This document shows positions 1 through 64,000 of a DNA stretch of 64,000 bases, one piece after another (position 1 is the first letter of the stretch; every line of letters begins with the position of its first letter). The stretch lies in assembly GCA_000092065.1 (NCBI GenBank), contig CP000593.1; one strand, 5' to 3'. This DNA comes from Ostreococcus lucimarinus. Its lineage: Eukaryota. The notes under the pieces are model-generated. The model worked only from the letters and a program-made list of their open reading frames with translations. It did no database searches and was not told the DNA's origin. The position numbers were made by a program, and so were the translations under genes.

Positions 1-1571
1 AGGGTGTGGCCCGTGAGCGTGGTGAGCTTGGACATACTCGGATAACGCCAGACGACGATTTGATTTTGGCTGTAGCCGTGCGTGCTGACGATCTCGTTCA
101 CGTTCTTGCTCCAAACCAAGTTGCACACCTGCGAACCGGTGTCGACGCACTGCAACGGCGTGTTGGTGACGGTGTTCCAAAACCGAATGCATCGGTCGGC
201 GGTACCGCCGCCGCTGGCGAGTAAGCCGTGTTGATGTGGAGACCACGCGATGGCCTTGACCGCGGCGGTGTGCTCGCTGCATCGCAAGATTGGTGACGTC
301 GAGTGCGAATTCCACACGAAGAGTTGATTGTCGTTGCCGCCGCTCGCGAGCTGTTGGTCGTCGTAAGACCACTTCAATCCGCACACCTCGCTCTTATGCC
401 CGAGAAGCTTGCTAGAGTAATCGCTCGGTGATCGAATGTCGCGATTCAAGATGGCGCGATCGCGACTCCCGCTCGAGAGCGTGTGCGAGTTCCACGCCAA
501 CGTCCCGGCGCGACTGCGGTGCCCGAGCATCGCTCGCGTCTTTTTGCACTTGGCCACGTCCCATATCTGCACCTCGCCGCTGTTCGTGCCGACGCCCAAA
601 TACGTCCCACGCTGCGTCCACGCCACAGAGGCGACGGAATCGTTAGGAGCGAGCTCACACAGCTTGGTCACCTTGCTAGTGCACGCGCTCCACAGGTAGA
701 CGCACGTTCCCAAACCGACGGCTAACACGTTGCTCGAACTCCAATCGACGAGGTTGAGGTAGAAATCGTCCTGCAACGCCGGCGCGTCGAGTACTTTGAA
801 CGGACTACGCGCGATCTTTCGCGGCGCGCGGCGGCGCGGCGATAAAAGCGTCATGCCGAGCGGTCCGTCGCCGTCGCCGACTGGATTCAACGCGTACGGC
901 GATTCGCCTCGAGCGATCGTCCCGAACGAGCCATCGTCGCGAAATTTGAACAAGTTCCTTCCGGGAGTGGAGTACGAGTACGACGATCCATCGATCGGCG
1001 TCGCCGGCGTCCGCGGTCGGTACCTCGCCGCGCTCGGCGTCGCCGGCGGCGTCACGCCGTACGCCTCGGGCGGACACACGTCTCCGAGCAACTCGCTTCG
1101 CAACAACGCCCCGTACGCCGCGCTCGTATCCTCGCGCTCGTGCGCTCGCGCCGAACCACCATCACCCCTGTGCGCGCCCGCGCTATCAGCATCGCGATTC
1201 GCGTCCCCCTCCCGTCCCCGATCGGCGTCGCCGCGTCCGTCCCGACCGATTCGTCCGCCGCCGCCGCCGCTCGCGCCGCCGATCTCTTCACCCCTACCCC
1301 CTCCCGTCGCCCCGACCCCGACGCTCGCGCACGCCTCCAGCATACTAAAATCACCCCGAAATCCCGCGCTCGCGCTCCTCGACGGCACGTACCGATCGCT
1401 GTATCCCGCGTTCGCCCGTCCCGCGCTCGCGCCGCGTCCCGCGCTCGCCCGCCCCTCCCTCTCCGGCGTCCCCGGCGCGCTCCCATCGCGCGCGCCCGTC
1501 CCGCGTCGCGTCGAGTCCTCGAAAATCAATCGCCGCGCCACGTCCACGCCGCGATGCCCCCCGTTCGCCAT
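1..1571 (-). CDS. Cdc20/Cdh1 (Fizzy-family) APC/C co-activator; 3' end of CDS (C-terminus) lies beyond the window start
   Basis: The minus-strand frame is open from the window edge up to an ATG at 1569-1571, with an in-frame TAG further upstream near 1820. Translation gives MANGG..., a C-box DRYVPSR, then RKIARSPFKVLDAPALQDDFYLNLVDWSSSNVLAVGLGTCVYLW..., WD40 blades, and the Cdc20/Cdh1 hallmark AVKAIAWSPHQHGLLASGGGTADRCIRFWN ... THGYSQNQIVVWRYPSM. It is absent from the ORF track because no stop falls inside the window. Confidence 0.85.
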   Translation of the reverse strand, partial: MANGGHRGVDVARRLIFEDSTRRGTGARDGSAPGTPEREGRASAGRGASAGRANAGYSDRYVPSRSASAGFRGDFSMLEACASVGVGATGGGRGEEIGGASGGGGGRIGRDGRGDADRGREGDANRDADSAGAHRGDGGSARAHEREDTSAAYGALLRSELLGDVCPPEAYGVTPPATPSAARYRPRTPATPIDGSSYSYSTPGRNLFKFRDDGSFGTIARGESPYALNPVGDGDGPLGMTLLSPRRRAPRKIARSPFKVLDAPALQDDFYLNLVDWSSSNVLAVGLGTCVYLWSACTSKVTKLCELAPNDSVASVAWTQRGTYLGVGTNSGEVQIWDVAKCKKTRAMLGHRSRAGTLAWNSHTLSSGSRDRAILNRDIRSPSDYSSKLLGHKSEVCGLKWSYDDQQLASGGNDNQLFVWNSHSTSPILRCSEHTAAVKAIAWSPHQHGLLASGGGTADRCIRFWNTVTNTPLQCVDTGSQVCNLVWSKNVNEIVSTHGYSQNQIVVWRYPSMSKLTTLTGHT

Positions 1572-1856
1572 CCCGCGCGCGCCGTCGCCGCGAATCAGCG
1601 TCGTCGTCCCGGCGCTCCCGAGACGCAATTCCCGTCCGTTTTCTCGCGCGTGGGACGTCGGCGCGCGCGTTTTCGGTTCGCGTCTCGGCGTCTCGGCGTT
1701 AAAGCGCGCGTCCGCTCGCGATCGGCGCGGTCGAGCGGTCGTCGTCGCGCGCGACGCGCGTCGCGGTGCGTCGGTCGTCGCGCGGTCGCGTCGCGCGGTC
1801 GTCGTAATCCGTGTGTGACGCCTTCCGACGACAGTGATACTAAGTCACGACACGCA

Positions 1857-1971
1857 GACGACGCGCGCAAAGTCGTATTCACCGGGGCGAAACCGCGATC
1901 GCGACGCGTGCCGAATGTATACATAAACGCGAACGACGCGCGCAAAGTCGTATTCACCGGGGCGAAACCGC
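1857..1971. repeat. Two identical 40-bp direct repeats (gacgacgcgcgcaaagtcgtattcaccggggcgaaaccgc) about 35 bp apart, in the divergent promoter between the Cdc20-like and RRM genes
   Basis: Exact duplication seen at about 1857-1896 and 1932-1971. Confidence 0.8.
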
Positions 1972-2535
1972 CATGAACTTTCGACGCGCGACGTGACCTT
2001 TGGGCGCCACGCGCGCCCGGAGACGGCGCGCGCGCGTCGGCACGACGCGACGCTCGAGGACGCGGGAGACGCGCGATGTCGCCGCCGACGCCGCGCGACG
2101 TCGATCGCCCGTCCCCGCGCGCGCCCGCGCCGAGACGCGCGACGCGAGGCGACGACGACGCGGGAGACGACGGCGTCGCCGTCACGCGCGCGAATGCGAA
2201 AAATGAAAATGAAGCGAATGCGAATCGAACGGCGCGCGCGTCGACGACGCGCGAGGACGCGCGCGAGGCGAACGGGAACGATGGGAAAACCGCTCGAGAG
2301 CCGACGAGGGTGCGCGCGACGCGCGAACGGGCGATGCGATGGCGACGGGAGGGAAACATTCGGGAGATGGGCGATCTTTCAAACGGCTGGTGATTTTGAA
2401 AGATTTTTTAAACGCGAGGACGCGAAGACGCGAGGGCGATCGGGGCGCGGTGAAGGCGCGCGAGAGACTGACGAAGGCGCGAAACGTGGATTTTTAACGT
2501 CGCAGAGCGCGTCGTACGAGTCGAGCGAACGACCG

Positions 2536-4545
2536 ATGATGACGCCGTCGTACATGGAGTGGTATCGAGCGGCGATGGCGAACGGCGGCGTGGTGCCGGC
2601 GGCGGGGACGCCGTTGCAGGTGGTGTCTCAGCACGAGTTCGCGGTGCCGGTGGTGGTGCCGGTGAACTTAATGCCGGGTGGGGAGGGTATGTCACCGCCT
2701 GGGGTGGCGGATATGGGGTACGGGGGGTACGATCCGCACGCGATGGCGGCCGGTTCGTACGCGCCGGCGGGCGCGTACGGGGTGCCGCCGCCGATGATGA
2801 TGATGGGCGCGCCGGCGCCGCCGGGGGCGTACGGTGAGTACGCATACGCGGCGATGACGGCGGCGCAGCACGAGTATTACGCAGCCATGCATAACGCGCA
2901 TCATTACGACCACTACGGGTACGTGATGCCGCCTTACATGGGCGCGGGCTTTGTCCCTGGCGGTCGCGGATACGGCAGGCGATCGCCGGGAGGTCGCGGC
3001 GGTCGAGTGGGAGGTCGTGGCGGCCGAGGTCGCGGCGAGCAGTGGCGTAATGGTGTGCACGTGAACGGTGGTATCGTCGGTGGCCGCTTCTACGGCGCCA
3101 GTGGACGATATTTCGGCGATGGACGTGCGAACGAAAAGGCGGTGCCGTACACCGTCTTCGTCAAGGATGTGCCGGCGAGCGTGAGCGAACGCGAATTAGC
3201 GGATGTTTTCGCCTCGTGCGGCCGCATCATAGACTGTCGCATGTGCGGTGATGCGAACACACACAAGTTTAGCTACGCCTTTGTGGCGTTTGAGTGCGCC
3301 GAGGCGGTGGATCGGGCGTTATTGTTGGACAAGACGCCGCTCCACGGGAAAAACATCATGGTGAAGAAGAGCGACACCGCGGTGATCCCAGTGAACCCGT
3401 TACTGCTACCGCAGAATGAACGAGAGGTTGAATCGTGCGCGAGGACAATTTACGTCGCAAACGTCGACAAGACCGTGGACTCGCACGCGTTGAAGTTACT
3501 TTTCGAGGACCGCGCCGGCCCCGTCAACCGCTTGCATTTGCAAGTGAAGAACAACGCCGTGGCGAATGTAGCCTTCGTAGAGTTCGTCGACCTCGAAAGC
3601 GTGGGAACCGCGCTGCATTTGACGGGTGAACAGCTTGGAAACCGCATGATTCGCGTGAGTGCGTCAAAGACGCCGCTCCGTTTGCATCGACGAACGAATC
3701 ACGGATCCGCGGCTTCGACTTCGGGCGACTCGTCTGCCGAATCGCAGCGCGCAACCATGCCACCGTTCCCTTACCCGTACTCGACGTCCACCCGGACCAT
3801 CGGTGATGAACCGACGACGCCGGAGTCGCCGCCGTGCAAAGTTTACGTGAGGAACATTCCGAAAACTTTATCTCCAGGGAGTCTCAGGGCGATGTTTTCC
3901 GAATGTGGACAAGTGAGACACGTCGAGTTGCTCACCAACCCAAAGAGTAAGTTTCCGTACGCTTTCATAGACTTTGAGGACAACGAAGCGGTAAAGCGCG
4001 CGTTGGATTTAGACGGCAAAGAAGTGGATGATTGCCAGCTCAAAGTTGAGATCTCGCACAGCAAAAAGCGCGCCCTGACACGGCCATTGGATCCAGTAGC
4101 GCAAGAAAAGGCGGATCGCACGGTTTACGTGACGGATATCGACCCTGAGATCGAACCGACGCTCGTGCGCGACAAGTTTGAGGAGGAATGCGGTGAGGTG
4201 GCGTTATTCTGGTACAAGGCGTTCGAAAAGGGCGAGAAGCAAGCCATCGCCTTCATCGAGTTCGCTGAACTGAGCTCTGTGGGTAAGGCGTTGAAGCTGT
4301 GTCGGACGCACTTTTTGTGTGACTCGCGCTTGGTCAAGGTTCGACACTCCGTCACAGCGTTGACACCCAAAGAAGGTCATCCCGGGACGTGCCACACTCC
4401 TGAATTAGACAGCCCCGCGAGCTCGAGCGGTGATGAAGGTCCGGATGATCGCGAGAGCGTCGTGCGTAATTTATCGTCTCCGCTCGACGCCGAAATCGTC
4501 GCGGCGAAGGTTGAGAAGTTAGGCATGAAGAACGCCGCGGCGTAG
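2536..4545 (+). CDS. RNA-binding protein with four RRM domains and a Gly/Tyr/Arg-rich (RGG) region; its RRMs resemble the CID / PABP-interacting type
   Basis: Four RNP-type domains (TVFVKDVP...FSYAFVAFE; RTIYVANVD...VAFVEF; KVYVRNIP...FPYAFIDFE; RTVYVTDID...IAFIEF) and an RGGRGGR stretch. RTVYVTDID...CRMCGD resembles plant CID8-13 RRMs. The ORF-track start at 1993 is GTG; the ATG chosen is at 2536 (MMTPSYMEW). Upstream in-frame ATGs at about 2197 and 2281 are possible alternatives. Confidence 0.75.
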   Translation: MMTPSYMEWYRAAMANGGVVPAAGTPLQVVSQHEFAVPVVVPVNLMPGGEGMSPPGVADMGYGGYDPHAMAAGSYAPAGAYGVPPPMMMMGAPAPPGAYGEYAYAAMTAAQHEYYAAMHNAHHYDHYGYVMPPYMGAGFVPGGRGYGRRSPGGRGGRVGGRGGRGRGEQWRNGVHVNGGIVGGRFYGASGRYFGDGRANEKAVPYTVFVKDVPASVSERELADVFASCGRIIDCRMCGDANTHKFSYAFVAFECAEAVDRALLLDKTPLHGKNIMVKKSDTAVIPVNPLLLPQNEREVESCARTIYVANVDKTVDSHALKLLFEDRAGPVNRLHLQVKNNAVANVAFVEFVDLESVGTALHLTGEQLGNRMIRVSASKTPLRLHRRTNHGSAASTSGDSSAESQRATMPPFPYPYSTSTRTIGDEPTTPESPPCKVYVRNIPKTLSPGSLRAMFSECGQVRHVELLTNPKSKFPYAFIDFEDNEAVKRALDLDGKEVDDCQLKVEISHSKKRALTRPLDPVAQEKADRTVYVTDIDPEIEPTLVRDKFEEECGEVALFWYKAFEKGEKQAIAFIEFAELSSVGKALKLCRTHFLCDSRLVKVRHSVTALTPKEGHPGTCHTPELDSPASSSGDEGPDDRESVVRNLSSPLDAEIVAAKVEKLGMKNAAA

Positions 4546-4601
4546 GGCACGACACCAGAGAATGTACATATAAACTAAGTGTGATATACTACTACAATAT
4601 T

Positions 4602-6011
4602 CTACTGCGCCTCGGCTATGCCGCGAACGATGCCGTTCGCGTGCGCCAAGCCGGTGACGATGACGCACGTGACGACTTCGTCGTCGTCTTCATCAATCCG
4701 CGGCGCTTGCGACGCCTCGACGCTCGCGCTCGCGAGTAAATACCCAGCCGGATGTGTCTCTAACGCGTGCACGTCGCACTCGTCCATTCCTTCGATCCAA
4801 ACCTCCAATTTCCGAGCCTTTGTCGTCGGGCGCTCGCCCTCCACCACGCGCGTCACTCGTGCGCGGCGCATGGAATCCTCAACGGCCACGGTTCCAGTAC
4901 GTCGAGCCGCATCGCCTAGAATCTCAAAGCAAGAACTACTCACGTAATGTCTCGCGCGCCCGAGTAAACACCCGAGCTCGGCGCCCACGAGGGATCCGCC
5001 ATTCGCTTCCGCGAGCGAGTCCATGAGCGCTAGCCAACGCGGCTCCCACAAGTTCAGCCTTCTCGTTTCGCCCCGTTTCAGCGGACGTTTCAGCGTGAAG
5101 CACGGCACCGCGCCAGCATCACTCGGGGTGAATGTTTGCATGCTCTTCTTCGTCGCCGACGGATCGGTGGAAAACCCAAATCGCACGCGGCGTACCCGCC
5201 CTCGAGCGATGCCCGAGCACACGTCGACGGCGTTCAACGCGTTGGCGCACAACACCTCGTCTCTTTCCATCCACAGCGTCTCCACGAGCGGGCAAAATAA
5301 TAAAAGCGCAAGGAACACGCCGACTGCGTCCACGAGACCGTTCTCCGCTCCGTTCGGCATCGCCAAGCTCGCCAACGTCGCCGCGACGAACGCCGCCGCC
5401 GGTCCCGCGAGCGGCGTCAGATTTCTCGGCTCGTCCATGAGAGCTCTCGCCACGTCCGCCGCGGCGAGCGCGCCATCGCTCGAAACACCCACGGATCCAC
5501 CATCCCACGCGTTTTTCACGTACGCCAACACCGTTTTCCACCGTTCGATCGCGAAAGGGTTCGTCCCGAACGCGCGAGCCGCCAACGCCTCGCCTATACC
5601 TCTCGCCCGCACGTCCCCGTACACCGTCAGCGCGTCCTCGCGCTCTGATTCGATGATACCGGTCAACAAATCGCTCCCGTATTCGGAATCGTCGATCACG
5701 CGCGCGCGTTCGACGAAGCTCGCGACGAGGGCGTCGGCGCGCTCTTGGTCGAGCTCGAGCACCACAGCCTGCGGTTTCGCGCGTCGTATGACCCGTCGAA
5801 CGTCTGCCGCCGCCGCCGCGCTCGCGTGGGAGGTACCGACGACGTAGAATTCGCACTGCGTCGCGCGGGAGGGTCGAGAGACGTCGAGTTTGAGGCTTTT
5901 TGAGACGAATCCCGTGCCGGGAGGGAGCCAGGTCGGGACGGCGGCGCCCGACGACGACGACGACGACGACGGGACGTCCGGGACGACGACGCGCACGCAC
6001 GCGGCGCGCAT
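4602..6011 (-). CDS. TraB-family protein with a C-terminal LON substrate-binding (LON-N, PUA-like) domain
   Basis: ATG at 6009-6011. TraB motifs are present (FYVVGTSHASAAAAADVRRVIRRAKPQAVVLELDQERADAL ... LWMERDEVL). The C-terminal 150 aa (PCFTLKRPLKRGETRRLNLWEPRWLALMD ... VTRVVEGERP) resemble the N-terminal domain of Lon protease. Confidence 0.6.
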   Translation of the reverse strand: MRAACVRVVVPDVPSSSSSSSGAAVPTWLPPGTGFVSKSLKLDVSRPSRATQCEFYVVGTSHASAAAAADVRRVIRRAKPQAVVLELDQERADALVASFVERARVIDDSEYGSDLLTGIIESEREDALTVYGDVRARGIGEALAARAFGTNPFAIERWKTVLAYVKNAWDGGSVGVSSDGALAAADVARALMDEPRNLTPLAGPAAAFVAATLASLAMPNGAENGLVDAVGVFLALLLFCPLVETLWMERDEVLCANALNAVDVCSGIARGRVRRVRFGFSTDPSATKKSMQTFTPSDAGAVPCFTLKRPLKRGETRRLNLWEPRWLALMDSLAEANGGSLVGAELGCLLGRARHYVSSSCFEILGDAARRTGTVAVEDSMRRARVTRVVEGERPTTKARKLEVWIEGMDECDVHALETHPAGYLLASASVEASQAPRIDEDDDEVVTCVIVTGLAHANGIVRGIAEAQ

Positions 6012-6176
6012 GGCGATCGACGCCGACGTCGGGCGCCTCGCGCGCGTCGCGACGTGAAGTTTGGGTCGGTTCTCTGTGTGTGACGTAGCAATTTGTCTAT
6101 TCTACCCGACGGGAGGGACGACGACGACGACGCGGGCGGCCTACCTCGCTTCACCGCGGCCGCGATCGCGCGGCTT

Positions 6177-9100
6177 TCACTTTTCCATCCTTGCCGCTCG
6201 TTTCTTTTTAGCCTTCTCTTCCTCTCGAGCGAGTTTCAACGACCTGGACGCGACGAAGCCTTCAAACGTCAAATCGCCCGTCTTCGCGATCGCCTCCTCG
6301 TCCGAATCGATGTCGTCGTCGGTGTCGTCTTGCGCGAGGATTTGCCTGCCATCGCGCCACTTTAACGTGGACTTTCGGTTGTCGATGCCGATGATCTTGG
6401 CCGTGACGTCGCGGCGAGTCTCGTCTTCTTCTTCTGACGAATATTCGGCCGTTTGCAAACGGTCGCCGGTGTCGGTGTCAAACAGCTCTCGACTTTGATC
6501 GTGGACGTTGCGAGCGACGAAAACATCGCTCCAAAATTGACGCCACACCGCATCGCCGGAGAGCGTACACGTGCGCTTATTGATGATGATCATCGCTTGC
6601 AAGATGAAACCGTATCGCTCGTCGATGGTGACGTTAATCTTCGGGGGCGTTCCTTTCCACTTTTTGACGTCGATGGGCTCGGTCCAGCCGTATTTCACCA
6701 CGCGACGGTTGTTCTCCTCCTTAAAAGCCGTCGACTCCACGTTGCGCGTCGCGATGAATCGCCGCCATCGCGACAAATGAATGGGTTTATTGAGTGTGAG
6801 CTTTTTCGTCTCCACGCTGCAATGCATGTAGGCCAAGTAGCGCATCAAATAAACAATTCCACCGCCCAACGCCGACCACGCGAGCATGTTCAAGATGAAC
6901 CAAACCGCGGGAACATTCACTATGTACGGCTGCACCGCTTCGACGGCCCATCGAATCTCGGTGAACGAAAGGTATTGCCCCGTGAATCGATCGAGAATGT
7001 CAAACGCGAGCGTCCCCGACAAAATCACTTGCGTCACCTCGAGCGTGGTGCTGTTGCGCGCCTGCGCTCGGAAAGCATCCTCTAAGTTTTTCGTCGTCCC
7101 TTCTATCGCCTCGTTGATGCGGAGCTTTCTTCGTGAGCCGATGACGGCGTTCATTTCTCGCAGAGACTCGAGATCGTTGACGCACGCCGCGATGACTTTT
7201 TCCAAGTCAACGGCGCGTCTTTGCAAGCGTTTCCACGACGGTTCCAACTGAAACAAGTCGTACAACACTTGCGACGCGCCGTCGCTCATATCCGCGCTCA
7301 ACTTTTCACGAGACGTGTCGACGTTTTCGAGCGACTCGAGCACGAACTGCTGAGTGGCGCTCAAGATCGTCACCGTCGTCGTGTGATCGGCGAGGCGCGA
7401 ACGAATGCGCGTTACGTTCGTCGGATCGATCTGATAGGTTTCAATCAACGCTCGCGTCTTCTTCAACTCGTCGTTCAGCGCGAAACAACTGCTGAAGACA
7501 CTTTTGATGAACAACGAGCGAGCTTGGAACGCTGAATATGTCGCGAGAAGCTTGTGATGACGTTCGGTGCGCGGACCAAAGACGACGACACCGCGTGAAC
7601 CAAAGACGATGACTTCTTGTTCGTTCAGGTCGTACGCGTAAAACGTCGCGCCGATGACTTGCTTGAGCTCGTTTTCGTTATCTTCACCATCCATGTACGC
7701 CGCGGCTTTCAGTTTTGGCGTCGCGCGCTCGGCGATGATGCACGTAAACTTGTCGCGATTGTCCGGCTCGCCCTTGTATGTGATGTTCAACATGGAGCGC
7801 TGACGCTCGGAAAATAAATTTCCCACCAGCGAGCTCGTGTCTTCGTGGACGTCGGAAAGTAAGCGCGCGAGTAAATCGACGCTGATATCGTTTCGAATTC
7901 GATCGGCGATGCCGTTGACGACGATGCCGTAAGTGATGGCGCCGTTTTCCCGAAAGTTGATGCCGAAAACCTCGATTTGCTGCTGCACCAAGTTACTCTT
8001 GGGCGCCCCGGTGGCGAGCAAGTCTGCCTCGACGTTTACGAATCGCGTTTCGTCGACGTCGAGGACTTTTAGCTCGGTTTTATTGTCGGCGTTGATCCCG
8101 ACCACCATGTTGAATTCGTCCTGCGTCGCGCTCGCTTCCGCGGTGAACATACCGCCCGCGACGCGGTCTCCCGTGCCGAGTTTTCTACAGAAAGAAACCA
8201 TTTCGTTCGATCCCATCGGCACGTATTCGGTGACGATGATTTTCACCGAGTCGAGCAAGATACTTTCACTCAGGCGCGGGTCGCGAATATCGCGACTACT
8301 TTGAACGGCGCCGCCGAGCACGCGTTTTGCCTTTTTGTGCCCGTTCAACGCGTTCGGTGTGAACGCATCGGAGCTCAGCATGTGCGGAGGGATGTACGGA
8401 GACGAGACGTACGGCACGTCTTCGACGTCCGTGATGGTGGAGCGGATGCGGACCCCGATCGAGGGGACGGTGAGGAAAAAATCCGAGGACTCGCGGTCGT
8501 ACCGCACCTCGAGGAGGTGACCAGCTTCGTGCACCAACGAATCTACCGACTGGCGCATCGCGCTCGTGAACCGTCCCGAGGCCGTCATCCTCTGCAAGAA
8601 TTCGCTCCCCTTCTTGGAAATCTTCAACAACGTCGAGTGATCGTACGTCTCGCTCGTCACCTTGAGCGCCGTGATGAAACCAAGCTCACGCAAATCGTCT
8701 AAATCGTCTCGTCCCTCTTCCGAGACGTTCAAATACCTCGGACACGCTCCAAATATCTTTTCTGATTTTGGCGCGTAATCGTAATCGAACACCGCGTTTC
8801 GCACGATGCCCTCGTACACGAGCACCAGGAGCGGCAGCTCGCGAATCCAGGGAGAACGTTTGTTGTTGTTGTTGTTGGAAACCGCAGACTTCGACTTCGA
8901 CTGTTTCTGAGACGCGTCGGTGTACAAACTCAGCATGTACAACAATTTCAACGCCTCGGGCGATTCCTCCATCTCCCGCTCGCGCGACTCGACTTCCCGC
9001 CGACGCCGAGTCGTGGACGAGGCGGAAGTGCTCGAGTCGGCGTCTGAAGCGCTCGAGTCCCGGGCGTCCCGGGCGTAGTGCGAAGAATCATCGTCATCAT

Positions 9101-9227
9101 CGTCATCGTCGACGCGAATCGTTGCGTCCGAATCCGAATCGTAGCCCTGCGGCGCCCCGCATTCCGCGCACGTCGCCGCGCCGCCGCGCACGACGGCCCG
9201 GCACGTCGCGCACCGCGTCGAATCCAT
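6177..9227 (-). CDS. Large hypothetical protein with an N-terminal C4 zinc ribbon (C-x2-C-x10-C-x2-C), an acidic tract and a C-terminal TM segment
   Basis: Continuous 1000-aa ORF; the first ATG is at 9225-9227 (MDSTRCATCRAVVRGGAATCAECG). The track start at 9236 is GTG. No confident family assignment. Confidence 0.5.
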   Translation of the reverse strand: MDSTRCATCRAVVRGGAATCAECGAPQGYDSDSDATIRVDDDDDDDDSSHYARDARDSSASDADSSTSASSTTRRRREVESREREMEESPEALKLLYMLSLYTDASQKQSKSKSAVSNNNNNKRSPWIRELPLLVLVYEGIVRNAVFDYDYAPKSEKIFGACPRYLNVSEEGRDDLDDLRELGFITALKVTSETYDHSTLLKISKKGSEFLQRMTASGRFTSAMRQSVDSLVHEAGHLLEVRYDRESSDFFLTVPSIGVRIRSTITDVEDVPYVSSPYIPPHMLSSDAFTPNALNGHKKAKRVLGGAVQSSRDIRDPRLSESILLDSVKIIVTEYVPMGSNEMVSFCRKLGTGDRVAGGMFTAEASATQDEFNMVVGINADNKTELKVLDVDETRFVNVEADLLATGAPKSNLVQQQIEVFGINFRENGAITYGIVVNGIADRIRNDISVDLLARLLSDVHEDTSSLVGNLFSERQRSMLNITYKGEPDNRDKFTCIIAERATPKLKAAAYMDGEDNENELKQVIGATFYAYDLNEQEVIVFGSRGVVVFGPRTERHHKLLATYSAFQARSLFIKSVFSSCFALNDELKKTRALIETYQIDPTNVTRIRSRLADHTTTVTILSATQQFVLESLENVDTSREKLSADMSDGASQVLYDLFQLEPSWKRLQRRAVDLEKVIAACVNDLESLREMNAVIGSRRKLRINEAIEGTTKNLEDAFRAQARNSTTLEVTQVILSGTLAFDILDRFTGQYLSFTEIRWAVEAVQPYIVNVPAVWFILNMLAWSALGGGIVYLMRYLAYMHCSVETKKLTLNKPIHLSRWRRFIATRNVESTAFKEENNRRVVKYGWTEPIDVKKWKGTPPKINVTIDERYGFILQAMIIINKRTCTLSGDAVWRQFWSDVFVARNVHDQSRELFDTDTGDRLQTAEYSSEEEDETRRDVTAKIIGIDNRKSTLKWRDGRQILAQDDTDDDIDSDEEAIAKTGDLTFEGFVASRSLKLAREEEKAKKKRAARMEK

Positions 9228-9483
9228 CGTATCCACCGATGGATTCGACCGCGGAGTGACGACGAACGAACGAACGCGCGAAAACCACCGACGTCCTCGC
9301 CCGAGCCCTCAACCTGTAACATTCGCGATCGCGGATCGACGGCGTCAAGCCGCGAAGATCTGTCGCAAACCCACCATCGAGCGACGTATAATACCAATTA
9401 TTCGTCCACCTCGCCGAGTTAAGCCTCGAAATAAAGAGCATGGGCAGTCGAATGTCCGCGATGTTGTGCGTATGCATAAACAG

Positions 9484-9597
9484 TCTTCCTTAACTCAGCT
9501 GGTAGAGTGTCAGACTGTTAGGAAAAAGTCTCCGTCGAATATGACGGCTGCTCCGATAGAGATCTGGAAGCCGCGGGATCGAAACCCGCAGGAAGAG
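9484..9597 (+). tRNA. tRNA-Asn(GTT)-like sequence with a 41-nt intron-like insert; more likely the SINE head than a functional tRNA gene
   Basis: Cloverleaf as described above. A functional gene is less likely because the downstream 130 bp are shared with the second copy, which lacks the 5' acceptor stem. Confidence 0.3.
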
Positions 9598-9725
9598 ATG
9601 TGTCGACATCAAACCTTACTTTTTCCCATACCCGATTGTCCGTGATGGAAAAGCGACACGACAACACTGTGACTTTCGTCGTTTCGGGGTGACGGATAGT
9701 ACTTTAAAAAATTTATCGCTATGAG
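9484..9725 (+). mobile_element. tRNA-Asn(GTT)-derived SINE-like element, full-length copy: tRNA-like head at 9484-9597 plus a roughly 130-bp tail
   Basis: The head folds as a tRNA: acceptor tcttcct/aggaaga, D-arm actc-agctggta-gagt, anticodon stem tcaga/tctgg with loop ctGTTa, T-arm gcggg-atcgaaa-cccgc, and a 41-nt insertion at the canonical intron site. Positions 9498-9725 are about 98% identical to 15433-15660, including roughly 130 bp beyond the tRNA-like part. Confidence 0.6.
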
Positions 9726-9840
9726 TAATAAAAATAAACTTTTTTTTTGAGTTGGGGCACCCCAACATGATAAAACCGCACATCGACGTTGATGTACCGC
9801 ATGTAAGATTTCTCCAGAACCAATCGTGTGAGTGAAGTGG

Positions 9841-10338
9841 TCAAGCCAAGCCGCGTAACTCATCTACCGTAAATTGATACTTGTCGAGACTGCGCTTCGA
9901 AGGCAGCGTGCCGCGCGCTCGGGCATTCTTGAGGCACGTCTTGCGCAGTATTCCTTTTGCGTGCTGCTTGTAATAATTGAGTTGTCTGTAGTTACCATCG
10001 CCGCCGTCCCGCTTCGGCGTATATTGAGCTCTGCTGTAGGCTGGACTCTCGTCCACGTTCTCGCGGCACGCGTGTTTCTGGCTGCGTCCAGCAGCTCGGG
10101 AGTTGAATAAGCCGTCACGCTTCTCTCTCATGTAGGCACCTTTACGTTGATGGAGCTCTCCAGCTGGAATGTCCTTTTCGAGAACTCTCACGTCCGCGTC
10201 GCCAAACGTGAAGATTGGATGTCGTGCGTATTTATGCGAGGCAAGGCGCGCTCTGAGCGAACCCGTCGTCGATCCGATGTACGTTTTGTTACATTTCGCA
10301 TTATCGCTAAACATTTCGTACACGCATCCCGACGGCAT
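9841..10338 (-). CDS. Small GIY-YIG nuclease-domain protein
   Basis: ATG at 10336-10338. N-terminus CVYEMFSDNAKCNKTYIGSTTGSLRARLASHKY matches the GIY-(10)-YIG...R...H catalytic motif. It lies in an AT-rich island next to the SINE copy. Confidence 0.6.
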   Translation of the reverse strand: MPSGCVYEMFSDNAKCNKTYIGSTTGSLRARLASHKYARHPIFTFGDADVRVLEKDIPAGELHQRKGAYMREKRDGLFNSRAAGRSQKHACRENVDESPAYSRAQYTPKRDGGDGNYRQLNYYKQHAKGILRKTCLKNARARGTLPSKRSLDKYQFTVDELRGLA

Positions 10339-10516
10339 TTGTCCTGGTTACCTATCTATCCCTAAGAAAATATTGTTGCCAAAAGTGCCTCCTCCTGCGG
10401 TTTGCAGTCACATCCGAGAGACCATAGGTACGCGTATCGCTGCGTGGGCTGCAAGGTCCGGAATGTAGATACCGAACCGCCTGATTTCACACCTGGACGT
10501 TCGTGATCCGTCGAGA

Positions 10517-10707
10517 CCTGACGAAATGACGAACTTGTTTTGTCGTCCACAAATTCGTCAACCCGTCGTTCGGTGACACTTTGTGTGTACCAATGATGAA
10601 AATGACGAAATGTTAAAATATTTTAATGTTTATTTTTATTTTAGATCTATGACAAGCAACAGTGTGGACCTTTATGAAAACAGTTCGTCATTCGTCATTT
10701 CGTCAGG
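10517..10707. repeat. MITE-like element or hairpin: terminal inverted repeats of about 18-25 bp (cctgacgaaatgacgaac ... gttcgtcattcgtcatttcgtcagg) flanking a roughly 150-bp AT-rich core
   Basis: The reverse complement of the right arm matches the left arm; the arms contain an internal gacgaat tandem. Confidence 0.45.
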
Positions 10708-11169
10708 ATCCAAACCATGGTCTTTTTGGTGTCTCGTTGAGTCTTCATATTGCAAATGTACGAATTACAAAATTAGTATGAGCACCAGACGACCGCCGGC
10801 GCGAGCTCCGTCTCCCCTGTGTACCCATTGTCCTTCAGCCACTCGAAGCACCCGTCGCGGTGAATTTCCCAATAGACGCCCTTCTCGTCTCTACCTTGCC
10901 TCAGGTGGTCCTCTTCCATTGGGACCCTGTGGCCCTTTTCCTTCTTGAAGAAGTCCTTGAGCTTATTGCCGACCTTCGTCGCGCTATCTTGACCGCGCGC
11001 AGCCGCTGGCAACCACGTCTGGTATTCGATGAAGATGTCACTGTGTGCATAAAAATGACTTGCGCTCACATCGGTGTGGGCTCACTATAAAGGACAAGCT
11101 TACATGTCGGAAGAGTTGCCCGAGTCCACATCTCCACCCTGTTCCGCTTCAGTGTCACCTAGAAAGACA

Positions 11170-12810
11170 TCAGACTAAGCCGTCGTTTTGAGAGGGCGCC
11201 GACTTTGCCTTTGGTTTTGCCTTCGACTTTGAAGTGGGTTGCGGCCTGATCTCCTCTTCGATCTCCTCGTCGTCGACCAAATCTTCGTCGATTTCTTCGT
11301 CGTCTTCGTCATCGACTTCGTCGTCTTCGTCTTCGTCGTCTTCGTCTAGAAAGACATCACCCATGACTGCTCTCCAGCCATCAGAACCCATTTCGAATTC
11401 TTCGTCGGTCAAGAGGCAAGAGTCCAACGTTGATTGAATTTCATCGTATTTAAGATCCTTGCCAATGAACACCAGTTCTTGTCGGCGATCACCATAAGGC
11501 CCCTCCCAGTCTTTACGAAGTTCTTGCTTTATCCCCTGTGAGCCGACCCAAGCATTTTTATTCAGCGCGGTCCATCGGCTTGATCCTTCGAGAGAGTAAA
11601 TATTACCAGCCTGACTGAAAACAATTATCAAGTCGTGGGCATCACTGAGCCACGTTACACCCTTCGAACGTAGCAGCACACCAATTTCACCTTCCCTTTT
11701 ACGGCGCTTGAGTTTCATCGCTTCTTGTCGCGCTCGAATATCTTTCACTGCACTCCAGTCTACACTTGGTGTCTCTTCATCTTTTTCTTCATCACGGTCA
11801 TCGGCCTCGAGGGAGCTGAAGAAGCGCTCGACAAATGAGCCTAAAAACCGTTTGGGATGAAAAGGTCTTCTGGCTCGGTAAATGAAAGACGTAATACCGA
11901 ACCGACTATCGTGACGTGTTTGGGAAGAACTTGGTGCAAGCGTGACCTCGCTTAAGGCTGTTTCTCTCATGCGAGCTCGCTTACAGCATGGAGACTCACC
12001 TTTGTCCCTAGCGCCGGCGCAGCATGACTTCACAGATGTTGCTTCTATCTCTTGTTCCCATGTTATGAAACCAGCAAAGTCATTCTCTTTGTAAAGTTTT
12101 GTATTGACGATTCGCGTAACGTCGATCGCGCCGTTCACAGCTTCAAGAATATCAGCACGTGAATTGAGAAGTTGTATCTGCGCTTTAATCTCGGCGAGTT
12201 GTTCGTCATCGACAGTGTCGACCTTGTTCAATACGACGACATTCGCGTACTCTATCTGTTCAGCCAACAATTGAGAGTAAGACTGCCTGTTCACAGCTGA
12301 CGCCCTGAAAGAATCAATCATGTCGAGAAAGTCACCTGCAGCGATGACCGTCACGCACGTATCCAGCCGCGCCAGTGTGCTCAAATGTTCATGCTCATCA
12401 ACGTGCGCAGCTTCATGATCGTGATCGTCCTCACAATTTGCGAAGAGTTTCGCAATTTCCGCCGGTTCCGACACTCCTGATGCCTCTACGATCATGTAGT
12501 CAAAATTGCCACTCTTGGCCATGTCCCCGATTTGTTTTACAAAGTCTCCGCTCAACGAACAGCACACGCATCCGTTCTGCATGGCAACCACCTCGTCGCT
12601 CTGCAGCAAAGCGGAATCATCGATTAATTTTTTGTCGATGTTCAACTCCGCGACGTCGTTCACGACGACGGCACACCGAAACTTTCCGTTCGCGTCTCGC
12701 TTAGCTTCGAGCACGCGTTTCAGAGTTGTCGTCTTCCCAGCGCCGAGGAACCCGCACAGCGTTGTCACCGGCAATCGATTATGATTGGCGATTGCGGCGG
12801 GTGTGGACAT
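11170..12810 (-). CDS. COG0523 / CobW-domain GTPase (zinc metallochaperone, ZNG1/CBWD-like) with a His-rich segment and an acidic C-terminal tail
   Basis: P-loop GFLGAGKTT and NKVD; His-rich CEDDHDHEAAHVDEHEH; CobW C-terminal domain; poly-D/E tail. The track start at 12915 is GTG; the first ATG is at 12808-12810 (MSTPAAIANHNRLPVTTLCGFLGAGKTT). Confidence 0.85.
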   Translation of the reverse strand: MSTPAAIANHNRLPVTTLCGFLGAGKTTTLKRVLEAKRDANGKFRCAVVVNDVAELNIDKKLIDDSALLQSDEVVAMQNGCVCCSLSGDFVKQIGDMAKSGNFDYMIVEASGVSEPAEIAKLFANCEDDHDHEAAHVDEHEHLSTLARLDTCVTVIAAGDFLDMIDSFRASAVNRQSYSQLLAEQIEYANVVVLNKVDTVDDEQLAEIKAQIQLLNSRADILEAVNGAIDVTRIVNTKLYKENDFAGFITWEQEIEATSVKSCCAGARDKGESPCCKRARMRETALSEVTLAPSSSQTRHDSRFGITSFIYRARRPFHPKRFLGSFVERFFSSLEADDRDEEKDEETPSVDWSAVKDIRARQEAMKLKRRKREGEIGVLLRSKGVTWLSDAHDLIIVFSQAGNIYSLEGSSRWTALNKNAWVGSQGIKQELRKDWEGPYGDRRQELVFIGKDLKYDEIQSTLDSCLLTDEEFEMGSDGWRAVMGDVFLDEDDEDEDDEVDDEDDEEIDEDLVDDEEIEEEIRPQPTSKSKAKPKAKSAPSQNDGLV

Positions 12811-12986
12811 GATGTACGGCGATCGACGTCTCCGCGCGCGAACGAGCCGAAGAGGCGTCGCGAAGTGCGGCGATGCGCGCGCGTCGTGCACGTGTCGACG
12901 ATTCGCGTCGTGCACGTGTCGAGGATCGTCGTACGCGACGCCCCGCGAAGCCCATCACGGATCGCGTCGCGACGCGCGTCGTAAAC

Positions 12987-13143
12987 ATGTCGACACGCAT
13001 GTCGACATATTTACCCACGCGCGTGTACGCATTGAACCCCGTGATGCATCTATATACGAAAAACGTCTCGACGCACATGTCGACATATTTCGACATATCC
13101 AAGTACCACCGAGATGTGTCGACACTGCGGCGGATGTCGACAT
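12987..13143. promoter_or_regulatory. Cluster of five perfect 10-bp palindromes RTGTCGACAY (ZDRE-like zinc-deficiency response elements) plus one half-site, in the promoter shared by the COG0523 and ZIP genes
   Basis: ATGTCGACAC at 12987-12996; ATGTCGACAT at 12999-13008; ATGTCGACAT at 13077-13086; half-site TCGACAT at 13090-13096; GTGTCGACAC at 13116-13125; ATGTCGACAT at 13134-13143. All lie between the CobW ATG (12810, minus) and the ZIP ATG (13273 or 13369, plus). Confidence 0.6.
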
Positions 13144-13272
13144 TTTGTCGTTCGCGAGTCGTGACTTATAAACGACCGCCCTCCATCGCGCCGGTTCGGT
13201 TCGTATGCCGCTTTAGTTTGTGCGCAGCCGCACTTACCGACGCCGGCGAAGACGACGACGACGACGGAAACG

Positions 13273-14802
13273 ATGACGAACGAAAACACGAAGAACACGA
13301 AGACGACGATGCCGCCGCGCGAACGCGCACGCGGTGCGAGGACGGTCGAGCGACGACGAGGGCGAACGATGCGCTGCGCGAGCGCGCTCGGTGGTGGCAT
13401 CGCGATCGTCGCGAGCGCGCTCGCGCAGCGCGGCGCGCACGCGTCCGGCGCGCACGCATTCGAATGGGCTGGAATCTTTGAGACGCCAGAGAATGAATAC
13501 GTGTGGCAGGCGCAAAAGGTGGCCGATAAGTACGCCGCCGATACCATGAAAATGGTCATCTACGACGAAATCGCCGCCGGACACGACGAGCTCGAAGCCC
13601 GCGAGGATAGCGGTGATACCGCAATCGGGGGAGCTTGTACGACGGCTAAGATACGAGATAGTGTTTTGACACCTGATAGTGGGTGTGTCAACCTTGAATT
13701 TGACAACACCTGGCACACGACGCCGTTTAAGATTAATACGACTGGCATCGACGCGATCTCAATCTTCGCTGAGCACGTTCCCACCGAGTTCGAGCGCGAC
13801 GCGCACTATCTCAAGGACCTCCACGGAGATGACGTGGTGCCAAAAGCTTCACTTCCCGAAGCATCCACCGTGAGCGAATCGAAATCAAAACCGTGGGCCA
13901 ACGCCATTGGGGCGGCAATTATCGTCAATATCGTCACACTTTCTGGTGTGGTCTTTCTCATCCCGAGTATCGCTAAGAAGCAGAAAGCGTACCCTGAAAC
14001 TGTGAGTTGCACAATTAACTCGTTTGCCGCCGGCGCACTTCTTTCGGCTGCGTTTTATCTGATGTTCTACGAAGCCACGCATTTAATCAAACCTGCTGGC
14101 TCGGATGAGGCAGAGCAGACCGCATGGTGGGCTTCCGCTTCTATCTTCGGCTTTCTCATGGCCTACTTCATCGACTTTGGTATCTCTGTCGTGTTCCCAA
14201 CTCTTGGAAATACAGCGAAGACAACCGATGCGGAACTTGCAGTCAAAGGCGCTCAAGATGACTGTGATACTTGTACTTGTAACTCACACAAGTATCGCGT
14301 TCGAAGTGGTATCATTCTTGGAGATTTCATGCACAACCTAGTGGATGGTATTTTCATTGGCTTCGGCTTTCTGAACTGCGACAGTACCATGGGATGGTCG
14401 ATCACCGCCGCGACCGTCTATCACGAAATCGCTCAAGAGCTTGCTGACTACTTGGTGCTCGTAGACCCCTTCCAGGGCGATCTCGCGCCGTTGCCGACGC
14501 TGACTTTAAACTTCGTTTCCGGCTTGAGTGTCATTCTTGGCGTCCTCATTAGTGTTGGATCGGGAAATAACAACGACTTCTGGCATGGACTGCTGCTCGC
14601 CTTCGGTGCTGGAGTCTATCTGCAAATCGCCGCCGCAGAGTGCATGCCCCGAGTATCAGTGAGCGCCACTTCACCTCGTCTTCGCGCGACGAGCATTCTC
14701 ACCTTCATCGTCGGCGTTGTTGCCATCAGTCTCGTGCTCCTCAACCACAAGCATTGCACAGGCGGTGGCGGTGGCGGAGACTCACACGCACACGCGCACT
14801 AA
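13273..14802 (+). CDS. ZIP-family (Zrt/Irt-like) metal transporter
   Basis: ZIP signature in TM helices (GDFMHNLVDGIFIG ... YHEIAQELADYLVL). ATG at 13273; an alternative ATG at 13369 gives a signal-peptide-like start MRCASALGGGIAIVASALAQRGAHA. Confidence 0.85.
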   Translation: MTNENTKNTKTTMPPRERARGARTVERRRGRTMRCASALGGGIAIVASALAQRGAHASGAHAFEWAGIFETPENEYVWQAQKVADKYAADTMKMVIYDEIAAGHDELEAREDSGDTAIGGACTTAKIRDSVLTPDSGCVNLEFDNTWHTTPFKINTTGIDAISIFAEHVPTEFERDAHYLKDLHGDDVVPKASLPEASTVSESKSKPWANAIGAAIIVNIVTLSGVVFLIPSIAKKQKAYPETVSCTINSFAAGALLSAAFYLMFYEATHLIKPAGSDEAEQTAWWASASIFGFLMAYFIDFGISVVFPTLGNTAKTTDAELAVKGAQDDCDTCTCNSHKYRVRSGIILGDFMHNLVDGIFIGFGFLNCDSTMGWSITAATVYHEIAQELADYLVLVDPFQGDLAPLPTLTLNFVSGLSVILGVLISVGSGNNNDFWHGLLLAFGAGVYLQIAAAECMPRVSVSATSPRLRATSILTFIVGVVAISLVLLNHKHCTGGGGGGDSHAHAH

Positions 14803-15026
14803 TGAGAGCGGTAAAAAAATGTCAATTACTATCAAATCAAGTTGTGGCAAACACACCCACGGCCACTGACGGAGATCTATTTTTCAAGCTAGAGGATCAT
14901 ATAAATTGTAAATCGAAACGCTCTTCGTAATTTACGGCACCTGTTCCTCGATCTCCTGGCGAACATCGATGAATTATTTCGATAAGATGTCCCAGATGTT
15001 ACCCACACCACGGTACTTGTGAAGCT

Positions 15027-15369
15027 TAATCCAGATACGCGCGCACGCCTTTCTGAAGCATGGTCGGTACCTCGGCTTTCAACTTGTCTGGGAGCGTCGC
15101 GTCGGCGTCCTTGACCTCGCGCAGAAAATCGAGCACCCTATTGGTGGAGAACTGTCAGGGAAGGATCCAAGGTGGCGGCATTTGATACACAGGTTGCGCC
15201 AGGCTTTGTTAGACAGCAACGGACTCGATTTTACATCATCCGCCAGTATTGCAATTCCTACACGCTTCCCATTTAGCCAGTGCTTGGGCTCCTCGAATTG
15301 GTCTGTTTCGGGATTATACAGACTGAGCATCTCTGGGGTCAAATACTCGTCCCACACGGAGGCGTTCAT
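15027..15369 (-). CDS. Small hypothetical protein, tentative two-exon model
   Basis: Exon 1 runs from the ATG at 15369 (MNASVWDEYLTPEMLSLYNPETDQFEEPKHWLNGKRVGIAILADD). A putative GTAAAA donor, TCTAAC branch and pyrimidine-rich ...ccttccctgacag acceptor join it to exon 2, FSTNRVLDFLREVKDADATLPDKLKAEVPTMLQKGVRAYLD*. Unspliced, the frame reads into a low-complexity tail. Weak model. Confidence 0.25.
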
Positions 15370-15432
15370 CAGGTGCCCATCGAGTTCCTTGTATTGCTTC
15401 AATCTCGTCGCGGTATCTCTGTAAACAATTTT

Positions 15433-15660
15433 GCTGGTAGAGTGTCAGACTGTTAGGAAAAAGTCTCCGTCGAATATGACGGCTGCTCCGATAGAGATCT
15501 GGAAGCCGCGGGATCGAAACCCGCAGGAAGAGATGTGTCGACATCACACCTTACTTTTTCCCACACCCGATTGTCCGTGATGGAAAAGCGACACGACAAC
15601 ACTGTGACTTTCGTCGTTTCGGGGTGACGGATAGTACTTTAAAAAATTTATCGCTGTGAG
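15433..15660 (+). mobile_element. Second, 5'-truncated copy of the tRNA-Asn-derived SINE-like element
   Basis: About 98% identical to 9498-9725 (two to three substitutions). It lacks the 5' acceptor stem and part of the D-arm, as expected for a 5'-truncated retroposed copy, and sits between the JmjC gene's 3' end and a small gene. Confidence 0.6.
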
Positions 15661-15770
15661 ATTCACCCCCATGGGGGGAGCTCGGCTTCCCTGATTTTTT
15701 TGTCACTTTTTCACGACGCCGCGAACCCCTCGTCCCGAACTCCGAGACGCGACGCGAGACATCCATCCCA

Positions 15771-16943
15771 TCACACGAGTCGCCCCCCCGCGAGATAATC
15801 GGCGACTCGCACGACGCGCGCGTTCGCGTCGAACGCGCCCGCGTGGACGTCGTCGTCGCCCGCCGCGAGCGCGGCGCCTTCGTCGTCGAAATCCACCTCG
15901 TCGAGCGCTCGGTAGCTCTCCATCAACGCGGGATCTTTGGCGGCCATGAGCTTTAAATCTTCCAACACGCGGTCCAGATTGACGTCGTCGACGAAGTTTC
16001 CCGCGAACGCCACCGTGCAATCGAGGTTTCGAACGGCGTGCGGCGAGCCGCCCGGCACGAAAAGCACCTCGCCCGGGCCAAGATCGACGTCCCATCGGCG
16101 CGCGCCGAATTCACGCGGGAGCGGTAACATTCCCATCTCTTCTTGTTCCTCCAACGGTGGCATCGCGGGATCGAGCGTGCCGCGCGACCAGCTCGGCCGT
16201 AAAAACGCGAGCGATTCGCGCGAGAAGACGGTCCATCGCTTCGTGCCGCGCACCACGGCCATGAAAAAGTGCCCCTGCCACTGATCGACGTGCAGGGACG
16301 ATCGCGTGTTCTTCGCGGCGACAAACAAGCTCGGCCACGACCGTGAAAATGCCGTCAATCGCATCGTGCGCTGCATGTAATCGTGTGCCACGTACGCCGG
16401 TACGCGCACGCTCTCCGACAACGACGGCAGCTTGAGCGGAATCGACGTGTCGTACAAGTAACTCCCCGCCCCTCGATCGTCCACGACTTCCGCGAAAAAG
16501 TCCTTTAAATCCAAAACGTCCGTCACCTCGCACGACAGCGTCGCGCGTCGGTGACCATCCTTCCTCGTGACGGCGACTTTTTTATTCCCGGCGCGCCGCG
16601 TCAACCACGCGCACGTCTCGCCGTCCGCGCCGTCCTCCGTCAGCGCGCTCCCGAGCCCCTCGATCACGACCGGGGTATCCGTGGCGACGTATTCGAGTCG
16701 AAAACGTCGCGGCGTGAGATCGCGCGCGTGCACGCGCGCGACGTCGCGTCCCGTCGTCGTCGGTTTTTCGACACCCGAATCTGCGGCGGCGGCGGCGGCG
16801 AGCGTCGCGCGCGCGCGCTCGACGCGCGCGACGATCGCGTCGACGTACGCGCGACGACCGTCGTCGGTCTCTCGGGCAGCGCGCGCGGCGAGATCGGCGC
16901 GCTCGACGTCGAGGCGCGCGATCTCTTCGTCGAAAAGCGTCAT
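15771..16943 (-). CDS. JmjC (cupin-like) domain protein
   Basis: ATG at 16941-16943. JmjC core: WQGHFFMAVVRGTKRWTVFS ... EVLFVPGGSPHAVRNLDCTVAFAGNF. Confidence 0.7.
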   Translation of the reverse strand: MTLFDEEIARLDVERADLAARAARETDDGRRAYVDAIVARVERARATLAAAAAADSGVEKPTTTGRDVARVHARDLTPRRFRLEYVATDTPVVIEGLGSALTEDGADGETCAWLTRRAGNKKVAVTRKDGHRRATLSCEVTDVLDLKDFFAEVVDDRGAGSYLYDTSIPLKLPSLSESVRVPAYVAHDYMQRTMRLTAFSRSWPSLFVAAKNTRSSLHVDQWQGHFFMAVVRGTKRWTVFSRESLAFLRPSWSRGTLDPAMPPLEEQEEMGMLPLPREFGARRWDVDLGPGEVLFVPGGSPHAVRNLDCTVAFAGNFVDDVNLDRVLEDLKLMAAKDPALMESYRALDEVDFDDEGAALAAGDDDVHAGAFDANARVVRVADYLAGGRLV

Positions 16944-17055
16944 CTTGTGCGGGACGGCGTCGGCTCGACCGCGCTCGACTCACTGCGACTGGCTCTGACT
17001 CTTCTACATCTTCGGGACGCGGCGTCCCGATCCCTAACGCGTTCGCCGTCGCGAC

Positions 17056-18285
17056 CTATCGTCGCGGCGCCTCGTCGTCGTCGTCCGCGGCGCGCTCTAA
17101 CAACCGTCGCGCGGCTTCGAAGACGCTAAAAGTAATCGCGCTCGCGGGGGCGGACTTGATCAGACTCGGCATCAAGCCCTTGTAAAACCCACCCACGCCC
17201 TCGCTGCGCGCGATCGTTCGCACGGCGGCGAAGAAACTTTTGTACGCGCCCGCGTCGACGCGTTGGCCGTAGGCTAAACTTCGAGAGAATCCGGCGACTT
17301 GGAATCGTTTCTTGACGACGTCGAGCGGGTGAATGACGAGCCGCGCGATGGTGCCCGCGGCGAACCCGCACGCGAAATCGTTCTCCCCGAACACTTCGGG
17401 GAGGTTTGATTTCAACGCAGCGTACGAGCCGAACTGCACCGCGCTCGCGGGAACGATCTCGGCGAGCGTCACGGAGACGCCCGCGTACAAACCTTTGGCG
17501 ACGCCGCGTTCGCGAACGACGCCGAGCGCGGCGTCGAACACGTTATTATACACCTTCGGGTGACCCTGACTCGCCAGTAACGTTCGAATGACATCGAACG
17601 GGTACGTCGCCACCGTCGCCACCGATCCCGCGGCGGCGCCACCGATGAAACTCACCGGCAGTCCCGCCGTCGATCCCGGTTTCGCGCGCTCCCGCTCCCT
17701 CGCCGCCTCCTTAAACTTATTCAACACCGTGAACTGTATCGCCGTGTACGGCACCCACAGCAGCAGCGCCGGCACCGTCCCCGCCCACATCGCGCGCCCC
17801 CCCTCCTCGCGCAGTATCGTCCGCGTCGCGTCCGCCAGCCCTCGATACTTCCCGCTCGCGCCTCGCTCGACTTGCACCTGCAACCGAATCTTAATCACGT
17901 CCAACGGCGCCACGCACACGCGCGCCGTCGCGCCCGCCAGCGCGCCCGCCGTCGTCGTCACCCACACCGCCGTCGTTCGCGCGTCCTCGCTCGCGTCCCT
18001 CGCGATTCGCGTCCTCCCTCTCGTCGCGTCTCGCGTCGTCGTCGCCGTCGTCCCGCTCGCGGCTCGCGCGCGCGCCTCCTCTCGCGTCCCTTCGCGTCGT
18101 TTCGCCGACGTCGACGCCTCCGCGCCGCGCGCGCTCGCGCGCGACATCGTCGCCGTCGTCACCGTCGCCGCGAGCGTCGCCGCGGCGAGCGCGCGCGTCG
18201 CGCGCGTCGTCGTCTCGCGTCGCTTTCCGCGCGCGTGGAATTGGAATTTGAATCCCGGCGCGCCGTCGCCGAACGCCGCGCGCAT
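17056..18285 (-). CDS. Mitochondrial carrier family protein (SLC25), thiamine-pyrophosphate-carrier-like
   Basis: Three carrier repeats (PLDVIKIRLQVQ; PFDVIRTLLASQ; PLDVVKKRFQVAG) and YRGLADATRTILREEG, resembling TPC1/SLC25A19. ATG at 18283-18285; an internal ATG (MSRASARG) is an alternative start. Confidence 0.8.
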   Translation of the reverse strand: MRAAFGDGAPGFKFQFHARGKRRETTTRATRALAAATLAATVTTATMSRASARGAEASTSAKRREGTREEARARAASGTTATTTRDATRGRTRIARDASEDARTTAVWVTTTAGALAGATARVCVAPLDVIKIRLQVQVERGASGKYRGLADATRTILREEGGRAMWAGTVPALLLWVPYTAIQFTVLNKFKEAARERERAKPGSTAGLPVSFIGGAAAGSVATVATYPFDVIRTLLASQGHPKVYNNVFDAALGVVRERGVAKGLYAGVSVTLAEIVPASAVQFGSYAALKSNLPEVFGENDFACGFAAGTIARLVIHPLDVVKKRFQVAGFSRSLAYGQRVDAGAYKSFFAAVRTIARSEGVGGFYKGLMPSLIKSAPASAITFSVFEAARRLLERAADDDDEAPRR

Positions 18286-18668
18286 TCGCGCGCCGCGCCG
18301 GCGCGTTCGAACGCCGACGTTCGAGCGCGCGTCGCGTCGTCGCGTCGGCGCCGCGCCGCGCCGACGTCTCGCGCGATTCGACGGCGCGCGCGCGATCGAG
18401 CGCGCGACGATGCTTACACTAAACTATCACGTACACTAAATACACACACCCGTATGTCCGAATACGTACGACCAGTATTGTGATTCATATTTACCCCATC
18501 ACGTATATTTTCTCGAAACGCTATCCACGACGGCGCCACGCGCCACACCGCGACGCGACGCGACCGCGCGACGCGCCGGCGCGCGCTCGACCGCGCGCGC
18601 GCGACTCGAGCGTCGACTCGACCGCGCTCGACCGCGCGCGAGCGCCGACGGACGCCGCGGTGGCGACG

Positions 18669-18688
18669 ATGCCGACGACGACGATGCG

Positions 18689-18719
<31 letters not shown>

Positions 18720-20681
18720 CGCGGCGGGCGACGCGCGCGCGAGGGACGCGCGCGCGACGACGGGCGACGACGCGCGATGCCTCGATGCGGCGCGACGGCG
18801 CGGGACGAGCGCGCGATGGGACGCGCGCGATGGGCGGGACGAGGGCCGGGACGCGCGCGAGCCGGGACGCGCGCGGCGGCGTCGGGCGACGATAAAAAGG
18901 CGCTGACGCTCGAGGAGCGCATCGCGAGCGGAGAGTTCACGAAGGCGTCGTCCACGGGACCGTTTCGAAAGGTGGCGGACGGGCTGCGGGGACTGGTGCC
19001 CGAAGACGCGGGACCGGTGGGGCGAGGGGTGTCGCTGGCGCTCGCGAGGTTATCGAGGCGGTGGCGCGCCGAGGCGATGTCGAAGATGCCGGTGGCGAGC
19101 GGGGACATTCGCGAGATCGCGGGACAACCGGTTTTTGTGCCGCTGTATAAGCTGTTCTTGGCGTACGGGGAGATGTTCGTCCTGGCGATCGGGCCGAAGA
19201 AATTCGTCGTCGTGAGCGACAACGCGGTGGCCAAGGAGATGTTGCTCACGCAGGCGAAGAGCTTCTCCAAGGGATTGCTGTCGGAGATTTTGGACTTTGT
19301 CATGGGTCAGGGGTTAATCCCGGCGAACGGTGAGGTGTGGAAGATTCGACGCAAGGTGATCGTGCCGAGCTTGCACAAAAAGTACGTCACGTCCATGGTG
19401 GACATGTTCGGCGACTGCGGGTTGAAGGGGATGTCGCAGCTCGCGCGCGCGGAGAAGGCGAACGAGTCGGTGGAGATGGAGAACTTTTACTCGCGATTCG
19501 CCTTGGATATCATAGGCAAGGCGGTGTTCAATTACGATTTCGACTCCTTGTCCACGGACGACCCCGTGATCAAAGCCGTGTACACGGTTTTGCGCGAAGC
19601 CGAGTACCGGAGCGTGACGTTTATTCCCTATTGGAAGGTTCCCCCGCTTCGCTGGCTCGTGCCGAGGCAGCGTCAGTGCCAGGAGGCGCTGCAAGTGGTG
19701 AACGACACCTTGGATGACCTCATCAACCGATGCAAAGCCGTGGTGGAGGAAGAGGATGAGGAATTCGTCGAGGAGTACATGAACACGGACGATCCGAGCA
19801 TTTTGCACTTTCTCATCGCGAGCGGCGACGACGTGACGTCCAAGCAACTTCGCGATGATTTAATGACGCTCCTGATCGCCGGCCACGAAACCACCGCCGC
19901 GGTGCTGACGTGGACGACATTTTTGCTCGCCAAGCACCCCGAAGTGAAGGCCAAGGTATTCGAGGAGGTTGACCGCGTCGTCGGCGACCGCAACCCGACG
20001 GTGGCGGATATGCGCGCGCTCGTGTACACGACGCGCGTCATCAACGAGTCCATGCGACTTTACCCGCAACCTCCGGTGTTAATCAGGCGCGCGTTAGAGC
20101 CCGTCACCCTCGGAGGGTACAACATCGACGCCGGAACCGACTTCTTCATTTCGGTTTGGAACTTGCACAGAAACCCGCGGATTTGGGACGAACCCGACGC
20201 GTTCAAGCCCGAACGCTTCCCGATCGACGCCCCGATGCCGAACGAGTACACCGAAGAGTACGCGTACTTGCCCTTCGGCGGTGGCCAGCGCAAATGCGTG
20301 GGCGATCAGTTTGCTATTTTTGAGTCAATCGTGTCGCTCGCCATGCTCATGCGACGATTCGACTTTGAACTCGACGAGTCCAAGCACCCCGACGGCGAAT
20401 GCGGCATGACGACGGGCGCGACGATTCACACCACGAACGGCTTGCACGTCAAGCTCAAGCGCCGCGATGGGCGAGGTGGGCGAGAGATGGACGGCACGTA
20501 CGTCACCGGTATGGCGTTGAGCAACCTGGAAGACGTCGACGTCGTTCGAGGGTCCATCGACGCCCCGACGGCGAGCGCGGACGAGTTCGACGCCGCCGTC
20601 GACGACGTTGACGGGGACACGTCGGAGAAACTCGAGCGCGCGAAAGAGATCATCGAGGAAGAGACAGCGAAGGCGCGCTAG
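18669..20681 (+). CDS. Cytochrome P450, CYP97 family (carotenoid hydroxylase, LUT1/LUT5-like) with a Ser/Thr/Arg-rich transit-like N-terminus
   Basis: Heme loop FGGGQRKCVGDQFAIFESIVSLAMLMRRF; I-helix LIAGHETTAAVLTW. Long collinear similarity to plant CYP97 (IASGEFT, FVPLYK, DDPSILHFLIASGDDV, MTTGATIHTTNGLHVKLKRR). The track start at 18480 is GTG; the first ATG is at 18669. Confidence 0.9.
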
Positions 20682-20845
20682 TCGTAGGCAACGAAAATCG
20701 CATCGATCGTTCATCATCAGTAGCTCAAACGAATTTTAATTCTATTCATCGGAACGTCGAACGCCGAAGCGCGGTGGTGTCTCGCTTAGCGATAACGCTT
20801 ATAATATCGGTATTAAGAAAGAATCGCGCGCGCACGCAGTCTAGT

Positions 20846-22237
20846 CTACAACAAGAGTTTATTAAGCGCATCGTCCATGTCGTTCACCACCACCGTCGCC
20901 GTGGACGTGTCGGAGTCGAGCGGATAAATAAACGTCACCACGGCGGTGATGTCGTCGGCTCGCTCGTCGTGCTCTTGCCAACGCGAGAACGCGGCGCGCA
21001 CGATGGCGTGCGCGGCGCGTTCGGCGGCACCGGGCATGTTCTCCTCGTAAAATTTCTCCGCGATCGCCATCGTTTCCGCGCTGGACATGAACTCGAACAC
21101 GCCGTCGGAGGCGACGACGACGCACCGCGTCGACGGCTCGGCGTTCAAGTCAAACTCGCTCATCTCGGGCGTCGCGCTCACGCCGAGCGACTTCCCCACG
21201 GTGTCACCGATCGAGCGAGTGAACGCGCATCCGGGAAAACGATAACCAGCCATGAAAACGCGCGGCGGGTCGTCGCAATATTCCTCGTCCGAACCCGGTT
21301 CGCCGTCGCCAAAGTCCTCGTGCGCCTCGGTTTCGCCCAAAACCATGCCGATGGTGGCGAACGTCATCGGCGACGTCGCCTCCGCTTTCATCCGCGCGCG
21401 CTCGTCCGCGCGAAAGCACGTCTGATCATGCGTCAAATCTCTCACCTCCCATCGCCTCGTGTGTCGATTCCCGACCGCGACGCCCGCCGCGCGCTCGACG
21501 CCGACGACGCATCGCGAATCCCCGACGTTTCCCACGCGCACCACGCCTTCGTCATCAAACAGCGCCGTGATCGCCGTCGACCCCGAAAACGACGCGTTCT
21601 CCCCCATCTCTTTGCACACCACCGCGTTCACCGCCTCGAACGTCCGCGCGTACCCATCCCTCAGCGCCGCGCCTCCCCGCGTCTCCCTCGCCAGCGTCTC
21701 CGCGAACGTCGCCCGCGCGATTTGCGCGCACTCCTCCCCGTGCTTCCCGTGCCCATCGAACACCCCCACCAGCACCCGTCCCGTCTCTCGCCGCGCCACC
21801 GCATCGTTTCCCTCCCCATCGATCACCGCCTCCTCGTGCGCCATCTCCCTTCCCTCCCACGTCGCGCACGCGTCCTGATTCACGTGATGATCCTTGTGCG
21901 GATAACATCCCTCCTGGCAGCACCACGCCACGCGCGCCGCGAACCGCGCGCTGAGCGCATACGCCCGTTCGCTCGCCACCTCCCGTCGCGTCGCGTCCAT
22001 CTCGAACCTCAGCGGTCGCGCGCGCGGCGGCTTCGCGCGCGGTCGCCACGCCGTCGCCGCGCGTCCCGCGCGCGCGTTATCCGCTTTCGCGTCGGTCGCT
22101 GTCGGCGCGTTTGCGTCGATCGCGGGCGTCGCCGCGCGACGCGCCGGATCGAACGCGACCGTCGCGCGCGCCGCGTCGTGGCCATCGCGCGCGGGCGCGC
22201 GCTCGCGCGCGCGGTACGCGCCGGGCGCGAGCGCCAT
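20846..22237 (-). CDS. Protein phosphatase 2C (PPM family)
   Basis: ATG at 22235-22237. PP2C motifs: VFDGHGKHG, GSTAITALFDD, VGNVGDSRCVV, VASDGVFEFMS, ADDITAVV. Confidence 0.85.
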   Translation of the reverse strand: MALAPGAYRARERAPARDGHDAARATVAFDPARRAATPAIDANAPTATDAKADNARAGRAATAWRPRAKPPRARPLRFEMDATRREVASERAYALSARFAARVAWCCQEGCYPHKDHHVNQDACATWEGREMAHEEAVIDGEGNDAVARRETGRVLVGVFDGHGKHGEECAQIARATFAETLARETRGGAALRDGYARTFEAVNAVVCKEMGENASFSGSTAITALFDDEGVVRVGNVGDSRCVVGVERAAGVAVGNRHTRRWEVRDLTHDQTCFRADERARMKAEATSPMTFATIGMVLGETEAHEDFGDGEPGSDEEYCDDPPRVFMAGYRFPGCAFTRSIGDTVGKSLGVSATPEMSEFDLNAEPSTRCVVVASDGVFEFMSSAETMAIAEKFYEENMPGAAERAAHAIVRAAFSRWQEHDERADDITAVVTFIYPLDSDTSTATVVVNDMDDALNKLLL

Positions 22238-22480
22238 GTGACGCGTTACCGGGACGCGGCGGCGCGTGGCGGCGGGGCGACCGACCGTATGTGCGTAAAC
22301 AGTACAGACGACATTTTCGACGCCCGCGCGTCGACGTCTCGAACGAATTCGTTCTCGAATACGACGTATGGAGGCGCAGTCAGCGCGCTGTTTGCGCGGT
22401 GCTTCAATACGGGCGGTGTGATTTAATTAGCGCCGACGGATCGCGCGATCGACGGCGCGCGCGCGACACGGCGACGCGCG

Positions 22481-24018
22481 ATGCGCGACCTGACGTCGAC
22501 GGTGCGACGCGACGCGACGCGAGCGCGACGCGACGCGCGACGGGAGACGACGGGAGACGACGGGCGGCGACGCGACGAGCGGACGGCGAACGCGAACGCG
22601 GCGACGCGGCGGCGGCAGGGTTTGCGCGATCGCGACGGCGACGCGGCGCGCGCGACGGCGGCGGACGCGCGAGGACGCGGGCGAAGAGTAACGCATCGCG
22701 AACGCGTCGCGGACGCGAAGGGCCGACGCGCCGCGGTCGAGCGCGAGGACTGACGGAGCGCGGGACGACGACGCAGATCGCGGCGCGGCTGGACGCGCAC
22801 CTGACGCTGCCGCTGCTGGAGTTCGCGCTCGCGGAGGGCACGCACGATGCGAAGTCGCTGCGAGAGGCGAAGCTGGCGACGCTGGTGAAGACGAAGATGT
22901 GCGATTGGGCGGAGGAGGCGCGCGCGGAGGCGAGCGGGTCGGGATCGGCGGCGGAGGCGAAGGCGAGGCGGGACGCGACGGTGGAGGCGCACGCGGCGCT
23001 GGGGAAGGCGGCGGCGCGGGCGGTGAAGTTCGCGAGCGATGGGGCGCTGATCAAGAACTTGCGACGGGATAAGGCGGCGAACGCGAAGTTCGCGGAGGAT
23101 AATCACGGGGTGACGAGCGCGGACGTGGACGCGCTGTACAAGTTTGCCAAGTTTGAGTACGAGTGCGGCGATTACGAAAACGCCTCGGAGCACTTGGGCG
23201 CGGTGCAGTTGTTGAGCGCGGACAACGAGCGGTGCGAGAGCGCGCTGTGGGGGAAGTTCGCGGCGGACATTTTGTTGCGGAACTGGGGCGGGGCTCTGGA
23301 CGACATGAATAGGTTGCGAGACGCGTTGGAGAGCAACGCGAGCACGAGCAACCTCGTCAAGATGAAGCAGCGCGCGTGGTTGTTGCATTACGCCCTGTTC
23401 GTCTTCTTCAACCACCCGAACGGTCGCAACTTGATCATCGACGTGTTGTTCCAGGAGCGATACATGCAAGCGGTGCAACAAGAGGCGCCGCATTTGTTGC
23501 GTTACCTCGCCGTCGCCATCGTCGCCAACAAGAAGCGCCGCAACATGCTCAAAGACTTAGTGAAGATTATCCAGAGCGACGTGTACGACGATCCCGCGCT
23601 CGACTTCGTCGTCGCGGCCTTCGTCGACTACGACTTCTCCAAGACGCAAGAGATGCTGAAGAAGTGCGACGCGATGATTGAAAAGGATTTCTTTTTAATC
23701 GGCTGCAAGGACGCGTTTGACGAAAACGCTCGACAGTACGTCATCGAAAACTACTGCAAGGTGAACAAGCGCATCGACATCGCCAACTTGGCGCAAATGC
23801 TCGGTATGCCCGCCGCCGACGTCGAGGCCACCATCGCGACTCTCATCCGCGGCAGTAAGCTCAACGCGCGAATCGATTCCGAAGCCGGCTTCGTGCACGT
23901 GCACGTCGAGAAGAAATCCGTCAACGAGCAAATCATCGAAAAGACCAAAGCCTTGCTGTCCAAGACCACCGCCCTCACGCAAGCCGTGTTGGCCAACACC
24001 CAGGCGCAGGCGTATTAA
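22481..24018 (+). CDS. EIF3E: Translation initiation factor eIF3 subunit E (INT6, PCI domain); two exons: join(22481..22501, 22777..24018)
   Basis: Exon 2 reads IAARLDAHLTLPLLEFALAEG ... FKFAKFEYECGDYENASEHL ... PCI domain, matching eIF3e ([25 protein letters not shown]). There is no ATG in frame upstream of exon 2. A 7-codon exon 1 (ATGCGCGACCTGACGTCGACG = MRDLTST) is followed by GTGCGA; the intron has ACTGAC at 22749-22754 and a CGCAG acceptor at 22774-22776. The spliced N-terminus MRDLTSTIAARLDAHL aligns with eIF3e. Confidence 0.75.
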
Positions 24019-24097
24019 CGACAATTTGTCATCGTCAACGCACCGGTATAGTTCGCGCCGCGCCGCGTCCCTCGCGTCACTTCGCCTCGCGCGCGCG

Positions 24098-24475
24098 ATG
24101 TCCCCGCCCCTCCGTCGCCTCGCGCGCCTCGTCCCGCGCGTCGCCGACGCGCGCGCGTTCGCGTCCGGCGCGGGCAAAGACGTCGTCCGCCGCGACTCGA
24201 GCGACGTCGCGTCGTCGTCGTCGTCGTCGGACGCCAATCCTTGGCGACCGGTGGTGGACCGCGAGACGCGGCGCGTGTACTTTTGGAATCCTCGCACCGG
24301 CGAAACCTCCGCGGTCGGCGCGCCGCGCCCCGCGACGGAATTTTTAGCGGACGATCCAGGCGCGTCCGCGCGCGAGGGAATCGGGACGCAGATCGGGTCG
24401 GCGTTCGCGATGGGCGCGGGCGCGTCCCTCGGTTTCGCGGCGGTCGCCGTCGCGGCGAGAATCGCGTTCGGTTGA
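24098..24475 (+). CDS. Small hypothetical protein with a presequence-like N-terminus, a WW-like segment (NPWRPVVDRETRRVYFWNPRTGETS) and a C-terminal hydrophobic segment
   Basis: First ATG in a 149-codon ORF whose track start is TTG. Weak. Confidence 0.3.
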   Translation: MSPPLRRLARLVPRVADARAFASGAGKDVVRRDSSDVASSSSSSDANPWRPVVDRETRRVYFWNPRTGETSAVGAPRPATEFLADDPGASAREGIGTQIGSAFAMGAGASLGFAAVAVAARIAFG

Positions 24476-24700
24476 TCGCGAGCGGTTCTTTAAAGACGCG
24501 ATCGATCGCGCGGATGGCGCGAACGCGCGTGGATCTCGTAGCGCGCTGTTGTTACAAAAGAATGGTTTCGTGGGTGCATCGCGGGATGGTTTCGTGAGCG
24601 CGTCGCGAGTTCGCGACGGGACGCCGACCTCGACGGCGTCCTCGCCGTTCCGACCAAATTTCACTCAAAAAATGTTTCGCCGACGCGCGACCGGTCCGCA

Positions 24701-25297
24701 TCACAGCGCGTCTCGCGAGGATAGACGACGAGAATAATCATCGCTCGACGGCGTCGTCGTCGCCGCCGCGCGCTCGAATTCTCGATCGGAATCTCGAAAT
24801 AAAATCCCGAGCGCCTCGAGCGCGGAGCCCCCGCGGGTCTGTAGAATTTCCTTCATCGGCGCCACCGAGGCGTAACCCACGCGAGGCTTCGCGCGTCGTT
24901 CGCCCTCGTCCGCGCGCGACGATTCCGACGAATCGTCGCGCCGTTCGATCCCGAGCGCGTCGAAATCTTGGAAAAGCGTCCCCGCGCGTTCTCGTTCTCG
25001 TTCTCGTTCTCGTCTCGGGACGTCCCGCGCGCGCGCCTCTTCGCTCTTCGCGCGCCGGTGCTTTCGCGCGTCGCGCGAGACCGCGCGCGGACGAAACTCG
25101 ACGCGCGCGTTCGCGTCCTCGCGCTTCGGCGCGCGTCGCGCGCGGCGCGGCGACGCCGGCGCGCTCGCGACGTCCCGTCGCGCCGCCGCGTCTCGCCGCG
25201 GCGAGGGCACCTTCACCCGGCTCGACGACGTTCCCATCGCCGGCGACCGCGCGAGCGCCGGAAGCGCGTTCCCGTGTTCGTCCGTGATCAGGCACAT
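24701..25297 (-). CDS. Low-complexity Arg/Glu/Ser-rich hypothetical protein; doubtful
   Basis: ORF from an internal ATG (MCLITDEHGNALPAL...) to a stop. The C-terminal 70 aa look protein-like (GTLFQDFDALGIERR ... YASVAPMKEILQTRGGSALEALGILF), but the region is GC-rich and repetitive, so coding is uncertain. Confidence 0.2.
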   Translation of the reverse strand: MCLITDEHGNALPALARSPAMGTSSSRVKVPSPRRDAAARRDVASAPASPRRARRAPKREDANARVEFRPRAVSRDARKHRRAKSEEARARDVPRRERERERERAGTLFQDFDALGIERRDDSSESSRADEGERRAKPRVGYASVAPMKEILQTRGGSALEALGILFRDSDREFERAAATTTPSSDDYSRRLSSRDAL

Positions 25298-25448
25298 GCG
25301 CCCGCGCGCGTCTCGGACGTCGCGCGCGAGGTGGCCGCGCCGACTGTCCGGAGACGCCCACCCCGAGCGCACGTCGCGAACTGCGGCGCGGCGTCGACCG
25401 CGACCGCTCGCGCGGCGACGCGCCGCGTCGATTTTCGTCGATTCGATC

Positions 25449-25603
25449 CTCGGCGGTATCGGAACGCGCCGATTCTCGGCGGTCTCGGAACGCGCGACGA
25501 GTCGGGAACCGATGGGCGCGGATTTTCGTTTGGTCGTTGCCAACGCTACGACGCGAACGCGCGCGACGCCTGACGACGCTACGACGCGAACGCGCGCGAC
25601 GCC
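25449..25603. repeat. Two short tandem duplications: ctcggcggtNtcggaacgcgc x2 at 25449-25495, and a roughly 33-bp unit (acgacgctacgacgcgaacgcgcgcgacgcc) x2 at 25540-25603
   Basis: Direct inspection. Confidence 0.5.
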
Positions 25604-26085
25604 ACGCGCGCGACGAAAGAATACAAGGAATACGCGCCGCCGACGACGGCGAAGAACGCGACGACGGCGAAGGCGGCGAACCACTCGCGCGAGACGCGCG
25701 CGCCGTCGGCCGCGGCGGCGACGCCGTCGGCCGCGGCGGTCGGTTTCTTTTTCTTTTCGTTTTCGCGTCGTCGAGCCGCGCCGTTCGACGCGTCGCCGTC
25801 CGCGTCATCCCGCGACGCGTCTTCGCGCGCCGCGGCGACTTCGCGCGCTCGCAAGAACGCGTCGATCTCGGCCATTCGCCGCGCCTTCTTCTCGGCTTTG
25901 TCCAGCTCGCGGCGCCGCGTCGCCGTCGAGGGCGGTTTCGCCGCGTCGATCGAGGTCGTCGCCGTCGTCGCGGCGTCTTCGCTCGTCGTCGCGACGTCCG
26001 CGCGCGCGACGCGCATCGCGGCGCGGTCGACGCGCGCGGCACAGTGCCGCGCGAGGATCGAATCGATTCGCGTTCGTGCGTCGCG

Positions 26086-27405
26086 ATGTCGGCGTCGCGC
26101 GCGCTTCGTCGCGTCGTCGCGGGCGCGTCGAACGCGTCGCGACCCGCGCGCGGCGCGTCGGCGGTCGCGGACGCCGCGCCGCGCGTCGGCGGCGGCGAAG
26201 GGCGCGAATCGACGTCGTCGTCGATGCCGGCGTCGCGGTGGCGTCGCGGCGCGCGCGCGCGCGGCGCGTGCGACGGGACGACGTCGTCGCGGTGCGCGCC
26301 GTCGTCGTCGTACCTGGAGTCGAAGCGTCGACGCGCGGCGGTGGCGGCGGCGATCGCGCGGTCGACGCGCGCGGCGGCGGCGGCGGCGGCGCGGCGAGCG
26401 CGCGCGTGGGACGCGACGGCGCGCGCGGACGCGCGCGACGGCGCGTACCGCGACGACGGCGCGCGTCGCGTCGAAAAGTTGTCGCGGGTCGGCGTGCTGG
26501 GCGCGCCGAACGCGGGGAAGAGCGCGCTGGCGTGCGCGCTCGTCGGCGACGCGGTGAGCGCGGTGAGTCGAAAGACGAACACGACGCGGACGCGCGCGCT
26601 GGGGGTGCGCACGGTCGGGGACGCGCAGGTGGTGTTCGTGGACGCGCCGGGGATCGTGGGGCGCGAGCACTACAGGAACGCGGCGCACGCGAGAAAGGTG
26701 GAGGACGCGACGGCGCTGGCGAGCGAGTGCGACGCGTTGGTCTTCGTCGTGGACGCGGCGAGACAGTTGGAGCGACGGGATTTGCGCGTGCTGGAGGCGG
26801 TGCGAAAGACGCGAGCGGCGCTGGGGGAGATGCGCGCGCCGCCGGAGGCGGTGCTGGTGCTGAATAAGGTTGATAAGATTCCGAAGGAGCGACGCGCGGG
26901 GTTGACGAAGATGGTGGACGATTTCCGCGCCGCGGGGGATTTTGAATTCGCGCGCGTGTTTCCCGTCAGCGCGCTCACGGGGGCGGGAACGAGAGCGCTG
27001 ATGGATCACATCGTCGCCGGCGCTCGGGAGGCGCCGTGGGAGTTCGACGCGACGTCGACGAGCGATATGACGCCGGCGCAGAGGGCGCTGGAAATCGTGC
27101 GCGAGAGCGTGTACGACGGCGTGCACGAAGATTTACCGTACGGCATCGACATCGCGCACGTCTCGTGGGAAGACTTTAGAAACGGTGACGCGCGCATAGA
27201 GCAAAATATTTTAGTCGACACCGCGTCGCAGAGGAAAATAGTCGTCGGAAAGTCGGGCGAAGTCGTCGGGCGAATCGGCATCAACGCCAGAGCGATGCTC
27301 GAGCGCGCGCTCAATCGCAAAGTGCACTTGATCCTGAACGTGAGACTGAAGAAGAAGAAGAAGAACTATCGCAGCGATGACGTCGTGTTCGCGGAGCAGT
27401 ACTGA
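26086..27405 (+). CDS. Era-type GTPase with a C-terminal KH domain and an organellar presequence-like N-terminus
   Basis: G-motifs GAPNAGKS, TTR, DAPG, NKVD, followed by a KH domain. The candidate start MSASRALRRVVAGAS... is at 26086; an alternative ATG lies at 26224. The track ORF start at 25537 is upstream arginine-rich read-through. Confidence 0.8.
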   Translation: MSASRALRRVVAGASNASRPARGASAVADAAPRVGGGEGRESTSSSMPASRWRRGARARGACDGTTSSRCAPSSSYLESKRRRAAVAAAIARSTRAAAAAAARRARAWDATARADARDGAYRDDGARRVEKLSRVGVLGAPNAGKSALACALVGDAVSAVSRKTNTTRTRALGVRTVGDAQVVFVDAPGIVGREHYRNAAHARKVEDATALASECDALVFVVDAARQLERRDLRVLEAVRKTRAALGEMRAPPEAVLVLNKVDKIPKERRAGLTKMVDDFRAAGDFEFARVFPVSALTGAGTRALMDHIVAGAREAPWEFDATSTSDMTPAQRALEIVRESVYDGVHEDLPYGIDIAHVSWEDFRNGDARIEQNILVDTASQRKIVVGKSGEVVGRIGINARAMLERALNRKVHLILNVRLKKKKKNYRSDDVVFAEQY

Positions 27406-27542
27406 TTAGTCGTAGGCGTAGTCGTAGATGGACGCGGCGCGGACAACCTTCGGGGCGTCTCGTAGCGGTAAACAACAACAAATCAATCACAACTGCACAA
27501 TAACGTTAAACACGACGCGCCTCGCTTCGAAGCGCGACGCGA

Positions 27543-28484
27543 CTACACGGTTTTCAAAACCTTCGCGTCTTTCGTCTCTCTGGACGACGACTCAAAGTAC
27601 CTCCTCGTGGTTTCGATGACGGTGAAGTAAATCACCCCGCCCAAACCGATTTCCAGCGCGCGCGGCGCCGCGCCGCGAAAGAAAAACGACATCCCGAACC
27701 TCTCCTTCAGTCGTTTCAACCCCGCCAATCCCTTTGGATGCGTCTTGAGATCGATTCCCATCGAAGACGCGCACACGTGCGCCGTGCGCGAGACGTCAAA
27801 CGGCGTCGTCACCAATCCCGTGAGACCGCCCGCGACGCCGCCGATGATCGCCGTCTGTCGCTTCCCCAGCGCTCTCTTCTTCTTCGTCTTCTTCCCGCTC
27901 TCGTCCGCCGCCGCGCCCTCGATCGCCAGCGTCGCTCGTTTCATCGCCTCGAACGCGCTCATCTGGATCGTGTCGAACGGCAGTTCCCTCGCCAGAAAGC
28001 TTCCGAATCCCGCGAACAGCTCTCCTCGTCTCGCCGACAGCCTCGCCGCCGTCGCCAGGCTCAACCGCGACACTTGCATTCGCCGCGCGATCAGCTCCAT
28101 CGGCGCCAGCACCGCGCTCGACGCCAGCGCGCCGAGCATCGCCGCGATCGACGGGTCCAACCCGAGCGTGCTCTTCGCGCACTCGTACGCCGACATGAAC
28201 AACGCGGTGCCCGGCGCCGCGCCGAGCAGCTCCGCCGCGACGCCGCCGTACAGCCGGTCCGCGGTCAATCGCCCGCCCGCCTGCGCGCGCGTCTTGAGCG
28301 TGTTCAGCGGGAACAGCACGAGCTGGCACGCGATGCCGGCGCACGCGCCGCTCGCGATGCCGACGCGGAGGGAACGCGCGAACGACGGCGGTCGGTCGGT
28401 CGCCGACGACGAAGCGTCGCGGCGCGTTTCGCGGCGCGCGCGCGCGCGATCGGCGTCGGCAGGGACGCGGGAGGGAGGCGGCAT
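27543..28484 (-). CDS. Mitochondrial carrier family protein (SLC25)
   Basis: ATG at 28482-28484. Three repeats with FPLNTLKTRAQ, PMELIARRMQ, PFDVSRTAHV. Confidence 0.85.
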   Translation of the reverse strand: MPPPSRVPADADRARARRETRRDASSSATDRPPSFARSLRVGIASGACAGIACQLVLFPLNTLKTRAQAGGRLTADRLYGGVAAELLGAAPGTALFMSAYECAKSTLGLDPSIAAMLGALASSAVLAPMELIARRMQVSRLSLATAARLSARRGELFAGFGSFLARELPFDTIQMSAFEAMKRATLAIEGAAADESGKKTKKKRALGKRQTAIIGGVAGGLTGLVTTPFDVSRTAHVCASSMGIDLKTHPKGLAGLKRLKERFGMSFFFRGAAPRALEIGLGGVIYFTVIETTRRYFESSSRETKDAKVLKTV

Positions 28485-28661
28485 GCGCGCTCGACCCGGG
28501 CGTCGCCGTGCGCGCCGCGCGCGCGCGGCAGGGGCGCGGAGTGGCGCGCGATGGCGCGGCGATGGACGACGGGCGACGCCGCGAGCGAACGCGCGAGAGG
28601 GACGGAGACGCGAAGGAACGAATGCGCGGTCTTAGCGTTGAAACCGAGGCGCGTCGCGCGA

Positions 28662-31425
28662 TCACTCGAGCGACTTGGAGACGATCTCGAAGACGTTTTC
28701 GCTCAGACCCGTCTTGGCGGCGATGCGCTCGAGCTGCGCCTTCATCGCCGACGCGCGCGTCGGCTCGAATTTGCGCCAACGCGTAAACGCGGACACCATG
28801 CGAGAGGCGACTTGGCCGTTGAGATCGTCGAGCTCGAGGACGATGTCGGCGAGGAATTCGTAACCGGAGCCGTCGATGGCGTGAAAGTTGGTGGGAGAGG
28901 CGCAGAAACCACCGATGAGGGAGTACACTTTGTTGGGGTTCTTGATGTCGAAGGCGGAGCCGGCGGCGAGCGCGCGAACGTTGGCGAGGTTGTTCGGGAG
29001 CGACGACGCGGCTTGGATGCTGAGCCATTTGTTCATGACGAGCGGGTCGTGCGACCACTCGGCGTAAAACGCATCGATGGCTTTGATGCGTTCGTCGCAG
29101 TCTTTGCCGCTGAGCGCGCTCAGGGCGGCAATCTTATCCGTCATGTTGTCCGCGGCGACGTAGCGCTCGTACGTCATCGCGGCGATTTCCGGCGCGTCCA
29201 AATACGACAAATATCCGATGCACGCGTTTTTCAGCGATCGCGCGGCGCGATCGGCGGGTTCGTTCGAATACACCGCGGCGCTGTTCGCTTGCGCCGTGGC
29301 TTCCAACTCAGCGCGAAGCTCCGTGGCGAGCGTCTTCATGACAAAGTCGCGAGCGGCGTGCACGGCGGCGGGATCCACCGTGCCCTCTTCGAGCATGTCG
29401 CTCAGCTCGCCCTCGGAAGGCACCATCATGGCGCGCGCGATGAACGCCTTGTCCGCGTCGGCAGCCTTGGCGCCCGAAAGAATCGTGCGCATCGCCGCCG
29501 TGATGGCGTCGTTCATCTTGAATGACTGCTCGCCGCCCTTGATCAGATCCAGGCAGAGGTTTCTGAGCAGCGTCTGCCCAGCCTCCCATCGGTTGAACGC
29601 GTCCGAGTCGTTCGCCATGAGGAACAACAAGTCGTCTTGCGTCAAGTTGGTCGTCAAACGCACGGGCGCGCTGAAGTTGCGCAAGATGCTCGGCACGGGC
29701 TTGGCGTCGACGCCGGTGAAAGTGTACGTCGCCGAGGCTTGATCGAAACGAAGCACCGCCGTCGTGCCGTGGGATTTGCCGTCGATCGTGAGGTTCATGT
29801 CTGCACCGTCGGGACCAACGAGACCAACGGCGATCGGGCACAAGACCGGAACCTTGGAGTCTTGACCGGGCGTTTTCGGAACCACTTGCGAGCATTCGAG
29901 GGTGAACGTCTTCGCGGCGGCGTCGTAAGACCCGTTCGCGGTGACGCGCGGCGTACCCGCTTGGGAGTACCAGGGCTTGAACGTGGACAAGTCCGCACCG
30001 TTGGCGTCGCACATGGCGGCGAAGAAATCCTCCGTCGTCACCGCTTGACCGTCGTGACGTTCAAAGTACAAATCCATCCCCTTGCGGAACCCATCCTTGC
30101 CGAGGAGCGTCTCGTACATGCGCACGACTTCCGCTCCCTTTTCGTAAACTGTCACGGTGTAAAAGTTATCCATCTTAATGTACGATTCCCGGGCGAATCC
30201 GGTGCGCCATCGGACCCGCGTCTTGGGCGAATTGCGCCATGCGAAGGCGCGAGACGTCGCCGATGCGCTTGACGCCTCGCGAGTTCATATCCGCGCTGAA
30301 CTCTTGGTCTCTGTACACAGTCAGCCCTTCCTTGAGGGACAGTTGGAACCAATCACGACACGTCACACGGTTTCCAGTGTAGTTGTGAAAGTATTCGTGC
30401 GCCACGACACCTTCAATGGCGGCGTAATCGGCATCCGTGGCGCTCTGCGGCGTCGCCAACACGAGACGCGAGTTGAAAATGTTCAGCGACTTGTTCTCCA
30501 TGGCGCCCATGTTGAAATCGTCCACGGCGACGATGTTGAAAAGCTCCAAGTCGTACTCCAAACCATACGTGTCTTCGTCCCATTTCATGGATTTGATCAA
30601 GCTCGTCATCGCGTGCGCGCACTTGTCCAAGTTGTGCGTCTCGGTGAAGATGCGAAGCGTCACTTCTTTGCCCGTCATCGTCTTGAATTTATCCTCCACC
30701 ATCCCGAGATCACCCGCGACGAGCGCGAAAAGGTAACACGGTTTTGCCCACGGATCTTCCCACACGGTGAAGTGCTTACCACCCTCCAAATCTCCAGAAT
30801 CCACCAAGTTTCCGTTGCCGAGCAGCACCGGATACTTCGTCTTATCCGCCGTGATGCGCGTCGTGAATATCGACATCACATCCGGTCTATCTTGATAAAA
30901 CGTGATTCGTCGGAAACCTTCCGCCTCGCATTGCGTGCAAAAGTTCCCAGACGACTTATAAAGTCCCTCGAGCGCGGTGTTCTCTTGCGGCTTAATCGTC
31001 GTCGTCACTCGCAAATCAAACGCCTCCGTCGGCAGCGCGCGCAGCGTGATCCCCTTCCCCGTCCGTTCGTACGTCGTGAATTTCGCGCCGTCCACCTCGA
31101 TCGCCGCCAACTCCACCGATTCATCGCCGTTCAGGAACAACGATTTCCCATTCGCATCGTTCGCCGGTCGAACTCGAATCGTCGACGTCACCGTCGTCGT
31201 CGCCTCCCCGAGCTCAAAGTCCAAATTCACCCTTTCGAACGCGTACGCCGGTCGCTCGTAATCCTTCAGATATATCGTCTTCGGCGCCTCCGTCGGCGTC
31301 TCCGTCGCCGTCGTCATCGCGCGCGGCTTCACCGCGCTCGTTCGCGACGTCGCGTTCGATGGTTTCGGTCGTGACGTCAGCGCTCGAAACGCCGCGCTCG
31401 CGACGCCTCGCGCGCTCGATCGCAT
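28662..31425 (-). CDS. M1 aminopeptidase N (bacterial PepN type) with a transit-like N-terminus; the reading frame is broken by a single extra nucleotide near 30178-30180 (possible pseudogene or sequence error)
   Basis: ORFs 30175..31545 and 28662..30173 are collinear with PepN. The first carries the zinc site [28 protein letters not shown] and ends ...[10 protein letters not shown]. The second begins [25 protein letters not shown], matching E. coli ...[23 protein letters not shown]. Deleting one C restores GIVIKMDNFY. Start ATG at 31423-31425 ([13 protein letters not shown]...). Confidence 0.8.
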
Positions 31426-31698
31426 CGTCGGCGCCGACGCTCGCTCGGGCGTCGTCTCGGGGATTCGTCGCGGCGCGCGCGAGCGTCCGGGCGCGCGTCG
31501 TCGTCGCGCTGTGCGGCGCCGAGCGCGACTGCGAGCGAAAAGCACACTTTCCAGCGCTTCAAAACGCGGCGACGCGGCGCGCGTCGCGTCGAGCGCGACC
31601 GCGGCGCGCGCGCGCGTCGCGAAGGCTTTATAACGGGCGCGCGCGGCGTCGGCGCGCGGAATCGCCGCGCGACGCGCGCGAAAGACGGCGAAACGTCG

Positions 31699-33147
31699 AT
31701 GGTGGAAAACTCGTCCGCGACGGGGACGACTCGAGAAACGTACGAAAGCGCCAAGCGCGCGCGCGAAGACGCGCGAACGGAGATCGCCATGGATGCCGTG
31801 CGCCGCGCGGGCGACGCAGACGCGTCAACGAGCGCGACGGTGAGGGATGGGGAGGTGTTTTCGAAGAATTTGTACTTTGAGCACCCGTCGACGACGGCGC
31901 GAAGCGCGAGAGCGACGGAAGACGCGATGCGAGCGCGCGGCGTGCGCGTGGTGCGAGGGGCAGATGTGCCCAAAATCGTGACGACGTTCGAGGAGGCGTC
32001 GTTCCCGGCGTACGTGATGGACGATTTGAAGGAGCGCGGTTTGGCGACGCCGACGCCGTGTCAGTGCCAGGCGTGGCCGATCGCGCTGAGCGGACGAGAC
32101 TTGATCGCGGTCGCGGAGACGGGGTCTGGAAAGACGTTGGCGTACGTGTTACCCGCGATCGTGCACGTGAACGCGCAGCCGGTGCTGGAGAAGGGGGAGG
32201 GGCCGATCGCGTTGGTGCTCGCGCCGACTCGAGAGTTGGCGAGTCAAATCGAACTCGAGGTCGCCAAATTCGCGGCGTCGAGCGAGATCAAGCACGCGTG
32301 CGTTACCGGTGGCGTCCCAAAAGGTCCGCAAATAAAAGCGTTGAAATCAGGAGGGAGCGAGATTTGCGTCGCGACGCCGGGCCGCCTGATTGATTTTTTG
32401 GACGGCGGGCAGACGAATTTGCGACGAACGTCGTTCGTCGTCCTAGACGAGGCAGATCGAATGCTCGACATGGGTTTCGAGCCGCAGATTCGTCGAATCA
32501 TCGCTCAAACGCGCTGCGATCGCCAAACGCTCCTGTTCACCGCGACGTGGCCGGTGGAGGTGCGAGAAGTGGCGAGAGAGTTTATTCGCAACGACCCGGT
32601 GGAGATGCGCGTCGGCGGCGCGGGCGACGGTTTGCTCGCATCGAAAAACGTCGAACAAATCGTGCACATAGTCGAAGACGCGGAGGCAAAGTACGCTAAA
32701 CTCATGGATATTTTAGAAGAAGAGATGGACGGGAGCTCGATCTTGGTCTTCGTCGAGACCAAGGCGCTCGTGGACCAGCTGACGCGTCGACTCCGTTCGG
32801 AGGGTTGGCCCGCGCTCGGCTTGCACGGCGACAAAGAACAGAAAGAGCGCGACTGGGTCCTCGAAGAATTTCGCGCCGCGCGATCGCCGATCATGATCAG
32901 CACCGACGTTGCCAGTCGCGGCTTGGACGTCGTCGGCGTGAAGCTCGTCGTCAACCACGACTTTCCGAAGAGCGTCGAGGAATACGTCCACAGAATCGGT
33001 CGCACCGGTCGCGCCGGACGCAAAGGCAAATCGCACACGTTCTTCTCTATCTTGCGCGACGGCAAGCACGCGCGAGAGCTCGCGCACGTCTTACGCGCGT
33101 CGAATCAATCGATCCCGCGCGCTCTCGAGGGCGTCGTCGCCGACTGA
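31699..33147 (+). CDS. DEAD-box ATP-dependent RNA helicase (DDX5/p68-like)
   Basis: ATG at 31699. Motifs [52 protein letters not shown]. Confidence 0.9.
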
Positions 33148-33253
33148 GCGTCGCCCTTCGCCGCGCCCGTAGCCTCACTTCGCCGCTCGCGACGTCCCGT
33201 CGTCGGTCGCCGTAAATAACGCACGCAACTCAACGCACGATCTCTCCACGGCG

Positions 33254-33937
33254 ATGTCCCTCGCGAAGACGTACCTCGCGTCGTACAACGCCGCGCTCGT
33301 CGCCGGCTGGTCCTACGTCCTCATCCTCGCCTTCGCCGCGCTCCGCACCGCCGGCCCCTCCGCCGTCTACGCCGCCGTCGAGCGCCCGCTCGCGCTCGCA
33401 CAGACCGCCGCCGTGCTCGAGATCGCGCACGCCGCGTGCGGGATCGCGCGATCGCCCGTGCTCGTCACCGCGATGCAGGTGAGCAGCAGGTTGATGGTCG
33501 TCTGGGGCGTCTTACATCTCGCCCCGGTCTCGCGCACGGCGAGTCTGGACGTCGTCGGACCGCTGAAAATCGGCGTACCGTCGCTCATGCTCGCCTGGGG
33601 CGTCACCGAGGTCGTGCGGTATAGCTTTTACTTTTTTAAGCTCGTTCGGGGCGACGTGCCGAGGGCGGTGACGTGGTGTCGATACACGTTGTTCATCGTG
33701 CTGTACCCGCTAGGCGTGAGCTCTGAGCTGTTTCTGGCGTACAGCGGGTTCAAATATTTGGTAAAAACGAACCCGTTGGCGTACGAGATGCCGAATGCGG
33801 TGAACTTTGCGTTTCATTTGCCGACGGCGATGCTCATGTTCTTCGCGGGATACGCGCCGGGCTTTCCGATGTTGTACGGGTACATGCTCGGCCAACGCAA
33901 GAAGGTTTTGGGTGCGGCGAAGAGCAAGCGCGACTGA
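33254..33937 (+). CDS. Very-long-chain 3-hydroxyacyl-CoA dehydratase (HACD/PHS1/PTPLA family)
   Basis: ATG at 33254. Multi-TM protein with VRYSFYF and TLFIVLYPLGVSSE motifs. Confidence 0.8.
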   Translation: MSLAKTYLASYNAALVAGWSYVLILAFAALRTAGPSAVYAAVERPLALAQTAAVLEIAHAACGIARSPVLVTAMQVSSRLMVVWGVLHLAPVSRTASLDVVGPLKIGVPSLMLAWGVTEVVRYSFYFFKLVRGDVPRAVTWCRYTLFIVLYPLGVSSELFLAYSGFKYLVKTNPLAYEMPNAVNFAFHLPTAMLMFFAGYAPGFPMLYGYMLGQRKKVLGAAKSKRD

Positions 33938-34046
33938 GCGTAGTAGTATTGCCCGAGCGACGAGCGGGATCGATCGAACGGGGTAGATGTAAATGTTGAA
34001 ATATGACGTCGTCGACACGCTACTAGACTACGGGACTGCTACGGGT

Positions 34047-35078
34047 TTACATGAACAAGGGAACGCGCTCCTCGACGTTTTTCGCCAGCTTCGAATTCGA
34101 ATTCGCGCGTAAAAACTTCACCAACACCAAGTGAGTGAACATGACGAGACACAAGAACGCGTTCAGGTACACCACGGTTTCTCGACGCCAATAATTCGTC
34201 CACTGGTACGCCCAGTCGCCGTTCAGCACCATGACGTTGAACTGACCGATGATGAAAAACGTGCTGGCGTAAAAGATCGGCTGCGACATGTAGCACTTTG
34301 GGAACACCAATCGCCCGAGAGAGGCCTCGATGAGCAACAACAAGACGTTGCCCAAGTACCCTATCATGTATTGCGGCTCGAGGTAACACAGGCGCGAGGC
34401 GGGATCGAGAAACGTCGTCAACTTCCCTCTCGCGCTCGACGGCACGCACTGCGGGGCGAACGCCGCCTCAAAGAGCACGATGACGAGAAATGAAACGCTC
34501 ATCGTGAAAGCGATGGTGTACAGCGCCATAACCCAGTGTCCCAACGTGTTACACCGCCCGCTGTGGCCGAGGTAGTGATCGTGCGTCGCCGTTCTCGAAC
34601 ACATCCCCGCGAGCGACGCCAGCGTCGCGAAAAAGAAAAACAGCGTCACCGAGTGCACGGTCCAATCGTGCAGATTCAAAAAGTACGACATGTCCAACCC
34701 ATACATCTCCGTCTCCGCGTTCACCGTCAATCGCGGCGCGATTTTCTCTCGCACTTCGTAGTACGCGCACGCCGCCGTCGCGCACGCTCGATACGCCAAC
34801 AAAAACACCCCAGACTTCCCGAACGACTCCGCCCACACGCTTCGATTCGTCGCCCCGCCCGCGTACGCCAACCCACCGTTCATGCGATAGTACTGCAAGT
34901 TATCGCCCGCGAACCCGAACCACATGAACGTCGACACCGCGCTCGCCGTCGCCCACAGGTACCTCAGCGGGTCGTTCTTCCAGTCCATCGCCGCGTCCAC
35001 GTCGTTCAGCAGCTCTTGCACCTTCGTCGCGTTCACCACCGCGGTGCCGTTCACCATCGCGCGCACGAGCGACGCCAT
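34047..35078 (-). CDS. Multi-pass membrane protein of unknown family
   Basis: 344-aa hydrophobic ORF from the ATG at 35076-35078 (MASLVRAMVNG...). The track ORF extends upstream to 36173 through low-complexity sequence that includes the microsatellite, which is unlikely to be real. Confidence 0.5.
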   Translation of the reverse strand: MASLVRAMVNGTAVVNATKVQELLNDVDAAMDWKNDPLRYLWATASAVSTFMWFGFAGDNLQYYRMNGGLAYAGGATNRSVWAESFGKSGVFLLAYRACATAACAYYEVREKIAPRLTVNAETEMYGLDMSYFLNLHDWTVHSVTLFFFFATLASLAGMCSRTATHDHYLGHSGRCNTLGHWVMALYTIAFTMSVSFLVIVLFEAAFAPQCVPSSARGKLTTFLDPASRLCYLEPQYMIGYLGNVLLLLIEASLGRLVFPKCYMSQPIFYASTFFIIGQFNVMVLNGDWAYQWTNYWRRETVVYLNAFLCLVMFTHLVLVKFLRANSNSKLAKNVEERVPLFM

Positions 35079-35282
35079 CGCGCGTCCCCGAGGGTGTTGC
35101 GCCCTCGTCGATTCGCCCGATCGAGCCCTCGCGCGCGCCCGCTCGCGCCGCGCGCGTCCCGCGCGCGTCCCGTCCGTCGCCGTCGCGTCCTCGCGCGTCG
35201 CGTCGCGGCCGTCGCGAAGTCGCGCGTCGCCGAGTCGCGTTCGTCGCGTCACTCGCGCGCGCAACACCAATCGTTCGCAAAA

Positions 35283-35810
35283 ATGTTCGCGTCGACGCTC
35301 TCGCGCGCCGCCGTCGTCGCCGCCGCGCGCGCGCCGGACGCGGACGCGTCCATCGCGTCGCGCCGCGCCGCGGTCGCCGCGGGCGCGCTCGCGGTCGCGC
35401 TCGCGCCGCGCGGCGCGCGCGCGCGCGGCCTGCCGACGCTCGAGTGCGCGAACGAACTCGTCGTCGGCGCGCGCGGGCTGGCGTTCTGCGACGCCGTCGT
35501 CGGCGACGGCGCGACGCCGACGGCGTCGAGCGTCATCAAGGCGCACTACGTCGGGCGGTTGGAGAGCGGACGCGCGTTCGACTCGAGCTACGAGCGCGGC
35601 GCGCCGCTGCAGTTTAAACCGTCGCAGGTGATTCAGGGCTGGGGACTCGGGATCTGCGGCGACGGCGACGCGATACCCGCGATGCGCGTGGGAGGGAAGC
35701 GACGGTTGGTGATCCCGCCGGAGCTCGGGTACGGGGCGCGAGGCGCGGGAGGGGCGATACCGCCGAACGCGACGCTGTACTTCGACGTCGAGCTCGTCGC
35801 CGTCGCGTGA
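35283..35810 (+). CDS. FKBP-type peptidyl-prolyl cis-trans isomerase with a targeting-like N-terminal extension
   Basis: FKBP domain: VIKAHYVGRLESGRAFDSSYERGAPLQFKPSQVIQGWGLGI ... MRVGGKRRLVIPPELGYG ... ATLYFDVELVAV. ATG at 35283 (MFASTLSRAAVVAAARAP...). The track ORF start at 34536 is upstream read-through. Confidence 0.8.
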   Translation: MFASTLSRAAVVAAARAPDADASIASRRAAVAAGALAVALAPRGARARGLPTLECANELVVGARGLAFCDAVVGDGATPTASSVIKAHYVGRLESGRAFDSSYERGAPLQFKPSQVIQGWGLGICGDGDAIPAMRVGGKRRLVIPPELGYGARGAGGAIPPNATLYFDVELVAVA

Positions 35811-35875
35811 GGCCGACGTCGTCGCGCGTCGGTCGCGCTGGTGACGGTTAGCGTTTTGAATACTTTTGTTCATCT

Positions 35876-35982
35876 GTTTCGTTTCGTTTCGTTTCGTTTC
35901 GTCTTCGTCGTCGTCTTCGTCGTCGTCTTCGTCTTCGTCTTCGCGGCGCCGCGGCGACGGCGACGGCGACGGCGACGGCGTC
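35876..35982. repeat. Compound microsatellite: (gtttc)5, (gtcttc/gtcgtc)n, (ggcgac)4
   Basis: Direct inspection. Located 3' of the FKBP gene. Confidence 0.8.
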
Positions 35983-36578
35983 GCCGCACACGACGTCGCG
36001 CAAAAGCGTCGACTTACGCGCCCGCTCGAACGTCGCGAACGCGTCATGCCCATCTTCTGAACCATCAAAACGGCCGCCGACGGCGCGATGTACGCCGTCG
36101 GCGCGACCGATAAGCTGCAAGGCACCGGCGTGTGGAGCTTCATCAAGGCTGAGCGCGACTCCGGCGCGAACAAGGCGGCGAATAAGACGAAGCGACCGGA
36201 GCAAAAGAAGAAGACGCCGCAGCGCTTCCCCGGGGGGAAGTGACGGGACGGCGAAGCTCGGTTCGAGCGCGCGGTGAGCGCGAAAGGTTACGTTATCTAA
36301 AGTGACGTGGCCTTCGGGACGCGCGAGCGAACGAAGAAACGACGAAACGACGCCGCGGCGCGCGCGCACGTGACGGGCATCGAACGAAATCGACTTCATA
36401 GTGAGTGTTCGAAGTTCGTGCTCCGATGACGCGCGCGCGTTGATGGTGAATCGTGATGTTGTTTAGTTTTTTACGCGGCGCCGGCGAGGGAGCGCGAACA
36501 GACCGCGTTTGTAGTGTGACCACGTTTTATGATTGTCGCTATGAATACGCTATGTTTTCTTACACTGTACGTTTCGTC

Positions 36579-39500
36579 CTAGTCGAGCCATGCCGGTCGC
36601 CTGGCGCCGTCGAATCGTTGATCATCGTTCTCGTAATCGCTAAAGGATTGACTTCGCTGCGTCGACGCGTCGTCGTCGAGCGTGTCGGCGTCGGAGGCGG
36701 AGTCCCACTCATGATCATCCGCGACGAACGCGTCGGAGTGCCCGAACGCGTTGTTTTCGACGTGATTGTAGTCGCTTCCAACCCCCAAAGCGCGAACATC
36801 GACCACTGGTACGCCGTAATGTCCGCCGTCGCGCTGGCGCGTGCCGCGAGAGCCTCGCTTCGCGGTCGCGGCGTCGCCGCCGTATATCTTTGAACCGGTC
36901 TTACGCACCCAAGGCGCGCCACCGTCGTACTCGCGTTCGTTATCATAACGATGATGAATCAGCTCCGCGATATCATCGTCGTCGCCTTGTCCGAGCGACC
37001 ACGCGTCTCGCGAGTTCACCGAGTCGCCGCGCACGGGGCCTCCCGCGTACGAGCCTAGTTTCATTTTGGCCGCCGCGACAGTGCTCTTGTCGAACAAGAA
37101 CGCGTAATCGGGCTGATATTCGGGACGGTACGTCTCCGAACCGACGATTAACCCGGTCATGATGGCTTCGTGATACTGAGGTAAGTTTTTCCACGAGCGC
37201 GCGATGTCTCGACGCGACTTGCCCCAGTTATGCCACGCGACTGCGATTTGCCACAAACCCATGACGCCCAAAAGGGCGAAGAACATACCCATGAACGGCA
37301 TCCCCGCTTCGCTGAACGGTCGTTCTGCGAAACGCAGCTGTACGCGTGGCGGTGGAGCGACGAAATCTCCCGCCGACAACGCCCCGACTGTCGCGTCGCG
37401 ATACTGATGAAAGTACGTCGTCGCGACGCCGGTGCTTTGCACGATGGCCGTGAGCGCGCCGTTGTCGTGCGGCGGGTTTAATATTTCACCCCCAATCTCA
37501 TACGCAAGCGGAGGAGCATTGTTCTTACTCGAATGTTCAAAGTCTTTCGTCGGTTTCGCCAAATCAGGTGTCCAGTGGTACGAGAACATCCAAAGACCGA
37601 TGAGAGCGTGAATCGAGACTGAGATGAAAAGCACCTTCGCCGCCGTCATGGGAAGCGTGCTCTTCGATCTTTCGGGCAACTTGCACACTTTCAACAGGAG
37701 GCGGTAATCGTACAGGTACACCAACACGAAGTACATCGACAAAACCAAGTATATCAGCGGCATACCGCTCGAAAAGGTCATCGCCGCCATAATCGTAAAG
37801 CAAACGTCGCCGCACTTGGCGCCGGTGTCAAACGATGGCCCTTCAAACGCCTTGTTCAGCTTTGCTTGCGTGTGACAGTACGCCACGGAGAATTTTCGAC
37901 CGACATGCGTGATGATGTCTACAAGTACTCGAGCCAAAATACGTATCGTCACGCTCATCATGATTGCGAAAAACAACACCAAGCCGACGTCGTTGAACCA
38001 TTCGCTCGTGAAATCTGCGTACTCGCCTTTGAGCCCAAACATTTGCTTGATGAGCGGGAAATACCTGCCAATGTGATAGAAATTGGCGTTGAGCAAGCCA
38101 TAAATAACCGCGACGTTCAAATATCGCACCCAGAAGATTATTTTCGTCTTGAGCACCTTCGTGGCACTGCGCGTGCGCAAACGTTCTGCGGCGACGAGGA
38201 GGGGCACAATCCATTCGAGGAGGACGTTCATGAGCGTAATGCAAAACGACACCCACAACCAGTTGTAATACTCTCCTGGACCGAGGTTCACGTATTTCGC
38301 GCACGAGTGGCGAATGGCTTTGTTGTATGCCCGAACAACCTCCGAAGTTAAGCCGTACTTCAGACTGGCGCAGTAGCACGCGTGACAGTTTTGCATCGTC
38401 GGACCTCCCGGACAACGGTTGGTGTCTTGGGCGCAATTCGTCAAATCACGAACCGCATCCTGCTGAGCGTAACGACGATCTAAGAGTGTGGCGTTGGGGT
38501 AGTCGTAGAAAGCGTAAATTGGCGCCCCCCAAGGCATGCCAACGTACGTTTTGTCCTTGGAAAAAGCCACGCCGCATTGGTCCAAGCGAGCTCTGCATGC
38601 TGTCCTGAACTGATTCTTATGCGTCTCGAATTGCTCAACCGGATTACCGTGGGCGACGACAATGCCAACATCGTCCGCAAGCGTAGTGACCATCATGTCT
38701 GCGTTCTCCCACAGCTTCTCCTTGTCATCCACGAGCATCTTCAAAAAGCCGTAACACAAGAGCACGACGGCCGAGCACGAGAATAGCACGACGAGTCGAC
38801 GCCATGAGCGATTCGAGAGATTCAGATTCTCGAATCGTACGTCCTCAGGTTCGGGAGCATCTCGCACTCTGTACTTCCGCTTTCCTCGGAAACGCTCTTT
38901 CCTAGGAAACGCAAAGATGTACGACATTATACTGCGCGTGTTGCGCAATATACAATCAATCTTTGAGCCTTCGGTTTCAAACGTGATGAAAGCACTACAC
39001 TGTTTCGCCCGCGTTCGCGCTCTTCTGCGCTTCAATTTCCTATCCACAGCCAATATCTCGTTTTCTATAGCCGTCTTCGTGCCGTCACCTCCGCGATTAC
39101 CTGCGGCGATGAGCGCAGCTTCGGCTTCGTCGTAATCCTCCAACAAGCGCCGACGCCGTCGCTGCGCGTTGATTTGCATACACTCCGTCTTTACGAGCAC
39201 GACGTCGGCTACCGTCCCAAACCTGAGCGCGAAAAAGCATCGCACTTCTTCATCGGTCGCATCGCTTGGTAATCCTGTAACTAATACCGTGTAATCCTTC
39301 AACGTCGCCGTCCCTCTCTCGACCCGTCGCTCCGTACGCATCAACACAAGCATAATCACTGGAACGCTCAATATAATTATCAAGGACACCACGACATCCA
39401 TCACCACCGAAAATCGAATGAAATCTATCTTACTGGAGCTCCACCGCAGCACCCCACTCGTTGTCCCCGCGAGCACCCACGCTCGTTGCGGCACATCGTC

Positions 39501-40031
39501 AGGCGCCACGGTCCCCAAGCTCGCGCTCATCGGATTCGCCCAGTGCCAATCGACGAACCACGAGTGAAACGACGTCGTCGGGCGTCCACTGAGCGCGTCC
39601 GCCGTCGGCGCTGTCGCGGTTTCAGGCTCCGCTTCGTAATGCGACGCGTAATACGTGCTCGTGTAATTAATGAACATCGCGGGCAAATTCAACGCGAACG
39701 CCGCGAAGAACAAGCACGCGAACGCCCGCAGCACGAAAAAGTATCCCGATACCCCCGCCCCGAACTCCAATCCCAAGTCTACTTCGGAGTCAAAATATTT
39801 AAGTTTTTCCAATTTCCCATCCTCGCTCAGCAGTCTCGGCTGCGCGCTGTCCGCGTGCGTCGCCGCCTCTTCCGCGCTCGGCGGCAGGTACACCCCGCGT
39901 TCCCGCTCCACGTCGCGGTGATCCTTCACCCGCGCGTCCTCGAACGCCTTTGTCGACAGCACCTTATCCGACGCGATTCGTGCGTCCGCACGCGCGCGCG
40001 CGGGCGTCGCTGGCGTCCAATTCGTGTCCAT
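36579..40031 (-). CDS. OSCA/CSC1/TMEM63-family (DUF221) stress-gated cation channel-like membrane protein
   Basis: N-terminal TM segment, a cytosolic RRM-like module (DYTVLVTGLPSD...AFITFETEGS) and a multi-TM C-terminal domain. First ATG at 40029-40031 (MDTNWTP); the track start at 40049 is GTG. Confidence 0.6.
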   Translation of the reverse strand: MDTNWTPATPARARADARIASDKVLSTKAFEDARVKDHRDVERERGVYLPPSAEEAATHADSAQPRLLSEDGKLEKLKYFDSEVDLGLEFGAGVSGYFFVLRAFACLFFAAFALNLPAMFINYTSTYYASHYEAEPETATAPTADALSGRPTTSFHSWFVDWHWANPMSASLGTVAPDDVPQRAWVLAGTTSGVLRWSSSKIDFIRFSVVMDVVVSLIIILSVPVIMLVLMRTERRVERGTATLKDYTVLVTGLPSDATDEEVRCFFALRFGTVADVVLVKTECMQINAQRRRRRLLEDYDEAEAALIAAGNRGGDGTKTAIENEILAVDRKLKRRRARTRAKQCSAFITFETEGSKIDCILRNTRSIMSYIFAFPRKERFRGKRKYRVRDAPEPEDVRFENLNLSNRSWRRLVVLFSCSAVVLLCYGFLKMLVDDKEKLWENADMMVTTLADDVGIVVAHGNPVEQFETHKNQFRTACRARLDQCGVAFSKDKTYVGMPWGAPIYAFYDYPNATLLDRRYAQQDAVRDLTNCAQDTNRCPGGPTMQNCHACYCASLKYGLTSEVVRAYNKAIRHSCAKYVNLGPGEYYNWLWVSFCITLMNVLLEWIVPLLVAAERLRTRSATKVLKTKIIFWVRYLNVAVIYGLLNANFYHIGRYFPLIKQMFGLKGEYADFTSEWFNDVGLVLFFAIMMSVTIRILARVLVDIITHVGRKFSVAYCHTQAKLNKAFEGPSFDTGAKCGDVCFTIMAAMTFSSGMPLIYLVLSMYFVLVYLYDYRLLLKVCKLPERSKSTLPMTAAKVLFISVSIHALIGLWMFSYHWTPDLAKPTKDFEHSSKNNAPPLAYEIGGEILNPPHDNGALTAIVQSTGVATTYFHQYRDATVGALSAGDFVAPPPRVQLRFAERPFSEAGMPFMGMFFALLGVMGLWQIAVAWHNWGKSRRDIARSWKNLPQYHEAIMTGLIVGSETYRPEYQPDYAFLFDKSTVAAAKMKLGSYAGGPVRGDSVNSRDAWSLGQGDDDDIAELIHHRYDNEREYDGGAPWVRKTGSKIYGGDAATAKRGSRGTRQRDGGHYGVPVVDVRALGVGSDYNHVENNAFGHSDAFVADDHEWDSASDADTLDDDASTQRSQSFSDYENDDQRFDGARRPAWLD

Positions 40032-40422
40032 TCCGCGTCGGTTTTGCACCGAATTTCGCGAATTTGCGGAATGCCGCGGGGTCGTTACGTCGACGAGCGT
40101 CGCGCACCGACGCGCGCCACGCGCGCGCGCGCGGTTGAGCTTTCAACACGACGCGTACTATCGCCCGACGCGCGCGTGGCGCGTTTACGGTGCGTTCGCG
40201 GCGATGCGAGGCGGCGGTGTTTGACGCGCGGGACCCCGTCCTCGCGGTTCCTTCCCCCTCTGGCTCGCGAGAACCACATTCGACGGATTCGGTGCGGAAG
40301 CGCGCGGTTGCGTTCGCGAGGGTGCTTGAGTAACGTGATATTACAACTTTTGGCGCGGGCGCCGCGCGCGCGGCGCGCGCCGACGGGTTTCGCCGTCGAT
40401 CGACGGGGCGTCGGATTCGCAG

Positions 40423-42033
40423 TCACGCCGAGTCGGAGCCCGAACCGTCGTCGGAATCGGAATCGGATTCCGCGCCGCCGCCGGCGAGTTGTGCGGACAC
40501 TTCGTCGCTGAGTGGTGTGATGCACGTCCATTTCGGACGATTACCGAGATCGAGTTTCCACACGTCGTCGAGGGAAACTTCTACGTCGCCGAGCTCGACG
40601 ACGCCGCCGAACAAGTACATGCTATTCGCCTTGATCGCTATGGCGGCGTTGATTCGTCCGCGAGGTTTCGGGAGGGATTTCGGCGGCGCCTCTCCACTTC
40701 CGGGTGAGTACAGCAACTCGCTCACGACGCCACCGACCTTGTATAGCTTGTACGCCTTGCGAACTTGATAACCGCGAAAGTGAGCTTGAATCTTAATCGC
40801 CGCCCGGTGCGCCTCGCTGCGAATATTAAAGTTTTCGTTCACCACGTCCCCGGCGGCGACGCGCTCGGCCTCTTCCAAGCTCCCCGCTTTGTGTGTTTTC
40901 GTCTTATCTTCGCCGTACAAGGTGACAGGGAACCATTTCTTGGCCTCCATGTTCAAGTTGTACGCGTCGGTGAAGAACTCAGAGACGATGACGTCGCCGC
41001 GCTTGACCTCGTGATCCACGACGCCGCCGAACAACACTAAACGCTTCTTCAACGCGTGCATCGCACTCGACGCCCCTGCGCGCGCGCTCGGCGCTAATCC
41101 TTGTCGCTTCAGCTTTTCCCATCGCCACGTCTTTAAATCTAACTTCCAAGCGTCTGAAAACGTCGTCCCGCGTTCGCTACGATCCTCGTCGGCGTCGCCG
41201 TCGTTGTCAACGTTTTTACAATACCCTCCGTACACGATGAACGCGTCATCGTGCACGCCCACGTGACACGCGCTGCGCGGACTCGGTCCGAGCGCTCCCT
41301 CGCCCCCCGCGCACCGACACTTCCACTCGCTCTTCTCGAAATCGTACTCCCACGCGTCGTTGTAATACCGAACCTCGCGTCCAGTGTCGTAAAACCCGCC
41401 GAATAAGATCGCCTTCTTCCCCCAAATCGCCATCCTATGCCCCGACCGCGCGCTTGGCCCTCCCTTCGCCGGCATTGCCTCCCAAATGTTACTCTCCAAA
41501 TCAAATCTCCAGCAGTCGCGATGGTGTAAAAACCGCTCTTGATTCGGCGACGTAAACTCTCCCCCGAACACGTACACGTACCCCCCGTACGCCAACGCCT
41601 GATGTCCCGACCTCGGATGCGGTCCTTTCGCGTTCGATACCTTCGTCCATCGATCGCGGTCGACGTCGTATCGATACAAATCACCGTACACGACGCATTT
41701 TTCATCCCCCGGCGTCACGCGTTCGCCGCCGTACAAAATCAACTCATTCCCTCTCCCAACCACAGTCGCCGTCAGCGACGCGTGTCCTCGCGCCTGCGGT
41801 CGCGGGCAATCCTTCTCCACCTCCACCTCCGCGCGCCGCGCGTCCTCTATCGCCATCGCGGCTAAAATAGCGTCGATGTCATCCTCCACCAGTCCTCTCT
41901 CCAGCCGTCTGTGATTTTTTTCCGCATTCTTCTCTCGTTTCAGCGCCGTCTTCGTCGCCCCCGTACGCTTATCCGCGCTCACCTTGCCGAGCTTCTTCGC
42001 CACTTTCTTCCGCTTGTCGCGTCCGCCGCCCAT
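40423..42033 (-). CDS. Kelch-repeat protein with an IQ motif (KLHDC4-like)
   Basis: Start MGGGRDKRKKVAKKLGK... at 42031-42033. Kelch blades (LILYGGERV, YVYVFGGEF, AILFGGFYD, FIVYGGYC, LVLFGGVVD, MYLFGGVVE) and an IQ motif, AAIKIQAHFRGYQVRKAY. The upstream part of the track ORF is arginine-rich read-through. Confidence 0.75.
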   Translation of the reverse strand: MGGGRDKRKKVAKKLGKVSADKRTGATKTALKREKNAEKNHRRLERGLVEDDIDAILAAMAIEDARRAEVEVEKDCPRPQARGHASLTATVVGRGNELILYGGERVTPGDEKCVVYGDLYRYDVDRDRWTKVSNAKGPHPRSGHQALAYGGYVYVFGGEFTSPNQERFLHHRDCWRFDLESNIWEAMPAKGGPSARSGHRMAIWGKKAILFGGFYDTGREVRYYNDAWEYDFEKSEWKCRCAGGEGALGPSPRSACHVGVHDDAFIVYGGYCKNVDNDGDADEDRSERGTTFSDAWKLDLKTWRWEKLKRQGLAPSARAGASSAMHALKKRLVLFGGVVDHEVKRGDVIVSEFFTDAYNLNMEAKKWFPVTLYGEDKTKTHKAGSLEEAERVAAGDVVNENFNIRSEAHRAAIKIQAHFRGYQVRKAYKLYKVGGVVSELLYSPGSGEAPPKSLPKPRGRINAAIAIKANSMYLFGGVVELGDVEVSLDDVWKLDLGNRPKWTCITPLSDEVSAQLAGGGAESDSDSDDGSGSDSA

Positions 42034-42132
42034 GGCGCGTCGCGCCGCGCGCGTCGTCGTAAAGTGTCGTCGTCGTCGTCCCGCTCGTCTCGTCCCGACG
42101 GCGACGGTTCGCGACAGTGCGCGACGCGCGCG

Positions 42133-43000
42133 ATGGCGAACACGCTCGAGGAGTGGTACGCGAGCGTGCCGACGGTGACGCGCATGTACCTCACGCTGAC
42201 GTTCGCCGTCACCGTGGGCTGCGCGCTCGAGGTGCGTCGACGGAAGCGCTCGATTGGATTCGACGCCGAGCGACGAAGATTCGATTCGCGCGGCGAAGGG
42301 GGCGACGCGCGCGAACGGCGGGAGACTGACGACGCGCGCGCGCGACTCGACGCAGTTGATCTCGCCGCTGAACGTGTACTTCAACAGTAAGCTGATATTT
42401 CAAGAGTACGAGCTGTGGCGGTTGGTGACGAATTTCTTCTTCTTCGGCTCGCTCGGCGTCGACTTCGTGTTTCACATGTTCTTCCTGAGCCGGTACTGTC
42501 GAATGCTCGAGGAAGGGTCGTTTCAGGGACGGTCGTGCGATTTCTTTTACATGCTGCTGTTCGGGGGGACGCTGTTGACGGCGTTCGCGCCGTTCGTCAA
42601 CGTGCAATTTTTGGGGACGAGCCTGACGTTTATGATGGTGTACGTGTGGGGACGGAGAAACGCGGCGACGCAGATGTCGTTTTTGGGGTTGTTCAACTTC
42701 ACGGCGCCGTATTTACCGTGGGTGTTGCTGATTTTTTCCACCTTGATCGGATCGCAGCCGATCACGGATGCGCTAGGAATGATCGCCGGACACGCGTATT
42801 ACTTTTTGAAGGACGTGTATCCGGAGATGACGGGGAGGGAGCCGTTGAAAACGCCCGCAATCGTGTGCGCTTTGTTCGGTACGCGGCAGAGATTAGTCGA
42901 CACGGATGGGGTGCAAACGCGTGCGGCGCGACGCGCGCGGCGCGACGCGGGGGCGGCTGTCGAGGGAGCCGCTGGGGCGCCGCGAGACTTGAACGAGTAA
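42133..43000 (+). CDS. Derlin (Der1-like ERAD protein); two exons: join(42133..42231, 42356..43000)
   Basis: Exon 1 reads MANTLEEWYASVPTVTRMYLTLTFAVTVGCALE, followed by GTGCGTCGAC. The intron has ACTGAC and a CGCAG acceptor at 42353-42355. Exon 2 reads LISPLNVYFNSKLIFQEYELWRLVTNFFFFG...LSRYCRMLEE, aligning with Derlin (GCSLEIISPYNLYLN...QFWRLITNF). Confidence 0.85.
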
Positions 43001-43086
43001 AGCGACGATATAGAAAGCGACGATATAGAAATGTTGTGAACGAGACGACTTAGAATTGACAAGAAAAGAAAGCCTTTCGCGCTATT

Positions 43087-46000
43087 CTATTGGAGTGCGG
43101 TAACGATCGTATCCATGACCGCAGCCGCCGCGACGGCGTCCATCGAAGCGACGGTGAATCTATATCGTCCGCGCACGTTCGCGTCGCTCTCCACGCGAAC
43201 GCCCACAAAGACTTCACCGCATCGTTCGCCGACGAACCGGCTTCCCGCGATTAAGTTTGCGGGGTTTGGATCTAAGCCTTTATGTACGACGAGCCGCATG
43301 CCCGAGAAGGCGTTTGACACGCTTTCGATGCTCGTCGCGTACTGCTGCGACACGTCCATAATTTTCTGTTGCTGCCCGGCGGACGCCATCTGGTGCCACT
43401 TGGCGATGAACTCTTGCGGCGAAGCGATGGTCATCGGGCTCAAAAACTTGGTCACACGTACGGGCAACTCCAGAGACCTGGCACACGCCGCCGCGACGGC
43501 GGTGGACGTGTACGAAAACTCGAGTTTTGGCGCCGAGGCAAACGCCGACGTAATCGCTACTTGCAACATCAACTGCACCTGGCGCTTCGGTCCGATGGAC
43601 GCGGGGAAGGGTTGAAGACTGTGACGCAAGCCTTCGATCGACGGTATGACCATTCTGAAGTTTTGCAGATCCGCGCTCGCGGACTTGTTCCCAACGTAGA
43701 ACATCACGCGACCTTGAGACCCTTGCCACTGCGATTTCACGCCAATCTGTACGTTCGCGTCTTCATACAGCAAGCCGTTGTCGGCGATGAGGAACCGTTT
43801 CGCGCAGTCTTGAACGTTCACCGTGGGTTGAATACCGTCGCTCGACGTCAATGATTGTACCGGTGCCACGGGTTGCGTCGGTGCCGGCGCCGCGGGCGCC
43901 GGCGCACCCAGAGCTCCAAAGGCGTCTAAGGCGTCGCCGTGCGTCGCCGGCGGCGGTTGCGTCGCCGCGAGCGCGCCTAAGCCTAGTAAATCGTCTAAAG
44001 CGTCTGCGGACGATGTGGTCGTCACCGGCCCCGCGGGAGGTGACGTGGAACTCGGAAGTGCGAGACGCTCTTCTACCGCTGGAAGTGCGGGAGGGGCGTT
44101 TCCGAGAAGCTCGTCGAGATTCATCCCAGTCGACGACGGCGGAAGCGCCGCCGGCGCCGAAGATCCGTCGCCCATCAAGTTGCCGAGCAAATCTGTGACG
44201 GCATCGACCGGCGGTGCTGCGGCTGCAGGAAGCGCCGGCGCCGACCGCGCCTGAGCGCGGGGTTGCTCTCTCGCCGTCACGACACCACTCATGGCAAGTT
44301 TACGAACTCCCGCGGCGACGTCCGAGGCGACGTTTTCTACTTGTATGTGCTTCTCCAACACGCTCGAACGTTCAGGGTACTCGGGCATGGGCTCGAGAAT
44401 CGGTCGCATGTTCGGTCCGAGACGCAAGAGCTTCAGATATTCGTTTGCACGTTGCTGCAACTCGACGTCAAACGATGAGCTCATGTCGGTGAACACCTTC
44501 ACGATCTTACCCATCGACGCCTGATCGCAATTCTTGTGCATCGCAACCTTGACGAAGGCTGTGAGCATGATGCCCTGCGTGACCTCATCCGTATCCTGGA
44601 ACAGTGGCACTAAGAGATCGACGTACTGCGACGCGGGAATGGGAAGCAAATACCCAAACTCTCCGATGCAGTACGACATCGCGCGAAGCATGAGTTCGTT
44701 CGACGCGCCCTCGTCGCGCAACTTGACGAACATCAATTGCGCCGTGCGACCGTGAAGCGACGCGTCGTTGGTTGCGATTTGCACCATGCGATGCCACAAG
44801 TCGTCGTTGATGAAATCGCCCGCCTTGTCTATCATTTGCATCGCGATCTCAATGAACCACATGCGATCGTTCACGCTGTAGCGCTCGGCCAAGATGGCCG
44901 TTTTGAGCGCCAGTTCCTCGCGAATGTCAAAATCAGCGGTGACGAAGTACTTGATGAGCTCCTCGATGACAGAGTGCACGTTGGAAGCATCGCACATAGA
45001 AAACAATAAAGTCAACGCGCGGCGACGAATGGAAATGTCCGCGTCGTGCAACGCAGCCACGACTTGCTCTTGGTACACCTTTATGGCTTCTCGCAAATCC
45101 GCCATCGCCGCGAGGGCGTTGAGCGTGTTGAGAGCCAAGTAGCGAATATTCGGTTCCTTCATGTCGAGAAAATTCCCGAGAATCTCCACGCACGGGTCCA
45201 ACAGTTCGTGCGCGTAGTCCATGCTAGTAACTAAATTGATCGCCTCGAACAAGATGGCGTGCAGCGCATTGTTCTTATTGAAGTTTTTCACCGTGTCCGT
45301 CTTGGTGAGGATGTTTCGCATGGCGATGAGCTGCGAATCGAGCAGCGCCTGATCGTCTGGTGTGGGAAAGTACTGCAAAATCTTCATGCACTTCACCTGT
45401 AACCATGGAGAGGGAATACCGTAGTACAAATACTCGGGCGGAATGTCCTTATTCCTCGTCAATCGTTCCAACAACGCGATGACCTTGGGCACGCACGCCT
45501 CGTACCCTCGGTAATCGTGCTGCACGAGACCCAGCAACAAACCCAAGACGCCCATGAGCACCCCCAAATCGCGCTCGGCGTCGAGTAAGTCGGTCATTTT
45601 TGACGCGAACGTTTCCGCGAGTAAAATTTCAGGATTCTTACGAAACAACCTCAACAGACACAGCGCCGCCTTTTTCCGAACCACCGGCCGAATCGTCGGC
45701 GTCATCACAATCGTCTCCACGTCCCCAGCTAACGAATCCGCGAACTCCCGCCCCCCGACGTTCGCGATGCACGACAACCCCAAGCACTGATTCGTCTCAT
45801 TGCTCGAGATCACATCCGTGCGTATGCTATTGATGGCCATTCTCAAAAACTCGTTTCTCTCGTTCAATATCACCGACGTCGTCATGTACCCAACCTGTTT
45901 CTCCGCGTACGACGACGCCGATATCAACTTCAGCGCCTCGGTGTGTCCAAAGTCCACGTTATACCCGAGCATGTATATGTACAGCAGCTTCAGCACGTAC

Positions 46001-46322
46001 TTTTTCCGTTCGTACGCCGTGAGCGCGCGGTGGGTCTTATTGAATTTCCGTCGAATATTCGCCAGTTCCTTCTCCACGCGCGCGCGCTCTTGCTCCTGCG
46101 TTCGCGTTCGCGACGCGCGCGACCCTCGTCGTCAGTCCGCGCGCCTCTCTCTCGCGCTCTCGCCGCTCAACGCGTCACCGCGCGTCGTTTCGTTCGATCG
46201 AATGCCCTCGCCCGTCGTCGTCATCCCTCGCGCGCGCGCGCTCGCCGCACCTTATTACTGCAGTTCCGCACGTCTTGCACGAACACCGTCAGGCCGCGCA
46301 TACCACCGAGAAACGGCGCCAT
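43087..46322 (-). CDS. AP-2 complex subunit alpha (alpha-adaptin); two exons: complement(join(43087..46095, 46251..46322))
   Basis: Exon 1 reads MAPFLGGMRGLTVFVQDVRNCSNK (alpha-adaptin GMRGLAVFISDIRNC), followed by the donor GTGCGG. The intron spans 46096-46250, with GACTGAC and a CGCAG acceptor. Exon 2 reads EQERARVEKELANIRRKF...KKYVLKLLYIYMLGYNVDFGH..., continuing to the appendage domain. The track start at 46077 is an internal GTG. Confidence 0.85.
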
Positions 46323-46542
46323 GTCGCCGCGCGCGCGCGTCGCGTCGCGTCGTCGAGTGCAGATCGTCCCGATGAGTCAACGGAAATTCGTCACAAATTC
46401 GCGACTCCGCGACGCGCGCGCCCTCGCGCGCGCTCGAACGCGCGATGCGAACGCGCACACGTATCTTTGTGCGCGTCTGATGGCGTCCGAGTCGCGCGCG
46501 CGAGCGCCGATCGCGCGCGCGAGGCGCGAAACGTTGAAGAAG

Positions 46543-49110
46543 ATGCCGCGGTCGAGTCGAGCGAAGCGGCGTCGCGGCGTCGCGGCGACGGCGCTCGCGC
46601 GCGCGCTGATCGCGGCGTCGTGGTCGTGCGTCGTCGCGCTGCGCCCGGGGGCGTCGATGTCGATCGACTGCGTGACGCCCGAGGTCGGGCCGGCGGTGGG
46701 CGGGACGCTGGTGACGCTCGCGGGCGAGGGGTACGGCGGGAGCGCGGACGCGGCGTGCGCGTTCGACGACGCCGTCGTCGCGCCGACGTCGAAGGGGACG
46801 CAGAGCGGGCACGCGACGATGGTGTGCCTGAGCCCGAGGCACGCGGACGATCGAGGAGGGTTCGTGAGCGTGGGGCTGACGCTGCGAAGGGCGAACCGAG
46901 CGGCGACGACGGCGCCGATGAATGAAAACGGCGAGACGTTTAATTTCGCGAAACAGATGTCGGTGACGAACGCGTACCCGACGGACGCGCCGGAGATCGG
47001 GGGAGAGGTGTTTTATTTGCAAGGGAAGCACTTGCACGAGGCGGTGAGCGTGCGATGGACGAAGCCGGTGACGCACGTGGGGGTGGACGTGGTGTCGAGC
47101 GCGTTGATTCGATGCGAGACGCCGCCGCTGACGAGCGGGGAGATTTCGTCCATGGTGATCGCGACGTTCACGGCGTCGCAGAGCGAGTACGACGCGAATG
47201 CGCTCGCGGCGACGACGGCGAATCAGACGGTTTCCATACCTCCGCGATCGCGCGGAGTGTTGGGATTTGTGTTGGAGACGAATGACTTTTCGCTCACGAG
47301 CGCCACGTCGAGCGTCAACGTCACGGGCGGCACGCCCGTGTTGGTCACGGGGAACGGTTTTAGCACCGTCGGCGGGGAGGACGACGGAGACTTTTTGAGT
47401 TGCTTCTTTGGCACGATAGGCCCCATCGACGCGCGCGTGACGGCGTCGAAGACGGCGACGTGCTACTCGCCCGCGCGCGCGGCGGCGGCGAGCGTGCCGT
47501 TGCGCTTGGGCATCGGCAACGGTCGCTTCGTACTCACGACGACCGTGAACGTGGCGTTTACCGAAACAACGCGACAGACAACCGACCCACTTGAGCCCGC
47601 GGAAGAGGCACAGAGCTTGGTGGTGATGAATCCGACGCTAGACGTCGCGAGCGGCGCGACGCCGTTTGACGTCGTCCTCGGCGGCAATTTCTTCGTTAGA
47701 GGTTCAGGTTTTTCTTTCGATTATGATGACGGTTGCGTGTGCACCTATCCCGATGCCTCGACTTCACGATTGGTGTACGTATCTAGCGCTATCGCGCGGT
47801 GTTTGGACACCCCGACTTGGACATCGGGAGAGGTGAAAATTAGCTGTAGCGCCGACGCGAACGCGGTGGTTCGCTCCGTGTACGTCGCCCCCGTGGCGGT
47901 GCCAACGATCACGAGCGTGGACGTGCTGACGATCACGCATCAGGGTGGCGTGGCGTTACAAGTCACTGGGACGTCGTATCCCGACGAAGGCGAGAGTCGA
48001 GCGTATTCGGGATGTCATTTCGGTGCCGTCGGTCCCGTGCACGCGCGATATATGAGCGGGACAGTTGCCGAATGTGTGACACCGGCGTTGAAGCCGTCGC
48101 AGAGCGCGCTCATGCTCGGGTTCGGGGCGACGGAGTCGGTAGATTTAGTACAGTACGGGTTGACTATTCCAGTCACCGCGGAGACGACGTCGGCGTACGT
48201 CGCGCCGCCGTTGTGGTTGACGCCGGCGACGACATACCTCGCTGCGGCGACGGCGAAAATAATCGTCGGGGATCATCAACAGCTCGGGACGTTGTCCGTG
48301 GGAACTTTGAAGTGCGTGTTCGGTTCAGGAAATTTAAATGCCACTGTCGGTACGTACGTCGCACCCTCAGTGCACTGTCCGACGCCCGCACTCCTGTCCC
48401 CAGGCTTCGTCGTCGTGCGATTGGCGCGCGACGCCGCCGCGGCGTCGCTCGATCCGCCGGCGATTTTGTTAGTCAAGGAAGACCACGCGGTTACTGGCGC
48501 GCATCCGCGCCAGACCTGGGGACCGGTAGACGTGATATCAATCACGGGATCGAATCTCATATCCACGCACGTCGAGGGAACGATAGATTCCGCGAAATCG
48601 CTGTGCGTGTTCGGCGGCGGCGCCGGCGTCTCTGGTGGCGTCGTTGTTTCGAGCGCGTTGATCATGTGCGAGTCTCCGCTCGCAGAGTCCACGGGTGTGG
48701 TCGAGCGTTGGGTGACGCCGTGTTTCGAAGAGTGCGATTCCACCAAAGCATTACCCACCGGATCGACCGCCTCCGCCTCGCACACGCGCGTGGCGTTGAC
48801 GTCCATGGCGCAATCGTACATGTCCGCCGTCGACGCGGCGAGCGGTTGGACATTCGGCGGCACGCCAGTTCGCGCCACGCTCTCCATCGCCGTCGCGAGT
48901 GAGATGCTTACGTGCCACTTTGGTTCCACGCGCGTCCAAGCCCGCCCCGCGGGAGTCGCCGTCGTCGAAACCGTCGCTTCGGCGCAGGGCGAAAACATTG
49001 AAATCGACTGCGTGTCCCCCGCGCGCGAGCGCGGATCCGTCACCGTGTACGCCACCCTGGCGCAATCCCGCGCCCCACTCTTGAGCGGTGTGGCGTTTCT
49101 GTACAAGTAG
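46543..49110 (+). CDS. Secreted protein with about eight IPT/TIG-like (Ig-fold) repeats
   Basis: Signal peptide MPRSSRAKRRRGVAATALARALIAASWSCVVALRPGASMS. The repeats share a pattern of a conserved Cys, P...G..V.V.G.GF, then a second Cys (C-x-F). No C-terminal TM segment. The track ORF start at 45943 overlaps the adaptin promoter. Confidence 0.55.
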   Translation: MPRSSRAKRRRGVAATALARALIAASWSCVVALRPGASMSIDCVTPEVGPAVGGTLVTLAGEGYGGSADAACAFDDAVVAPTSKGTQSGHATMVCLSPRHADDRGGFVSVGLTLRRANRAATTAPMNENGETFNFAKQMSVTNAYPTDAPEIGGEVFYLQGKHLHEAVSVRWTKPVTHVGVDVVSSALIRCETPPLTSGEISSMVIATFTASQSEYDANALAATTANQTVSIPPRSRGVLGFVLETNDFSLTSATSSVNVTGGTPVLVTGNGFSTVGGEDDGDFLSCFFGTIGPIDARVTASKTATCYSPARAAAASVPLRLGIGNGRFVLTTTVNVAFTETTRQTTDPLEPAEEAQSLVVMNPTLDVASGATPFDVVLGGNFFVRGSGFSFDYDDGCVCTYPDASTSRLVYVSSAIARCLDTPTWTSGEVKISCSADANAVVRSVYVAPVAVPTITSVDVLTITHQGGVALQVTGTSYPDEGESRAYSGCHFGAVGPVHARYMSGTVAECVTPALKPSQSALMLGFGATESVDLVQYGLTIPVTAETTSAYVAPPLWLTPATTYLAAATAKIIVGDHQQLGTLSVGTLKCVFGSGNLNATVGTYVAPSVHCPTPALLSPGFVVVRLARDAAAASLDPPAILLVKEDHAVTGAHPRQTWGPVDVISITGSNLISTHVEGTIDSAKSLCVFGGGAGVSGGVVVSSALIMCESPLAESTGVVERWVTPCFEECDSTKALPTGSTASASHTRVALTSMAQSYMSAVDAASGWTFGGTPVRATLSIAVASEMLTCHFGSTRVQARPAGVAVVETVASAQGENIEIDCVSPARERGSVTVYATLAQSRAPLLSGVAFLYK

Positions 49111-49206
49111 TTTTAGCTCGTAGCGTCGCGTCGCGGCGACTTCTGTAGCGAGTCCGGTCGAACGAATTCGCGTCTCGCCGCGCGCCGCCCGCCGTCCCGG
49201 CACATC

Positions 49207-49955
49207 ATGGCGTCCCTCGCGCGACCGGGCGTCGCCTACACCCTTCGCGGCGCGTTGTATCTCGCGTTGACCAACCAAACGAATGCGACGCCGCTGACGC
49301 GACTCCGCGGACCCGCGTTCTCGATGCCGGCGTCGTCAAAGTTTCAGTTACTGACCGAGCCCGAGCCGACGGCTGCTGAACTCGTCGACGTCATCGACGC
49401 CTTCTACGACGCGCTGCCGCCCATCGCGAGCAGGTGCGTCGACGCGACCGCGCGCGCGGCTCGATTCCACCCGCGAGCGTCTCTCGCGCTCGATCGGACC
49501 CCGCGCTGACGAAAGAAGTGACTCTGGACGACGCGCGCAGCGGCGAGAGCGACCCGGGCGTCGTCTTCGCGGGATACGGCGAACCGTTGCTGCGCCACGA
49601 CGTGCTGTGCGACGCGCTGCGAGAGATACGAGCGCGAAGACACGGAATCGCGACGCGCGTCGCGACGAATGGACTGGTGGATGTGGCGGTGTGCGACGCG
49701 TTGCGGGACGCCGGATTGCGAAGCGTGACGGTTAACTTTGCGAGCGCGGATCCGGATGAGTACGCGCGAATCATGGCGCCGAGGGACGGAAGGACGCAAG
49801 GAGACGCGTTGGCGTTCATTGAACGATGTAGTGAACTCGGGATGGAGGTAGAGGCGACGACGACGCGAACGCCCGGCGTGGATATCGCTCGCGCCAGAGA
49901 GCTCACGATGGCGCTCGGCGCCAGCGCGTTTCGAGAACGCGAATATTTCCCTTAG
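49207..49955 (+). CDS. Hypothetical protein; tentative two-exon model join(49207..49433, 49478..49955) with a 44-nt intron
   Basis: ATG at 49207. Exon A ends ...DALPPIAS at GTGCGTCGAC (49434). An AG at 49476-49477 then puts the downstream ORF in frame (SVSRARSDPALTKEVTLDDARSGESDPGVVFAGYGEPLL...TNGL...). Function unknown: GEPLL and TNG motifs are present but there is no CxxxCxxC. Confidence 0.3.
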
Positions 49956-50007
49956 AGCATTTTCCCTTAGTTTATTGTGAATACGTGTTGTACAACGATG
50001 ATCGAAG

Positions 50008-52965
50008 CTATGTATTGTGCAGTCGCGATCTTTTCGCGGGCGTGAAGTCGTCGGCCAGCTTGCGGACGGGCGCACGATTCGCCAACGGCGTCGACATCGC
50101 GCCGCCGACGGGTGTCGCGGCGACAATTGCTCGCGGTCCCCCGCGCATCGGCGCGGGCGTGGTGCCGCCCATGGGCGTGCATTTCACTATCGCGGGCGTC
50201 GATAGCGCGCGGTTACCGCTCGGTGCGGGCGTGGCGCCACCTTGGAGAGCTGAATGGCGCGTAACGCCGCGAAACGTTTGCGGTCGCGGATGCGCGAACG
50301 TCGGCTTTTTCAAATCTTTGACGGACACCTTGACTTCCTTCGTGTTGTTCCGCCCACGCGCGAGGTGATGCCAGCCCTCGTGCGGTTTCGCCTTAATTTT
50401 GAGCTTCGGCGCCGGTTCTGCGGGTGCGAGTCTTTCCGGTGCTTTCGGCTTTCTTGGTGAGCGCCTGAGCGCGGGCACGGGAGAAAACGGCGTCAACGCG
50501 ACGGCACTTGCGTCGCCGCCGGCGTCGGGTTCCATGGTCAAGCCGAGATCGCGCTGCAACACTCGCAAAGTGTCTGGTATGAATCCGCTATAGTGTGGAG
50601 TCAACTCTGCCGCCATCAACGAGCGCACGCCCTCGACGCCGCAGGGTTGAAGAAGAAAATGAATCTCGTCCACCAACTTTTGCACAGACTTGACGAGTTT
50701 CTTTTGCTCTTTCTTCGAGATGGCGCGCTCTTCGACAGCCTCGCACGCGTCCGCGCCATTCTCATCGCGCACTTGCGTCACTTTGAGAGAAGCCAACTGC
50801 AGCGCGACGTGCATCTGTAATATGAACTCCAGCCGCTTGGCCGCCTTGGATGAGTGTACACCGACGTACTTTGCCTTGAGCTCTTTTGAATTCTTCGCGA
50901 TTGCGCGTTCGAGTCGCTCGACGAGATTATCGTCTTCGTTCGAGCCCACGCTCAAGCGGAATCGATAAATAATCTTGGCAGCGAAATCATGGAGATTCGG
51001 CTCGTTCAATCCGTCCCCACCTTCGAGCGCGCTGAACGTAGCGACGAATGACTCGTATTCCTCGAGCGCCGCCTGTTCGACATCCCCAGTCCATGGCGGC
51101 ACGTCAGCGTCCATTGCAAACACCGTTAGCGTAGACGCGAGCGATCGTCGCGCTCGTGACTTTCGCGGCGGCGAAACAATGCCATTATGGCGTTTGAGCA
51201 TGTCCTTGAACCGTTCATCGAGATTATTCAAGAGTTCGCCCGCGGTGTCTGAAGATTTCGTCGCTTTATCTTCCACGCGACGCAACATTTCTCGAGTCTT
51301 TGGCACCAAATCGCGCGAGCCGTACCAAGCTTCCAACCGAGAGGCATCTTGTTGCACGCCAATTCGCTGGTCCGCGATGAAAGCTTCCTCAAGGGTGTTC
51401 ACATCGACCGGCATCAGCGGCGCACTTGAGCTCTGCGTCGCAGCGTCCATCGACAACACTTGTTGCGTCAACGCTAAAGAATCCTGCGTCGCCGGAGGTG
51501 ACACAATCTTCTCGCGCACGTCTTCGCGAATCTTCGCGAGCAATACGTGCACATTTTCGAGTGACGCTAAACAATCTCGCCTCGACGCGAGTTTAACAAT
51601 TTCGCTCCGAGCGCTCGCTTTCGCTGCCGACGCGCGCGGGCACAGCTCGCCAGGCGTCGTCTTCAGGGAAGTGACGATGAAGGACGAACACGTCAACGGC
51701 TCTAGAATCGCGATCTGCTCGTGTCTCCCAGCATCGCGTCGGACGACTGCGACTGCGTCTTTTAGTACAAGCATCGCCATAAGCGCACGAATCGGCGAGT
51801 CGTCAAAGCACAAAATGGTTTGCGTTTCAACAGCCAGCGCCGCGGCTGAGGGCGCTTCGGCGCGGTCGATGAAACCGACAATGGCAATCGAACCGTCACC
51901 TCGACCATGATATCGCGCTTGATGGGCTTCGCCTAAGCGATGCGCCGATTGCGAGTCTCGAGTCTCGACGATTATGTCCACCGTACTTGTCGACTCCACC
52001 GTAGTCGTGGACGCGCTCGCCTCGTCACCGCGGCTCAGCGCCGAGAGCGTCGAATACAGCGGCAGCCAGGACGCGAGTCTGCTCGCGACATCGAGCGATA
52101 TCACCGCACCATTCAATTTATGAAACGTCTCTTGCAAGACGTCCGCGAACGCGCCCGTCGGTCCGTCGCCGACGTACAACAAATGCGCTCGAACGCGGTC
52201 TCGCTTGAACTTCTCCTCGATGCCTTTAAACAACTTGGCCACGTGCTTCGCATCAACCTTCGCCGCTTCCGCTTCCGACAGCTCGGGGAGTGCGGTGATG
52301 ATGAATAACGCGCTGTACTTCTCGCCTTCGTCGTCGTCGTCCGCGAAAGTCGCGGCGAATCCGCCGCCCGCGGCGGCGAAATCGTTCGTCGCCGCGCCGA
52401 CGTTCCGCGTCGCGTTCACCAACCAACTCTCGATCGCCCCCCGTCCATCCTCGTCGCTCGCCGCGACGTCGCCGCCGCTCGTAAATGTCTCTAAATACTC
52501 CCCGCACGTCGTCTCGCACGTCCTGAACGCGTCCTCGACGGCGTTTTTGTCGCACCGCCGAAACTTTCCAAACTCATCGCCGCGTCGTCCCGTCGCCTCT
52601 CGCGCCCGCGCGTCGAACGCGTGCGGCGGCACCGACCCATCGCACGCGCGCACGGTAAATTCAACGTCTTCGCCCGCGCGCCCGTCGACGGCGCGTTCGA
52701 GCGCGCGGCGCGCGAAGGTTTTCCAAGTTGAAGATTTAAAATCAGCTCCCGACGTCGACGCCGACTGCGTCGCGCTCGCGCGCTCGCGCGTCGCGCGCGC
52801 GTCGACGAGAAAGTGCACGCGTCGCGGGCGCGCTGTGTGCGCGGCGTCGACGCGCATGTCCCGCGCGCGCGGGTGAGTGACGCGGTGCCTGGATCCGAGC
52901 GCGCTCGACGCGAAGCCGAGCGGCGAGCGGCGAGCACACGCGCTGTCGGCTCGCGGACGCGCCAT
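50008..52965 (-). CDS. Large hypothetical protein (985 aa) with a C-terminal cluster of S/T-P sites
   Basis: ATG at 52963-52965. Continuous ORF. The C-terminus is rich in TPxxGG / STP repeats (STPAIVKCTPMGGTTPAPMRGG...MSTPLANRAPV). No confident family. Confidence 0.55.
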   Translation of the reverse strand: MARPRADSACARRSPLGFASSALGSRHRVTHPRARDMRVDAAHTARPRRVHFLVDARATRERASATQSASTSGADFKSSTWKTFARRALERAVDGRAGEDVEFTVRACDGSVPPHAFDARAREATGRRGDEFGKFRRCDKNAVEDAFRTCETTCGEYLETFTSGGDVAASDEDGRGAIESWLVNATRNVGAATNDFAAAGGGFAATFADDDDEGEKYSALFIITALPELSEAEAAKVDAKHVAKLFKGIEEKFKRDRVRAHLLYVGDGPTGAFADVLQETFHKLNGAVISLDVASRLASWLPLYSTLSALSRGDEASASTTTVESTSTVDIIVETRDSQSAHRLGEAHQARYHGRGDGSIAIVGFIDRAEAPSAAALAVETQTILCFDDSPIRALMAMLVLKDAVAVVRRDAGRHEQIAILEPLTCSSFIVTSLKTTPGELCPRASAAKASARSEIVKLASRRDCLASLENVHVLLAKIREDVREKIVSPPATQDSLALTQQVLSMDAATQSSSAPLMPVDVNTLEEAFIADQRIGVQQDASRLEAWYGSRDLVPKTREMLRRVEDKATKSSDTAGELLNNLDERFKDMLKRHNGIVSPPRKSRARRSLASTLTVFAMDADVPPWTGDVEQAALEEYESFVATFSALEGGDGLNEPNLHDFAAKIIYRFRLSVGSNEDDNLVERLERAIAKNSKELKAKYVGVHSSKAAKRLEFILQMHVALQLASLKVTQVRDENGADACEAVEERAISKKEQKKLVKSVQKLVDEIHFLLQPCGVEGVRSLMAAELTPHYSGFIPDTLRVLQRDLGLTMEPDAGGDASAVALTPFSPVPALRRSPRKPKAPERLAPAEPAPKLKIKAKPHEGWHHLARGRNNTKEVKVSVKDLKKPTFAHPRPQTFRGVTRHSALQGGATPAPSGNRALSTPAIVKCTPMGGTTPAPMRGGPRAIVAATPVGGAMSTPLANRAPVRKLADDFTPAKRSRLHNT

Positions 52966-53025
52966 GAATGAATGAATGCGCGTATCGATACAAACTCTGC
53001 TGGAGTGATCACTAGTAGAAACTTC

Positions 53026-56000
53026 TCAGGATAAATCGAAGCCGCTGCCGGACTTGACGGCGTACATTAATTTTTCGCGCAACGCGTCGTCGGAAGAATA
53101 CGGCGGTAGTTTCAGAAGGTTCATGCACGTCGCGGCGGTGGGAAGCCTGGTCAAGTCCGCGGTCGCGTCGGGGGCGTCCGTGCCCGCGGTACCGCTTCGA
53201 TGCACGCACAGTTTGGGTTCGAGATGCGAAAACCCGAGCAGTGGTGTGTTGCTGCACGAGGTGATGAATTTGAGCACCAAACGTTGGTCGTCTGGGGAAA
53301 TCGTACGCATGACGCGCCACAACGCGCGAATCGTCGGATGCGACGCCTCGTAGCCGCCAGAGTATTCGCAGTTTGCCGCCATGTCATCGATGTCCATGCT
53401 TCCCGTGCGATTACCTGATATGAGTAATCGCAGTTCGGCGGGGGTGAACATGTCGAGCCAACGCTTGCGAACGGCGATGCTAAAGCCCGCCTTCATGCTC
53501 GAAAGTTGGCGGTAGATTTGCGCTCGAAGCAAATAAATCGACATGCAATGAAGGTACCGCGGGACGTTAGCCCTCGTCACCGGTACGCTCGAGCCATTCG
53601 GGATGAGCTCGATCACAGTTTCTTCCATGCCACTTCGATCGATGGCGGTAAAGTACAGACATAAATCCTCGACGTCGCCTTGGTAGCGTTTGAGCGAAAC
53701 CAAGTTGCGATAAAGCTCGGGATCGAGCGTCGTCAGGTCGTTAAACTCGACGTGTCGACCTTTCAGCGAGGCGAGGAAGAAATCAGCGAGTGGAACGTCG
53801 AGAAGAATCCCATCGTAGCACGCTTTGCCGAGGATGGCGCCGAGAAAGTAAAAGTACTGCAAGTGTCGCTCGCCCGCGTGCAACTCAGACGCTGGATTCG
53901 GGTAGAGCGTGCGCTCGGGCGTCTCGACGAACAAGCCGAATTTCGGATCGAACGCTTCCGCAATTAAATCGTTCAAGAAATCTTTGAATAAACCGCCGCC
54001 GTCGACGCCAGCCTCTTCGAGCCCTTGCTGATTGATGAACTGCACGCGAATGATTCCGCCGAGCGTCTCTGTGAGCTTATCCGAAAGACCGGCGATGCCG
54101 TCTTCGAGCAAGTGCCCGCGTCTTACGCGAATCGTGGCGTAACCAACGGCGCCCATTTGACGCTCGCGACGACGGACGTCCATGAATTTGTGCACGCGCA
54201 CTTCGAACGGTACCAAACACGGTGCACCGCACAAAAGCATCGACGCGCGCGATTTTGCATCGCGGGCCTCTTGCAAAAGCGTTGGGATGTCCACTTGGGC
54301 GTCGCGCACTTGAAACTCGAGCGGGTTCATAAATTGATGACGCCCGTTGCGATCGTGCAGGCGCGCGAGCGCTATAGAACACGCGTGCCATGTCTCCGCC
54401 TCGAAATATTCGTCGATGAAAGACAGCGCGTTTAAAGGTGTGCCATCCGGACCCCGTTCAACCCACAGCAACGTCCAGAGCGTGTCTCTTAAAAATGCGA
54501 CGAGACGCGTCGTCGCCTCGAGACCGAGCGGTTTTCCCAGACGATAAAATTCTTCATCGTCGGAAATAGCGGTGTAGGTGTTGTACAACTTTGCGAAAAC
54601 GCCCAAGGCTCTGCGGAACGAGCGTTCTTGCCCACCTCCGGAAGTTTGCCTCCAATGCTCGAGGGCGGGCCAAAGTTGAGCGATGCAATCCGTGCCAAAC
54701 GTGAGCACGCGCGTGAACGACGCTCGCTCGGCGCCTCTGAGCACCATGTCGCACGCGCACGCGAAATGCGTGAACCCTTCGATGCCTACTAAGCATCGCT
54801 GCGCGTCGTTCGCAGGCATGATCGTTGTGACGAGTCGCGCGACACACGCGTTGTCGCCGAAGAATTCGCGCGTTTGCATCCACGTCCTCGTGGCTCGCAC
54901 CGCCTCCATGTCCACGTCAGGGGGCACGCGTCGAATTTTACGCGCCTCCGCGCGCACGGCGCGAAGATTGAGTAAGTCAATCTTGACGCTATCGTCGTCG
55001 TCGTCGTCGTCGTCCGCACCGCCCTCGTCATCGTCTTCGTCCTCCATCGCGTTCGGCGTTGTGGCAAAGAGCGCGCCGCTCAAAACAGACGACTCCATGA
55101 GTTTTGTCACCGCGACGACGACATTCTGTGACTGCGAAAAGTCCATCGTACCTATGAACGTTTTCGTGAGTTGCAACACGTTCCCGAGCGCGGCGTCGAC
55201 GCCGCTCAGCGGCGTCTCGAGTGCGACGGTAGCCACCGAGTCGACGTGACGATCAGACTTGAACGCGTCGACGACGAACGACCACAAATCTCTCGAATGA
55301 ATCTCCGGCCCGAACGTGTCCCACACCCCGGGTATCGTCGCGAGCATCGACGCGAGCGCACCACTCGCGTCGTCACCGCTACACCGCGCGATGTTTTCGC
55401 ACGTCCTAAGCATCGCCGCCCGAACGACGTCGTCGCGGCGACTTTGATTTCTCAAAATATCGAGCAAAATCTCTCGCACATCTTCCAAACCATCGTTCGA
55501 GCACAGAGTCGCGCACAATTGAACGCCAGTATCTTTCCATCTCGCGTCATCTCTCGCCATGAGCGCCAACAAAGCGCTCGCTAAGTGCGTCTCCGCGACG
55601 TCGCGTCCAGTCGTCTCCTCCAAGCGCGTCGTCGCTCGAAGCGACCCCACGATCAACCGCACCATCTTCCGCATCCTAATCACCCATCGCGCGCGCTCCA
55701 CGCCCGACGCCCGCATCGCGTCGTCCCATCTCTCCACGAACGCCTCGCTCGGCGCCACGCTCGTCGTCGTCGTCGCCGCCGCGTACAACCGTTCACACGC
55801 CGCCGCGCACGCCGCCCAATCTCTCCATCCATCACCAAAATACACCAAAGCCCTGCACGACGCGTCATCAACCATCACACCTTCGCTCGCGTTCGCGTAC
55901 GCTTCCCTCACCGCCGCTTTCGCGCGTCTAACCTCCCGCGCGCCTCGTCGAAACCGCTGCGCCGTCGCCGTCGCCGTCGCCGTCGCCCTCTGCGCCGCCC

Positions 56001-56124
56001 TCCGCTCCCGCGCCTCGCGCGCGCTCTCGATCAGCGCCCGCTGCGTCGACGGTTCATCCTTTCGCCGTCCTCCGAGCGAGATGTGTCGCTTTTTCGTCGT
56101 CGATCCGTCGAACACCGGCGCCAT
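53026..56124 (-). CDS. HECT-domain E3 ubiquitin ligase (UBE3C/HUL5-like) with an N-terminal IQ-like motif
   Basis: ATG at 56122-56124. The C-terminal HECT domain carries its catalytic Cys in ...ATCMNLLKLPPYSS. The N-terminus reads ATAQRFRRGAREVRRAK. Confidence 0.85.
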   Translation of the reverse strand: MAPVFDGSTTKKRHISLGGRRKDEPSTQRALIESAREARERRAAQRATATATATAQRFRRGAREVRRAKAAVREAYANASEGVMVDDASCRALVYFGDGWRDWAACAAACERLYAAATTTTSVAPSEAFVERWDDAMRASGVERARWVIRMRKMVRLIVGSLRATTRLEETTGRDVAETHLASALLALMARDDARWKDTGVQLCATLCSNDGLEDVREILLDILRNQSRRDDVVRAAMLRTCENIARCSGDDASGALASMLATIPGVWDTFGPEIHSRDLWSFVVDAFKSDRHVDSVATVALETPLSGVDAALGNVLQLTKTFIGTMDFSQSQNVVVAVTKLMESSVLSGALFATTPNAMEDEDDDEGGADDDDDDDDSVKIDLLNLRAVRAEARKIRRVPPDVDMEAVRATRTWMQTREFFGDNACVARLVTTIMPANDAQRCLVGIEGFTHFACACDMVLRGAERASFTRVLTFGTDCIAQLWPALEHWRQTSGGGQERSFRRALGVFAKLYNTYTAISDDEEFYRLGKPLGLEATTRLVAFLRDTLWTLLWVERGPDGTPLNALSFIDEYFEAETWHACSIALARLHDRNGRHQFMNPLEFQVRDAQVDIPTLLQEARDAKSRASMLLCGAPCLVPFEVRVHKFMDVRRRERQMGAVGYATIRVRRGHLLEDGIAGLSDKLTETLGGIIRVQFINQQGLEEAGVDGGGLFKDFLNDLIAEAFDPKFGLFVETPERTLYPNPASELHAGERHLQYFYFLGAILGKACYDGILLDVPLADFFLASLKGRHVEFNDLTTLDPELYRNLVSLKRYQGDVEDLCLYFTAIDRSGMEETVIELIPNGSSVPVTRANVPRYLHCMSIYLLRAQIYRQLSSMKAGFSIAVRKRWLDMFTPAELRLLISGNRTGSMDIDDMAANCEYSGGYEASHPTIRALWRVMRTISPDDQRLVLKFITSCSNTPLLGFSHLEPKLCVHRSGTAGTDAPDATADLTRLPTAATCMNLLKLPPYSSDDALREKLMYAVKSGSGFDLS

Positions 56125-56802
56125 TCGTTCGCGAGTTTACCAAACTGTGTCAATCGAGATTCACAATCGCCGACCGCGCGCGACGCGCCGCGCGCCGCGC
56201 GACGTCGGCGCGTCCGCGCGACGCGCACCGACGCGTCGACGCGCGTCGACGCGCGATTCGCGCGCGATTCGTGCGCGCGCGCGCGAATGCCGGCGGAATG
56301 ACGCGACGCAATCGTCACTCGCCGACGCATCGGCCGCGCGCGCCGCCATGGCGTCGCGCGCGACGACGCGCGACGTCGACGACGGCGGCGTGTTATTCCC
56401 GCGGTGCGTTACGCCGACGCGCTCTCGCGCGCGCGCGCGTCGACGCGCGACGACGACGCGATGATGACGCGACGAGGGCGCGCCGACTGACGCGACGAAT
56501 CGACGAAACGACGCGCGCAGAGTGACGCATCAGCGCATCGACGTCGACGTGAGGCGCACGAAACGCGCGCTTCGCGGCAGGACGACGCTGACGTGCGCGG
56601 GCGCGGACGGCGCGTTCGCGGGCGCGCGGGTTCGCGCCGAGGGGTTGAAGATCGCGTCGTGCGCGATAAACGGTGCGAGACGCGCGAGGCGAAGCGACGA
56701 CGACGACGACGACGACGAGCGATTCGAACGATGCAAACGATGCGATGCGACGCGATGCGACGCCGCGACGAGAGGAGGCGCGAGCGGGGAGACTGACGGG
56801 TG

Positions 56803-59800
56803 ATGGATGGAATTCGACGCGCGCCAGGCGTGGAGTGTCGAGCGACGAAGACGAAGACGAGTAAACCGACGATCGGGACGAAGACGGCGCCGAGCGATGC
56901 GTTGAGCCTGGCGAAAGACGTGCGGACGTATTTGGAGTCTGAGAGTAACTTGGACGGAGAGGAACACTCGAGGGAGGTGGTGATCGCGCCGGTGAGCGGG
57001 GAGAAGATTGAGGCTCGAGCGCGAGGCGCGGCGAACGGGGAGTCGACGTCGGCGACTACGGAGAAGGAAATCGTGATTGAGATCGAGTACGAAACGGACG
57101 AAAGCGCGATGGGAATCGCGGCGGATGAATCGTACTTTTTGTGCCCGGGGGCGTCGAGGCGGCCGGCGTGTTGGTTTCCGTGCGTCGAGCGAGGGGACGT
57201 GCTGACGACGTTTGATTTCTCGGTGAGCGCGCCGAGGGATTTGCAAGTCATCACGTCCGCGCATTGGGATCGCGTCGAGCGGTGCAACGACATCGATGAA
57301 GACGAAGACGGCTTTAGGCTGCGACATCACTTCACGGGGATGTATCCGACGTTTGCGCACGAAATGCGATTGATTTGTGGCAGGTTCAAGGCGGTGTCGA
57401 GCCCGATCAAAGGCGTGACTTTGTTCGCTCCCAAAGACGGCGATTACGCCGAGCGCTTGGAGATCGCGGCCGCGGGTGTGAGTAAGGCTATCGTGGCGTA
57501 CGAGGAATATCTCGGGCATCCGTACCCTATTTCGTGCTTGAATATCGTCTTCATGCCGGACGAGTACGTGGGAGCGCGCGATAGCTTGGGCGCGTGCATG
57601 AACATTCACTCGGCTAAATGGTTGATAGACCCGACGCTCAACACGGCTTTGCTCGATGCGCGCGTGCATATCGCCACCGCCATCGCGCGACAGTGGTTCG
57701 GGGGCGTCGTCGTCCCGGCGGATACCACGGACTGTTGGGTCGTGGAAGGACTGGCGCAGTATCTCGCCGGCGCGTATGTGAAAAAGTTGACGGGATTGAA
57801 CGAACTGTCGTTCAGGCGCATGCGCGACATGCAATTGACGGCGCGGATGGACGACGGTGAATCACTCCCCCCTCTCGCCAGTCGTGCGGCGCGCATTTGG
57901 CGCGCCGGACAGTACGCCGGCCCCGACCTTGCCGCCGGCGGGACGCCGAAGCCACTCTCGGCGAGCGTCGAGCGCGGGTTGCAAGCCAAGGCGGTGACGA
58001 TCATTTACATGCTCGAGAAACGCCTCGGGCCGGATGTCATGCAGAAGGTGTTGAAATATTTCGCAGGATTGCATGTTCGTAGAAATAAGAAGGAGGGCGG
58101 GACGCGCGCTGGTCCCTCCGCGGAGGTGCTGTCGAGCAACGCGCGTTGGATTCACACGCTGCAACTCTTCGATCACTGCCGCGCGACGGTCAACTTGGGC
58201 AAAGGTGAGGTGAACTCCTTCTTAGAACGCTGGGTGTATGGCGCGGGCACGCCGAAGCTGTGCGTTGGATACGTTGTGAAACGTAGGAAAAACGTCATGG
58301 AGTTTGCGGTCAAACTCGAAGGGAGCGTCGCGGCGGCGGCGGCCGACAGAGCGGCACTCGCCGTCGCCAGAAACCATCGCACTTCGGTCACCGTGCGCAT
58401 GCGCGAAGAGAACCGCCCGGATGCGAACGATCACGTCGTATCGCTAGGACATTCTGCTTGGCAGTTGATGGAGATTCCTCTGCAACCGAAAATCAAAGAT
58501 CGTCGCCCGAAGACAATCATCGAATCTGGAGGTGACCCCGAACTCATCGCCGCGATGGATTGTCCGGTACGATACGTCCGCGTGGACCCGGAATTCGAGT
58601 GGATGGGCAACATAGAACAAAGTGCGAAGCAGGTCGGGTTAGAGTCGATGATGGCGCAGATGCTGGAGAAAGAAAAAGACATCGTCGCGCAAACCATCGC
58701 CGTGGAATTTCTCGGTCGCCGCGTCGCCAACGGATCCGTGAGCGCAGTTCTCGTGCTGGATAAGTGTCTGAACTCTGAGGATACCTTCTGTCGCGTGCGC
58801 GCCGAAGCAGCGCTAGCGCTCGGCAAAAGTGCGAGCGAGAAAACGCAATGGGGCGGATTGAACGCGTTGATTCGGCATTACAAAAAGTTTCAGTGCGACG
58901 CCAACACGGGAAAGCCGAAACAAAACGACTTTAGAGACCTCGCGAAAGTCATCGTTGACGAAGCCGTCATCACGGCGCTTGGTTACGTCATGGATAACGG
59001 AATCACCCATCAGGATGCGCTCGAGGCTATCGTTGCCCGACTAAAGTATAACGACAACGAGGGCAATCCGCAGAGTGATGACGGATTCGTGGCGACGTGC
59101 ATCGCCGCGCTCGGCCGCTGCGTTCCCGCGGATGGCAAGCAACTGCAAACCGTCATGCAGACGATTCATTACTACATTCGGCGTGATGACAGATTTCCAA
59201 GCGACGACCTTTGCGTGACGTGCGCTGGAATCAGAGCGTTAGGCTTACTCGCTTCGACGATCGACTCGAAAGAGCTCCGCGCCGACGCCGAACACGTCGC
59301 CAAACTTGGATTCGCGCTCGGTAGACAATCCACCGTGCTCGCTTCCGCGGACACGATGATGTACCTTCGCTTCGTCGAAACTAAGAGCGAGATCGAAGCG
59401 CTCAAGTACATGCTTGAACGATCGGCGCAAGAGTCTGCGGCGACAAAGGCTGCCATGTTGTGGAGCGCGTGCGAGTACTTGCAATCCGTCGCCGGGGCGG
59501 ATTCTTTGAAGGGCGTCTCGAAGCCGATATTGGCCGACCTCCGTGATCTCGTGCTAAAGGGCGGAAGCGAAATTGCGAGCGCGGCGTTTTCGATCCTCGC
59601 CACGCTCGCTTCGCAAGATGAGAGCCTGAGTGAGATTCGAGAATCCATCGCCGAGGCGATTCGGCGCGCGGGCGATCAAGTCCCAGTCGGCGTCGATGTC
59701 CACGCCGCGCACGCCGCGCCAACGGCTGAGGATGAAGTCAAGCGCGCGGAGAAGGAAGCTAAGCGTGCTCGGAAGCGAGAACGCGAGCGCTTGCGACAAG

Positions 59801-60141
59801 CCGCGCGCGCCGAGGTAGACTTGAAAAACGCTGAACAGCGTAGAATCGACGCCGAGGCGGCGTTTGTCGAACAGCAAGCGGAACACGTACAAGACGACAA
59901 GACGACCGTCTCCGAGCGCACGGCGACGATGATGGGATCAGAAGGCGACGCCACGCCTCAAGGTGGTACTCCGGTGGGTGGCCTGAAGCGCGCGAGAGAT
60001 CAGAATCCGAGCGTCACGCAGTTTGCCGTGGAGCCTGCGGCGCCCGTCGCGACGGAGGACGCCGCGCCCGCCGCGACGGAGGACGCCGCGCCCGCGAAGA
60101 AGCTCAAACTTTCGTTCAAAATTAAAAAACCCACGACGTAG
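56803..60141 (+). CDS. TAF2: TAF2-like protein (TFIID subunit with an inactive M1-aminopeptidase fold) and a charged, Lys-rich C-terminus
   Basis: M1-like N-terminal domain with CWFPC (RRPACWFPCVERGD); degenerate zinc site IATAIARQWFGG where HExxH is expected; HEAT-like middle; coiled, charged tail KRAEKEAKRARKRERERL. Confidence 0.65.
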   Translation: MDGIRRAPGVECRATKTKTSKPTIGTKTAPSDALSLAKDVRTYLESESNLDGEEHSREVVIAPVSGEKIEARARGAANGESTSATTEKEIVIEIEYETDESAMGIAADESYFLCPGASRRPACWFPCVERGDVLTTFDFSVSAPRDLQVITSAHWDRVERCNDIDEDEDGFRLRHHFTGMYPTFAHEMRLICGRFKAVSSPIKGVTLFAPKDGDYAERLEIAAAGVSKAIVAYEEYLGHPYPISCLNIVFMPDEYVGARDSLGACMNIHSAKWLIDPTLNTALLDARVHIATAIARQWFGGVVVPADTTDCWVVEGLAQYLAGAYVKKLTGLNELSFRRMRDMQLTARMDDGESLPPLASRAARIWRAGQYAGPDLAAGGTPKPLSASVERGLQAKAVTIIYMLEKRLGPDVMQKVLKYFAGLHVRRNKKEGGTRAGPSAEVLSSNARWIHTLQLFDHCRATVNLGKGEVNSFLERWVYGAGTPKLCVGYVVKRRKNVMEFAVKLEGSVAAAAADRAALAVARNHRTSVTVRMREENRPDANDHVVSLGHSAWQLMEIPLQPKIKDRRPKTIIESGGDPELIAAMDCPVRYVRVDPEFEWMGNIEQSAKQVGLESMMAQMLEKEKDIVAQTIAVEFLGRRVANGSVSAVLVLDKCLNSEDTFCRVRAEAALALGKSASEKTQWGGLNALIRHYKKFQCDANTGKPKQNDFRDLAKVIVDEAVITALGYVMDNGITHQDALEAIVARLKYNDNEGNPQSDDGFVATCIAALGRCVPADGKQLQTVMQTIHYYIRRDDRFPSDDLCVTCAGIRALGLLASTIDSKELRADAEHVAKLGFALGRQSTVLASADTMMYLRFVETKSEIEALKYMLERSAQESAATKAAMLWSACEYLQSVAGADSLKGVSKPILADLRDLVLKGGSEIASAAFSILATLASQDESLSEIRESIAEAIRRAGDQVPVGVDVHAAHAAPTAEDEVKRAEKEAKRARKRERERLRQAARAEVDLKNAEQRRIDAEAAFVEQQAEHVQDDKTTVSERTATMMGSEGDATPQGGTPVGGLKRARDQNPSVTQFAVEPAAPVATEDAAPAATEDAAPAKKLKLSFKIKKPTT

Positions 60142-60194
60142 GTAGACTATGAATACACACGATGCTACATTAGCGCACAACTCGAACGAACGCG

Positions 60195-60914
60195 TCATTG
60201 AATCTTCGACTGATCCTTCCACAGGCTCGGCAAGCGCGACCAGCACGCGTTGATCGGATCCGGAATCACCCGCAACCTCGCCGGCCGCGTCGCGTACAGC
60301 GCGATCGCGCACATCATCACATCCGCCCTCACGAACGCGCTCACTCCACTCAGCGCCATCGCCGCGTACATCGTCGCCGCGCTCACCGTCCTCGACCGCC
60401 ACTCCGCCACGCTCGCCGCCCGTTCCGCCGCCTTCGCCGCGCGTTCCATCAACACCGTCGCGTCTTTCGCCGTGAACTCCATCACCGGCGCCGTCTCTTC
60501 CGTCTCATTCTCGCCGCCGCCCTCGCCGCGCATCAGCGCTCGCCGCAGATCCGCGCGTCGTTTTCCGTCTCGCGTCGCCAGCGCGCACGCCGCCGCCAGC
60601 GCCGCGCACGCCGCGTTCGGCCGCGCGATCGCCGCCACCATCGCCGCTCGCACCGCGATCGCCGCGACGACGCCGCCGCGTCCATCGAGCGCGTCTCTGA
60701 CGAACGCGATCGCGCGTCGGAACGGGCCGAGCGCGACGCAGATCTCGCGCGCGCCGGCGTCGACGTGCTCGAGGGTGAAGATCGCGCGCTCGGCGGGGAG
60801 CACGACGTCGACGGTGACGCCGGGCGCGGGTTTCGGCGCGGACGCGCGCGCGGGGACGGCGGCGCGCGACGGCGCGGACGCGGTCGCGGTCGACGCGGAC
60901 CGCGCGGACGACAT
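60195..60914 (-). CDS. Hypothetical 239-aa protein
   Basis: ATG at 60912-60914. Ala-rich protein with a hydrophobic C-terminal region. No family assigned. The overlapping plus-strand arginine-rich ORF is judged artefactual. Confidence 0.3.
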   Translation of the reverse strand: MSSARSASTATASAPSRAAVPARASAPKPAPGVTVDVVLPAERAIFTLEHVDAGAREICVALGPFRRAIAFVRDALDGRGGVVAAIAVRAAMVAAIARPNAACAALAAACALATRDGKRRADLRRALMRGEGGGENETEETAPVMEFTAKDATVLMERAAKAAERAASVAEWRSRTVSAATMYAAMALSGVSAFVRADVMMCAIALYATRPARLRVIPDPINACWSRLPSLWKDQSKIQ

Positions 60915-61197
60915 GCGCGACGGTGTGACGCGGCGCTCGACATTTTTGTGAATTTTTGTGAATTTTTGCGAATCCGGGCGCTCGAGCGCGCGTGCGCGCG
61001 CGAAAACGCGGAACGAGGCTGAAAATCGATGGTCGACGATACGATGGTGCTTTCGTAAGACTACAGCGCGCGCGCGCGATTCACGCCATGCCTACCACCG
61101 TCACCAGCGGGCGCGTCTCGACGTCGTCGTCTCCGTACCGGCTCGTACCGGCTGGTACCGGATTGCCGCGCCGTAACCAGCCGACGCTCGGGACGCG

Positions 61198-62565
61198 CTA
61201 GCAAGAGACGAGCGGGGCGCTCCAGTGCTCGTCGTACTTGGCCTTGGCGAATTCGTAGACGCTGATGTCGTGCTCGACGAGCGCGCGCAATCCCGCGACG
61301 ATGGTGGGGTCGGCTTTGTACGCGTCGAGACGCGCGGCGAGCGCGGGGGCGAGCTTTTCGGCGCTGCCGTTGTGATGCTCGAGAAGAGCGCCGCTGATGT
61401 ACTGCTTGTTCCCGCCGTCGTCGCCGAGATGCGCGAGGTCCGGTAGCTTTTCTCGAATGCGCTTCATACCGTTTTCGATGTCGTCTTGGAAAATGTAGCG
61501 CACGCACGACGAGGCCAAATTCGCCTTGGCGGCTTCGGCGCCGCAGGGCGTGTGACCGCCGCGCGCGCCGAGTAAGCCCGTGAGCTGCGCCGCCGTGCTG
61601 CGCTTCTGGTTGTACCACTCCAAGGGATTCAATGGGCATCCCTGGTGATTGTCCGCTGCGATCTCTTCCGCAGTCCACGACAAGTGGCCCTCGTTCGCCT
61701 CGAGACACAAATACGTGTACTCGCTCCACAGGCGAGACATCGGCTCGCGAAGGACCGTGATGTACGCGCACGGCGCGTCGACCGTTCCGCACATCCCGAT
61801 GCCCGTCGCACCGGTGAAGTACATCCGTCTGCCTTCGTCGTAGTCGGCGTGCATAAATTCCTTTGAAAACGTACCCGATTTCGACTCGCGGTTTTGTTTA
61901 AACGTCCTCAACATCGTCGGAACGTGCCGCGCCTGCAACGAATTCAACGGCCTCCACGGATTCACGAGAAAGTCCGGGTGCGCGGGCTCGTGAAGCACGA
62001 CCGTCTCGTGGTTCTTATTCTGCTTCAACATCTCGATGAAAACCGACCCCGCGGCTTTGGGAATGTGCACGAAGATCCACGCGTACGCCGAACCCGGCTT
62101 CGTCGCGAACGGTTTCGCCACCCCATCCTGCGGCACCACGACCGGCGCGCCCGTCGGTTCGTTCATGCACTCGTACACCTTCGTCTCGAACTCGACGTTA
62201 TCGCCCGCGTCCGCCGCGTCCCACAATCCGAGCTCATCCATGTATCGCGCCGCGCACGTGTTCGCCGCCGCGTTCGCCCCCGCGCCCGTCGGCGACAACG
62301 CGCACGTCCCTCCCGCCCCTTCGCCGAGCGCCGACGCCCGCGCGGCGTCCGCGGAGCGTCCCACGATCGCGCCCATCGCGAGCAGCGTGGTTCCCGCGAA
62401 GAACAGCGCGCTCGCGACGCGCATGTTGAACACGACGTGTCGCCCAACACCCTCGGCGCTCGAGCCCGCGACGGCGCGCGACGCGGCGCGCGAGGACGAG
62501 GACGCGCGACGCGACGCGCGCTCGACGTCATCGACGTCCGGTATCAGGGAATCGCGCTCGCTCAT
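61198..62565 (-). CDS. Type II membrane sulfotransferase-like protein (Golgi carbohydrate sulfotransferase fold)
   Basis: ATG at 62563-62565. Short cytosolic N-terminus, TM helix VVFNMRVASALFFAGTTLLAMGAIVG, then a 5'-PSB-like motif WIFVHIPKAAGSVFIEML. Confidence 0.5.
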   Translation of the reverse strand: MSERDSLIPDVDDVERASRRASSSSRAASRAVAGSSAEGVGRHVVFNMRVASALFFAGTTLLAMGAIVGRSADAARASALGEGAGGTCALSPTGAGANAAANTCAARYMDELGLWDAADAGDNVEFETKVYECMNEPTGAPVVVPQDGVAKPFATKPGSAYAWIFVHIPKAAGSVFIEMLKQNKNHETVVLHEPAHPDFLVNPWRPLNSLQARHVPTMLRTFKQNRESKSGTFSKEFMHADYDEGRRMYFTGATGIGMCGTVDAPCAYITVLREPMSRLWSEYTYLCLEANEGHLSWTAEEIAADNHQGCPLNPLEWYNQKRSTAAQLTGLLGARGGHTPCGAEAAKANLASSCVRYIFQDDIENGMKRIREKLPDLAHLGDDGGNKQYISGALLEHHNGSAEKLAPALAARLDAYKADPTIVAGLRALVEHDISVYEFAKAKYDEHWSAPLVSC

Positions 62566-62673
62566 GACGACGCGCGCGGACGAGTGGCGACGGTGGACGC
62601 GAACGCGATCGGTCGCCTCGGCGCGAGCGGCGGCGGCGAAGACGCGAAGACGCGAAGACGAAATGTTGTACGA

Positions 62674-64000
62674 TTACACGCGACCGGTGAACTTGTGGGT
62701 GTGCTTGTGCTCCTCGCGAAGGGCGGCGAAGACGACGCGGCGCGCGCCGCCCGCGCCGGCGCCGAGCGCGGCGTGAAGCTGCTGAAGCTCGCGGTCGCCG
62801 CTCGAGTCGAGCAGGGCGAAGAGACCGGGCTTGAGCGCGGATTCGGCGACGACGCCGATGCCGCCGCCGGTGATGGCGGTGATGGCGTCGGCGAGTAAGT
62901 GGGTGCAATAACGGTCCAGACCGCTGGCCTCGGCGGATTCGTACACGAAGGAGAGCTTACCGGCGCAGCTTTCCATGACGGCGGCGCTCGCGCCCGAGGC
63001 TTTAAATCGTCGCAACGCGGCGAGGAGATCTGAACACGCCACGGTGATACCCGATACCGCGCGACGCAGGTGATCTTTTCGAGACTTCAACAGCACGCCG
63101 ATGAGTTCGCACGCTTGGCAGAAAATCTTTGTCATCGCGTCGCCGTCGTCGAATACGGCGTCCGACGCGCACGCGACGCTCGGAAGCTGACACATGCGCG
63201 ACACGCATCTTGTGCTTATCTCGCATCGAGGACCGAGTCTGGCGAACTCGGTGGTGATTTCGAGGAGCTTATGTACCACGGCGTTGGCGTTCGGCACCCT
63301 AATGGCGACGGTCATCGCTCGCATGCACGCATCCATCACGGTCTCAACATTTTCCTGCGCCGCCGTGCGAATCGCCTTGCCCAAATGAAACGACTTGACG
63401 AGATTCATCAAGCACCACATGGGTGCCGCCAGGGAAACATCCAAGCGATCGGACGATAAATACGCCCTTCGCGATTCTGCGTCTGTCGTCTTGAATGCGT
63501 CGACGCACGCGTCGTACATCGCAGTCAAGGGACGTTTGCCTGCGCCGTAGACGAGCTCCGACATCGTCAAACTGAGCGATTCGTGCAAATCTGCCGCTGG
63601 CGTCGCGCTTTTCGCGCCGTCACGATCCACTAAAGCGCGCGTTCCGCGCGTGTACGTGAACATAAGGACAGCTACGAGCGAGGCGTGCGCCTCGGACGTG
63701 AGCTGTGGTCCTGTCTGCTTCAACGCGTCGCACGCCGCACCGATAAAGTTGACCAGTCGCGACGTCCCGCGTGAAGATAGTTCGTTAGACGTGTCCAACA
63801 AGACTTTAATCGCAACCGCGATCGCGTTTTGGACAAAATCTGCGTCGCACGTGCGATGGAACGCCTCGCTGTAATCCAGTGTCGTCGCCGACACCGCGAG
63901 AATGAACCCAGCGGCGGAGACGCACGAGGCGACGACTTCGACAGACTCTGCGACGGGCTTGAACTCACCGTTCTCAAGACCATTTTTCATGTCGAGAATC
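62674..64000 (-). CDS. Urb2/Npa2-like ribosome-biogenesis protein; only the 3' end of the CDS (C-terminal region) is in the window, and the 5' end lies beyond the window end
   Basis: Minus-strand ORF open to the window edge. The C-terminus ...GGARRVVFAALREEHKHTHKFTGRV* resembles the Urb2 C-terminal domain. The track start at 63990 is internal. Confidence 0.45.
   Translation of the reverse strand, partial: ILDMKNGLENGEFKPVAESVEVVASCVSAAGFILAVSATTLDYSEAFHRTCDADFVQNAIAVAIKVLLDTSNELSSRGTSRLVNFIGAACDALKQTGPQLTSEAHASLVAVLMFTYTRGTRALVDRDGAKSATPAADLHESLSLTMSELVYGAGKRPLTAMYDACVDAFKTTDAESRRAYLSSDRLDVSLAAPMWCLMNLVKSFHLGKAIRTAAQENVETVMDACMRAMTVAIRVPNANAVVHKLLEITTEFARLGPRCEISTRCVSRMCQLPSVACASDAVFDDGDAMTKIFCQACELIGVLLKSRKDHLRRAVSGITVACSDLLAALRRFKASGASAAVMESCAGKLSFVYESAEASGLDRYCTHLLADAITAITGGGIGVVAESALKPGLFALLDSSGDRELQQLHAALGAGAGGARRVVFAALREEHKHTHKFTGRV

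Follow-up and report, generated by a model that had tools for sequence, protein, structure and literature searches.

A probable polinton-like virus relic at one end of a repeat-bracketed, strain-variable segment beside a tRNA-Asn gene of Ostreococcus lucimarinus

The window analysed here is a stretch of 64,000 nucleotides from Ostreococcus lucimarinus (assembly GCA_000092065.1, contig CP000593.1). We interpret its positions 9726-11044 as the non-autonomous remains of an endogenous polinton-like virus (PLV), forming one end of a 5,935-bp, repeat-bracketed segment beside a tRNA-Asn(GUU) gene, a reading to which we assign a probability of about 75%. The relic keeps the last 90 codons of a helicase, a 191-bp palindromic element and an intact 165-codon GIY-YIG gene. 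The segment as a whole carries this relic at one end and a fragment of a second virus-associated gene at the other, with a COG0523 and a ZIP gene between them, and lies directly 3' of the tRNA gene, bracketed by a 230-bp duplication of the 3' part of the tRNA and its trailer. If the two repeats recombine, the segment would be lost, or regained from a circular form, which would account for the filled and empty alleles found in wild populations. The homologies, truncations, repeats and contigs of both allele types are direct observations. The features are as follows.

9484-9597, plus strand: tRNA-Asn(GUU) gene, interrupted at the canonical 37/38 position by a 42-nt intron (Rfam)
9496-9725, plus strand: direct repeat copy A, 230 bp, which starts in the tRNA D-loop, runs through the 3' end of the tRNA and includes 128 nt of trailer
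9726-15660 (equivalently 9496-15430), no strand: present/absent segment, 5,935 bp, of low GC3, with viral gene fragments at both ends
9726-11044, minus strand: probable truncated relic of an endogenous PLV, comprising a primase-helicase 3' end, the palindromic element and the GIY-YIG gene
9809-10396, minus strand: GIY-YIG gene cassette, about 570-590 bp, also found alone
9841-10338, minus strand: intact 165-aa GIY-YIG ORF of the free-standing homing-endonuclease type
10517-10707, no strand: palindromic element, 191 bp, with an AT-rich core and seven TGACGAA/TTCGTCA heptamers
10773-11069, minus strand: what is left of a D5-like primase-helicase gene (Prim-Pol + DUF5906), namely its final 90 codons behind a fortuitous GTG start
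11170-12915, minus strand: COG0523 (CobW-type) GTPase gene, cargo (Pfam cobW, 6e-41; CobW_C, 1.5e-18)
13273-14802, plus strand: ZIP-family metal transporter gene, cargo (Pfam Zip on its metagenome counterparts)
15118-15423, minus strand: part of the interior of a second virus-associated gene (residues 113-212), truncated at repeat copy B
15431-15660, plus strand: direct repeat copy B, in which the tRNA is truncated at its 5' end; it forms the right-hand border of the segment

The initial annotation had described an AT-rich island with a sharp local drop in GC, and a GC scan bears this out: the flanks range from 0.56 to 0.69, whereas GC is down to 0.41 at 9600-9799 and to 0.35 at 10600-10799. 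Its proposed limits have to be redrawn: the tract of low GC and low GC3 does not end at 11170 but extends as far as about 15.7 kb, and the unit that is present or absent is not an insertion between the 1019-aa gene and the COG0523 gene, since it spans 5,935 bp between the tRNA gene and a JmjC gene and includes both the COG0523 and the ZIP genes. Comparison with host genes, which had been proposed as a check, sets the GIY-YIG ORF apart (GC3 of 0.60, versus 0.71-0.82 in the flanking genes); the corresponding values are 0.54 for the COG0523 gene and 0.62 for the ZIP gene. The data support the view that the AT-rich patch is foreign or mobile DNA and no conserved host gene, because its 1.3-kb unit recurs at high nucleotide identity in unrelated genomic contexts, because the GIY-YIG gene is multi-copy and of lower GC3, and because the segment is missing altogether from three wild-population contigs. 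The earlier notion of a foreign or mobile insertion thus holds as to foreignness, whereas its boundaries and several of its parts had been misread. A PHROGs search with three small ORFs gave no match.

The assignment to a PLV comes from the helicase end and from what related loci encode. The 1.3-kb relic shows 93-97% nucleotide identity to loci L001 and L013-L020 and to 13 metagenome loci, in which the helicase gene is either full length or truncated at other points, and this homology stops at 9720-9730 on one side and at 11044 on the other. The 98-codon ORF at 10773-11069 exists with its GTG start, as first described, but it is not devoid of a recognisable domain context: it is the end of a primase-helicase, with 84 of 90 positions identical to residues 644-733 of a 733-aa protein from L002 (E = 9e-60), whose Prim-Pol and DUF5906 domains are those of a PLV replication gene. 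Related loci also encode the double jelly-roll major capsid protein that marks PLVs, as a protein of 446 aa (a sequence search of the PDB with it gave nothing useful), and in L002 and L021 the capsid gene is adjoined by a conserved gene of 323/334 aa (27% identity; no Pfam match), a possible candidate for the minor capsid (penton) protein. An FtsK/A32-type packaging ATPase domain was not found in the scanned ORFs of L002, a contig of 13.6 kb that may be incomplete, nor were terminal inverted repeats of a full element found. The relic itself, only 1.3 kb long, carries no capsid, ATPase or integrase gene. In IMG/VR, neither the helicase nor the GIY-YIG protein had any relatives, and true copies of the palindromic element and of the 230-bp unit were likewise absent. 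That the relic stems from a giant virus, be it a prasinovirus or another nucleocytovirus, and not from a PLV seems to us improbable. Ostreococcus genomes have been reported to contain one or two PLV capsid genes (Yutin et al. 2015, PMC4642659; Bellas et al. 2023, PMC10120064).

The palindromic element begins and ends in a perfect inverted repeat of 17 nt (10517-10533 and 10691-10707), extended by a 16-nt arm at 88%, and its predicted DNA fold has z = -4.5. Seven of the 27 heptamer sites in the window lie inside it, against 0.08 expected. The initial annotation had seen here a MITE-like element of about 190 bp; the inverted repeats, the AT-rich core and the length (191 bp) stand, the MITE identity does not. 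A search for other copies yielded about 35 (17 of them from a metagenome scan), with a constant spacing between the helicase stop codon and the element. The only solo copy, at L002 328-519, has different flanks on both sides and sharp element ends. Although the element has the terminal inverted repeats of a MITE, we rejected this class because no target-site duplication surrounds it in the three contexts compared and because the copies, apart from the solo one, are tied to the helicase 3' end with no dispersal. It probably acts in cis, most likely as a replication origin or an initiator-binding site; alternatively, it could be a transcript-end or promoter hairpin.

The 165-aa ORF at 9841-10338 exists as first reported, but its catalytic motif is less clean than was claimed. 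The window protein matches PF01541 at 16.7 bits, below the threshold of 22.6, and only over profile positions 2-32, the first half of the domain, whereas its L002 orthologue reaches 26.4 bits and nine of 10 more distant relatives exceed the threshold (24.9-39.6 bits, positions 2-74). The motif residues are nevertheless kept: in alignments including I-TevI, V6-Y7, Y20-I21-G22, R31 and H35 never vary, and N79 hardly does. In the column of I-TevI E75, which we take to be the metal-binding catalytic Glu, all 10 more distant relatives have Glu and the window protein (Lys66) and its close paralogues P0035 and P0036 have Lys, as read from a MAFFT alignment, since an hhalign comparison with I-TevI covered the N-terminal half only, at low probability. 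This Lys argues against present cleavage activity and, because it replaces the aligned Glu, the protein may now bind DNA without cutting it. The AlphaFold2 model (pLDDT 72.9) shows the alpha/beta fold of the GIY-YIG family, and its top Foldseek match in the PDB is the catalytic domain of I-TevI (1ln0; probability 1.0, E = 0.02), with Slx1 and UvrC next in rank; a PDB search by sequence gave nothing useful. With dN/dS of 0.09-0.53 relative to nine other intact variants, the gene is still under purifying selection.

The GIY-YIG gene behaves as a discrete cassette that is present or absent between collinear flanks, as a homing-endonuclease gene would. It is missing after the palindromic element in L002, L032 and L103, and L014 contains it twice, as 572-bp copies in inverted orientation (9959-10530 versus 3214-2643, 94.9% identity) that correspond to window positions 9809-10396; altogether, the gene occurs in at least three contexts. 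That the ORF is an ordinary conserved host nuclease gene of the SLX1 type, which would have undone the foreign reading, is hardly credible. Its intact frame, a dN/dS of about 0.3 and the presence of Slx1 among the weaker structural matches would fit such a gene. But the protein, of only 165 aa, has no second domain such as a RING/PHD finger detectable by Pfam and resembles I-TevI best, its GC3 is not that of host genes, and it retrieves just six clusters at E <= 1e-30 among 1.84 billion representatives. Nor is it conserved in single copy: its context varies, one locus holds two copies and empty alleles hold none.

The sequence described initially as a full SINE copy is a real tRNA gene with a flanking duplicate. 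The tRNA-Asn(GUU) gene matches Rfam RF00005 over the full length of the model (49 bits, gathering score 29), its minimum-free-energy fold shows the acceptor, D and T arms, and a T5 run lies about 22 nt downstream. ARAGORN missed it in the window because the gene carries an intron; Rfam caught it. Repeat copies A and B, the only two of the 230-bp unit in the window, lie 5.9 kb apart and are 98.7% identical, copy B lacking the first 12-14 nt of the tRNA, among them the 5' side of the acceptor stem and the beginning of the D arm. A scan of 1.16 Mb of related DNA showed the unit at the junctions of this locus and nowhere else. We therefore rejected a tRNA-derived SINE, there being no dispersed copies and copy A belonging to a full tRNA.

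The tRNA gene can also contain two GT-AG intron-like insertions, of 100 and 87 nt, and the Rfam call is lost when an insertion is present. The 100-nt insertion is polymorphic and coincides to the nucleotide with the repeat break point in the tRNA D-loop. Three explanations for these insertions were tried and discarded: structured tRNA-type (bulge-helix-bulge) introns, since the fold does not surpass that of shuffled sequences (z = 0.07); a repeated introner family, with no further copies in the 1.16 Mb; and introns of a protein-coding host gene, as the 129-aa ORF across the tRNA has no Pfam match and a composition judged implausible for a real protein.

Between the repeats, the translation of the COG0523 gene contains a CxCC motif and a His-rich stretch, and a paralogue of the ZIP gene, 82% identical, adjoins a full-length helicase in L014. 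Pairs of COG0523 and ZIP genes are typically linked to zinc supply. The fragment at the far end is 64% identical (E = 8e-48) to a 308-aa ORF that follows the primase-helicase in L022 and that has a weak, below-threshold match to a TNP-like RNase H (E = 9e-4). Presence and absence in relatives, a further check that had been proposed, could be followed in metagenome assemblies: contigs L147, L148 and L150 join the sequence beginning at window position 15435 straight to that ending at 9514, the configuration of an empty allele, and the flank haplotypes of empty alleles are identical to those of filled ones. Some wild strains appear to lack the segment. Its junctions show microhomology of 2-3 nt (GC and GAG), which is equally compatible with end-joining, with template switching at a stalled fork and with a Campbell-type crossover. 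The locus combines several defining traits of tRNA-linked islands, namely a border tRNA gene, a repeat of its 3' part, deviating composition and, in metagenome assemblies, variable presence. How the segment first reached this site is inferred, as are the function of the palindrome and whether the GIY-YIG protein is active today.

The same evidence could be read as a still-active integrative element that leaves in circular form and returns to the tRNA-Asn gene by way of the 230-bp repeat, an attachment-like site, in the manner of bacterial islands. Consistent with this, four junction types were seen, left A/right A and left B/right B in filled alleles, left A/right B in the three empty contigs, and left B/right A, expected of a circle or tandem, in L012 only; the shared flank haplotypes, the border tRNA gene, the deviating GC3 and the origin of the far-end fragment from a gene with a weak RNase H/transposase-like match point the same way. 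However, no intact integrase, recombinase or transposase was found in 9726-15660, where the sole candidate is that 100-residue internal fragment; the circle-type junction is a single MEGAHIT contig, possibly mis-joined where the 87-nt insertion occurs in both repeats; and homologous recombination between the repeats explains loss of the segment with no dedicated machinery. We keep site-specific integration as a minority rival because of the missing recombinase, and consider it unlikely. To the same small degree we entertain the broader idea of a eukaryotic counterpart of a bacterial island, virus-derived, carrying zinc cargo and mobile at tRNA-Asn, possibly via a circle; if it were true, the tRNA would be cut repeatedly at one site in its D-loop, the one marked by the break point. 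The picture conveyed by the initial annotation, in which a tRNA-derived SINE, a MITE and a homing-endonuclease gene landed here independently and by chance, is very unlikely. It would accommodate the sharp ends and solo copy of the palindrome and the solitary occurrence of the GIY-YIG cassette, but not a tRNA-like unit restricted, in the 1.16 Mb scanned, to this locus and scoring as a full tRNA, a palindrome with no target-site duplication and fixed after the helicase stop in about 35 copies, or the movement of helicase end, palindrome and GIY-YIG gene as one block at 93-97% identity.

No free-living eukaryote is smaller than Ostreococcus, which serves as a model for arms races between algae and viruses, and integrated PLVs are suspected of serving as defences against giant viruses. 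Read as a PLV relic in a repeat-bracketed segment, the locus shows how viral debris persists in a compact genome, with one viral gene kept under selection after the apparent loss of the Glu aligned with the catalytic residue of I-TevI. Since this debris travels with metal-uptake genes in a strain-variable segment, it may help to set the niches of strains apart where water is poor in zinc. The locus also offers a concrete eukaryotic example in which structural change concentrates at a tRNA gene.

Several known systems resemble parts of the locus. MITEs share with the 191-bp element the terminal inverted repeats around an AT-rich core, but have the target-site duplications and dispersed copies that are missing here. 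Likewise, tRNA-derived SINEs contain tRNA sequence, as does the 230-bp unit, whereas the window has an intact tRNA gene and one flanking duplicate, with neither target-site duplication nor dispersed copies. The catalytic domain of I-TevI is the best structural match to the modelled GIY-YIG protein, and free-standing GIY-YIG homing endonuclease genes are, like the window gene, discrete cassettes present or absent between collinear viral-element genes. The Seg proteins of phage T4 are free-standing GIY-YIG proteins, of which SegB acts in a tRNA gene region; the window gene lies about 120 bp from the tRNA-derived repeat. Unlike in the I-TevI and Seg systems, the Glu aligned with E75 is Lys here, no intron or intein hosts the gene, and the C-terminal half has no recognised DNA-binding module. 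Endogenous PLVs of protists (PMC4642659; PMC10120064) share with the related loci genes for a GIY-YIG nuclease, a primase-superfamily 3 helicase and a capsid protein of the double jelly-roll type, and their integration into algal chromosomes and host-deviating GC also apply here, although the window relic is fused to cellular-type metal genes. Finally, bacterial tRNA-linked genomic islands differ from the segment, which resides in a eukaryote, has no integrase, has a 230-bp repeat reaching 128 nt beyond the tRNA and shows only 2-3 nt of junction microhomology; in both, however, a border tRNA gene is matched by a direct repeat of its 3' part at the opposite end, composition deviates, the cargo serves nutrient acquisition and presence varies among strains.

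The AT-rich patch that the initial annotation took for foreign DNA is present (two 200-bp stretches have a GC of 0.41 and 0.35) and is indeed foreign, the remains of an endogenous polinton-like virus (PLV) inside a strain-variable, tRNA-flanked segment, a reading that replaces the cluster of SINE, MITE and nuclease originally proposed. All the features named there exist in the sequence, labels apart. Exact protein matches assign the window to Ostreococcus lucimarinus CCE9901. The limits set for the low-GC tract were too short: GC3 is 0.60 in the GIY-YIG ORF and likewise low in the COG0523 (0.54), ZIP (0.62) and 107-codon (0.61) ORFs, against 0.71-0.82 in the flanking genes. A perfect inverted repeat (9217-9249; arms of 13 nt, GTCGAATCCATCG / CGATGGATTCGAC, separated by 7 nt) straddles the start codon of the neighbouring 1019-aa gene. 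The features of the island are:

9484-9597, plus strand: tRNA-Asn(GUU) gene, full-length Rfam match (49 bits; gathering score, 29)
9841-10338, minus strand: intact GIY-YIG ORF, 165 aa
10517-10707: 191-bp palindromic element
10773-11069, minus strand: 98-codon ORF, stump of a helicase gene

The 98-codon ORF exists as annotated, but it can be identified: it is the 3' stump of a Prim-Pol/DUF5906 gene, sharing 84 of 90 residues with positions 644-733 of a 733-aa primase-helicase, whose domains are Prim-Pol and DUF5906 (D5-type helicase). The nucleotide match to full-length helicase copies ends at 11044. Chromosome-scale Ostreococcus contigs (L013-L019) show 94% identity to window 9730-11044 and carry, about 20 kb or less from the contig end, a complete helicase gene followed by the 191-bp element and the GIY-YIG gene. 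A metagenome scan with a 17-mer query returned mostly chance single matches plus 17 true copies, which vary in helicase truncation point and outer flanks and in some cases are missing the GIY-YIG gene. The outer end of the block, at 9720-9730, recurs in several contexts; a T9 run followed by the hairpin GTTGGGGCACCCCAAC (9739-9766), at this end of the relic, is kept in other block copies. In another Ostreococcus lineage (L013-L020) the block, with its full-length helicase gene, is subtelomeric; its immediate neighbour is a paralogue of the window ZIP gene (82% identical in nucleotides), and a CobW gene is close by (L014 5343-6746, 16082-17182), so that zinc-type genes and viral debris occur together at two unrelated loci.

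The inverted-repeat element is bounded by perfect 17-nt arms (10517-10533 and 10691-10707) and has sharp ends in three different contexts, none of which contains a target-site duplication; in all 17 true metagenome copies it lies directly after the helicase 3' end, and the MITE label was therefore abandoned. Folded as DNA, it exceeds shuffled sequences in stability by 4.5 sd, and it holds 7 of the 27 TGACGAA/TTCGTCA sites of the window (0.08 expected), which surround an AT-rich core. In L002, a contig with a capsid gene, two same-orientation copies bracket the helicase module. The element is a putative cis-acting site for the helicase, such as an origin; alternatively, it would be a transcript-end hairpin or a promoter. 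Weak bZIP_2 matches were seen in ORFs near viral debris at two loci (L014 4370-5065; L022 2992-3426), and the heptamers of the element contain TGACG, the core recognised by many bZIP factors; the two may have come together by coincidence.

The supposed SINE proved to be the tRNA gene plus one duplicate. The anticodon is GUU, position 37 is followed by a 42-nt intron, and the fold of the gene shows acceptor, D and T arms. The only second tRNA-derived copy in the window, at 15431-15660 (copy B; 98.7% identity over 230 bp), begins in the D-loop and extends 128 nt beyond the tRNA. Across 1.16 Mb of related DNA the 230-bp unit turned up nowhere but at junctions of the present locus, and is thus not dispersed.

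Sorting alleles, known from metagenome assemblies, among contigs encoding the same JmjC protein gave window-like filled alleles (L144, L151, L006, L008), filled alleles of a diverged version with a different CobW paralogue (L149, L152, L145), and empty alleles (L148, L150 and the 526-kb contig L147), in which the JmjC side is directly joined to the one tRNA gene present and to the 1019-aa gene. What separates filled from empty alleles is a stretch of exactly 5,935 bp with the 230-bp repeats as its bounds. The diverged haplotype (L149 11544-16509; L152; L145) carries a ZIP gene 94-96% identical to that of the window, then a 404-aa CobW-family gene with only 30% identity to the window COG0523. 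The far end of the segment (15118-15423) corresponds to an internal part (residues 113-212) of a 308-aa ORF located after the helicase in contig L022, so both segment ends contain viral debris. The junctions have only GC and GAG in common with the insert.

A single contig, L012 (1-3941), joins the ZIP side to the GIY-YIG side through the repeat (window 10551-9588 to 15523-13095), a reciprocal junction of the type expected if the 5.9-kb segment were excised as a circle or duplicated in tandem; it may be an assembly mis-join. Mis-joins could account for the alleles too, though above all for this single junction. The empty site is common to three assemblies from different pipelines. The repeat in L148 is a mosaic, without an 87-nt insertion but with B-type SNPs, and the exact stretch common to the two repeat copies in other contigs, which applies to L148 if the copies in that sample resemble them, is only about 76 bp. 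The k in the contig name is 119, longer than this stretch, which argues for a real recombinant.

Two insertions, present in some alleles and absent from others, occur within the tRNA-Asn gene and its truncated duplicate:

100 nt in the D-loop, window site 9497|9498: L147 11510-11609; L010 3559-3658
87 nt in the T-arm, window site 9588|9589: L010 3383-3469; L151 9831-9917

The former interrupts the tRNA gene in most wild alleles (11 contigs), exactly where the second repeat starts, and the latter is found in many repeat copies (8 contigs); the reference strain and L011 have neither. Both have a GTAAGT start, ACTGAC ahead of a pyrimidine-rich stretch and a CAG end, the signature of spliceosomal introns. 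They are not structured, show no bulge-helix-bulge-like structure and have no further copies in the 1.16 Mb compared. They resemble spliceosomal introns, here within a tRNA gene.

The 165-aa ORF carries a GIY-YIG motif less clean than first described: its Pfam score is under threshold and the match is limited to the first half of the domain, whereas 9 of 10 more distant relatives exceed the threshold across the whole domain. The best PDB match of its structure model is the I-TevI catalytic domain. The alignment shows no variation in GIY, YIG, Arg and His and almost none in Asn. At the column of the catalytic Glu75 of I-TevI, however, all the more distant relatives have Glu, but the window protein and its close paralogues have Lys. 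Besides the window copy there are ten distinct full-length coding variants without disruption, nine of which differ from it enough to yield dN/dS of 0.09-0.53; two further copies have frameshifts. In L014 the gene, flanked by about 40-60 bp at either end, is also present as a separate inverted copy. This is how a free-standing homing-endonuclease cassette behaves, though its product probably does not work as a nuclease any more. The GIY-YIG (ABO99431/ABP01176) and JmjC (15771-16943; ABO99433/ABP01174) proteins each have two NCBI accessions in O. lucimarinus, so the reference assembly seems to contain the region twice; a further GIY-YIG paralogue, XP_001421474, lies on another chromosome.

The parent element of the 1.3-kb block is viral. 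At the start of L002 (1-70) stand telomere repeats, (CCCTAAA)n, and then short tandem subtelomeric repeats, which place a virus-like element at a chromosome end; the contig continues with a solo 191-bp element, the helicase gene, the second element copy, a GIY-YIG gene (60% identity) and the 446-aa capsid gene. Neither a packaging ATPase nor an integrase was found among the scanned ORFs of this 13.6-kb contig, which may be incomplete, and IMG/VR gave no close relatives of the helicase or the GIY-YIG protein and no true copy of the palindrome or the 230-bp unit. Primase-helicase and GIY-YIG genes are listed accessory genes of PLVs (PMC4642659), and one to two PLV capsid genes have been reported in Ostreococcus genomes (PMC10120064). 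The island is of a kind already known, in a particular arrangement that is new.

What the first reader, a model, noticed from the sequence alone, without database searches (positions are those of the whole stretch)
11170..14802. Candidate zinc-deficiency module: COG0523 zinc chaperone and ZIP transporter transcribed divergently from a promoter with five ZDRE palindromes
The 460-560 bp between the CobW/COG0523 GTPase (minus) and the ZIP permease (plus) holds five perfect copies of RTGTCGACAY plus a half-site, at 12987-13143. This 10-mer is the Arabidopsis zinc-deficiency response element bound by bZIP19/23 in ZIP-gene promoters. COG0523 (ZNG1/ZCP) and ZIP/ZRT genes are the classical zinc-deficiency-induced pair in algae and plants. 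Finding both genes on one shared, ZDRE-dense bidirectional promoter suggests a compact zinc-homeostasis regulon and an F-group bZIP regulator in this organism.
Basis: partly seen in the sequence, partly recalled or inferred. Interest (0 to 1): 0.85.

Follow-up and report, generated by a model that had tools for sequence, protein, structure and literature searches.

The report
Plant zinc-deficiency DNA element in Ostreococcus
A marine green alga reported to lack the land-plant zinc-deficiency switch carries five perfect copies of that switch's DNA element in front of a zinc transporter, and its relatives encode a matching bZIP regulator right beside it, so the circuit may be far older than land plants.

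Summary
Five perfect RTGTCGACAY palindromes lie at 12987-13143, between a COG0523 GTPase (minus strand) and a ZIP permease (plus strand). Chance predicts 0.43 copies in the whole 64 kb window. The window is Ostreococcus lucimarinus CCE9901, the alga in which Castro et al. (2017) found no F-bZIP.

The elements are conserved. All six Ostreococcus lineages sampled keep at least two perfect copies upstream of the orthologous ZIP, while the flanking DNA has diverged. A more distant relative keeps two upstream of a second ZIP.

In most lineages, including O. tauri, the divergent neighbour of the ZIP is a small bZIP gene. Its five base-contacting residues (N..AV..YR) match the signature found in all ~135 land-plant F-bZIPs fetched. 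It lacks their N-terminal Cys/His zinc-sensor motif and instead has an invariant C-terminal H...CPC motif. That bZIP is missing from the window. Near-identical metagenomic contigs encode a paralogue (bZIP2).

Published O. tauri RNA-seq shows the COG0523-bZIP-ZIP trio co-induced under long-term low iron. No zinc-limitation data exist, so the metal is unresolved.

Verdict: this is a real, conserved metal-deficiency cis/trans module. It works like ZDRE/F-bZIP, but membership in the F-bZIP family is unproven.

The parts
11170..12810 (-). COG0523 (CobW-family) GTPase, 546 aa, ZigA-like. It has a CxCC motif (GCVCC) and a His-rich stretch (EDDHDHEAAHVDEHEH).
   Evidence: Pfam cobW and CobW_C. The best NCBIfam match is ZigA zinc metallochaperone at 288 bits, below the equivalog cutoff of 600. 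The best PDB match is YjiA. Motifs were read from the translation. It is a different paralogue from the O. tauri cluster cobW (29.6% identity).
12833..12836 (.). Rearrangement breakpoint. To the right, the sequence is shared at 99% with contigs L014/L015, where a second ZIP gene (ZIP2) occupies the place of the COG0523 gene.
   Evidence: The blastn alignment of L014 starts at window 12833.
12881..12922 (+). Two copies of GCGTCGTGCACGTGTCGA spaced 24 bp apart. Each has a CACGTG G-box fused to a degenerate ZDRE half (GTGTCGAC).
   Evidence: Read from the sequence. Also present in the ZIP2 promoter of L134.
12987..12996 (.). ZDRE-like palindrome 1, ATGTCGACAC (distal group)
12999..13008 (.). ZDRE-like palindrome 2, ATGTCGACAT. 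It lies 12 bp from palindrome 1, the same spacing as the O. tauri triplet, and starts a ~78-bp repeat unit.
13077..13086 (.). ZDRE-like palindrome 3, ATGTCGACAT, at the start of the second (truncated) 78-bp unit
13087..13096 (.). One-mismatch copy, ATTTCGACAT
13116..13125 (.). ZDRE-like palindrome 4, GTGTCGACAC. It is the first of the proximal pair, and its core is invariant in the six-lineage alignment.
13134..13143 (.). ZDRE-like palindrome 5, ATGTCGACAT. It is the second of the proximal pair. The 18-bp spacing is kept in the window and in L001, L005, L008 and L010.
13156..13167 (.). Second conserved element, GAGTCGTGACTT (consensus GAGTCRTGACYC). It is present in 5 of 6 lineages, and its function is unknown.
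13375..14802 (+). ZIP-family permease ZIP1, 475 aa from the ATG that matches the O. tauri annotation (an upstream in-frame ATG lies at 13273). It is the orthologue of O. tauri ostta06g02310.
   Evidence: Pfam Zip. 85.5% nucleotide identity to the O. tauri ZIP. CDS lengths match the ostta06g02290/02300/02310 trio.

Best explanation
The five RTGTCGACAY palindromes are binding sites for a homodimeric bZIP transcription factor from a family so far found only in Ostreococcus and a few related marine contigs. The family has two paralogues: bZIP1 (O. tauri ostta06g02300) and bZIP2. The factor switches on metal-acquisition genes when the cell runs short of a divalent metal, most likely zinc. The targets are the ZIP1 and ZIP2 permeases, COG0523 metallochaperones and the factor's own gene.

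In O. lucimarinus the array sits in a 565-bp divergent promoter and has two parts. The proximal pair (13116 and 13134, 18 bp apart) is the ancient ZIP1 module. The distal three sites come from the ZIP2 promoter, which grows by tandem duplication of a ~78-bp unit. A rearrangement placed a ZigA-like COG0523 gene against that promoter, so both genes can now be driven from one array.

Shown:
- the sites and their conservation;
- linkage to the bZIP genes;
- base-contact residues identical to those of F-bZIPs;
- co-induction of the O. tauri trio under metal limitation.

Inferred:
- that this bZIP binds the sites;
- that zinc is the signal;
- that the invariant C-terminal H...CPC motif is the metal sensor;
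- that the COG0523 gene is actually co-regulated.
For: 1. Enrichment. Five sites fall within 157 bp, against 0.43 expected per 64 kb.

2. Phylogenetic footprint. All six Ostreococcus lineages sampled keep 2-5 perfect sites about 330 bp upstream of the same ZIP1 coding anchor, although ZIP1 nucleotide identity is only 78-90%. Spacing is 18 bp, or 12 bp in the O. tauri group. The GTGTCGACA core is invariant while mean column identity is 59%. A more distant relative (L016-18) has two sites upstream of ZIP2. L134 and L030 show ZIP2 with its own four sites.

3. Linkage to a regulator. The order is ZIP1, then ZDREs, then a divergent bZIP1 in O. tauri chromosome 6 and in L001, L005/6, L008/9, L010 and L011/12. 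A cobW gene follows the bZIP in L001, L007 and L011. bZIP2 lies beside ZIP2 in L014, L134 and L016.

4. DNA-contact residues. All type-1 and type-2 proteins read N[RK]xAV[RK]RYR. All ~135 land-plant F-bZIPs fetched read N[RK]EAV[RK]KYR. In both, the five canonical base-contacting positions are N, A, V, Y, R. ATF4-like proteins have AA in place of AV. BLASTP of the O. tauri bZIP against AtbZIP19 gives 35% identity over 79 aa, E = 2e-11.

5. Possible sensor. H, C, P and C of the C-terminal motif are invariant across both paralogues. One lineage extends it to HDDGCPCPGHHSHHG.

6. Expression. In Lelandais et al. 2016 (PMC4855317, Additional file 4), after one week in low-iron versus high-iron Aquil medium, ostta06g02290 (cobW) rises 10-17 fold and ostta06g02310 (ZIP) 3-6 fold. 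ostta06g02300 (bZIP) rises 2.5-4 fold at three of four time points.

7. Zinc link of the cargo genes. The window's COG0523 is ZigA-like. COG0523 and ZIP genes are zinc-deficiency markers in Chlamydomonas and in diatoms.
Against: - There are no binding data and no zinc-limitation expression data for any of these algae.
- The only transcriptome shows induction by iron limitation, in a condition where about 1,200 genes (roughly 15% of the genome) go up.
- The window itself has no bZIP gene. bZIP2 is assigned to this species only through metagenomic contigs about 99% identical to the window.
- By whole-domain score the algal bZIPs are as close to animal ATF4 as to F-bZIPs.
- Haplotype L003 keeps the COG0523 gene but has lost the three distal sites, so COG0523 regulation by the array is not a fixed feature.
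- I could not scan a whole genome for the motif.
Confidence: 0.6

Rival explanations
1. The cis/trans module is the same, but the physiological signal is iron limitation, or general divalent-metal limitation, rather than zinc. On this reading ZIP1 is an Fe(II)/Mn-type importer and the element resembles the plant ZDRE in sequence only.
For: The O. tauri trio is induced after one week at 54 nM versus 1080 nM FeEDTA. Lelandais et al. class ostta06g02310 as iron-regulated. In L005/L006 a ferric reductase lies 1.8 kb downstream of ZIP1.
Against: - Short-term iron removal with DFOB hardly changes the three genes (values, columns defined), which points to an indirect effect.
- About 1,200 genes rise in the long-term condition.
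- The window's COG0523 is closest to the zinc chaperone ZigA.
- The L005 neighbourhood also holds an SBP_bac_5 protein, the family of the diatom Zn/Co-responsive protein ZCRP-B.
- The same paper reports strong zinc-iron cross-talk in O. tauri.
Confidence: 0.2
2. The sites are bound by a different factor, for example a larger protein like P0297 that has true F-bZIP features and is encoded elsewhere. The small linked bZIPs would then be regulated targets rather than the regulator.
For: P0297 comes from a marine metagenome. It has two basic regions, GNR[AE]AVRRYREKKKA, that are nearly identical to the F-bZIP basic region. It also has Cys/His-rich stretches resembling the zinc-sensor motif. ZDREs lying directly upstream of the small bZIP genes fit either autoregulation or a target role.
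Against: - P0297 has a single member and an unknown organism, and there is no ZDRE in its 13-kb contig.
- No Ostreococcus homologue turned up in the exhaustive profile search.
- The small bZIPs themselves carry the N..AV..YR contact signature.
- They are physically linked to the arrays across rearrangements in at least seven contexts.
Confidence: 0.1
3. The palindromes have no regulatory function. They would be by-products of tandem duplication of a ~78-bp unit, or repeat or recombination signals at a rearrangement hotspot.
For: The distal sites ride on a 78-89-bp tandem unit whose copy number varies. The locus is highly rearranged, with three or four alternative left flanks. Unrelated metagenomic DNA contains many tandem TGTCGACA arrays that are plain satellites.
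Against: - The proximal pair is not part of the tandem unit.
- It is conserved, with perfect 10-mers and fixed spacing, in lineages whose flanking non-coding DNA no longer aligns.
- In the O. tauri group the arrays have a different architecture (12-bp spacing) yet the same 10-mer.
- Arrays occur at two different ZIP genes.
- Mutated copies appear only at the tRNA-flank repeat, not at ZIP promoters.
Confidence: 0.07

Closest known systems
Arabidopsis and other land-plant bZIP19/bZIP23 (F-bZIP) with the ZDRE zinc-deficiency regulon
   Same: - The 10-bp element RTGTCGACAY is identical.
- It occurs in multiple copies in ZIP-transporter promoters.
- A bZIP with the same five base-contact residues (N..AV..YR) is associated with it.
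- The associated bZIP carries a conserved Cys/His motif.
   Different: - The algal bZIPs are shorter (164-265 aa).
- They lack the N-terminal CxHTHTC...HTHTCxH zinc-sensor motif and instead have a C-terminal FL..[FY][FL].H...CPC motif.
- They are encoded next to their targets.
- COG0523 genes are part of the module.
- The literature places F-bZIPs in land plants only (PMC5476651, PMC9643250).
- Orthology is unresolved.
Chlamydomonas zinc-deficiency response (ZRT/ZIP transporters and COG0523 ZCP1/ZCP2)
   Same: It is a green alga, and the same two protein families are induced together under zinc deficiency (PMC2770081).
   Different: In Chlamydomonas neither the regulator nor the cis-element is known, and the genes are not reported as a cluster. 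Here a candidate element and a candidate regulator are visible in the DNA, but there are no zinc expression data.
Bacterial Zur regulons (Zur box, ZigA/COG0523, zinc importer)
   Same: A palindromic operator, a ZigA-like COG0523 gene and a zinc importer lie close together, often in divergent orientation.
   Different: The bacterial regulator is a Fur-family repressor rather than a bZIP, and the operator sequence and logic are unrelated. The similarity is in layout only.
Diatom ZCRP-A (COG0523) and ZCRP-B (NikA-like) Zn/Co-responsive proteins
   Same: They are marine phytoplankton proteins in which a COG0523 family member responds to Zn/Co scarcity. One Ostreococcus lineage has an SBP_bac_5 (ZCRP-B family) gene near ZIP1.
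   Different: No cis-element or regulator is known in diatoms. Homology of the Ostreococcus proteins to ZCRP-A/B was not tested beyond Pfam family.
Animal ATF4/ATF5 bZIPs
   Same: They give the best solved-structure match (1ci6_A, E = 9.5e-5) and bit scores similar to or higher than F-bZIPs. The O. tauri gene is annotated 'ATF4/5'.
   Different: ATF4 has N..AA..YR rather than AV. It binds CARE/CRE half-sites as a heterodimer and has no link to metals. The resemblance is probably generic to the bZIP domain.

Membership tests
ZDRE (zinc deficiency response element) | 10-bp imperfect palindrome RTGTCGACAY | tested here: met
   The window has five exact matches. Every orthologous ZIP1 promoter has 2-5 exact matches. 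The consensus is taken from PMC5476651.
ZDRE (zinc deficiency response element) | Located in promoters of ZIP transporter genes, often in more than one copy | tested here: met
   The sites lie 232-388 bp upstream of the ZIP1 ATG. They are conserved upstream of ZIP1 in six lineages and upstream of ZIP2 in L016, L030 and L134.
ZDRE (zinc deficiency response element) | Bound by F-bZIP dimers and confers induction under zinc deficiency | not testable with these tools
   This needs EMSA or DAP-seq and zinc-limitation expression data. The only transcriptome available is for iron limitation.
F-group bZIP (bZIP19/23/24 type) | bZIP domain with the group-specific basic region N[RK]EAV[RK]KYREKKK (base contacts N, A, V, Y, R) | tested here: met
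   The algal types 1 and 2 read N[RK]xAV[RK]RYRxRxR. All ~135 fetched land-plant F-bZIPs read N[RK]EAV[RK]KYR. The five contact positions are identical, but the flanking residues differ (RERKR versus EKKKA). That these five positions contact the bases comes from my knowledge of GCN4 and C/EBP structures.
F-group bZIP (bZIP19/23/24 type) | Cys/His-rich zinc-sensor motif (CxHTHTCNPPGP...HTHTCxHxH) N-terminal to the basic region | tested here: not met
   It is absent from all type-1 and type-2 sequences (alignments A2 and A4). The F-bZIP profile aligns only the bZIP domain. A different, C-terminal H...CPC motif is invariant instead.
F-group bZIP (bZIP19/23/24 type) | Closer to F-bZIPs than to any other bZIP group (orthology) | tested here: inconclusive
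   The algal profile scores F-bZIPs at 16-37 bits and ATF4-like proteins at 35-48 bits. The F profile scores algal type 2 at about 25 bits, type 1 at 13-24 and ATF4-like proteins at 10-23. The best hit outside the family is the F-like P0297 at 52 bits. The domain is too short to decide without a broad phylogeny.
COG0523 zinc metallochaperone (ZigA/ZNG1 type) | G3E GTPase domain plus CobW_C domain, CxCC motif and His-rich stretch | tested here: met
   PF02492 and PF07683. GCVCC and EDDHDHEAAHVDEHEH are visible in the translation.
COG0523 zinc metallochaperone (ZigA/ZNG1 type) | Reaches the NCBIfam ZigA equivalog cutoff | tested here: not met
   NF038288 scores 288 bits against a cutoff of 600. 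It is still by far the best model, with CobW next at 97 bits. The protein is ZigA-like but not an equivalog. ZNG1 orthology was not tested.
ZIP (Zrt/Irt-like) permease | Pfam Zip domain above the gathering score | tested here: met
   PF02535 scores 77.7 bits against a cutoff of 35.1. Metal specificity cannot be tested here.

The most novel reading that the evidence does not exclude
The ZDRE/bZIP metal-deficiency circuit predates land plants. On this reading the small Ostreococcus-type bZIPs, together with the P0297-like proteins, descend from the same ancestor as the F-bZIPs. They already recognised RTGTCGACAY in ZIP promoters in the common ancestor of chlorophytes and streptophytes, and they sense the metal through a different module, the C-terminal H...CPC motif. 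This would overturn the view that the F-bZIP/ZDRE system arose with the move to land. It would also identify the first zinc-responsive transcription factor in a green alga.
Probability: 0.35. Interest if true: 0.88.

Novelty: new variant of a known kind. Interest (0 to 1): 0.78.

Why it matters
Zinc limits phytoplankton growth in parts of the ocean, yet no zinc-responsive transcription factor or cis-element is known in any alga. As of 2009 the regulators were reported unknown in Chlamydomonas (PMC2770081), and I found no later report.

The plant literature states that the F-bZIP/ZDRE system is confined to land plants. It cites O. lucimarinus, the organism of this window, as lacking it (PMC5476651, PMC9643250).

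The data here supply three things:
- a concrete element;
- a concrete candidate regulator (O. tauri ostta06g02300 and its paralogue);
- a three-gene test set in a genetically tractable alga.

The evolutionary question (ancient origin or convergence) and the physiological question (zinc or iron) can therefore both be tested directly. The locus also shows a metal-responsive promoter module being moved between genes by rearrangement (ZIP1, ZIP2, two different COG0523 paralogues and the bZIP).

Tried and rejected
- **bZIP in the window.** tblastn with both bZIP types against the 64 kb found nothing, so the regulator is not encoded here.
- **Exact-sequence look-up of the 509-aa ZIP ORF.** Not on record. 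The species was identified instead through the JmjC neighbour.
- **The extra sites at 9600 and 15535 as further regulon members.** Rejected. They are one duplicated tRNA-flank repeat and are mutated in near-identical contigs.
- **Metagenome-wide scan for tandem ZDRE pairs to define the regulon.** Of the 120 loci, 117 were unrelated soil or freshwater sequences or satellites. Only L030, L050 and L134 were informative.
- **Settling F-bZIP orthology by profile scores.** Inconclusive.
- **Treating the O. tauri cluster cobW and the window cobW as orthologues.** Rejected. They share 29.6% identity and have different best NCBIfam models.
- **Weak Rfam hit BTH_s1 over the array.** It scores 24 bits against a gathering score of 74, so I dismissed it as chance.
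- **Single site at L005 5648.** It has no clear gene assignment and I did not pursue it.
- **Structure prediction of the bZIP C-terminus.** Not run. The alignment is shallow and AlphaFold does not model metals, so it would not decide anything.


Full report
**1. The observation**

The sequence holds RTGTCGACAY at 12987, 12999, 13077, 13116 and 13134, plus a one-mismatch copy at 13087. Shuffles predict 0.43 copies in 64 kb, and the window has seven. A CobW/COG0523 GTPase lies at 11170-12810 on the minus strand. A ZIP permease runs to 14802 on the plus strand, starting at 13273 or, by comparison with the O. tauri annotation, at 13375. The intergenic region is 463-565 bp.

The other two copies, at 9600 and 15535, are not independent. 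Both lie in a 228-bp direct repeat (9498-9725 and 15433-15660, 99% identical). That repeat is the 3' part of an intron-containing tRNA gene plus its flank. In near-identical contigs the second copy reads GTGTCAACAT. I treat both as incidental.

**2. The organism**

The JmjC protein encoded at 15771-16943 exactly matches XP_001421140.1 / XP_001422815.1 of Ostreococcus lucimarinus CCE9901. The ZIP coding sequence is 85.5% identical in nucleotides to that of O. tauri chromosome 6.

This identification matters. Castro et al. 2017 searched O. lucimarinus and Chlamydomonas, found no F-bZIP, and concluded that the family arose in land plants. A 2022 review repeats that conclusion. The same paper gives RTGTCGACAY as the ZDRE consensus.

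**3. Conservation of the element**

I fetched the orthologous ZIP locus from O. tauri and from metagenomic contigs of five further Ostreococcus lineages. ZIP1 nucleotide identity to the window in these loci is 78-90%.

- Every lineage has 2-5 perfect 10-mers about 330 bp upstream of the same coding anchor.
- Spacing is 18 bp in the window, L001, L005, L008 and L010.
- In the O. tauri group the sites form tandem runs 12 bp apart. The window's first two sites have the same 12-bp spacing.
- In a six-lineage alignment the GTGTCGACA core is invariant, while mean column identity is 59%.
- A second element, GAGTCRTGACYC, follows about 13-30 bp downstream in five of the six lineages. Its role is unknown.
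- In the first 15 fetched Ostreococcus loci (about 210 kb), every TGTCGACA lies in the intergenic DNA of these genes, except two isolated single sites.
- A more distant relative (L016-18, 62.5% GC) has two sites upstream of a second ZIP gene, ZIP2.

**4. A linked regulator**

In O. tauri the gene order is ZIP1 (minus strand), then three ZDREs, then a bZIP (plus), then a cobW (plus). The same ZIP1-ZDRE-bZIP arrangement is found in L001, L005/6, L008/9, L010 and L011/12. In L011 a cobW and a second ZIP follow.

The bZIP family has two paralogues:
- Type 1 lies next to ZIP1.
- Type 2 lies next to ZIP2 in L014, L134 and L016.

Three features are invariant across both types:
- the basic region N[RK]xAV[RK]RYRxRxR;
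- an ELxH..W.L segment after the zipper;
- a C-terminal FL...H...CPC motif, extended in one lineage to HDDGCPCPGHHSHHG.

The window contains no member of the family. The ZigA-like COG0523 gene occupies the position that the bZIP or ZIP2 holds elsewhere.

**5. Relation to F-bZIPs**

I fetched about 135 land-plant F-bZIPs, including Arabidopsis bZIP19 (P0349).

- All of them read N[RK]EAV[RK]KYR, so the five canonical base-contacting positions are N, A, V, Y, R.
- All algal type-1 and type-2 proteins have the same five residues.
- ATF4-like proteins, the best match among solved structures, have AA instead of AV. C/EBP has S instead of Y.
- BLASTP of the O. tauri bZIP against AtbZIP19 gives 35% identity over 79 residues.

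Whole-domain scores do not place the algal family closer to F-bZIPs than to ATF4. The N-terminal Cys/His zinc-sensor motif that defines F-bZIPs is absent.

An exhaustive profile search of 1.84 billion representative proteins found only 44 hits. The best hit outside the family was P0297, a 762-aa protein from a marine metagenome. It has two F-like basic regions (GNR[AE]AVRRYREKKKA) and Cys/His-rich stretches that resemble the sensor motif.

I conclude that the algal system works like ZDRE/F-bZIP. Membership in the F group fails on one defining feature and is unresolved on another.

**6. Architecture and rearrangement**

To the right of window position ~12833 the sequence is 99% identical to contigs L014 and L015. 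Those contigs carry bZIP2 and ZIP2 on the left in place of the COG0523 block.

L134 and L030 show ZIP2 with the same distal promoter facing an unrelated 216-aa ORF and a light-harvesting-complex (LHC) gene. Their ZDREs ride on a 78-89-bp tandem unit.

L003 keeps the COG0523 gene (99.9% identical) and the proximal ZDRE pair. AT-rich DNA replaces its three distal sites.

The five-site array is therefore composite. The proximal pair is the old ZIP1 module. The distal three sites belong to a ZIP2-type promoter, to which the COG0523 gene is now fused 23 bp upstream of its ATG.

The JmjC protein has two accessions in CCE9901, so the two arrangements may be paralogous loci of a segmental duplication rather than alleles.

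The cobW in the O. tauri cluster is a different paralogue, YjiA-like, with 29.6% identity to the window's. Two different COG0523 genes have thus been recruited next to the array independently.

**7. Expression evidence**

The CDS lengths of the L007 genes (1296, 630 and 1422 nt) match ostta06g02290 (CobW-like), ostta06g02300 ('ATF4/5' bZIP) and ostta06g02310 (ZIP).

Lelandais et al. 2016 grew cells for one week in Aquil medium at 54 versus 1080 nM FeEDTA. Column meanings come and conditions. Reads per kb at the four time points were:

| Gene | Low Fe / high Fe at the four time points |
|---|---|
| cobW (ostta06g02290) | 110/9.6, 157/15, 135/16, 235/13 |
| ZIP (ostta06g02310) | 7.8/1.9, 18.6/5.3, 13.5/4.0, 19.1/3.3 |
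| bZIP (ostta06g02300) | 32/7.5, 93/31, 195/229, 74/30 |

Short-term iron chelation had little effect. The trio is therefore co-regulated by metal status, but the metal tested was iron, and about 1,200 genes respond in that condition. No zinc-limitation transcriptome for these algae was found.

The case for zinc rests on three points:
- the element's identity to the plant ZDRE;
- the ZigA-like COG0523;
- the known zinc or Zn/Co responsiveness of COG0523 and ZIP proteins in Chlamydomonas and diatoms.

**8. Literature and novelty**

Full-text searches found no report of a ZDRE, or of an F-like bZIP regulon, in any alga. The O. tauri genes are annotated, but the array and its link to the plant element appear to be undescribed in the library searched.

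I rate this a new variant of a known kind. The cis-element and the bZIP contact signature are the same. The lineage, the sensor motif and the clustering of regulator with targets are different.

**9. Verdict**

- I am confident (about 0.85) that the palindromes are a functional, conserved cis-element of a metal-acquisition gene set.
- I am fairly confident (about 0.7) that the linked bZIP family reads them.
- I am less confident (about 0.6) that zinc is the signal.
- Common descent with the land-plant system remains open (about 0.35-0.45).

Noticed in passing
window 9484-9597 (+); repeats 9498-9725 and 15433-15660: Rfam finds an intron-containing tRNA gene here (49 bits) that ARAGORN misses. 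Its 3' part and flank are duplicated 5.9 kb downstream as a 228-bp direct repeat. The two copies bracket the GIY-YIG ORF, cobW, the ZDRE array and ZIP1. In L013 and L014 the second copy carries an 87-bp insertion that looks like an intron (GTAAG...CAG).
   Followed up: partly
window ~6000-16000: This block is 50-55% GC in a ~62-66% GC context. It contains a 1019-aa ORF (6177-9236, minus strand; MJ1566_N/MJ1567 in the precomputed Pfam hits) and a weak GIY-YIG-like ORF (9841-10338, minus strand). The latter is 96.6% identical to L008 2243-2917, although ZIP1 in L008 is only 81% identical. This may be mobile or recently exchanged DNA.
   Followed up: partly
window 13156-13167; L001 9790-9801; L007 ~9864-9875: A second conserved, partly palindromic element, GAGTCRTGACYC, contains TGACTC-like half-sites. 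It lies just downstream of the proximal ZDRE pair in five of six lineages. It could be a second bZIP site or a core-promoter element.
   Followed up: no
window 12881-12898 and 12905-12922: A direct repeat of GCGTCGTGCACGTGTCGA lies beside the cobW start. Each copy contains a CACGTG G-box. The repeat is shared with the ZIP2 promoter in L014 and L134.
   Followed up: no
L019 10001-12289 (protein P0297): This 762-aa protein from a marine metagenome has two bZIP domains whose basic regions are almost identical to the land-plant F-bZIP basic region. It also has Cys/His-rich stretches (HTVTCGHLAHGHACHEV, CVHAHHTCGE, CWHVH) resembling the F-bZIP zinc-sensor motif. It may be an algal F-bZIP. The organism is unknown.
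   Followed up: partly
L005 5817-10471 (also L006): In one Ostreococcus lineage the ZIP1 neighbourhood also holds a ferric reductase and an SBP_bac_5 (NikA-like) protein. SBP_bac_5 is the family of the diatom Zn/Co-responsive protein ZCRP-B. There is no ZDRE between them.
   Followed up: partly
window 15771-16943 (-): The JmjC protein has two separate O. lucimarinus CCE9901 accessions on two contigs. This suggests that the ZIP1-JmjC-carrier-P450 block is segmentally duplicated in that genome.
   Followed up: no
L020-L139 (metagenome scan): Many soil metagenome contigs at about 60% GC carry a pair of RTGTCGACAY sites exactly 12 bp apart. They are probably an unrelated bacterial operator family. 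Several eukaryote-like contigs carry the 10-mer within satellite arrays.
   Followed up: no

Follow-up and report, generated by a model that had tools for sequence, protein, structure and literature searches.

The window analysed here is a stretch of 64,000 nt of nuclear DNA, which exact protein matches identify as Ostreococcus lucimarinus CCE9901; it lies in a segment of which two chromosomes each have a copy. It contains at least seven introns that start with GTGCG, in six of its approximately 35 genes: those for eIF3e, Derlin, AP-2 alpha, a radical-SAM protein, an RRM protein and TAF2, the last having two. We regard it as almost certain that all seven belong to the class of ordinary U2-type GT-AG spliceosomal introns prevailing in this genome outside chromosome 2. 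They are 107-275 nt long with a G+C content of 60-78%, and the reading frames join on splicing in all seven. All of them lie inside the first ~230 nt of the coding sequence, so that the ATG is carried by first exons of 7-78 codons.

A preliminary description of this DNA had recognised four introns and interpreted them as classical GT-AG introns with stereotyped signals and a 5' placement, in an intron-poor genome. That interpretation is supported by identity to RefSeq proteins, by alignment to PDB chains, by intron-less contigs and by related genomes. The four introns exist, one of them with an incorrectly placed end, but the total is too low. The novelty that was implied does not hold: the window introns are real yet ordinary, their consensus was published in 2008, and the four were already in the 2007 gene models. 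What is new is minor, namely the RRM-gene intron and the two of TAF2, which neither that description nor the RefSeq models include; they bear out its guess that further short 5' exons had been overlooked.

Gene models and splice junctions

For eIF3e, Derlin and AP-2 alpha, the intron coordinates first proposed are exact, and the tiny ATG-bearing first exons proposed for eIF3e (7 codons) and AP-2 alpha (24 codons) are the same in the RefSeq models. The first exon of eIF3e (22481-22501, + strand) consists of the ATG and six more codons, MRDLTST. It is followed by a phase 0 intron of 275 nt (22502-22776), which runs from GTGCGACG through GACTGACG (22748-22755) to ACGCAG. The first 40 codons of exon 2 (22777-24018) are without ATG, the first in-frame ATG being at 22897. 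Exon 2 matches the Pfam families PCI and eIF3_N, the latter beginning at residue 2 with profile position 7, so that N-terminal residues are absent without exon 1. The spliced product of 420 aa, including the 7-codon exon, is identical to RefSeq XP_001420993.1, and residues 5-200 of human eIF3e (PDB chain) align to its residues 3-195, ungapped over the junction. In relatives, the first exon is found in the same place with 7-9 codons, and orthologous introns are present in contigs L020, L021 and L022; upstream of eIF3e in L018 and L019 there is an intron 3' end (GACTGACGA ... TGACAG), the donor end being cut off. Natural variants of the intron (P0011, P0138 and P0144) carry indels that alter the read-through frame.

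The Derlin gene (+ strand) has a first exon of 99 nt, or 33 codons (42133-42231), a phase 0 intron of 124 nt (42232-42355; GTGCGTCGAC ... GACTGACG at 42324-42331 ... ACGCAG) and a second exon (42356-43000) that matches Pfam DER1 from profile position 23; without exon 1 the N-terminal residues are therefore absent. The spliced protein (247 aa) is identical to RefSeq XP_001421000.1, and residues 4-205 of human Derlin-1 (PDB chain) align ungapped over the junction. AP-2 alpha lies on the - strand, with a first exon of 24 codons (46251-46322; MAPFLGGMRGLTVFVQDVRNCSNK), a phase 0 intron of 155 nt (46096-46250; GTGCGGCGAG ... GACTGACG at 46137-46130 ... ACGCAG) and a second exon (43087-46095) with the Pfam domains Adaptin_N, Alpha_adaptinC2 and Alpha_adaptin_C. 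AP-2 alpha-2 chains from the PDB align from residue 7, ungapped over the junction, and RefSeq XP_001422806.1 has identical first 24 residues, followed by EQERARV, and the same junction. Orthologs of both introns occur at identical positions in three related lineages (contigs L012, L014 and L016), those of AP-2 alpha having GTGCG or GTGAG, CTGAC or TTGAC, and CAG.

The fourth intron originally proposed, at 49434-49477 in the radical-SAM gene (+ strand), has the correct GTGCG donor, but its true end is at 49540, as homolog alignment, contigs and RefSeq all indicate. When both splice variants were aligned with six relatives, only 49434-49540 yielded the conserved ...IAS|SGESDPGVVF...; the 44-nt variant inserts 21 residues missing from all relatives and was rejected. 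The corrected model has an exon 1 of 75 codons plus 2 nt (49207-49433), a phase 2 intron of 107 nt (GTGCGTCGAC ... GCTGAC at 49505-49510 ... GCGCAG) and an exon 2 (49541-49955) matching Pfam Radical_SAM. With this end, the intron fits the stereotype of the others, with the branch A of GCTGAC 31 nt from GCGCAG. The reading frame is broken unless it is spliced. RefSeq XP_001421002.1 has the same junction; it starts at an internal Met (MPASSKF), and the longer N-terminus is conserved in relatives.

The RRM-protein gene (+ strand) had been overlooked. Here a first exon of 78 codons (2076-2309) precedes a phase 0 intron of 196 nt (2310-2505; GTGCGCGCGA ... GACTGACG at 2466-2473 ... GTCGCAG). RefSeq has a partial model of 183 aa only. 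The spliced product of 757 aa is an exact match to P0238 in the protein collection, whose sole source is assembled public sequencing runs; the support for removal of this intron thus comes from the protein.

For TAF2 (+ strand) we propose three exons. Exon 1 (56348-56403; 18 codons plus 2 nt) is not in RefSeq. It is followed by a phase 2 intron of 117 nt (56404-56520; GTGCGTTACG ... GACTGACG at 56485-56492 ... GCGCAG), an exon 2 of 152 nt (56521-56672), a phase 1 intron of 155 nt (56673-56827; GTGCGAGACG ... GACTGACG at 56791-56798 ... CGCCAG) and exon 3 (56828-60141), which carries Peptidase_M1, TAF2_3rd and TPR_TAF2_C (Pfam). RefSeq XP_001421003.1 is a product of 1112 aa from the ATG at 56803, which is inside intron 2. 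In the relative L024, ..NVLFPR is encoded ahead of a GTACGC donor at the position of the end of exon 1, and the orthologous intron 1 reads GTACGC ... ATTGACGG ... GCGCAG. Exon 2 matches L024 with 56% identity over 52 residues (tblastn, E = 1e-15), where the matching stretch lies between AG and GTGCGTG, and intron 2 corresponds to GTGCGTG ... GGGACTGACGA ... GTGCAG. In the product of these three exons, residue 173 is aligned with human TAF2 residue 178.

The preliminary description had held that the introns must be removed to recover conserved N-termini, and each one does restore both frame and homology. For Derlin, AP-2 alpha, eIF3e and TAF2, the position and signals of the intron are conserved in orthologs, where exon protein identity is 56-93%, whereas the interior has diverged in sequence and length. 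Strains L001-L004 are near-identical and offer too little variation for substitution patterns to be assessed.

Intron-less contigs

Spliced forms are on record for three of the introns, those of Derlin and the radical-SAM gene as contigs and that of the RRM gene as the exact protein. In contigs L009, L010 and L011, assembled from public sequencing runs, 42232-42355 is precisely missing from Derlin, and in L005-L008 exactly the 107 nt of 49434-49540 are missing from the radical-SAM gene. The runs behind L005-L011 are SRR28369057, SRR28369099, SRR28369218, SRR28369158, SRR11178170, DRR699210 and DRR699221. For the junctions of eIF3e, AP-2 alpha and TAF2, spliced contigs were not found: the contig index had no record of the spliced 420-aa eIF3e product, and JGI metagenome contigs, scanned twice for junctions, gave no match. 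The introns of these three genes are nevertheless probably spliced in vivo.

The intron-less contigs most probably derive from RNA. It is unlikely, though deserving of some weight, that they are instead genomic DNA of natural strains that have undergone precise reverse-transcriptase-mediated intron loss. The contigs are 1.5-9.4 kb long and extend over intergenic DNA and over genes of either strand, and L009 has lost the Derlin intron yet keeps that of AP-2 alpha, all of which would suit genomic DNA. However, transcripts of the compact Ostreococcus genes overlap (PMC2367439), and intron loss would need precise-loss alleles for three different introns. The spliced forms are also rare (3-5 contigs, against 515-556 that bear the intron), and L009 breaks off precisely at 49433, the 5' splice site of the radical-SAM intron, which is where the paths of spliced and unspliced reads would be expected to part. 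Whether the contigs are transcripts or products of intron loss, precise excision at GT..AG confirms the introns.

Splice signals and their placement

All seven introns start with GTGCG and end with CAG. The donor has T at position +6 in three of them, and GTGCGTCGAC is found in two. CTGAC occurs in every intron, as part of GACTGACG in six of the seven and of GCGCTGACGA in the radical-SAM intron, with the putative branch A 23, 26, 30, 31, 31, 34 and 36 nt from the 3' end. For the first three introns, ACTGAC followed by CGCAG had already been described correctly, the branch A being 23 (eIF3e), 26 (Derlin) and 36 nt (AP-2 alpha) away. The acceptor is CGCAG in six of the seven, and GCCAG in TAF2 intron 2. 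No pyrimidine tract was found between branch site and AG (T fraction 0-0.23).

In all, the introns combine a rigid GTGCG(T) at the 5' splice site with a branch site (G)ACTGAC(G), its putative A placed 23-36 nt before the intron end, and with CAG as the acceptor, in most cases CGCAG. From established knowledge of splicing, the spliceosome would excise the introns, and the short 5' exon or exons would then be joined in frame to the main exon.

These motif combinations could in principle arise by chance in CG-rich DNA, the genes being unspliced and translated from downstream start codons, such as the ATGs at 22897 (eIF3e), 45972 (AP-2 alpha) and 56803 (TAF2). Simple counting would allow this. In this CG-rich window GACTGACG is not more frequent than chance, with 6 copies against an expected 4.6, and as many as 6 turn up in 30 of 100 shuffles; the full donor-branch-acceptor pattern occurs 6 times against 1.5-3.9 expected, with no significant enrichment in shuffles or Markov simulations. 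Prokaryote-style gene callers, moreover, call the downstream open reading frames on metagenome contigs. However, the peptides encoded by the short exons can be aligned with conserved N-terminal residues of eIF3e, AP-2 alpha and Derlin-1, eIF3e exon 2 runs for 40 codons before its first ATG, and the radical-SAM frame is broken without splicing. The spliced forms on record refute chance for the introns of Derlin, the radical-SAM gene and the RRM gene, and chance does not account for intron positions and signals being conserved at 56-93% exon protein identity when the interiors are not. We therefore give this explanation virtually no credence. All six copies of GACTGACG in the window are inside the seven introns, on the strand of the gene and 23-36 nt before CAG: what goes beyond chance is the placement of the motifs, not their number.

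Comparison with known intron classes

Micromonas, likewise a picoalga of the Mamiellales, has introner elements, and the window introns might similarly be a mobile, self-propagating family whose shared signals result from descent by copying and not from selection. The Derlin and radical-SAM introns do have the donor decamer GTGCGTCGAC in common. Three related lineages lack the radical-SAM intron in their genomic contigs; this suggests a lineage-specific gain and would fit a recent one. At 155 nt, the AP-2 alpha intron is as long as TAF2 intron 2, and the two align at ~70% over ~100 nt, with a score of 40 against a mean of 25 (sd 3, maximum 36) for dinucleotide shuffles. This pair is the exception, and near-identical sequence along the intron length was not found among the seven introns. 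Introner elements form repeated families, whereas here no family is evident beyond this one weak pairwise resemblance. In pairwise local alignments of the seven introns of this one window (21 pairs), the other pairs are alike only in CG- or GAC-rich low complexity, and lengths vary between 107 and 275 nt. Deep relatives share the positions of the eIF3e, Derlin, AP-2 alpha and TAF2 introns but have interiors that cannot be aligned; these introns are therefore old, and retained similarity of paralogous copies is unlikely. Taken with these points, an introner-like origin is very improbable, and ordinary spliceosomal introns remain the preferred reading.

U12-type introns have the donor [AG]TATCCTT and the branch site TCCTTAAC 10-15 nt from the 3' end. 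This type was rejected, the donors in the window being GTGCG and the branch ACTGAC at 23-36 nt.

Intron-poor hemiascomycete yeasts such as Saccharomyces cerevisiae have GTATGT and TACTAAC signals, 5'-biased introns and very short first exons. The likeness to the window is considerable: introns are few and located 5', donor and branch are near-invariant, and first exons may have few codons. The motifs differ, with GTGCG in place of the yeast GTATG and ACTGAC in place of ACTAAC, as do the G+C content of 60-78% and the absence of a pyrimidine tract from branch to AG. Irimia and Roy 2008 (PLoS Genet 4:e1000148, PMC2483917) centre on convergence between intron-poor lineages.

The low-GC half of Ostreococcus chromosome 2 has dense, weak introns of 40-65 bp, with GTRNGT donors and no common branch motif (PMC2483917, PMC2367439). 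These belong to the same genome and, as far as is known, use the same spliceosome. The 44-nt candidate of the preliminary description resembled this type until its correction to 107 nt placed it in the standard class; for the window such short introns were rejected, given lengths of 107-275 nt and strong signals.

The closest comparison is with the O. lucimarinus introns outside chromosome 2, for which a 5' consensus of GTGCGTG, a preference for CGCAG acceptors and a branch-to-AG distance of ~20-35 nt have been reported; of the EST-confirmed introns in that study, 87% have ACTGAC and 66.5% have GACTGACG (PMC2483917). The organism and the signals are the same, and the window introns differ from these in nothing in kind.

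Introns at four sites and the evidence for splicing

The window has a mean G+C content of about 61%, falling to 50-55% between 6 and 16 kb, and four of its genes were read from the sequence as carrying a 5' intron. In the eIF3e gene (+), the ATG at 22481 is followed by just seven codons and then by the donor GTGCGACG, with GACTGACG at 22748 and a terminal ACGCAG ending at 22776. The Derlin gene (+) has a first exon of 33 codons from ATG 42133, the donor GTGCGTCGAC at 42232, GACTGACG at 42324 and an ACGCAG ending at 42355. For AP-2 alpha (-), 24 codons from ATG 46322 lead to the donor GTGCGGCGAG, running from 46250, with GACTGACG at 46137..46130 and an ACGCAG ending at 46096. The fourth gene, of the radical-SAM family (+), has the donor GTGCGTCGAC at 49434. 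Pfam agrees with all four gene identities, and its eIF3_N and DER1 matches in the second exons begin at profile positions 7 and 23, respectively, so that without exon 1 these proteins would lose N-terminal residues.

The motifs are common in CG-rich DNA, and their enrichment is not significant. GTGCG occurs 292 times in the window; GACTGACG occurs 6 times against 4.6 expected, a number reached in 30 of 100 shuffles; and the full donor-branch-acceptor pattern is found 6 times against 1.5-3.9 expected. The case therefore rests on placement, homology and relatives. All six copies of GACTGACG lie inside the seven introns described in this section and below (about 1% of both strands), on the gene strand and upstream of CAG. 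ACTGAC is if anything depleted: both strands together have 11 copies (6 in introns), whereas Markov models predict 14-21. Exons may be avoiding cryptic branch sites, or codon usage may be the cause.

The spliced products align across their exon junctions, with no gap there: residues 3-195 of the eIF3e product to human eIF3e, residues 5-202 of the Derlin product to human Derlin-1, and residues 7-154 of the AP-2 alpha product to solved AP-2 alpha-2 chains. Further evidence comes from contigs assembled from public sequencing runs. Four of these (L005-L008), matching the window at 99.4-99.8%, are missing precisely the 107 nt that make up the radical-SAM intron, and three more (L009-L011) lack exactly 42232-42355, the Derlin intron. 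L009 retains the AP-2 alpha intron and terminates at 49433, where radical-SAM exon 1 ends; an assembly would be expected to stop there if spliced and unspliced reads diverge at that base. We infer that the intron-less contigs L005-L011, whose runs are SRR28369057, SRR28369099, SRR28369158, SRR28369218, SRR11178170, DRR699210 and DRR699221, are transcript assemblies.

In genomic metagenome contigs from three related lineages (L012, L014 and L016; exon-level protein identity to the window 59-93% by gene), the Derlin and AP-2 alpha introns are found at the same codon positions. Their donors are GTGCG (one GTGAG), their branch sites CTGAC (one TTGAC) and their acceptors CAG, and their interiors and lengths are unrelated to those of the window. 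Two of three eIF3e relatives have a first exon of 7 or 9 codons followed by GTGCG ... ACTGAC ... CAG; in the third (contigs L018/L019) the upstream intron is visible at its 3' end alone, the contigs stopping before the donor. Three natural variants of eIF3e (P0011, P0138 and P0144) read through the intron in differing frames, and must therefore carry indels of lengths not divisible by three. The contig index has no entry for the exact spliced eIF3e product, and two scans of JGI metagenome contigs, a collection that may hold no suitable transcripts, gave no match to its exon junction. Among the near-identical strains L001-L004 the differences are too few for a comparison of intron and exon variation.

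The radical-SAM intron

Alignment of both possible splice products with six relatives places the radical-SAM intron at 49434-49540 (107 nt, phase 2), and not at 49434-49477 as in the preliminary description. The relatives all read I(A/G)SSGE(S/D)DPGVV with no insertion, a reading obtained only with the 107-nt intron; the 44-nt version, which leaves the downstream frame identical, would add 21 residues found in no relative. The longer intron also fits the stereotype, since it contains a GCTGAC whose A lies 31 nt before GCGCAG.

This intron is missing from the genomic contigs of three lineages (L012, L014 and L016; 10001-10732), in which the ORF is uninterrupted, and the ORFs of three further relatives are uninterrupted as well. 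In a sister lineage of 94% identity (P0008) a GTGCG donor does stand at this position. Serine at the insertion site is encoded by AGC in the window, split AG/C, and by TCT, TCA or TCG in the relatives. A gain confined to the O. lucimarinus lineage would be the most parsimonious reading.

The donor decamer, GTGCGTCGAC, is identical in the radical-SAM and Derlin introns. In addition, the AP-2 alpha intron (46096-46250, -) and the second TAF2 intron (56673-56827, +) are both exactly 155 nt long and about 70% alike over about 100 nt (score 40; dinucleotide shuffles averaged 25 and did not exceed 36; z about 5). The shared donor, the absence from relatives and the serine codon could lead to the reading that the radical-SAM intron was a recent lineage-specific gain that arrived with complete consensus donor, branch and acceptor. 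Taken with the likeness of the two 155-nt introns, this could mean that Ostreococcus introns are still being copied, by reverse splicing or in an introner-like manner. We regard this as very unlikely. The AP-2 alpha and TAF2 introns are both ancient, for which reason their likeness is probably GAC/CG-rich low complexity, and this single weak pair is the sole hint of related introns among the seven compared, so that the introner hypothesis was rejected. Were introns indeed still spreading by copying, Ostreococcus would offer a compact system for the study of intron gain.

Additional introns and other features of the window

The preliminary description had supposed that further 5' exons might have been missed, and a regex scan combined with a coding-potential scan found three more introns, one in an RRM-protein gene and two in TAF2. 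Its four introns stand except for one coordinate, the end of the fourth, and its count was too low, the total being seven. In the RRM-protein gene (2076-4545, +), whose start codon is ATG 2076, the intron at 2310-2505 reads GTGCGCGCGA ... GACTGACG ... GTCGCAG. Its removal gives a 757-aa product that the protein collection contains exactly, solely from sequencing-run assemblies, and RefSeq holds only a 183-aa partial model.

In TAF2 (+), introns at 56404-56520 and 56673-56827 leave three exons in frame from ATG 56348. The homolog search gave matches to exon 3 alone, and the PDB search gave coverage from residue 159 onwards, with human TAF2 from residue 173; residue 173 of the longer model aligns with residue 178 of human TAF2. 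The N-terminus was settled by a contig from a related lineage (L024), which has the same exon-intron structure. Its exon 1 ends in ..NVLFPR, followed directly by GTACGC; its exon 2 (56% identity, E = 1e-15) ends in ..ANG, followed by GTGCGTG; and its introns read ATTGACGG ... GCGCAG and GGGACTGACGA ... GTGCAG. The RefSeq model XP_001421003.1 (1112 aa) starts at ATG 56803, within intron 2, so that it lacks 69 true N-terminal residues and its first eight, MDGIRRAP, are translated intron.

The seven introns are spread over six of about 35 genes, and each lies in the first ~230 nt or so of coding sequence. Short first exons and 5'-biased introns are usual in intron-poor genomes such as that of S. 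cerevisiae. Pfam scans of the remaining ORFs of the window found no other truncated N-termini. Other regex candidates (for example 3659-4096, 7567-7829, 42535-42673, 51519-51073, 30622-30296, 15812-15419 and 56228-55990) were set aside, as they lie in coding sequence that scores highly or have no supported exon 1.

The split in the gene for a PepN-like aminopeptidase N (28662-31425, -; Peptidase_M1 and DUF3458) at about 30.18 kb was considered as an intron, and proved to be a 1-nt frameshift. The gene forms two ORFs with a break at about 30187-30192, caused by one extra G in a CCCGGG run, and deletion of this G gives an uninterrupted 920-aa protein. The protein collection contains neither of the halves and no copy of the repaired protein, and the frameshift is either an assembly error or a mark of a pseudogene. 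A tRNA gene at 9484-9597 (+), with anticodon GUU (Asn), has by Rfam an insertion of about 42 nt directly after anticodon-loop position 37, as in introns of the tRNA type; with bacterial settings, ARAGORN reported no tRNA in the window.

It is worth adding that G+C is 50-55% over 6000-16000, against about 63% elsewhere, and that within this stretch the gene for a CobW-family GTPase (12810..11170, -) adjoins a divergent ZIP zinc transporter (13273-14802); the two may be a zinc-homeostasis pair. Gene order also differs between lineages over 36579-56124. In L012, L014 and L016, HECT adjoins Kelch and the PHM7-like gene comes after a gene of about 985 aa; the window has the PHM7-like gene ahead of Kelch, and HECT after the 985-aa gene. 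A block of about 13 kb has been inverted or rearranged between the lineages.

Prior annotation and published Ostreococcus introns

By exact-sequence look-up, the spliced 420-aa eIF3e, including MRDLTST, is identical to XP_001420993.1 / ABO99286.1 of O. lucimarinus CCE9901, and the spliced 247-aa Derlin to XP_001421000.1. For the radical-SAM gene, the RefSeq model (XP_001421002.1, 174 aa) begins at a Met further along and contains ..PPIASSGESDPG.., the 49433/49541 junction, and the AP-2 alpha model XP_001422806.1 opens with MAPFLGGMRGLTVFVQDVRNCSNKEQERARV, giving the same 5' intron. All four introns and the 7-codon exon have therefore been public since 2007. Two RefSeq AP-2 alpha models (P0268 and P0269) omit low-complexity internal segments (for example ..KLAMS joined to DLLGNLMG..) and the last 12 residues, compared with the window at 43087-46095, across which L009 is colinear with the window; their internal 'introns' are probably prediction artefacts.

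Each annotated protein of the window occurs twice in GenBank, once in a record of 528,469 bp and once in one of 321,799 bp, where the order is reversed (ABO99282-ABO99296 and ABO99442, versus ABP01251-ABP01265 and ABP01165). Such pairs agree with a published duplication, in which segments of chromosomes 9 and 13 were copied into chromosome 21 (PMC2367439), and the window could be either copy.

The intron finding is thus already known, its consensus having been published in 2008 and the four introns being in the 2007 gene models. As a discovery it carries no weight; what is added is limited to the repair of a few gene models and a single candidate for an intron specific to the lineage, a practical value that is small but real. 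GTGCG ... GACTGACG ... CAG is a reliable handle for mending truncated Ostreococcus gene models, also in marine metagenome assemblies, on which prokaryote-style gene callers systematically miss 5' exons. Cases in point from the window are TAF2 and the RRM gene, together with the ORFs called on metagenome contigs for eIF3e, Derlin and AP-2 alpha.

The genome has roughly 400 introns outside chromosome 2. Irimia and Roy (2008; PMC2483917), whose paper has a section entitled 'The Peculiar Case of Ostreococcus' and gives the number of O. lucimarinus CCE9901 ESTs as 17,592, asked whether the atypical donor, with a C at +4 that mismatches canonical U1, is paired with a changed snRNA; the window contains no snRNA gene, which places this question beyond its reach. 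Among those O. lucimarinus introns outside chromosome 2 that ESTs confirm, they reported ACTGAC in 87.2% and GACTGACG in 66.5%, an atypical 5' splice site consensus, GTGCGTG (4.8 bits), a preferred CGCAG acceptor and a branch-to-AG distance peaking at about 20-35 bp (PMC2483917). Their description and the preliminary one, which had interpreted the introns as stereotyped, are nearly identical, and that interpretation is correct: the window introns agree with this non-chromosome-2 class in every property tested, and with none of those of U12-type introns, the short introns of chromosome 2 or introner elements.

Follow-up and report, generated by a model that had tools for sequence, protein, structure and literature searches.

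A PepN-type aminopeptidase gene of Ostreococcus lucimarinus carrying a one-base frameshift, with an intact second copy annotated in the same strain

The DNA analysed here, referred to as the window, is a stretch of 64,000 nucleotides from contig CP000593.1 of the Ostreococcus lucimarinus assembly GCA_000092065.1. It has a G+C content of 61%, and its genes are eukaryotic, including those for a mitochondrial carrier, a DDX5-type helicase, an eIF3 subunit, TAF2 and an adaptin. On the minus strand, two open reading frames at 30175..31545 and 28662..30173 abut with frames one base apart, and they are collinear halves of a single PepN-type M1 aminopeptidase. Pfam places Peptidase_M1_N and profile positions 2-141 of Peptidase_M1 in the upstream frame, and positions 150-216 of Peptidase_M1 together with DUF3458 and DUF3458_C in the downstream frame. 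Because the profile is divided 141/150 between the two, they represent one PepN-type M1 gene that is cut inside its catalytic domain. All four domains of the PepN-type architecture (Peptidase_M1_N, Peptidase_M1, DUF3458 and DUF3458_C) are present, spread over two reading frames.

The N-terminal half (30175..31425, minus strand) runs from an ATG, with the protein beginning MRSS, to a premature TAA, and includes Peptidase_M1_N and all but the last third of the catalytic domain. The ATG at 31425 is the earliest in the upstream frame. A second ATG at 31317 (MTTATE...) is the start used in the annotated paralogue described below and in many metagenome gene calls. The 36 residues between the two starts (31318..31425, minus strand) are rich in R, S, A and T and resemble a transit peptide; they lie within the 920-aa gene calls of relatives and outside the 884-aa annotated model. 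On composition, they are a possible targeting peptide. The C-terminal half (28662..30173, minus strand) comprises what remains of the catalytic domain, followed by the Ig-like (DUF3458) and ARM-repeat (DUF3458_C) domains, and ends at a normal stop. Plus-strand antisense frames of 398-595 aa also lie over the gene, among them 27738-29525 and 30178-31374; these are by-products of the 61% G+C content, which leaves few stops, and are not genes.

The active-site residues of the enzyme are distributed over the two frames. In the numbering of the 884-aa model, the upstream half carries the GAMEN exopeptidase motif at residues 271-275 (30493..30507, minus strand), the HEXXH zinc-binding motif, here HEYFH, at residues 307-311 (30385..30399, minus strand) and, by its position in HEXXH-X18-E, the third zinc ligand Glu330 (30328..30330, minus strand). 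GAMEN, HEXXH and Glu330 are invariant among 44 aligned relatives. In the shifted frame, translation reaches a TAA at 30175..30177 (minus strand), such that the product stops after residue 380. The codon for Tyr386, in an NFYT motif at 30159..30161 (minus strand), matches the PepN catalytic tyrosine, a residue known to be catalytic in M1 peptidases. The codon is present, but it lies 3' of the frameshift and not in one frame with the zinc site.

The position of the frameshift was established by nucleotide alignment to syntenic environmental contigs that are 98.6-99.7% identical to the window, such as L001 and L002. The single gap falls in a run of G residues at 30188..30190 (minus strand), where the window reads CCCGGG and every other sequence reads CCCGG. 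The intact form, CACCCGATTCGCCCGGAATC, is found in all 27 of the environmental contigs that cover the site, each with an intact gene, as compared with the +G form, CACCGGATTCGCCCGGGAATC, of the window. A second change lies close by. At 30200, 10 nt upstream of the extra G, a C to G substitution private to the window converts codon 373 (30199..30201, minus strand) from CCG, for proline, to CGG, for arginine; the codon is CCG in 27/27 contigs and in the intact paralogue. Among 44 relatives aligned, down to 58% identity, position 373 is proline in 43 and arginine in none. In the same alignment Arg375, Pro376, Tyr379 and Ile380 are invariant, and Ser378 is found in 41 of the 44.

The initial annotation had recognised the two frames as halves of one PepN-type M1 aminopeptidase, and the positions of the frames and the Pfam assignments bear out both the gene family and the one-base frameshift. 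The bases that it quoted agree with the sequence. Its placement of the extra base, at C30180, is wrong by 8-10 nt, given that the alignments to the 27 contigs give the G run at 30188-30190. The repaired peptide that it proposed, GIVIKMDNFY, would replace the invariant Tyr379 and the nearly invariant Ser378, where relatives read xSYIK. Deletion of C30180 is therefore ruled out as a repair, both by xSYIK in every relative and by the placement of the gap in the G run. The description of the halves as otherwise intact is not borne out, as it overlooked the private Pro373Arg change, a damaging missense mutation.

A protein search with the reconstructed sequence returned thousands of full-length relatives, the six closest of which are 80-99% identical. 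The junction in relatives begins AGPMAHP[IV], with the same reading in the six closest and in 14 further members of the closest cluster. The +G allele was sought in JGI metagenome contigs, where five matches all carried the intact allele. Likewise, truncated products of 380, 416, 456 and 503 aa, as well as versions with Arg373, had no match in the public protein collections searched.

An exact-sequence look-up identified an intact version of the gene in the same strain, which the initial annotation, confined to the window, had no means of seeing. With one G removed and Arg373 restored to proline, the window gene encodes exactly the 884-aa protein ABP01169.1 (XP_001422810.1, UniRef100_A4SBP7), which is recorded as a predicted protein of O. 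lucimarinus CCE9901 on a 321,799-bp chromosome. It is a single accession, and its number directly precedes ABP01170, the second copy of the MC transporter. Neighbouring genes in the window also have exact matches in CCE9901, with the MC family transporter at 27543-28484 matching XP_001421144.1, a frame at 15771-16943 matching XP_001421140.1 and a frame at 20846-22000 matching XP_001421142.1. These three neighbours each have two sets of accessions that run in opposite order, ABO99433/35/37 on a 528,469-bp contig and ABP01174/72/70. Because the neighbours have paired accession sets, the segment is present twice in the assembly of the strain. The stretch annotated twice in CCE9901 spans at least JmjC to PepN (15771-31425 of the window).

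According to a published paper (PMC2367439), chromosome 21 arose when duplicated regions of chromosomes 9 and 13 fused. From this description and the protein accessions, we infer the duplication and the near-identity of the copies. The order of the accessions and the sizes of the chromosomes further suggest that the window is part of chromosome 9 or 13, with the intact copy on chromosome 21. An intact gene between the same neighbours, in the same gene order, is also found in three chromosome-scale environmental contigs (526-531 kb), so the window locus is the native one. Across four genes (1,971 aa), the only protein differences between the two copies are the two changes 10 nt apart. The gene in the window therefore has what is expected of a duplicated-gene pseudogene, an intact paralogue in the same genome; besides the indel, the only protein change relative to that paralogue is Pro373Arg, which lies 10 nt from the indel and affects a nearly invariant residue.

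The reliability of the surrounding sequence was assessed by comparison with population contigs. Over 22 kb compared with 11 such contigs, the PepN site is the only private frame-breaking indel in conserved coding sequence, and the other indels are intergenic or in the hypervariable 5' part of a GTPase gene. In a further 21 kb, the only private indel is a 1-nt change near 52962, in a variable CATT microsatellite upstream of an open reading frame. A generally error-prone assembly is ruled out, given that no other private coding frameshift was found in about 43 kb compared with population contigs. Within the PepN gene there are five other haplotype-private substitutions, of which four are synonymous and one, at a variable site, is K869T. 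The same five substitutions are seen in an independent Logan contig (L003, from run SRR23274481), which matches the window at 100% identity over 3,640 bp, including 28662-30057, and which begins 133 nt 3' of the frameshift. Both that run and SRR5799334 carry the CCE9901 haplotype. Because the five substitutions are confirmed by L003, the haplotype is real and the gene was under constraint up to the lesion. Of the window-private changes in the PepN gene, only the two clustered ones lack independent confirmation.

Several other features of the window vary between haplotypes. The CATT microsatellite, at about 52,966-52,985, lies directly upstream of the open reading frame 50008-52965, and its copy number varies between contigs and shifts the start chosen by the gene caller, to give 949, 985 or 1001 aa. 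The 5' part of an Era/KH-type GTPase gene on the minus strand, at about 25,470-26,000, is hypervariable among haplotypes that are otherwise 99% identical, with many indels of 1-389 nt and gene calls that range from 303 to 759 aa between contigs; it is probably a low-complexity N-terminal or non-coding region. The mitochondrial-carrier gene (27543-28484) has a 3-nt in-frame insertion at about 27914, for a protein of 313 rather than 312 aa. This insertion is specific to the CCE9901-type haplotype, in that it is common to contigs L002-L005 and absent from the usual environmental allele.

Direct repeats of 228 nt at 9498-9725 and 15433-15660, 99% identical and 5,935 nt apart, flank a cassette of about 5.9 kb (about 9726-15432) with two genes, one for a CobW-family GTPase (11170-12915, minus strand) and one for a ZIP metal transporter (13273-14802, plus strand). 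Environmental contigs L029 and L032 have the cassette, and L030, L031, L033 and L034 lack it and retain a single copy of the repeat. This looks like a presence/absence polymorphism of a gene pair for metal (zinc) homeostasis, and it probably arose by recombination between the repeats. At 56800-60141 on the plus strand lies a TAF2 homologue with a Peptidase_M1-like domain, a TAF2 Ig-like domain and TPR domains. No other protein of the window besides this one and PepN has an M1 fold, and the TAF2 homologue is not an aminopeptidase paralogue.

Taken together, the results very probably describe the native-locus copy of a nuclear PepN-type gene that is broken as deposited and that has an intact duplicate elsewhere in the assembly of the strain. 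The window copy, on the 528-kb chromosome, would carry the G insertion and Pro373Arg, and the second copy, on the 321.8-kb chromosome, would encode an intact 884-aa enzyme in which every other residue is identical. Translation of the window copy as written would stop after residue 380, past GAMEN and the HEXXH-E zinc site and before Tyr386. The resulting 380-residue product would lack Tyr386 and both C-terminal domains, and it is predicted to be inactive because the catalytic tyrosine is absent. The downstream frame of 503 codons would presumably not be translated from the same mRNA in a eukaryote, and an mRNA with such a premature stop would probably be degraded by nonsense-mediated decay. 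Judged from the coding sequences, the intact copy would supply the function, and aminopeptidase activity would be expected from the intact paralogue alone.

The origin of the lesion can be read in two ways, and these are the two options, a sequencing indel and a very recent pseudogene, that the initial annotation had put foremost. There is an even chance that it is a mistake in the record, made in base calling or in the consensus of a GC-rich, duplicated region of this Sanger-era assembly. The two anomalies lie within 10 nt of each other, both at the boundaries of C/G runs in a GC-rich and partly palindromic stretch, and these sole protein-level differences between the copies in 1,971 residues are seen nowhere else. 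Furthermore, few reads may underlie the consensus where a Sanger-era assembly is duplicated. A real mutation, with very recent pseudogenisation of a redundant duplicate, falls a little short of an even chance. In its favour, the window is clean elsewhere, the loss of one copy is tolerable once a gene has been duplicated, and clustered mutations that combine an indel with a substitution do occur. Proximity of the two changes, within 10 nt, points to one event or to one bad stretch of consensus. In a fuller and somewhat more tentative form of the second reading, the copy at the ancestral locus has just died, the young duplicate on chromosome 21 keeps the function, and the indel and missense change arose as a single clustered event.

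Any account other than an error or a real mutation of a redundant copy is improbable. Loss of the only PepN-type aminopeptidase of the strain, with physiological consequences, might be supposed from the window alone, given that the lesion is at the native locus, the one common to chromosome-scale environmental contigs, and that the window has no second PepN-type gene, as its TAF2 homologue has an M1-like domain only. However, an intact protein of the same strain with 883/884 residues identical is annotated on another chromosome, and the neighbouring genes are likewise annotated twice, which makes such a unitary loss very unlikely. More doubtful still is programmed +1 ribosomal frameshifting, in which a base would be skipped near CCG-GGA or at CAU-UAA and the window copy would yield a full-length enzyme. 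The two frames do differ by +1, and the zero-frame stop four codons past the insertion is superficially like those of prfB and antizyme. Yet the paralogue in the same genome, 27/27 near-identical contigs and 44/44 more distant relatives are all in frame. Production of the conserved ESYIK would require the shift to take place on CCG-G, but the P-site tRNA has no way of re-pairing there in the +1 frame; after a shift at CAU-UAA the peptide would read GIVHK, with the invariant Tyr379 and Ile380 replaced. Nor was a stimulatory RNA structure found, in that a 141-nt stretch that begins immediately 5' of the site and extends downstream is no more stably folded than shuffled versions of it (z = -0.70). 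The initial annotation had ranked programmed frameshifting last, and it is rejected here on conservation, motif and structure.

Repair at the level of RNA is the least credible of these alternatives. It would involve either removal of a micro-intron of 10 nt, GTACATTAAG (30174-30183, GT...AG), or a transcript that is edited or that slips at the G run. Removal of these 10 nt does restore the frame and joins ...RPGI to MDNFY, but the product would be without the conserved Ser378, Tyr379, Ile380 and Lys381, and in the paralogue and all relatives these 10 nt are part of the coding sequence. A run of three G residues is too short for transcriptional slippage. To our knowledge, 10 nt is far below the length of any known spliceosomal intron. 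The short introns of Ostreococcus are 40-65 bp (PMC2367439), which also counts against a micro-intron of this size.

With a redundant copy that is either mutated or mis-sequenced as the preferred explanation, the recorded sequence represents either the remnant of a gene or a gene that was mis-sequenced, and it is not a functional member of the family because its zinc site and Tyr386 are in different frames. There is no new mechanism here, but rather a well-known enzyme gene in a segmental duplication already described for the published genome. The biological weight of the finding is small, as it concerns at most a very young pseudogene in a known duplication and otherwise a base-calling error. 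If the loss at the ancestral locus is real, the window would show a gene in the act of relocating, first duplicated and then lost at its original site, and relocation of this kind could help to make Ostreococcus lineages incompatible with one another. The annotation of the locus should mark it as a pseudogene or as sequence of low quality, and the right way to repair it is to take out one G at 30188-30190 rather than C30180. Counts of M1 peptidases or of lost genes in O. lucimarinus should take XP_001422810.1 as the intact copy.

The closest counterpart is the XP_001422810.1 copy, which shares 883/884 residues with the window gene once one G is removed, including the haplotype-private Thr869, and which has the same neighbours (MC transporter, PP2C and JmjC), with identical proteins. 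It differs in that it is in frame, has Pro373 and lies on the 321,799-bp chromosome in opposite order by accession numbers, whereas the window copy has the extra G and Arg373. Green-lineage orthologues, such as those of Micromonas commoda (C1E8T8), Bathycoccus and land plants, are 56-72% identical from end to end; their Pfam architecture is the same and their junction invariant, and their sources name them aminopeptidase N or puromycin-sensitive aminopeptidase. None of these is frameshifted, and each has an uninterrupted coding sequence at the junction.

The likeness to programmed +1 systems (prfB, antizyme, and Ty1/Ty3) is one of geometry only, a +1 change near an in-frame stop. In contrast to those systems, the window gene has no conservation of the shift, no shift-prone codon pair at the position that restores the peptide, and no stimulatory structure. 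The full-length gene aligns end to end, over residues 13-883 and with E about 1e-255, to the solved PepN structures of Neisseria meningitidis (2GTQ/4QHP) and Escherichia coli (2HPT/2DQ6), and it has in common with them the four-domain layout, GAMEN, HEXXH-X18-E and the tyrosine of NFYT. At the junction, Neisseria PepN reads RPASYEEMNNFY. The window gene differs from bacterial PepN in that it is nuclear and eukaryotic and may have an N-terminal extension for targeting, and in that the frame of the window copy is broken between the zinc site and the catalytic tyrosine.
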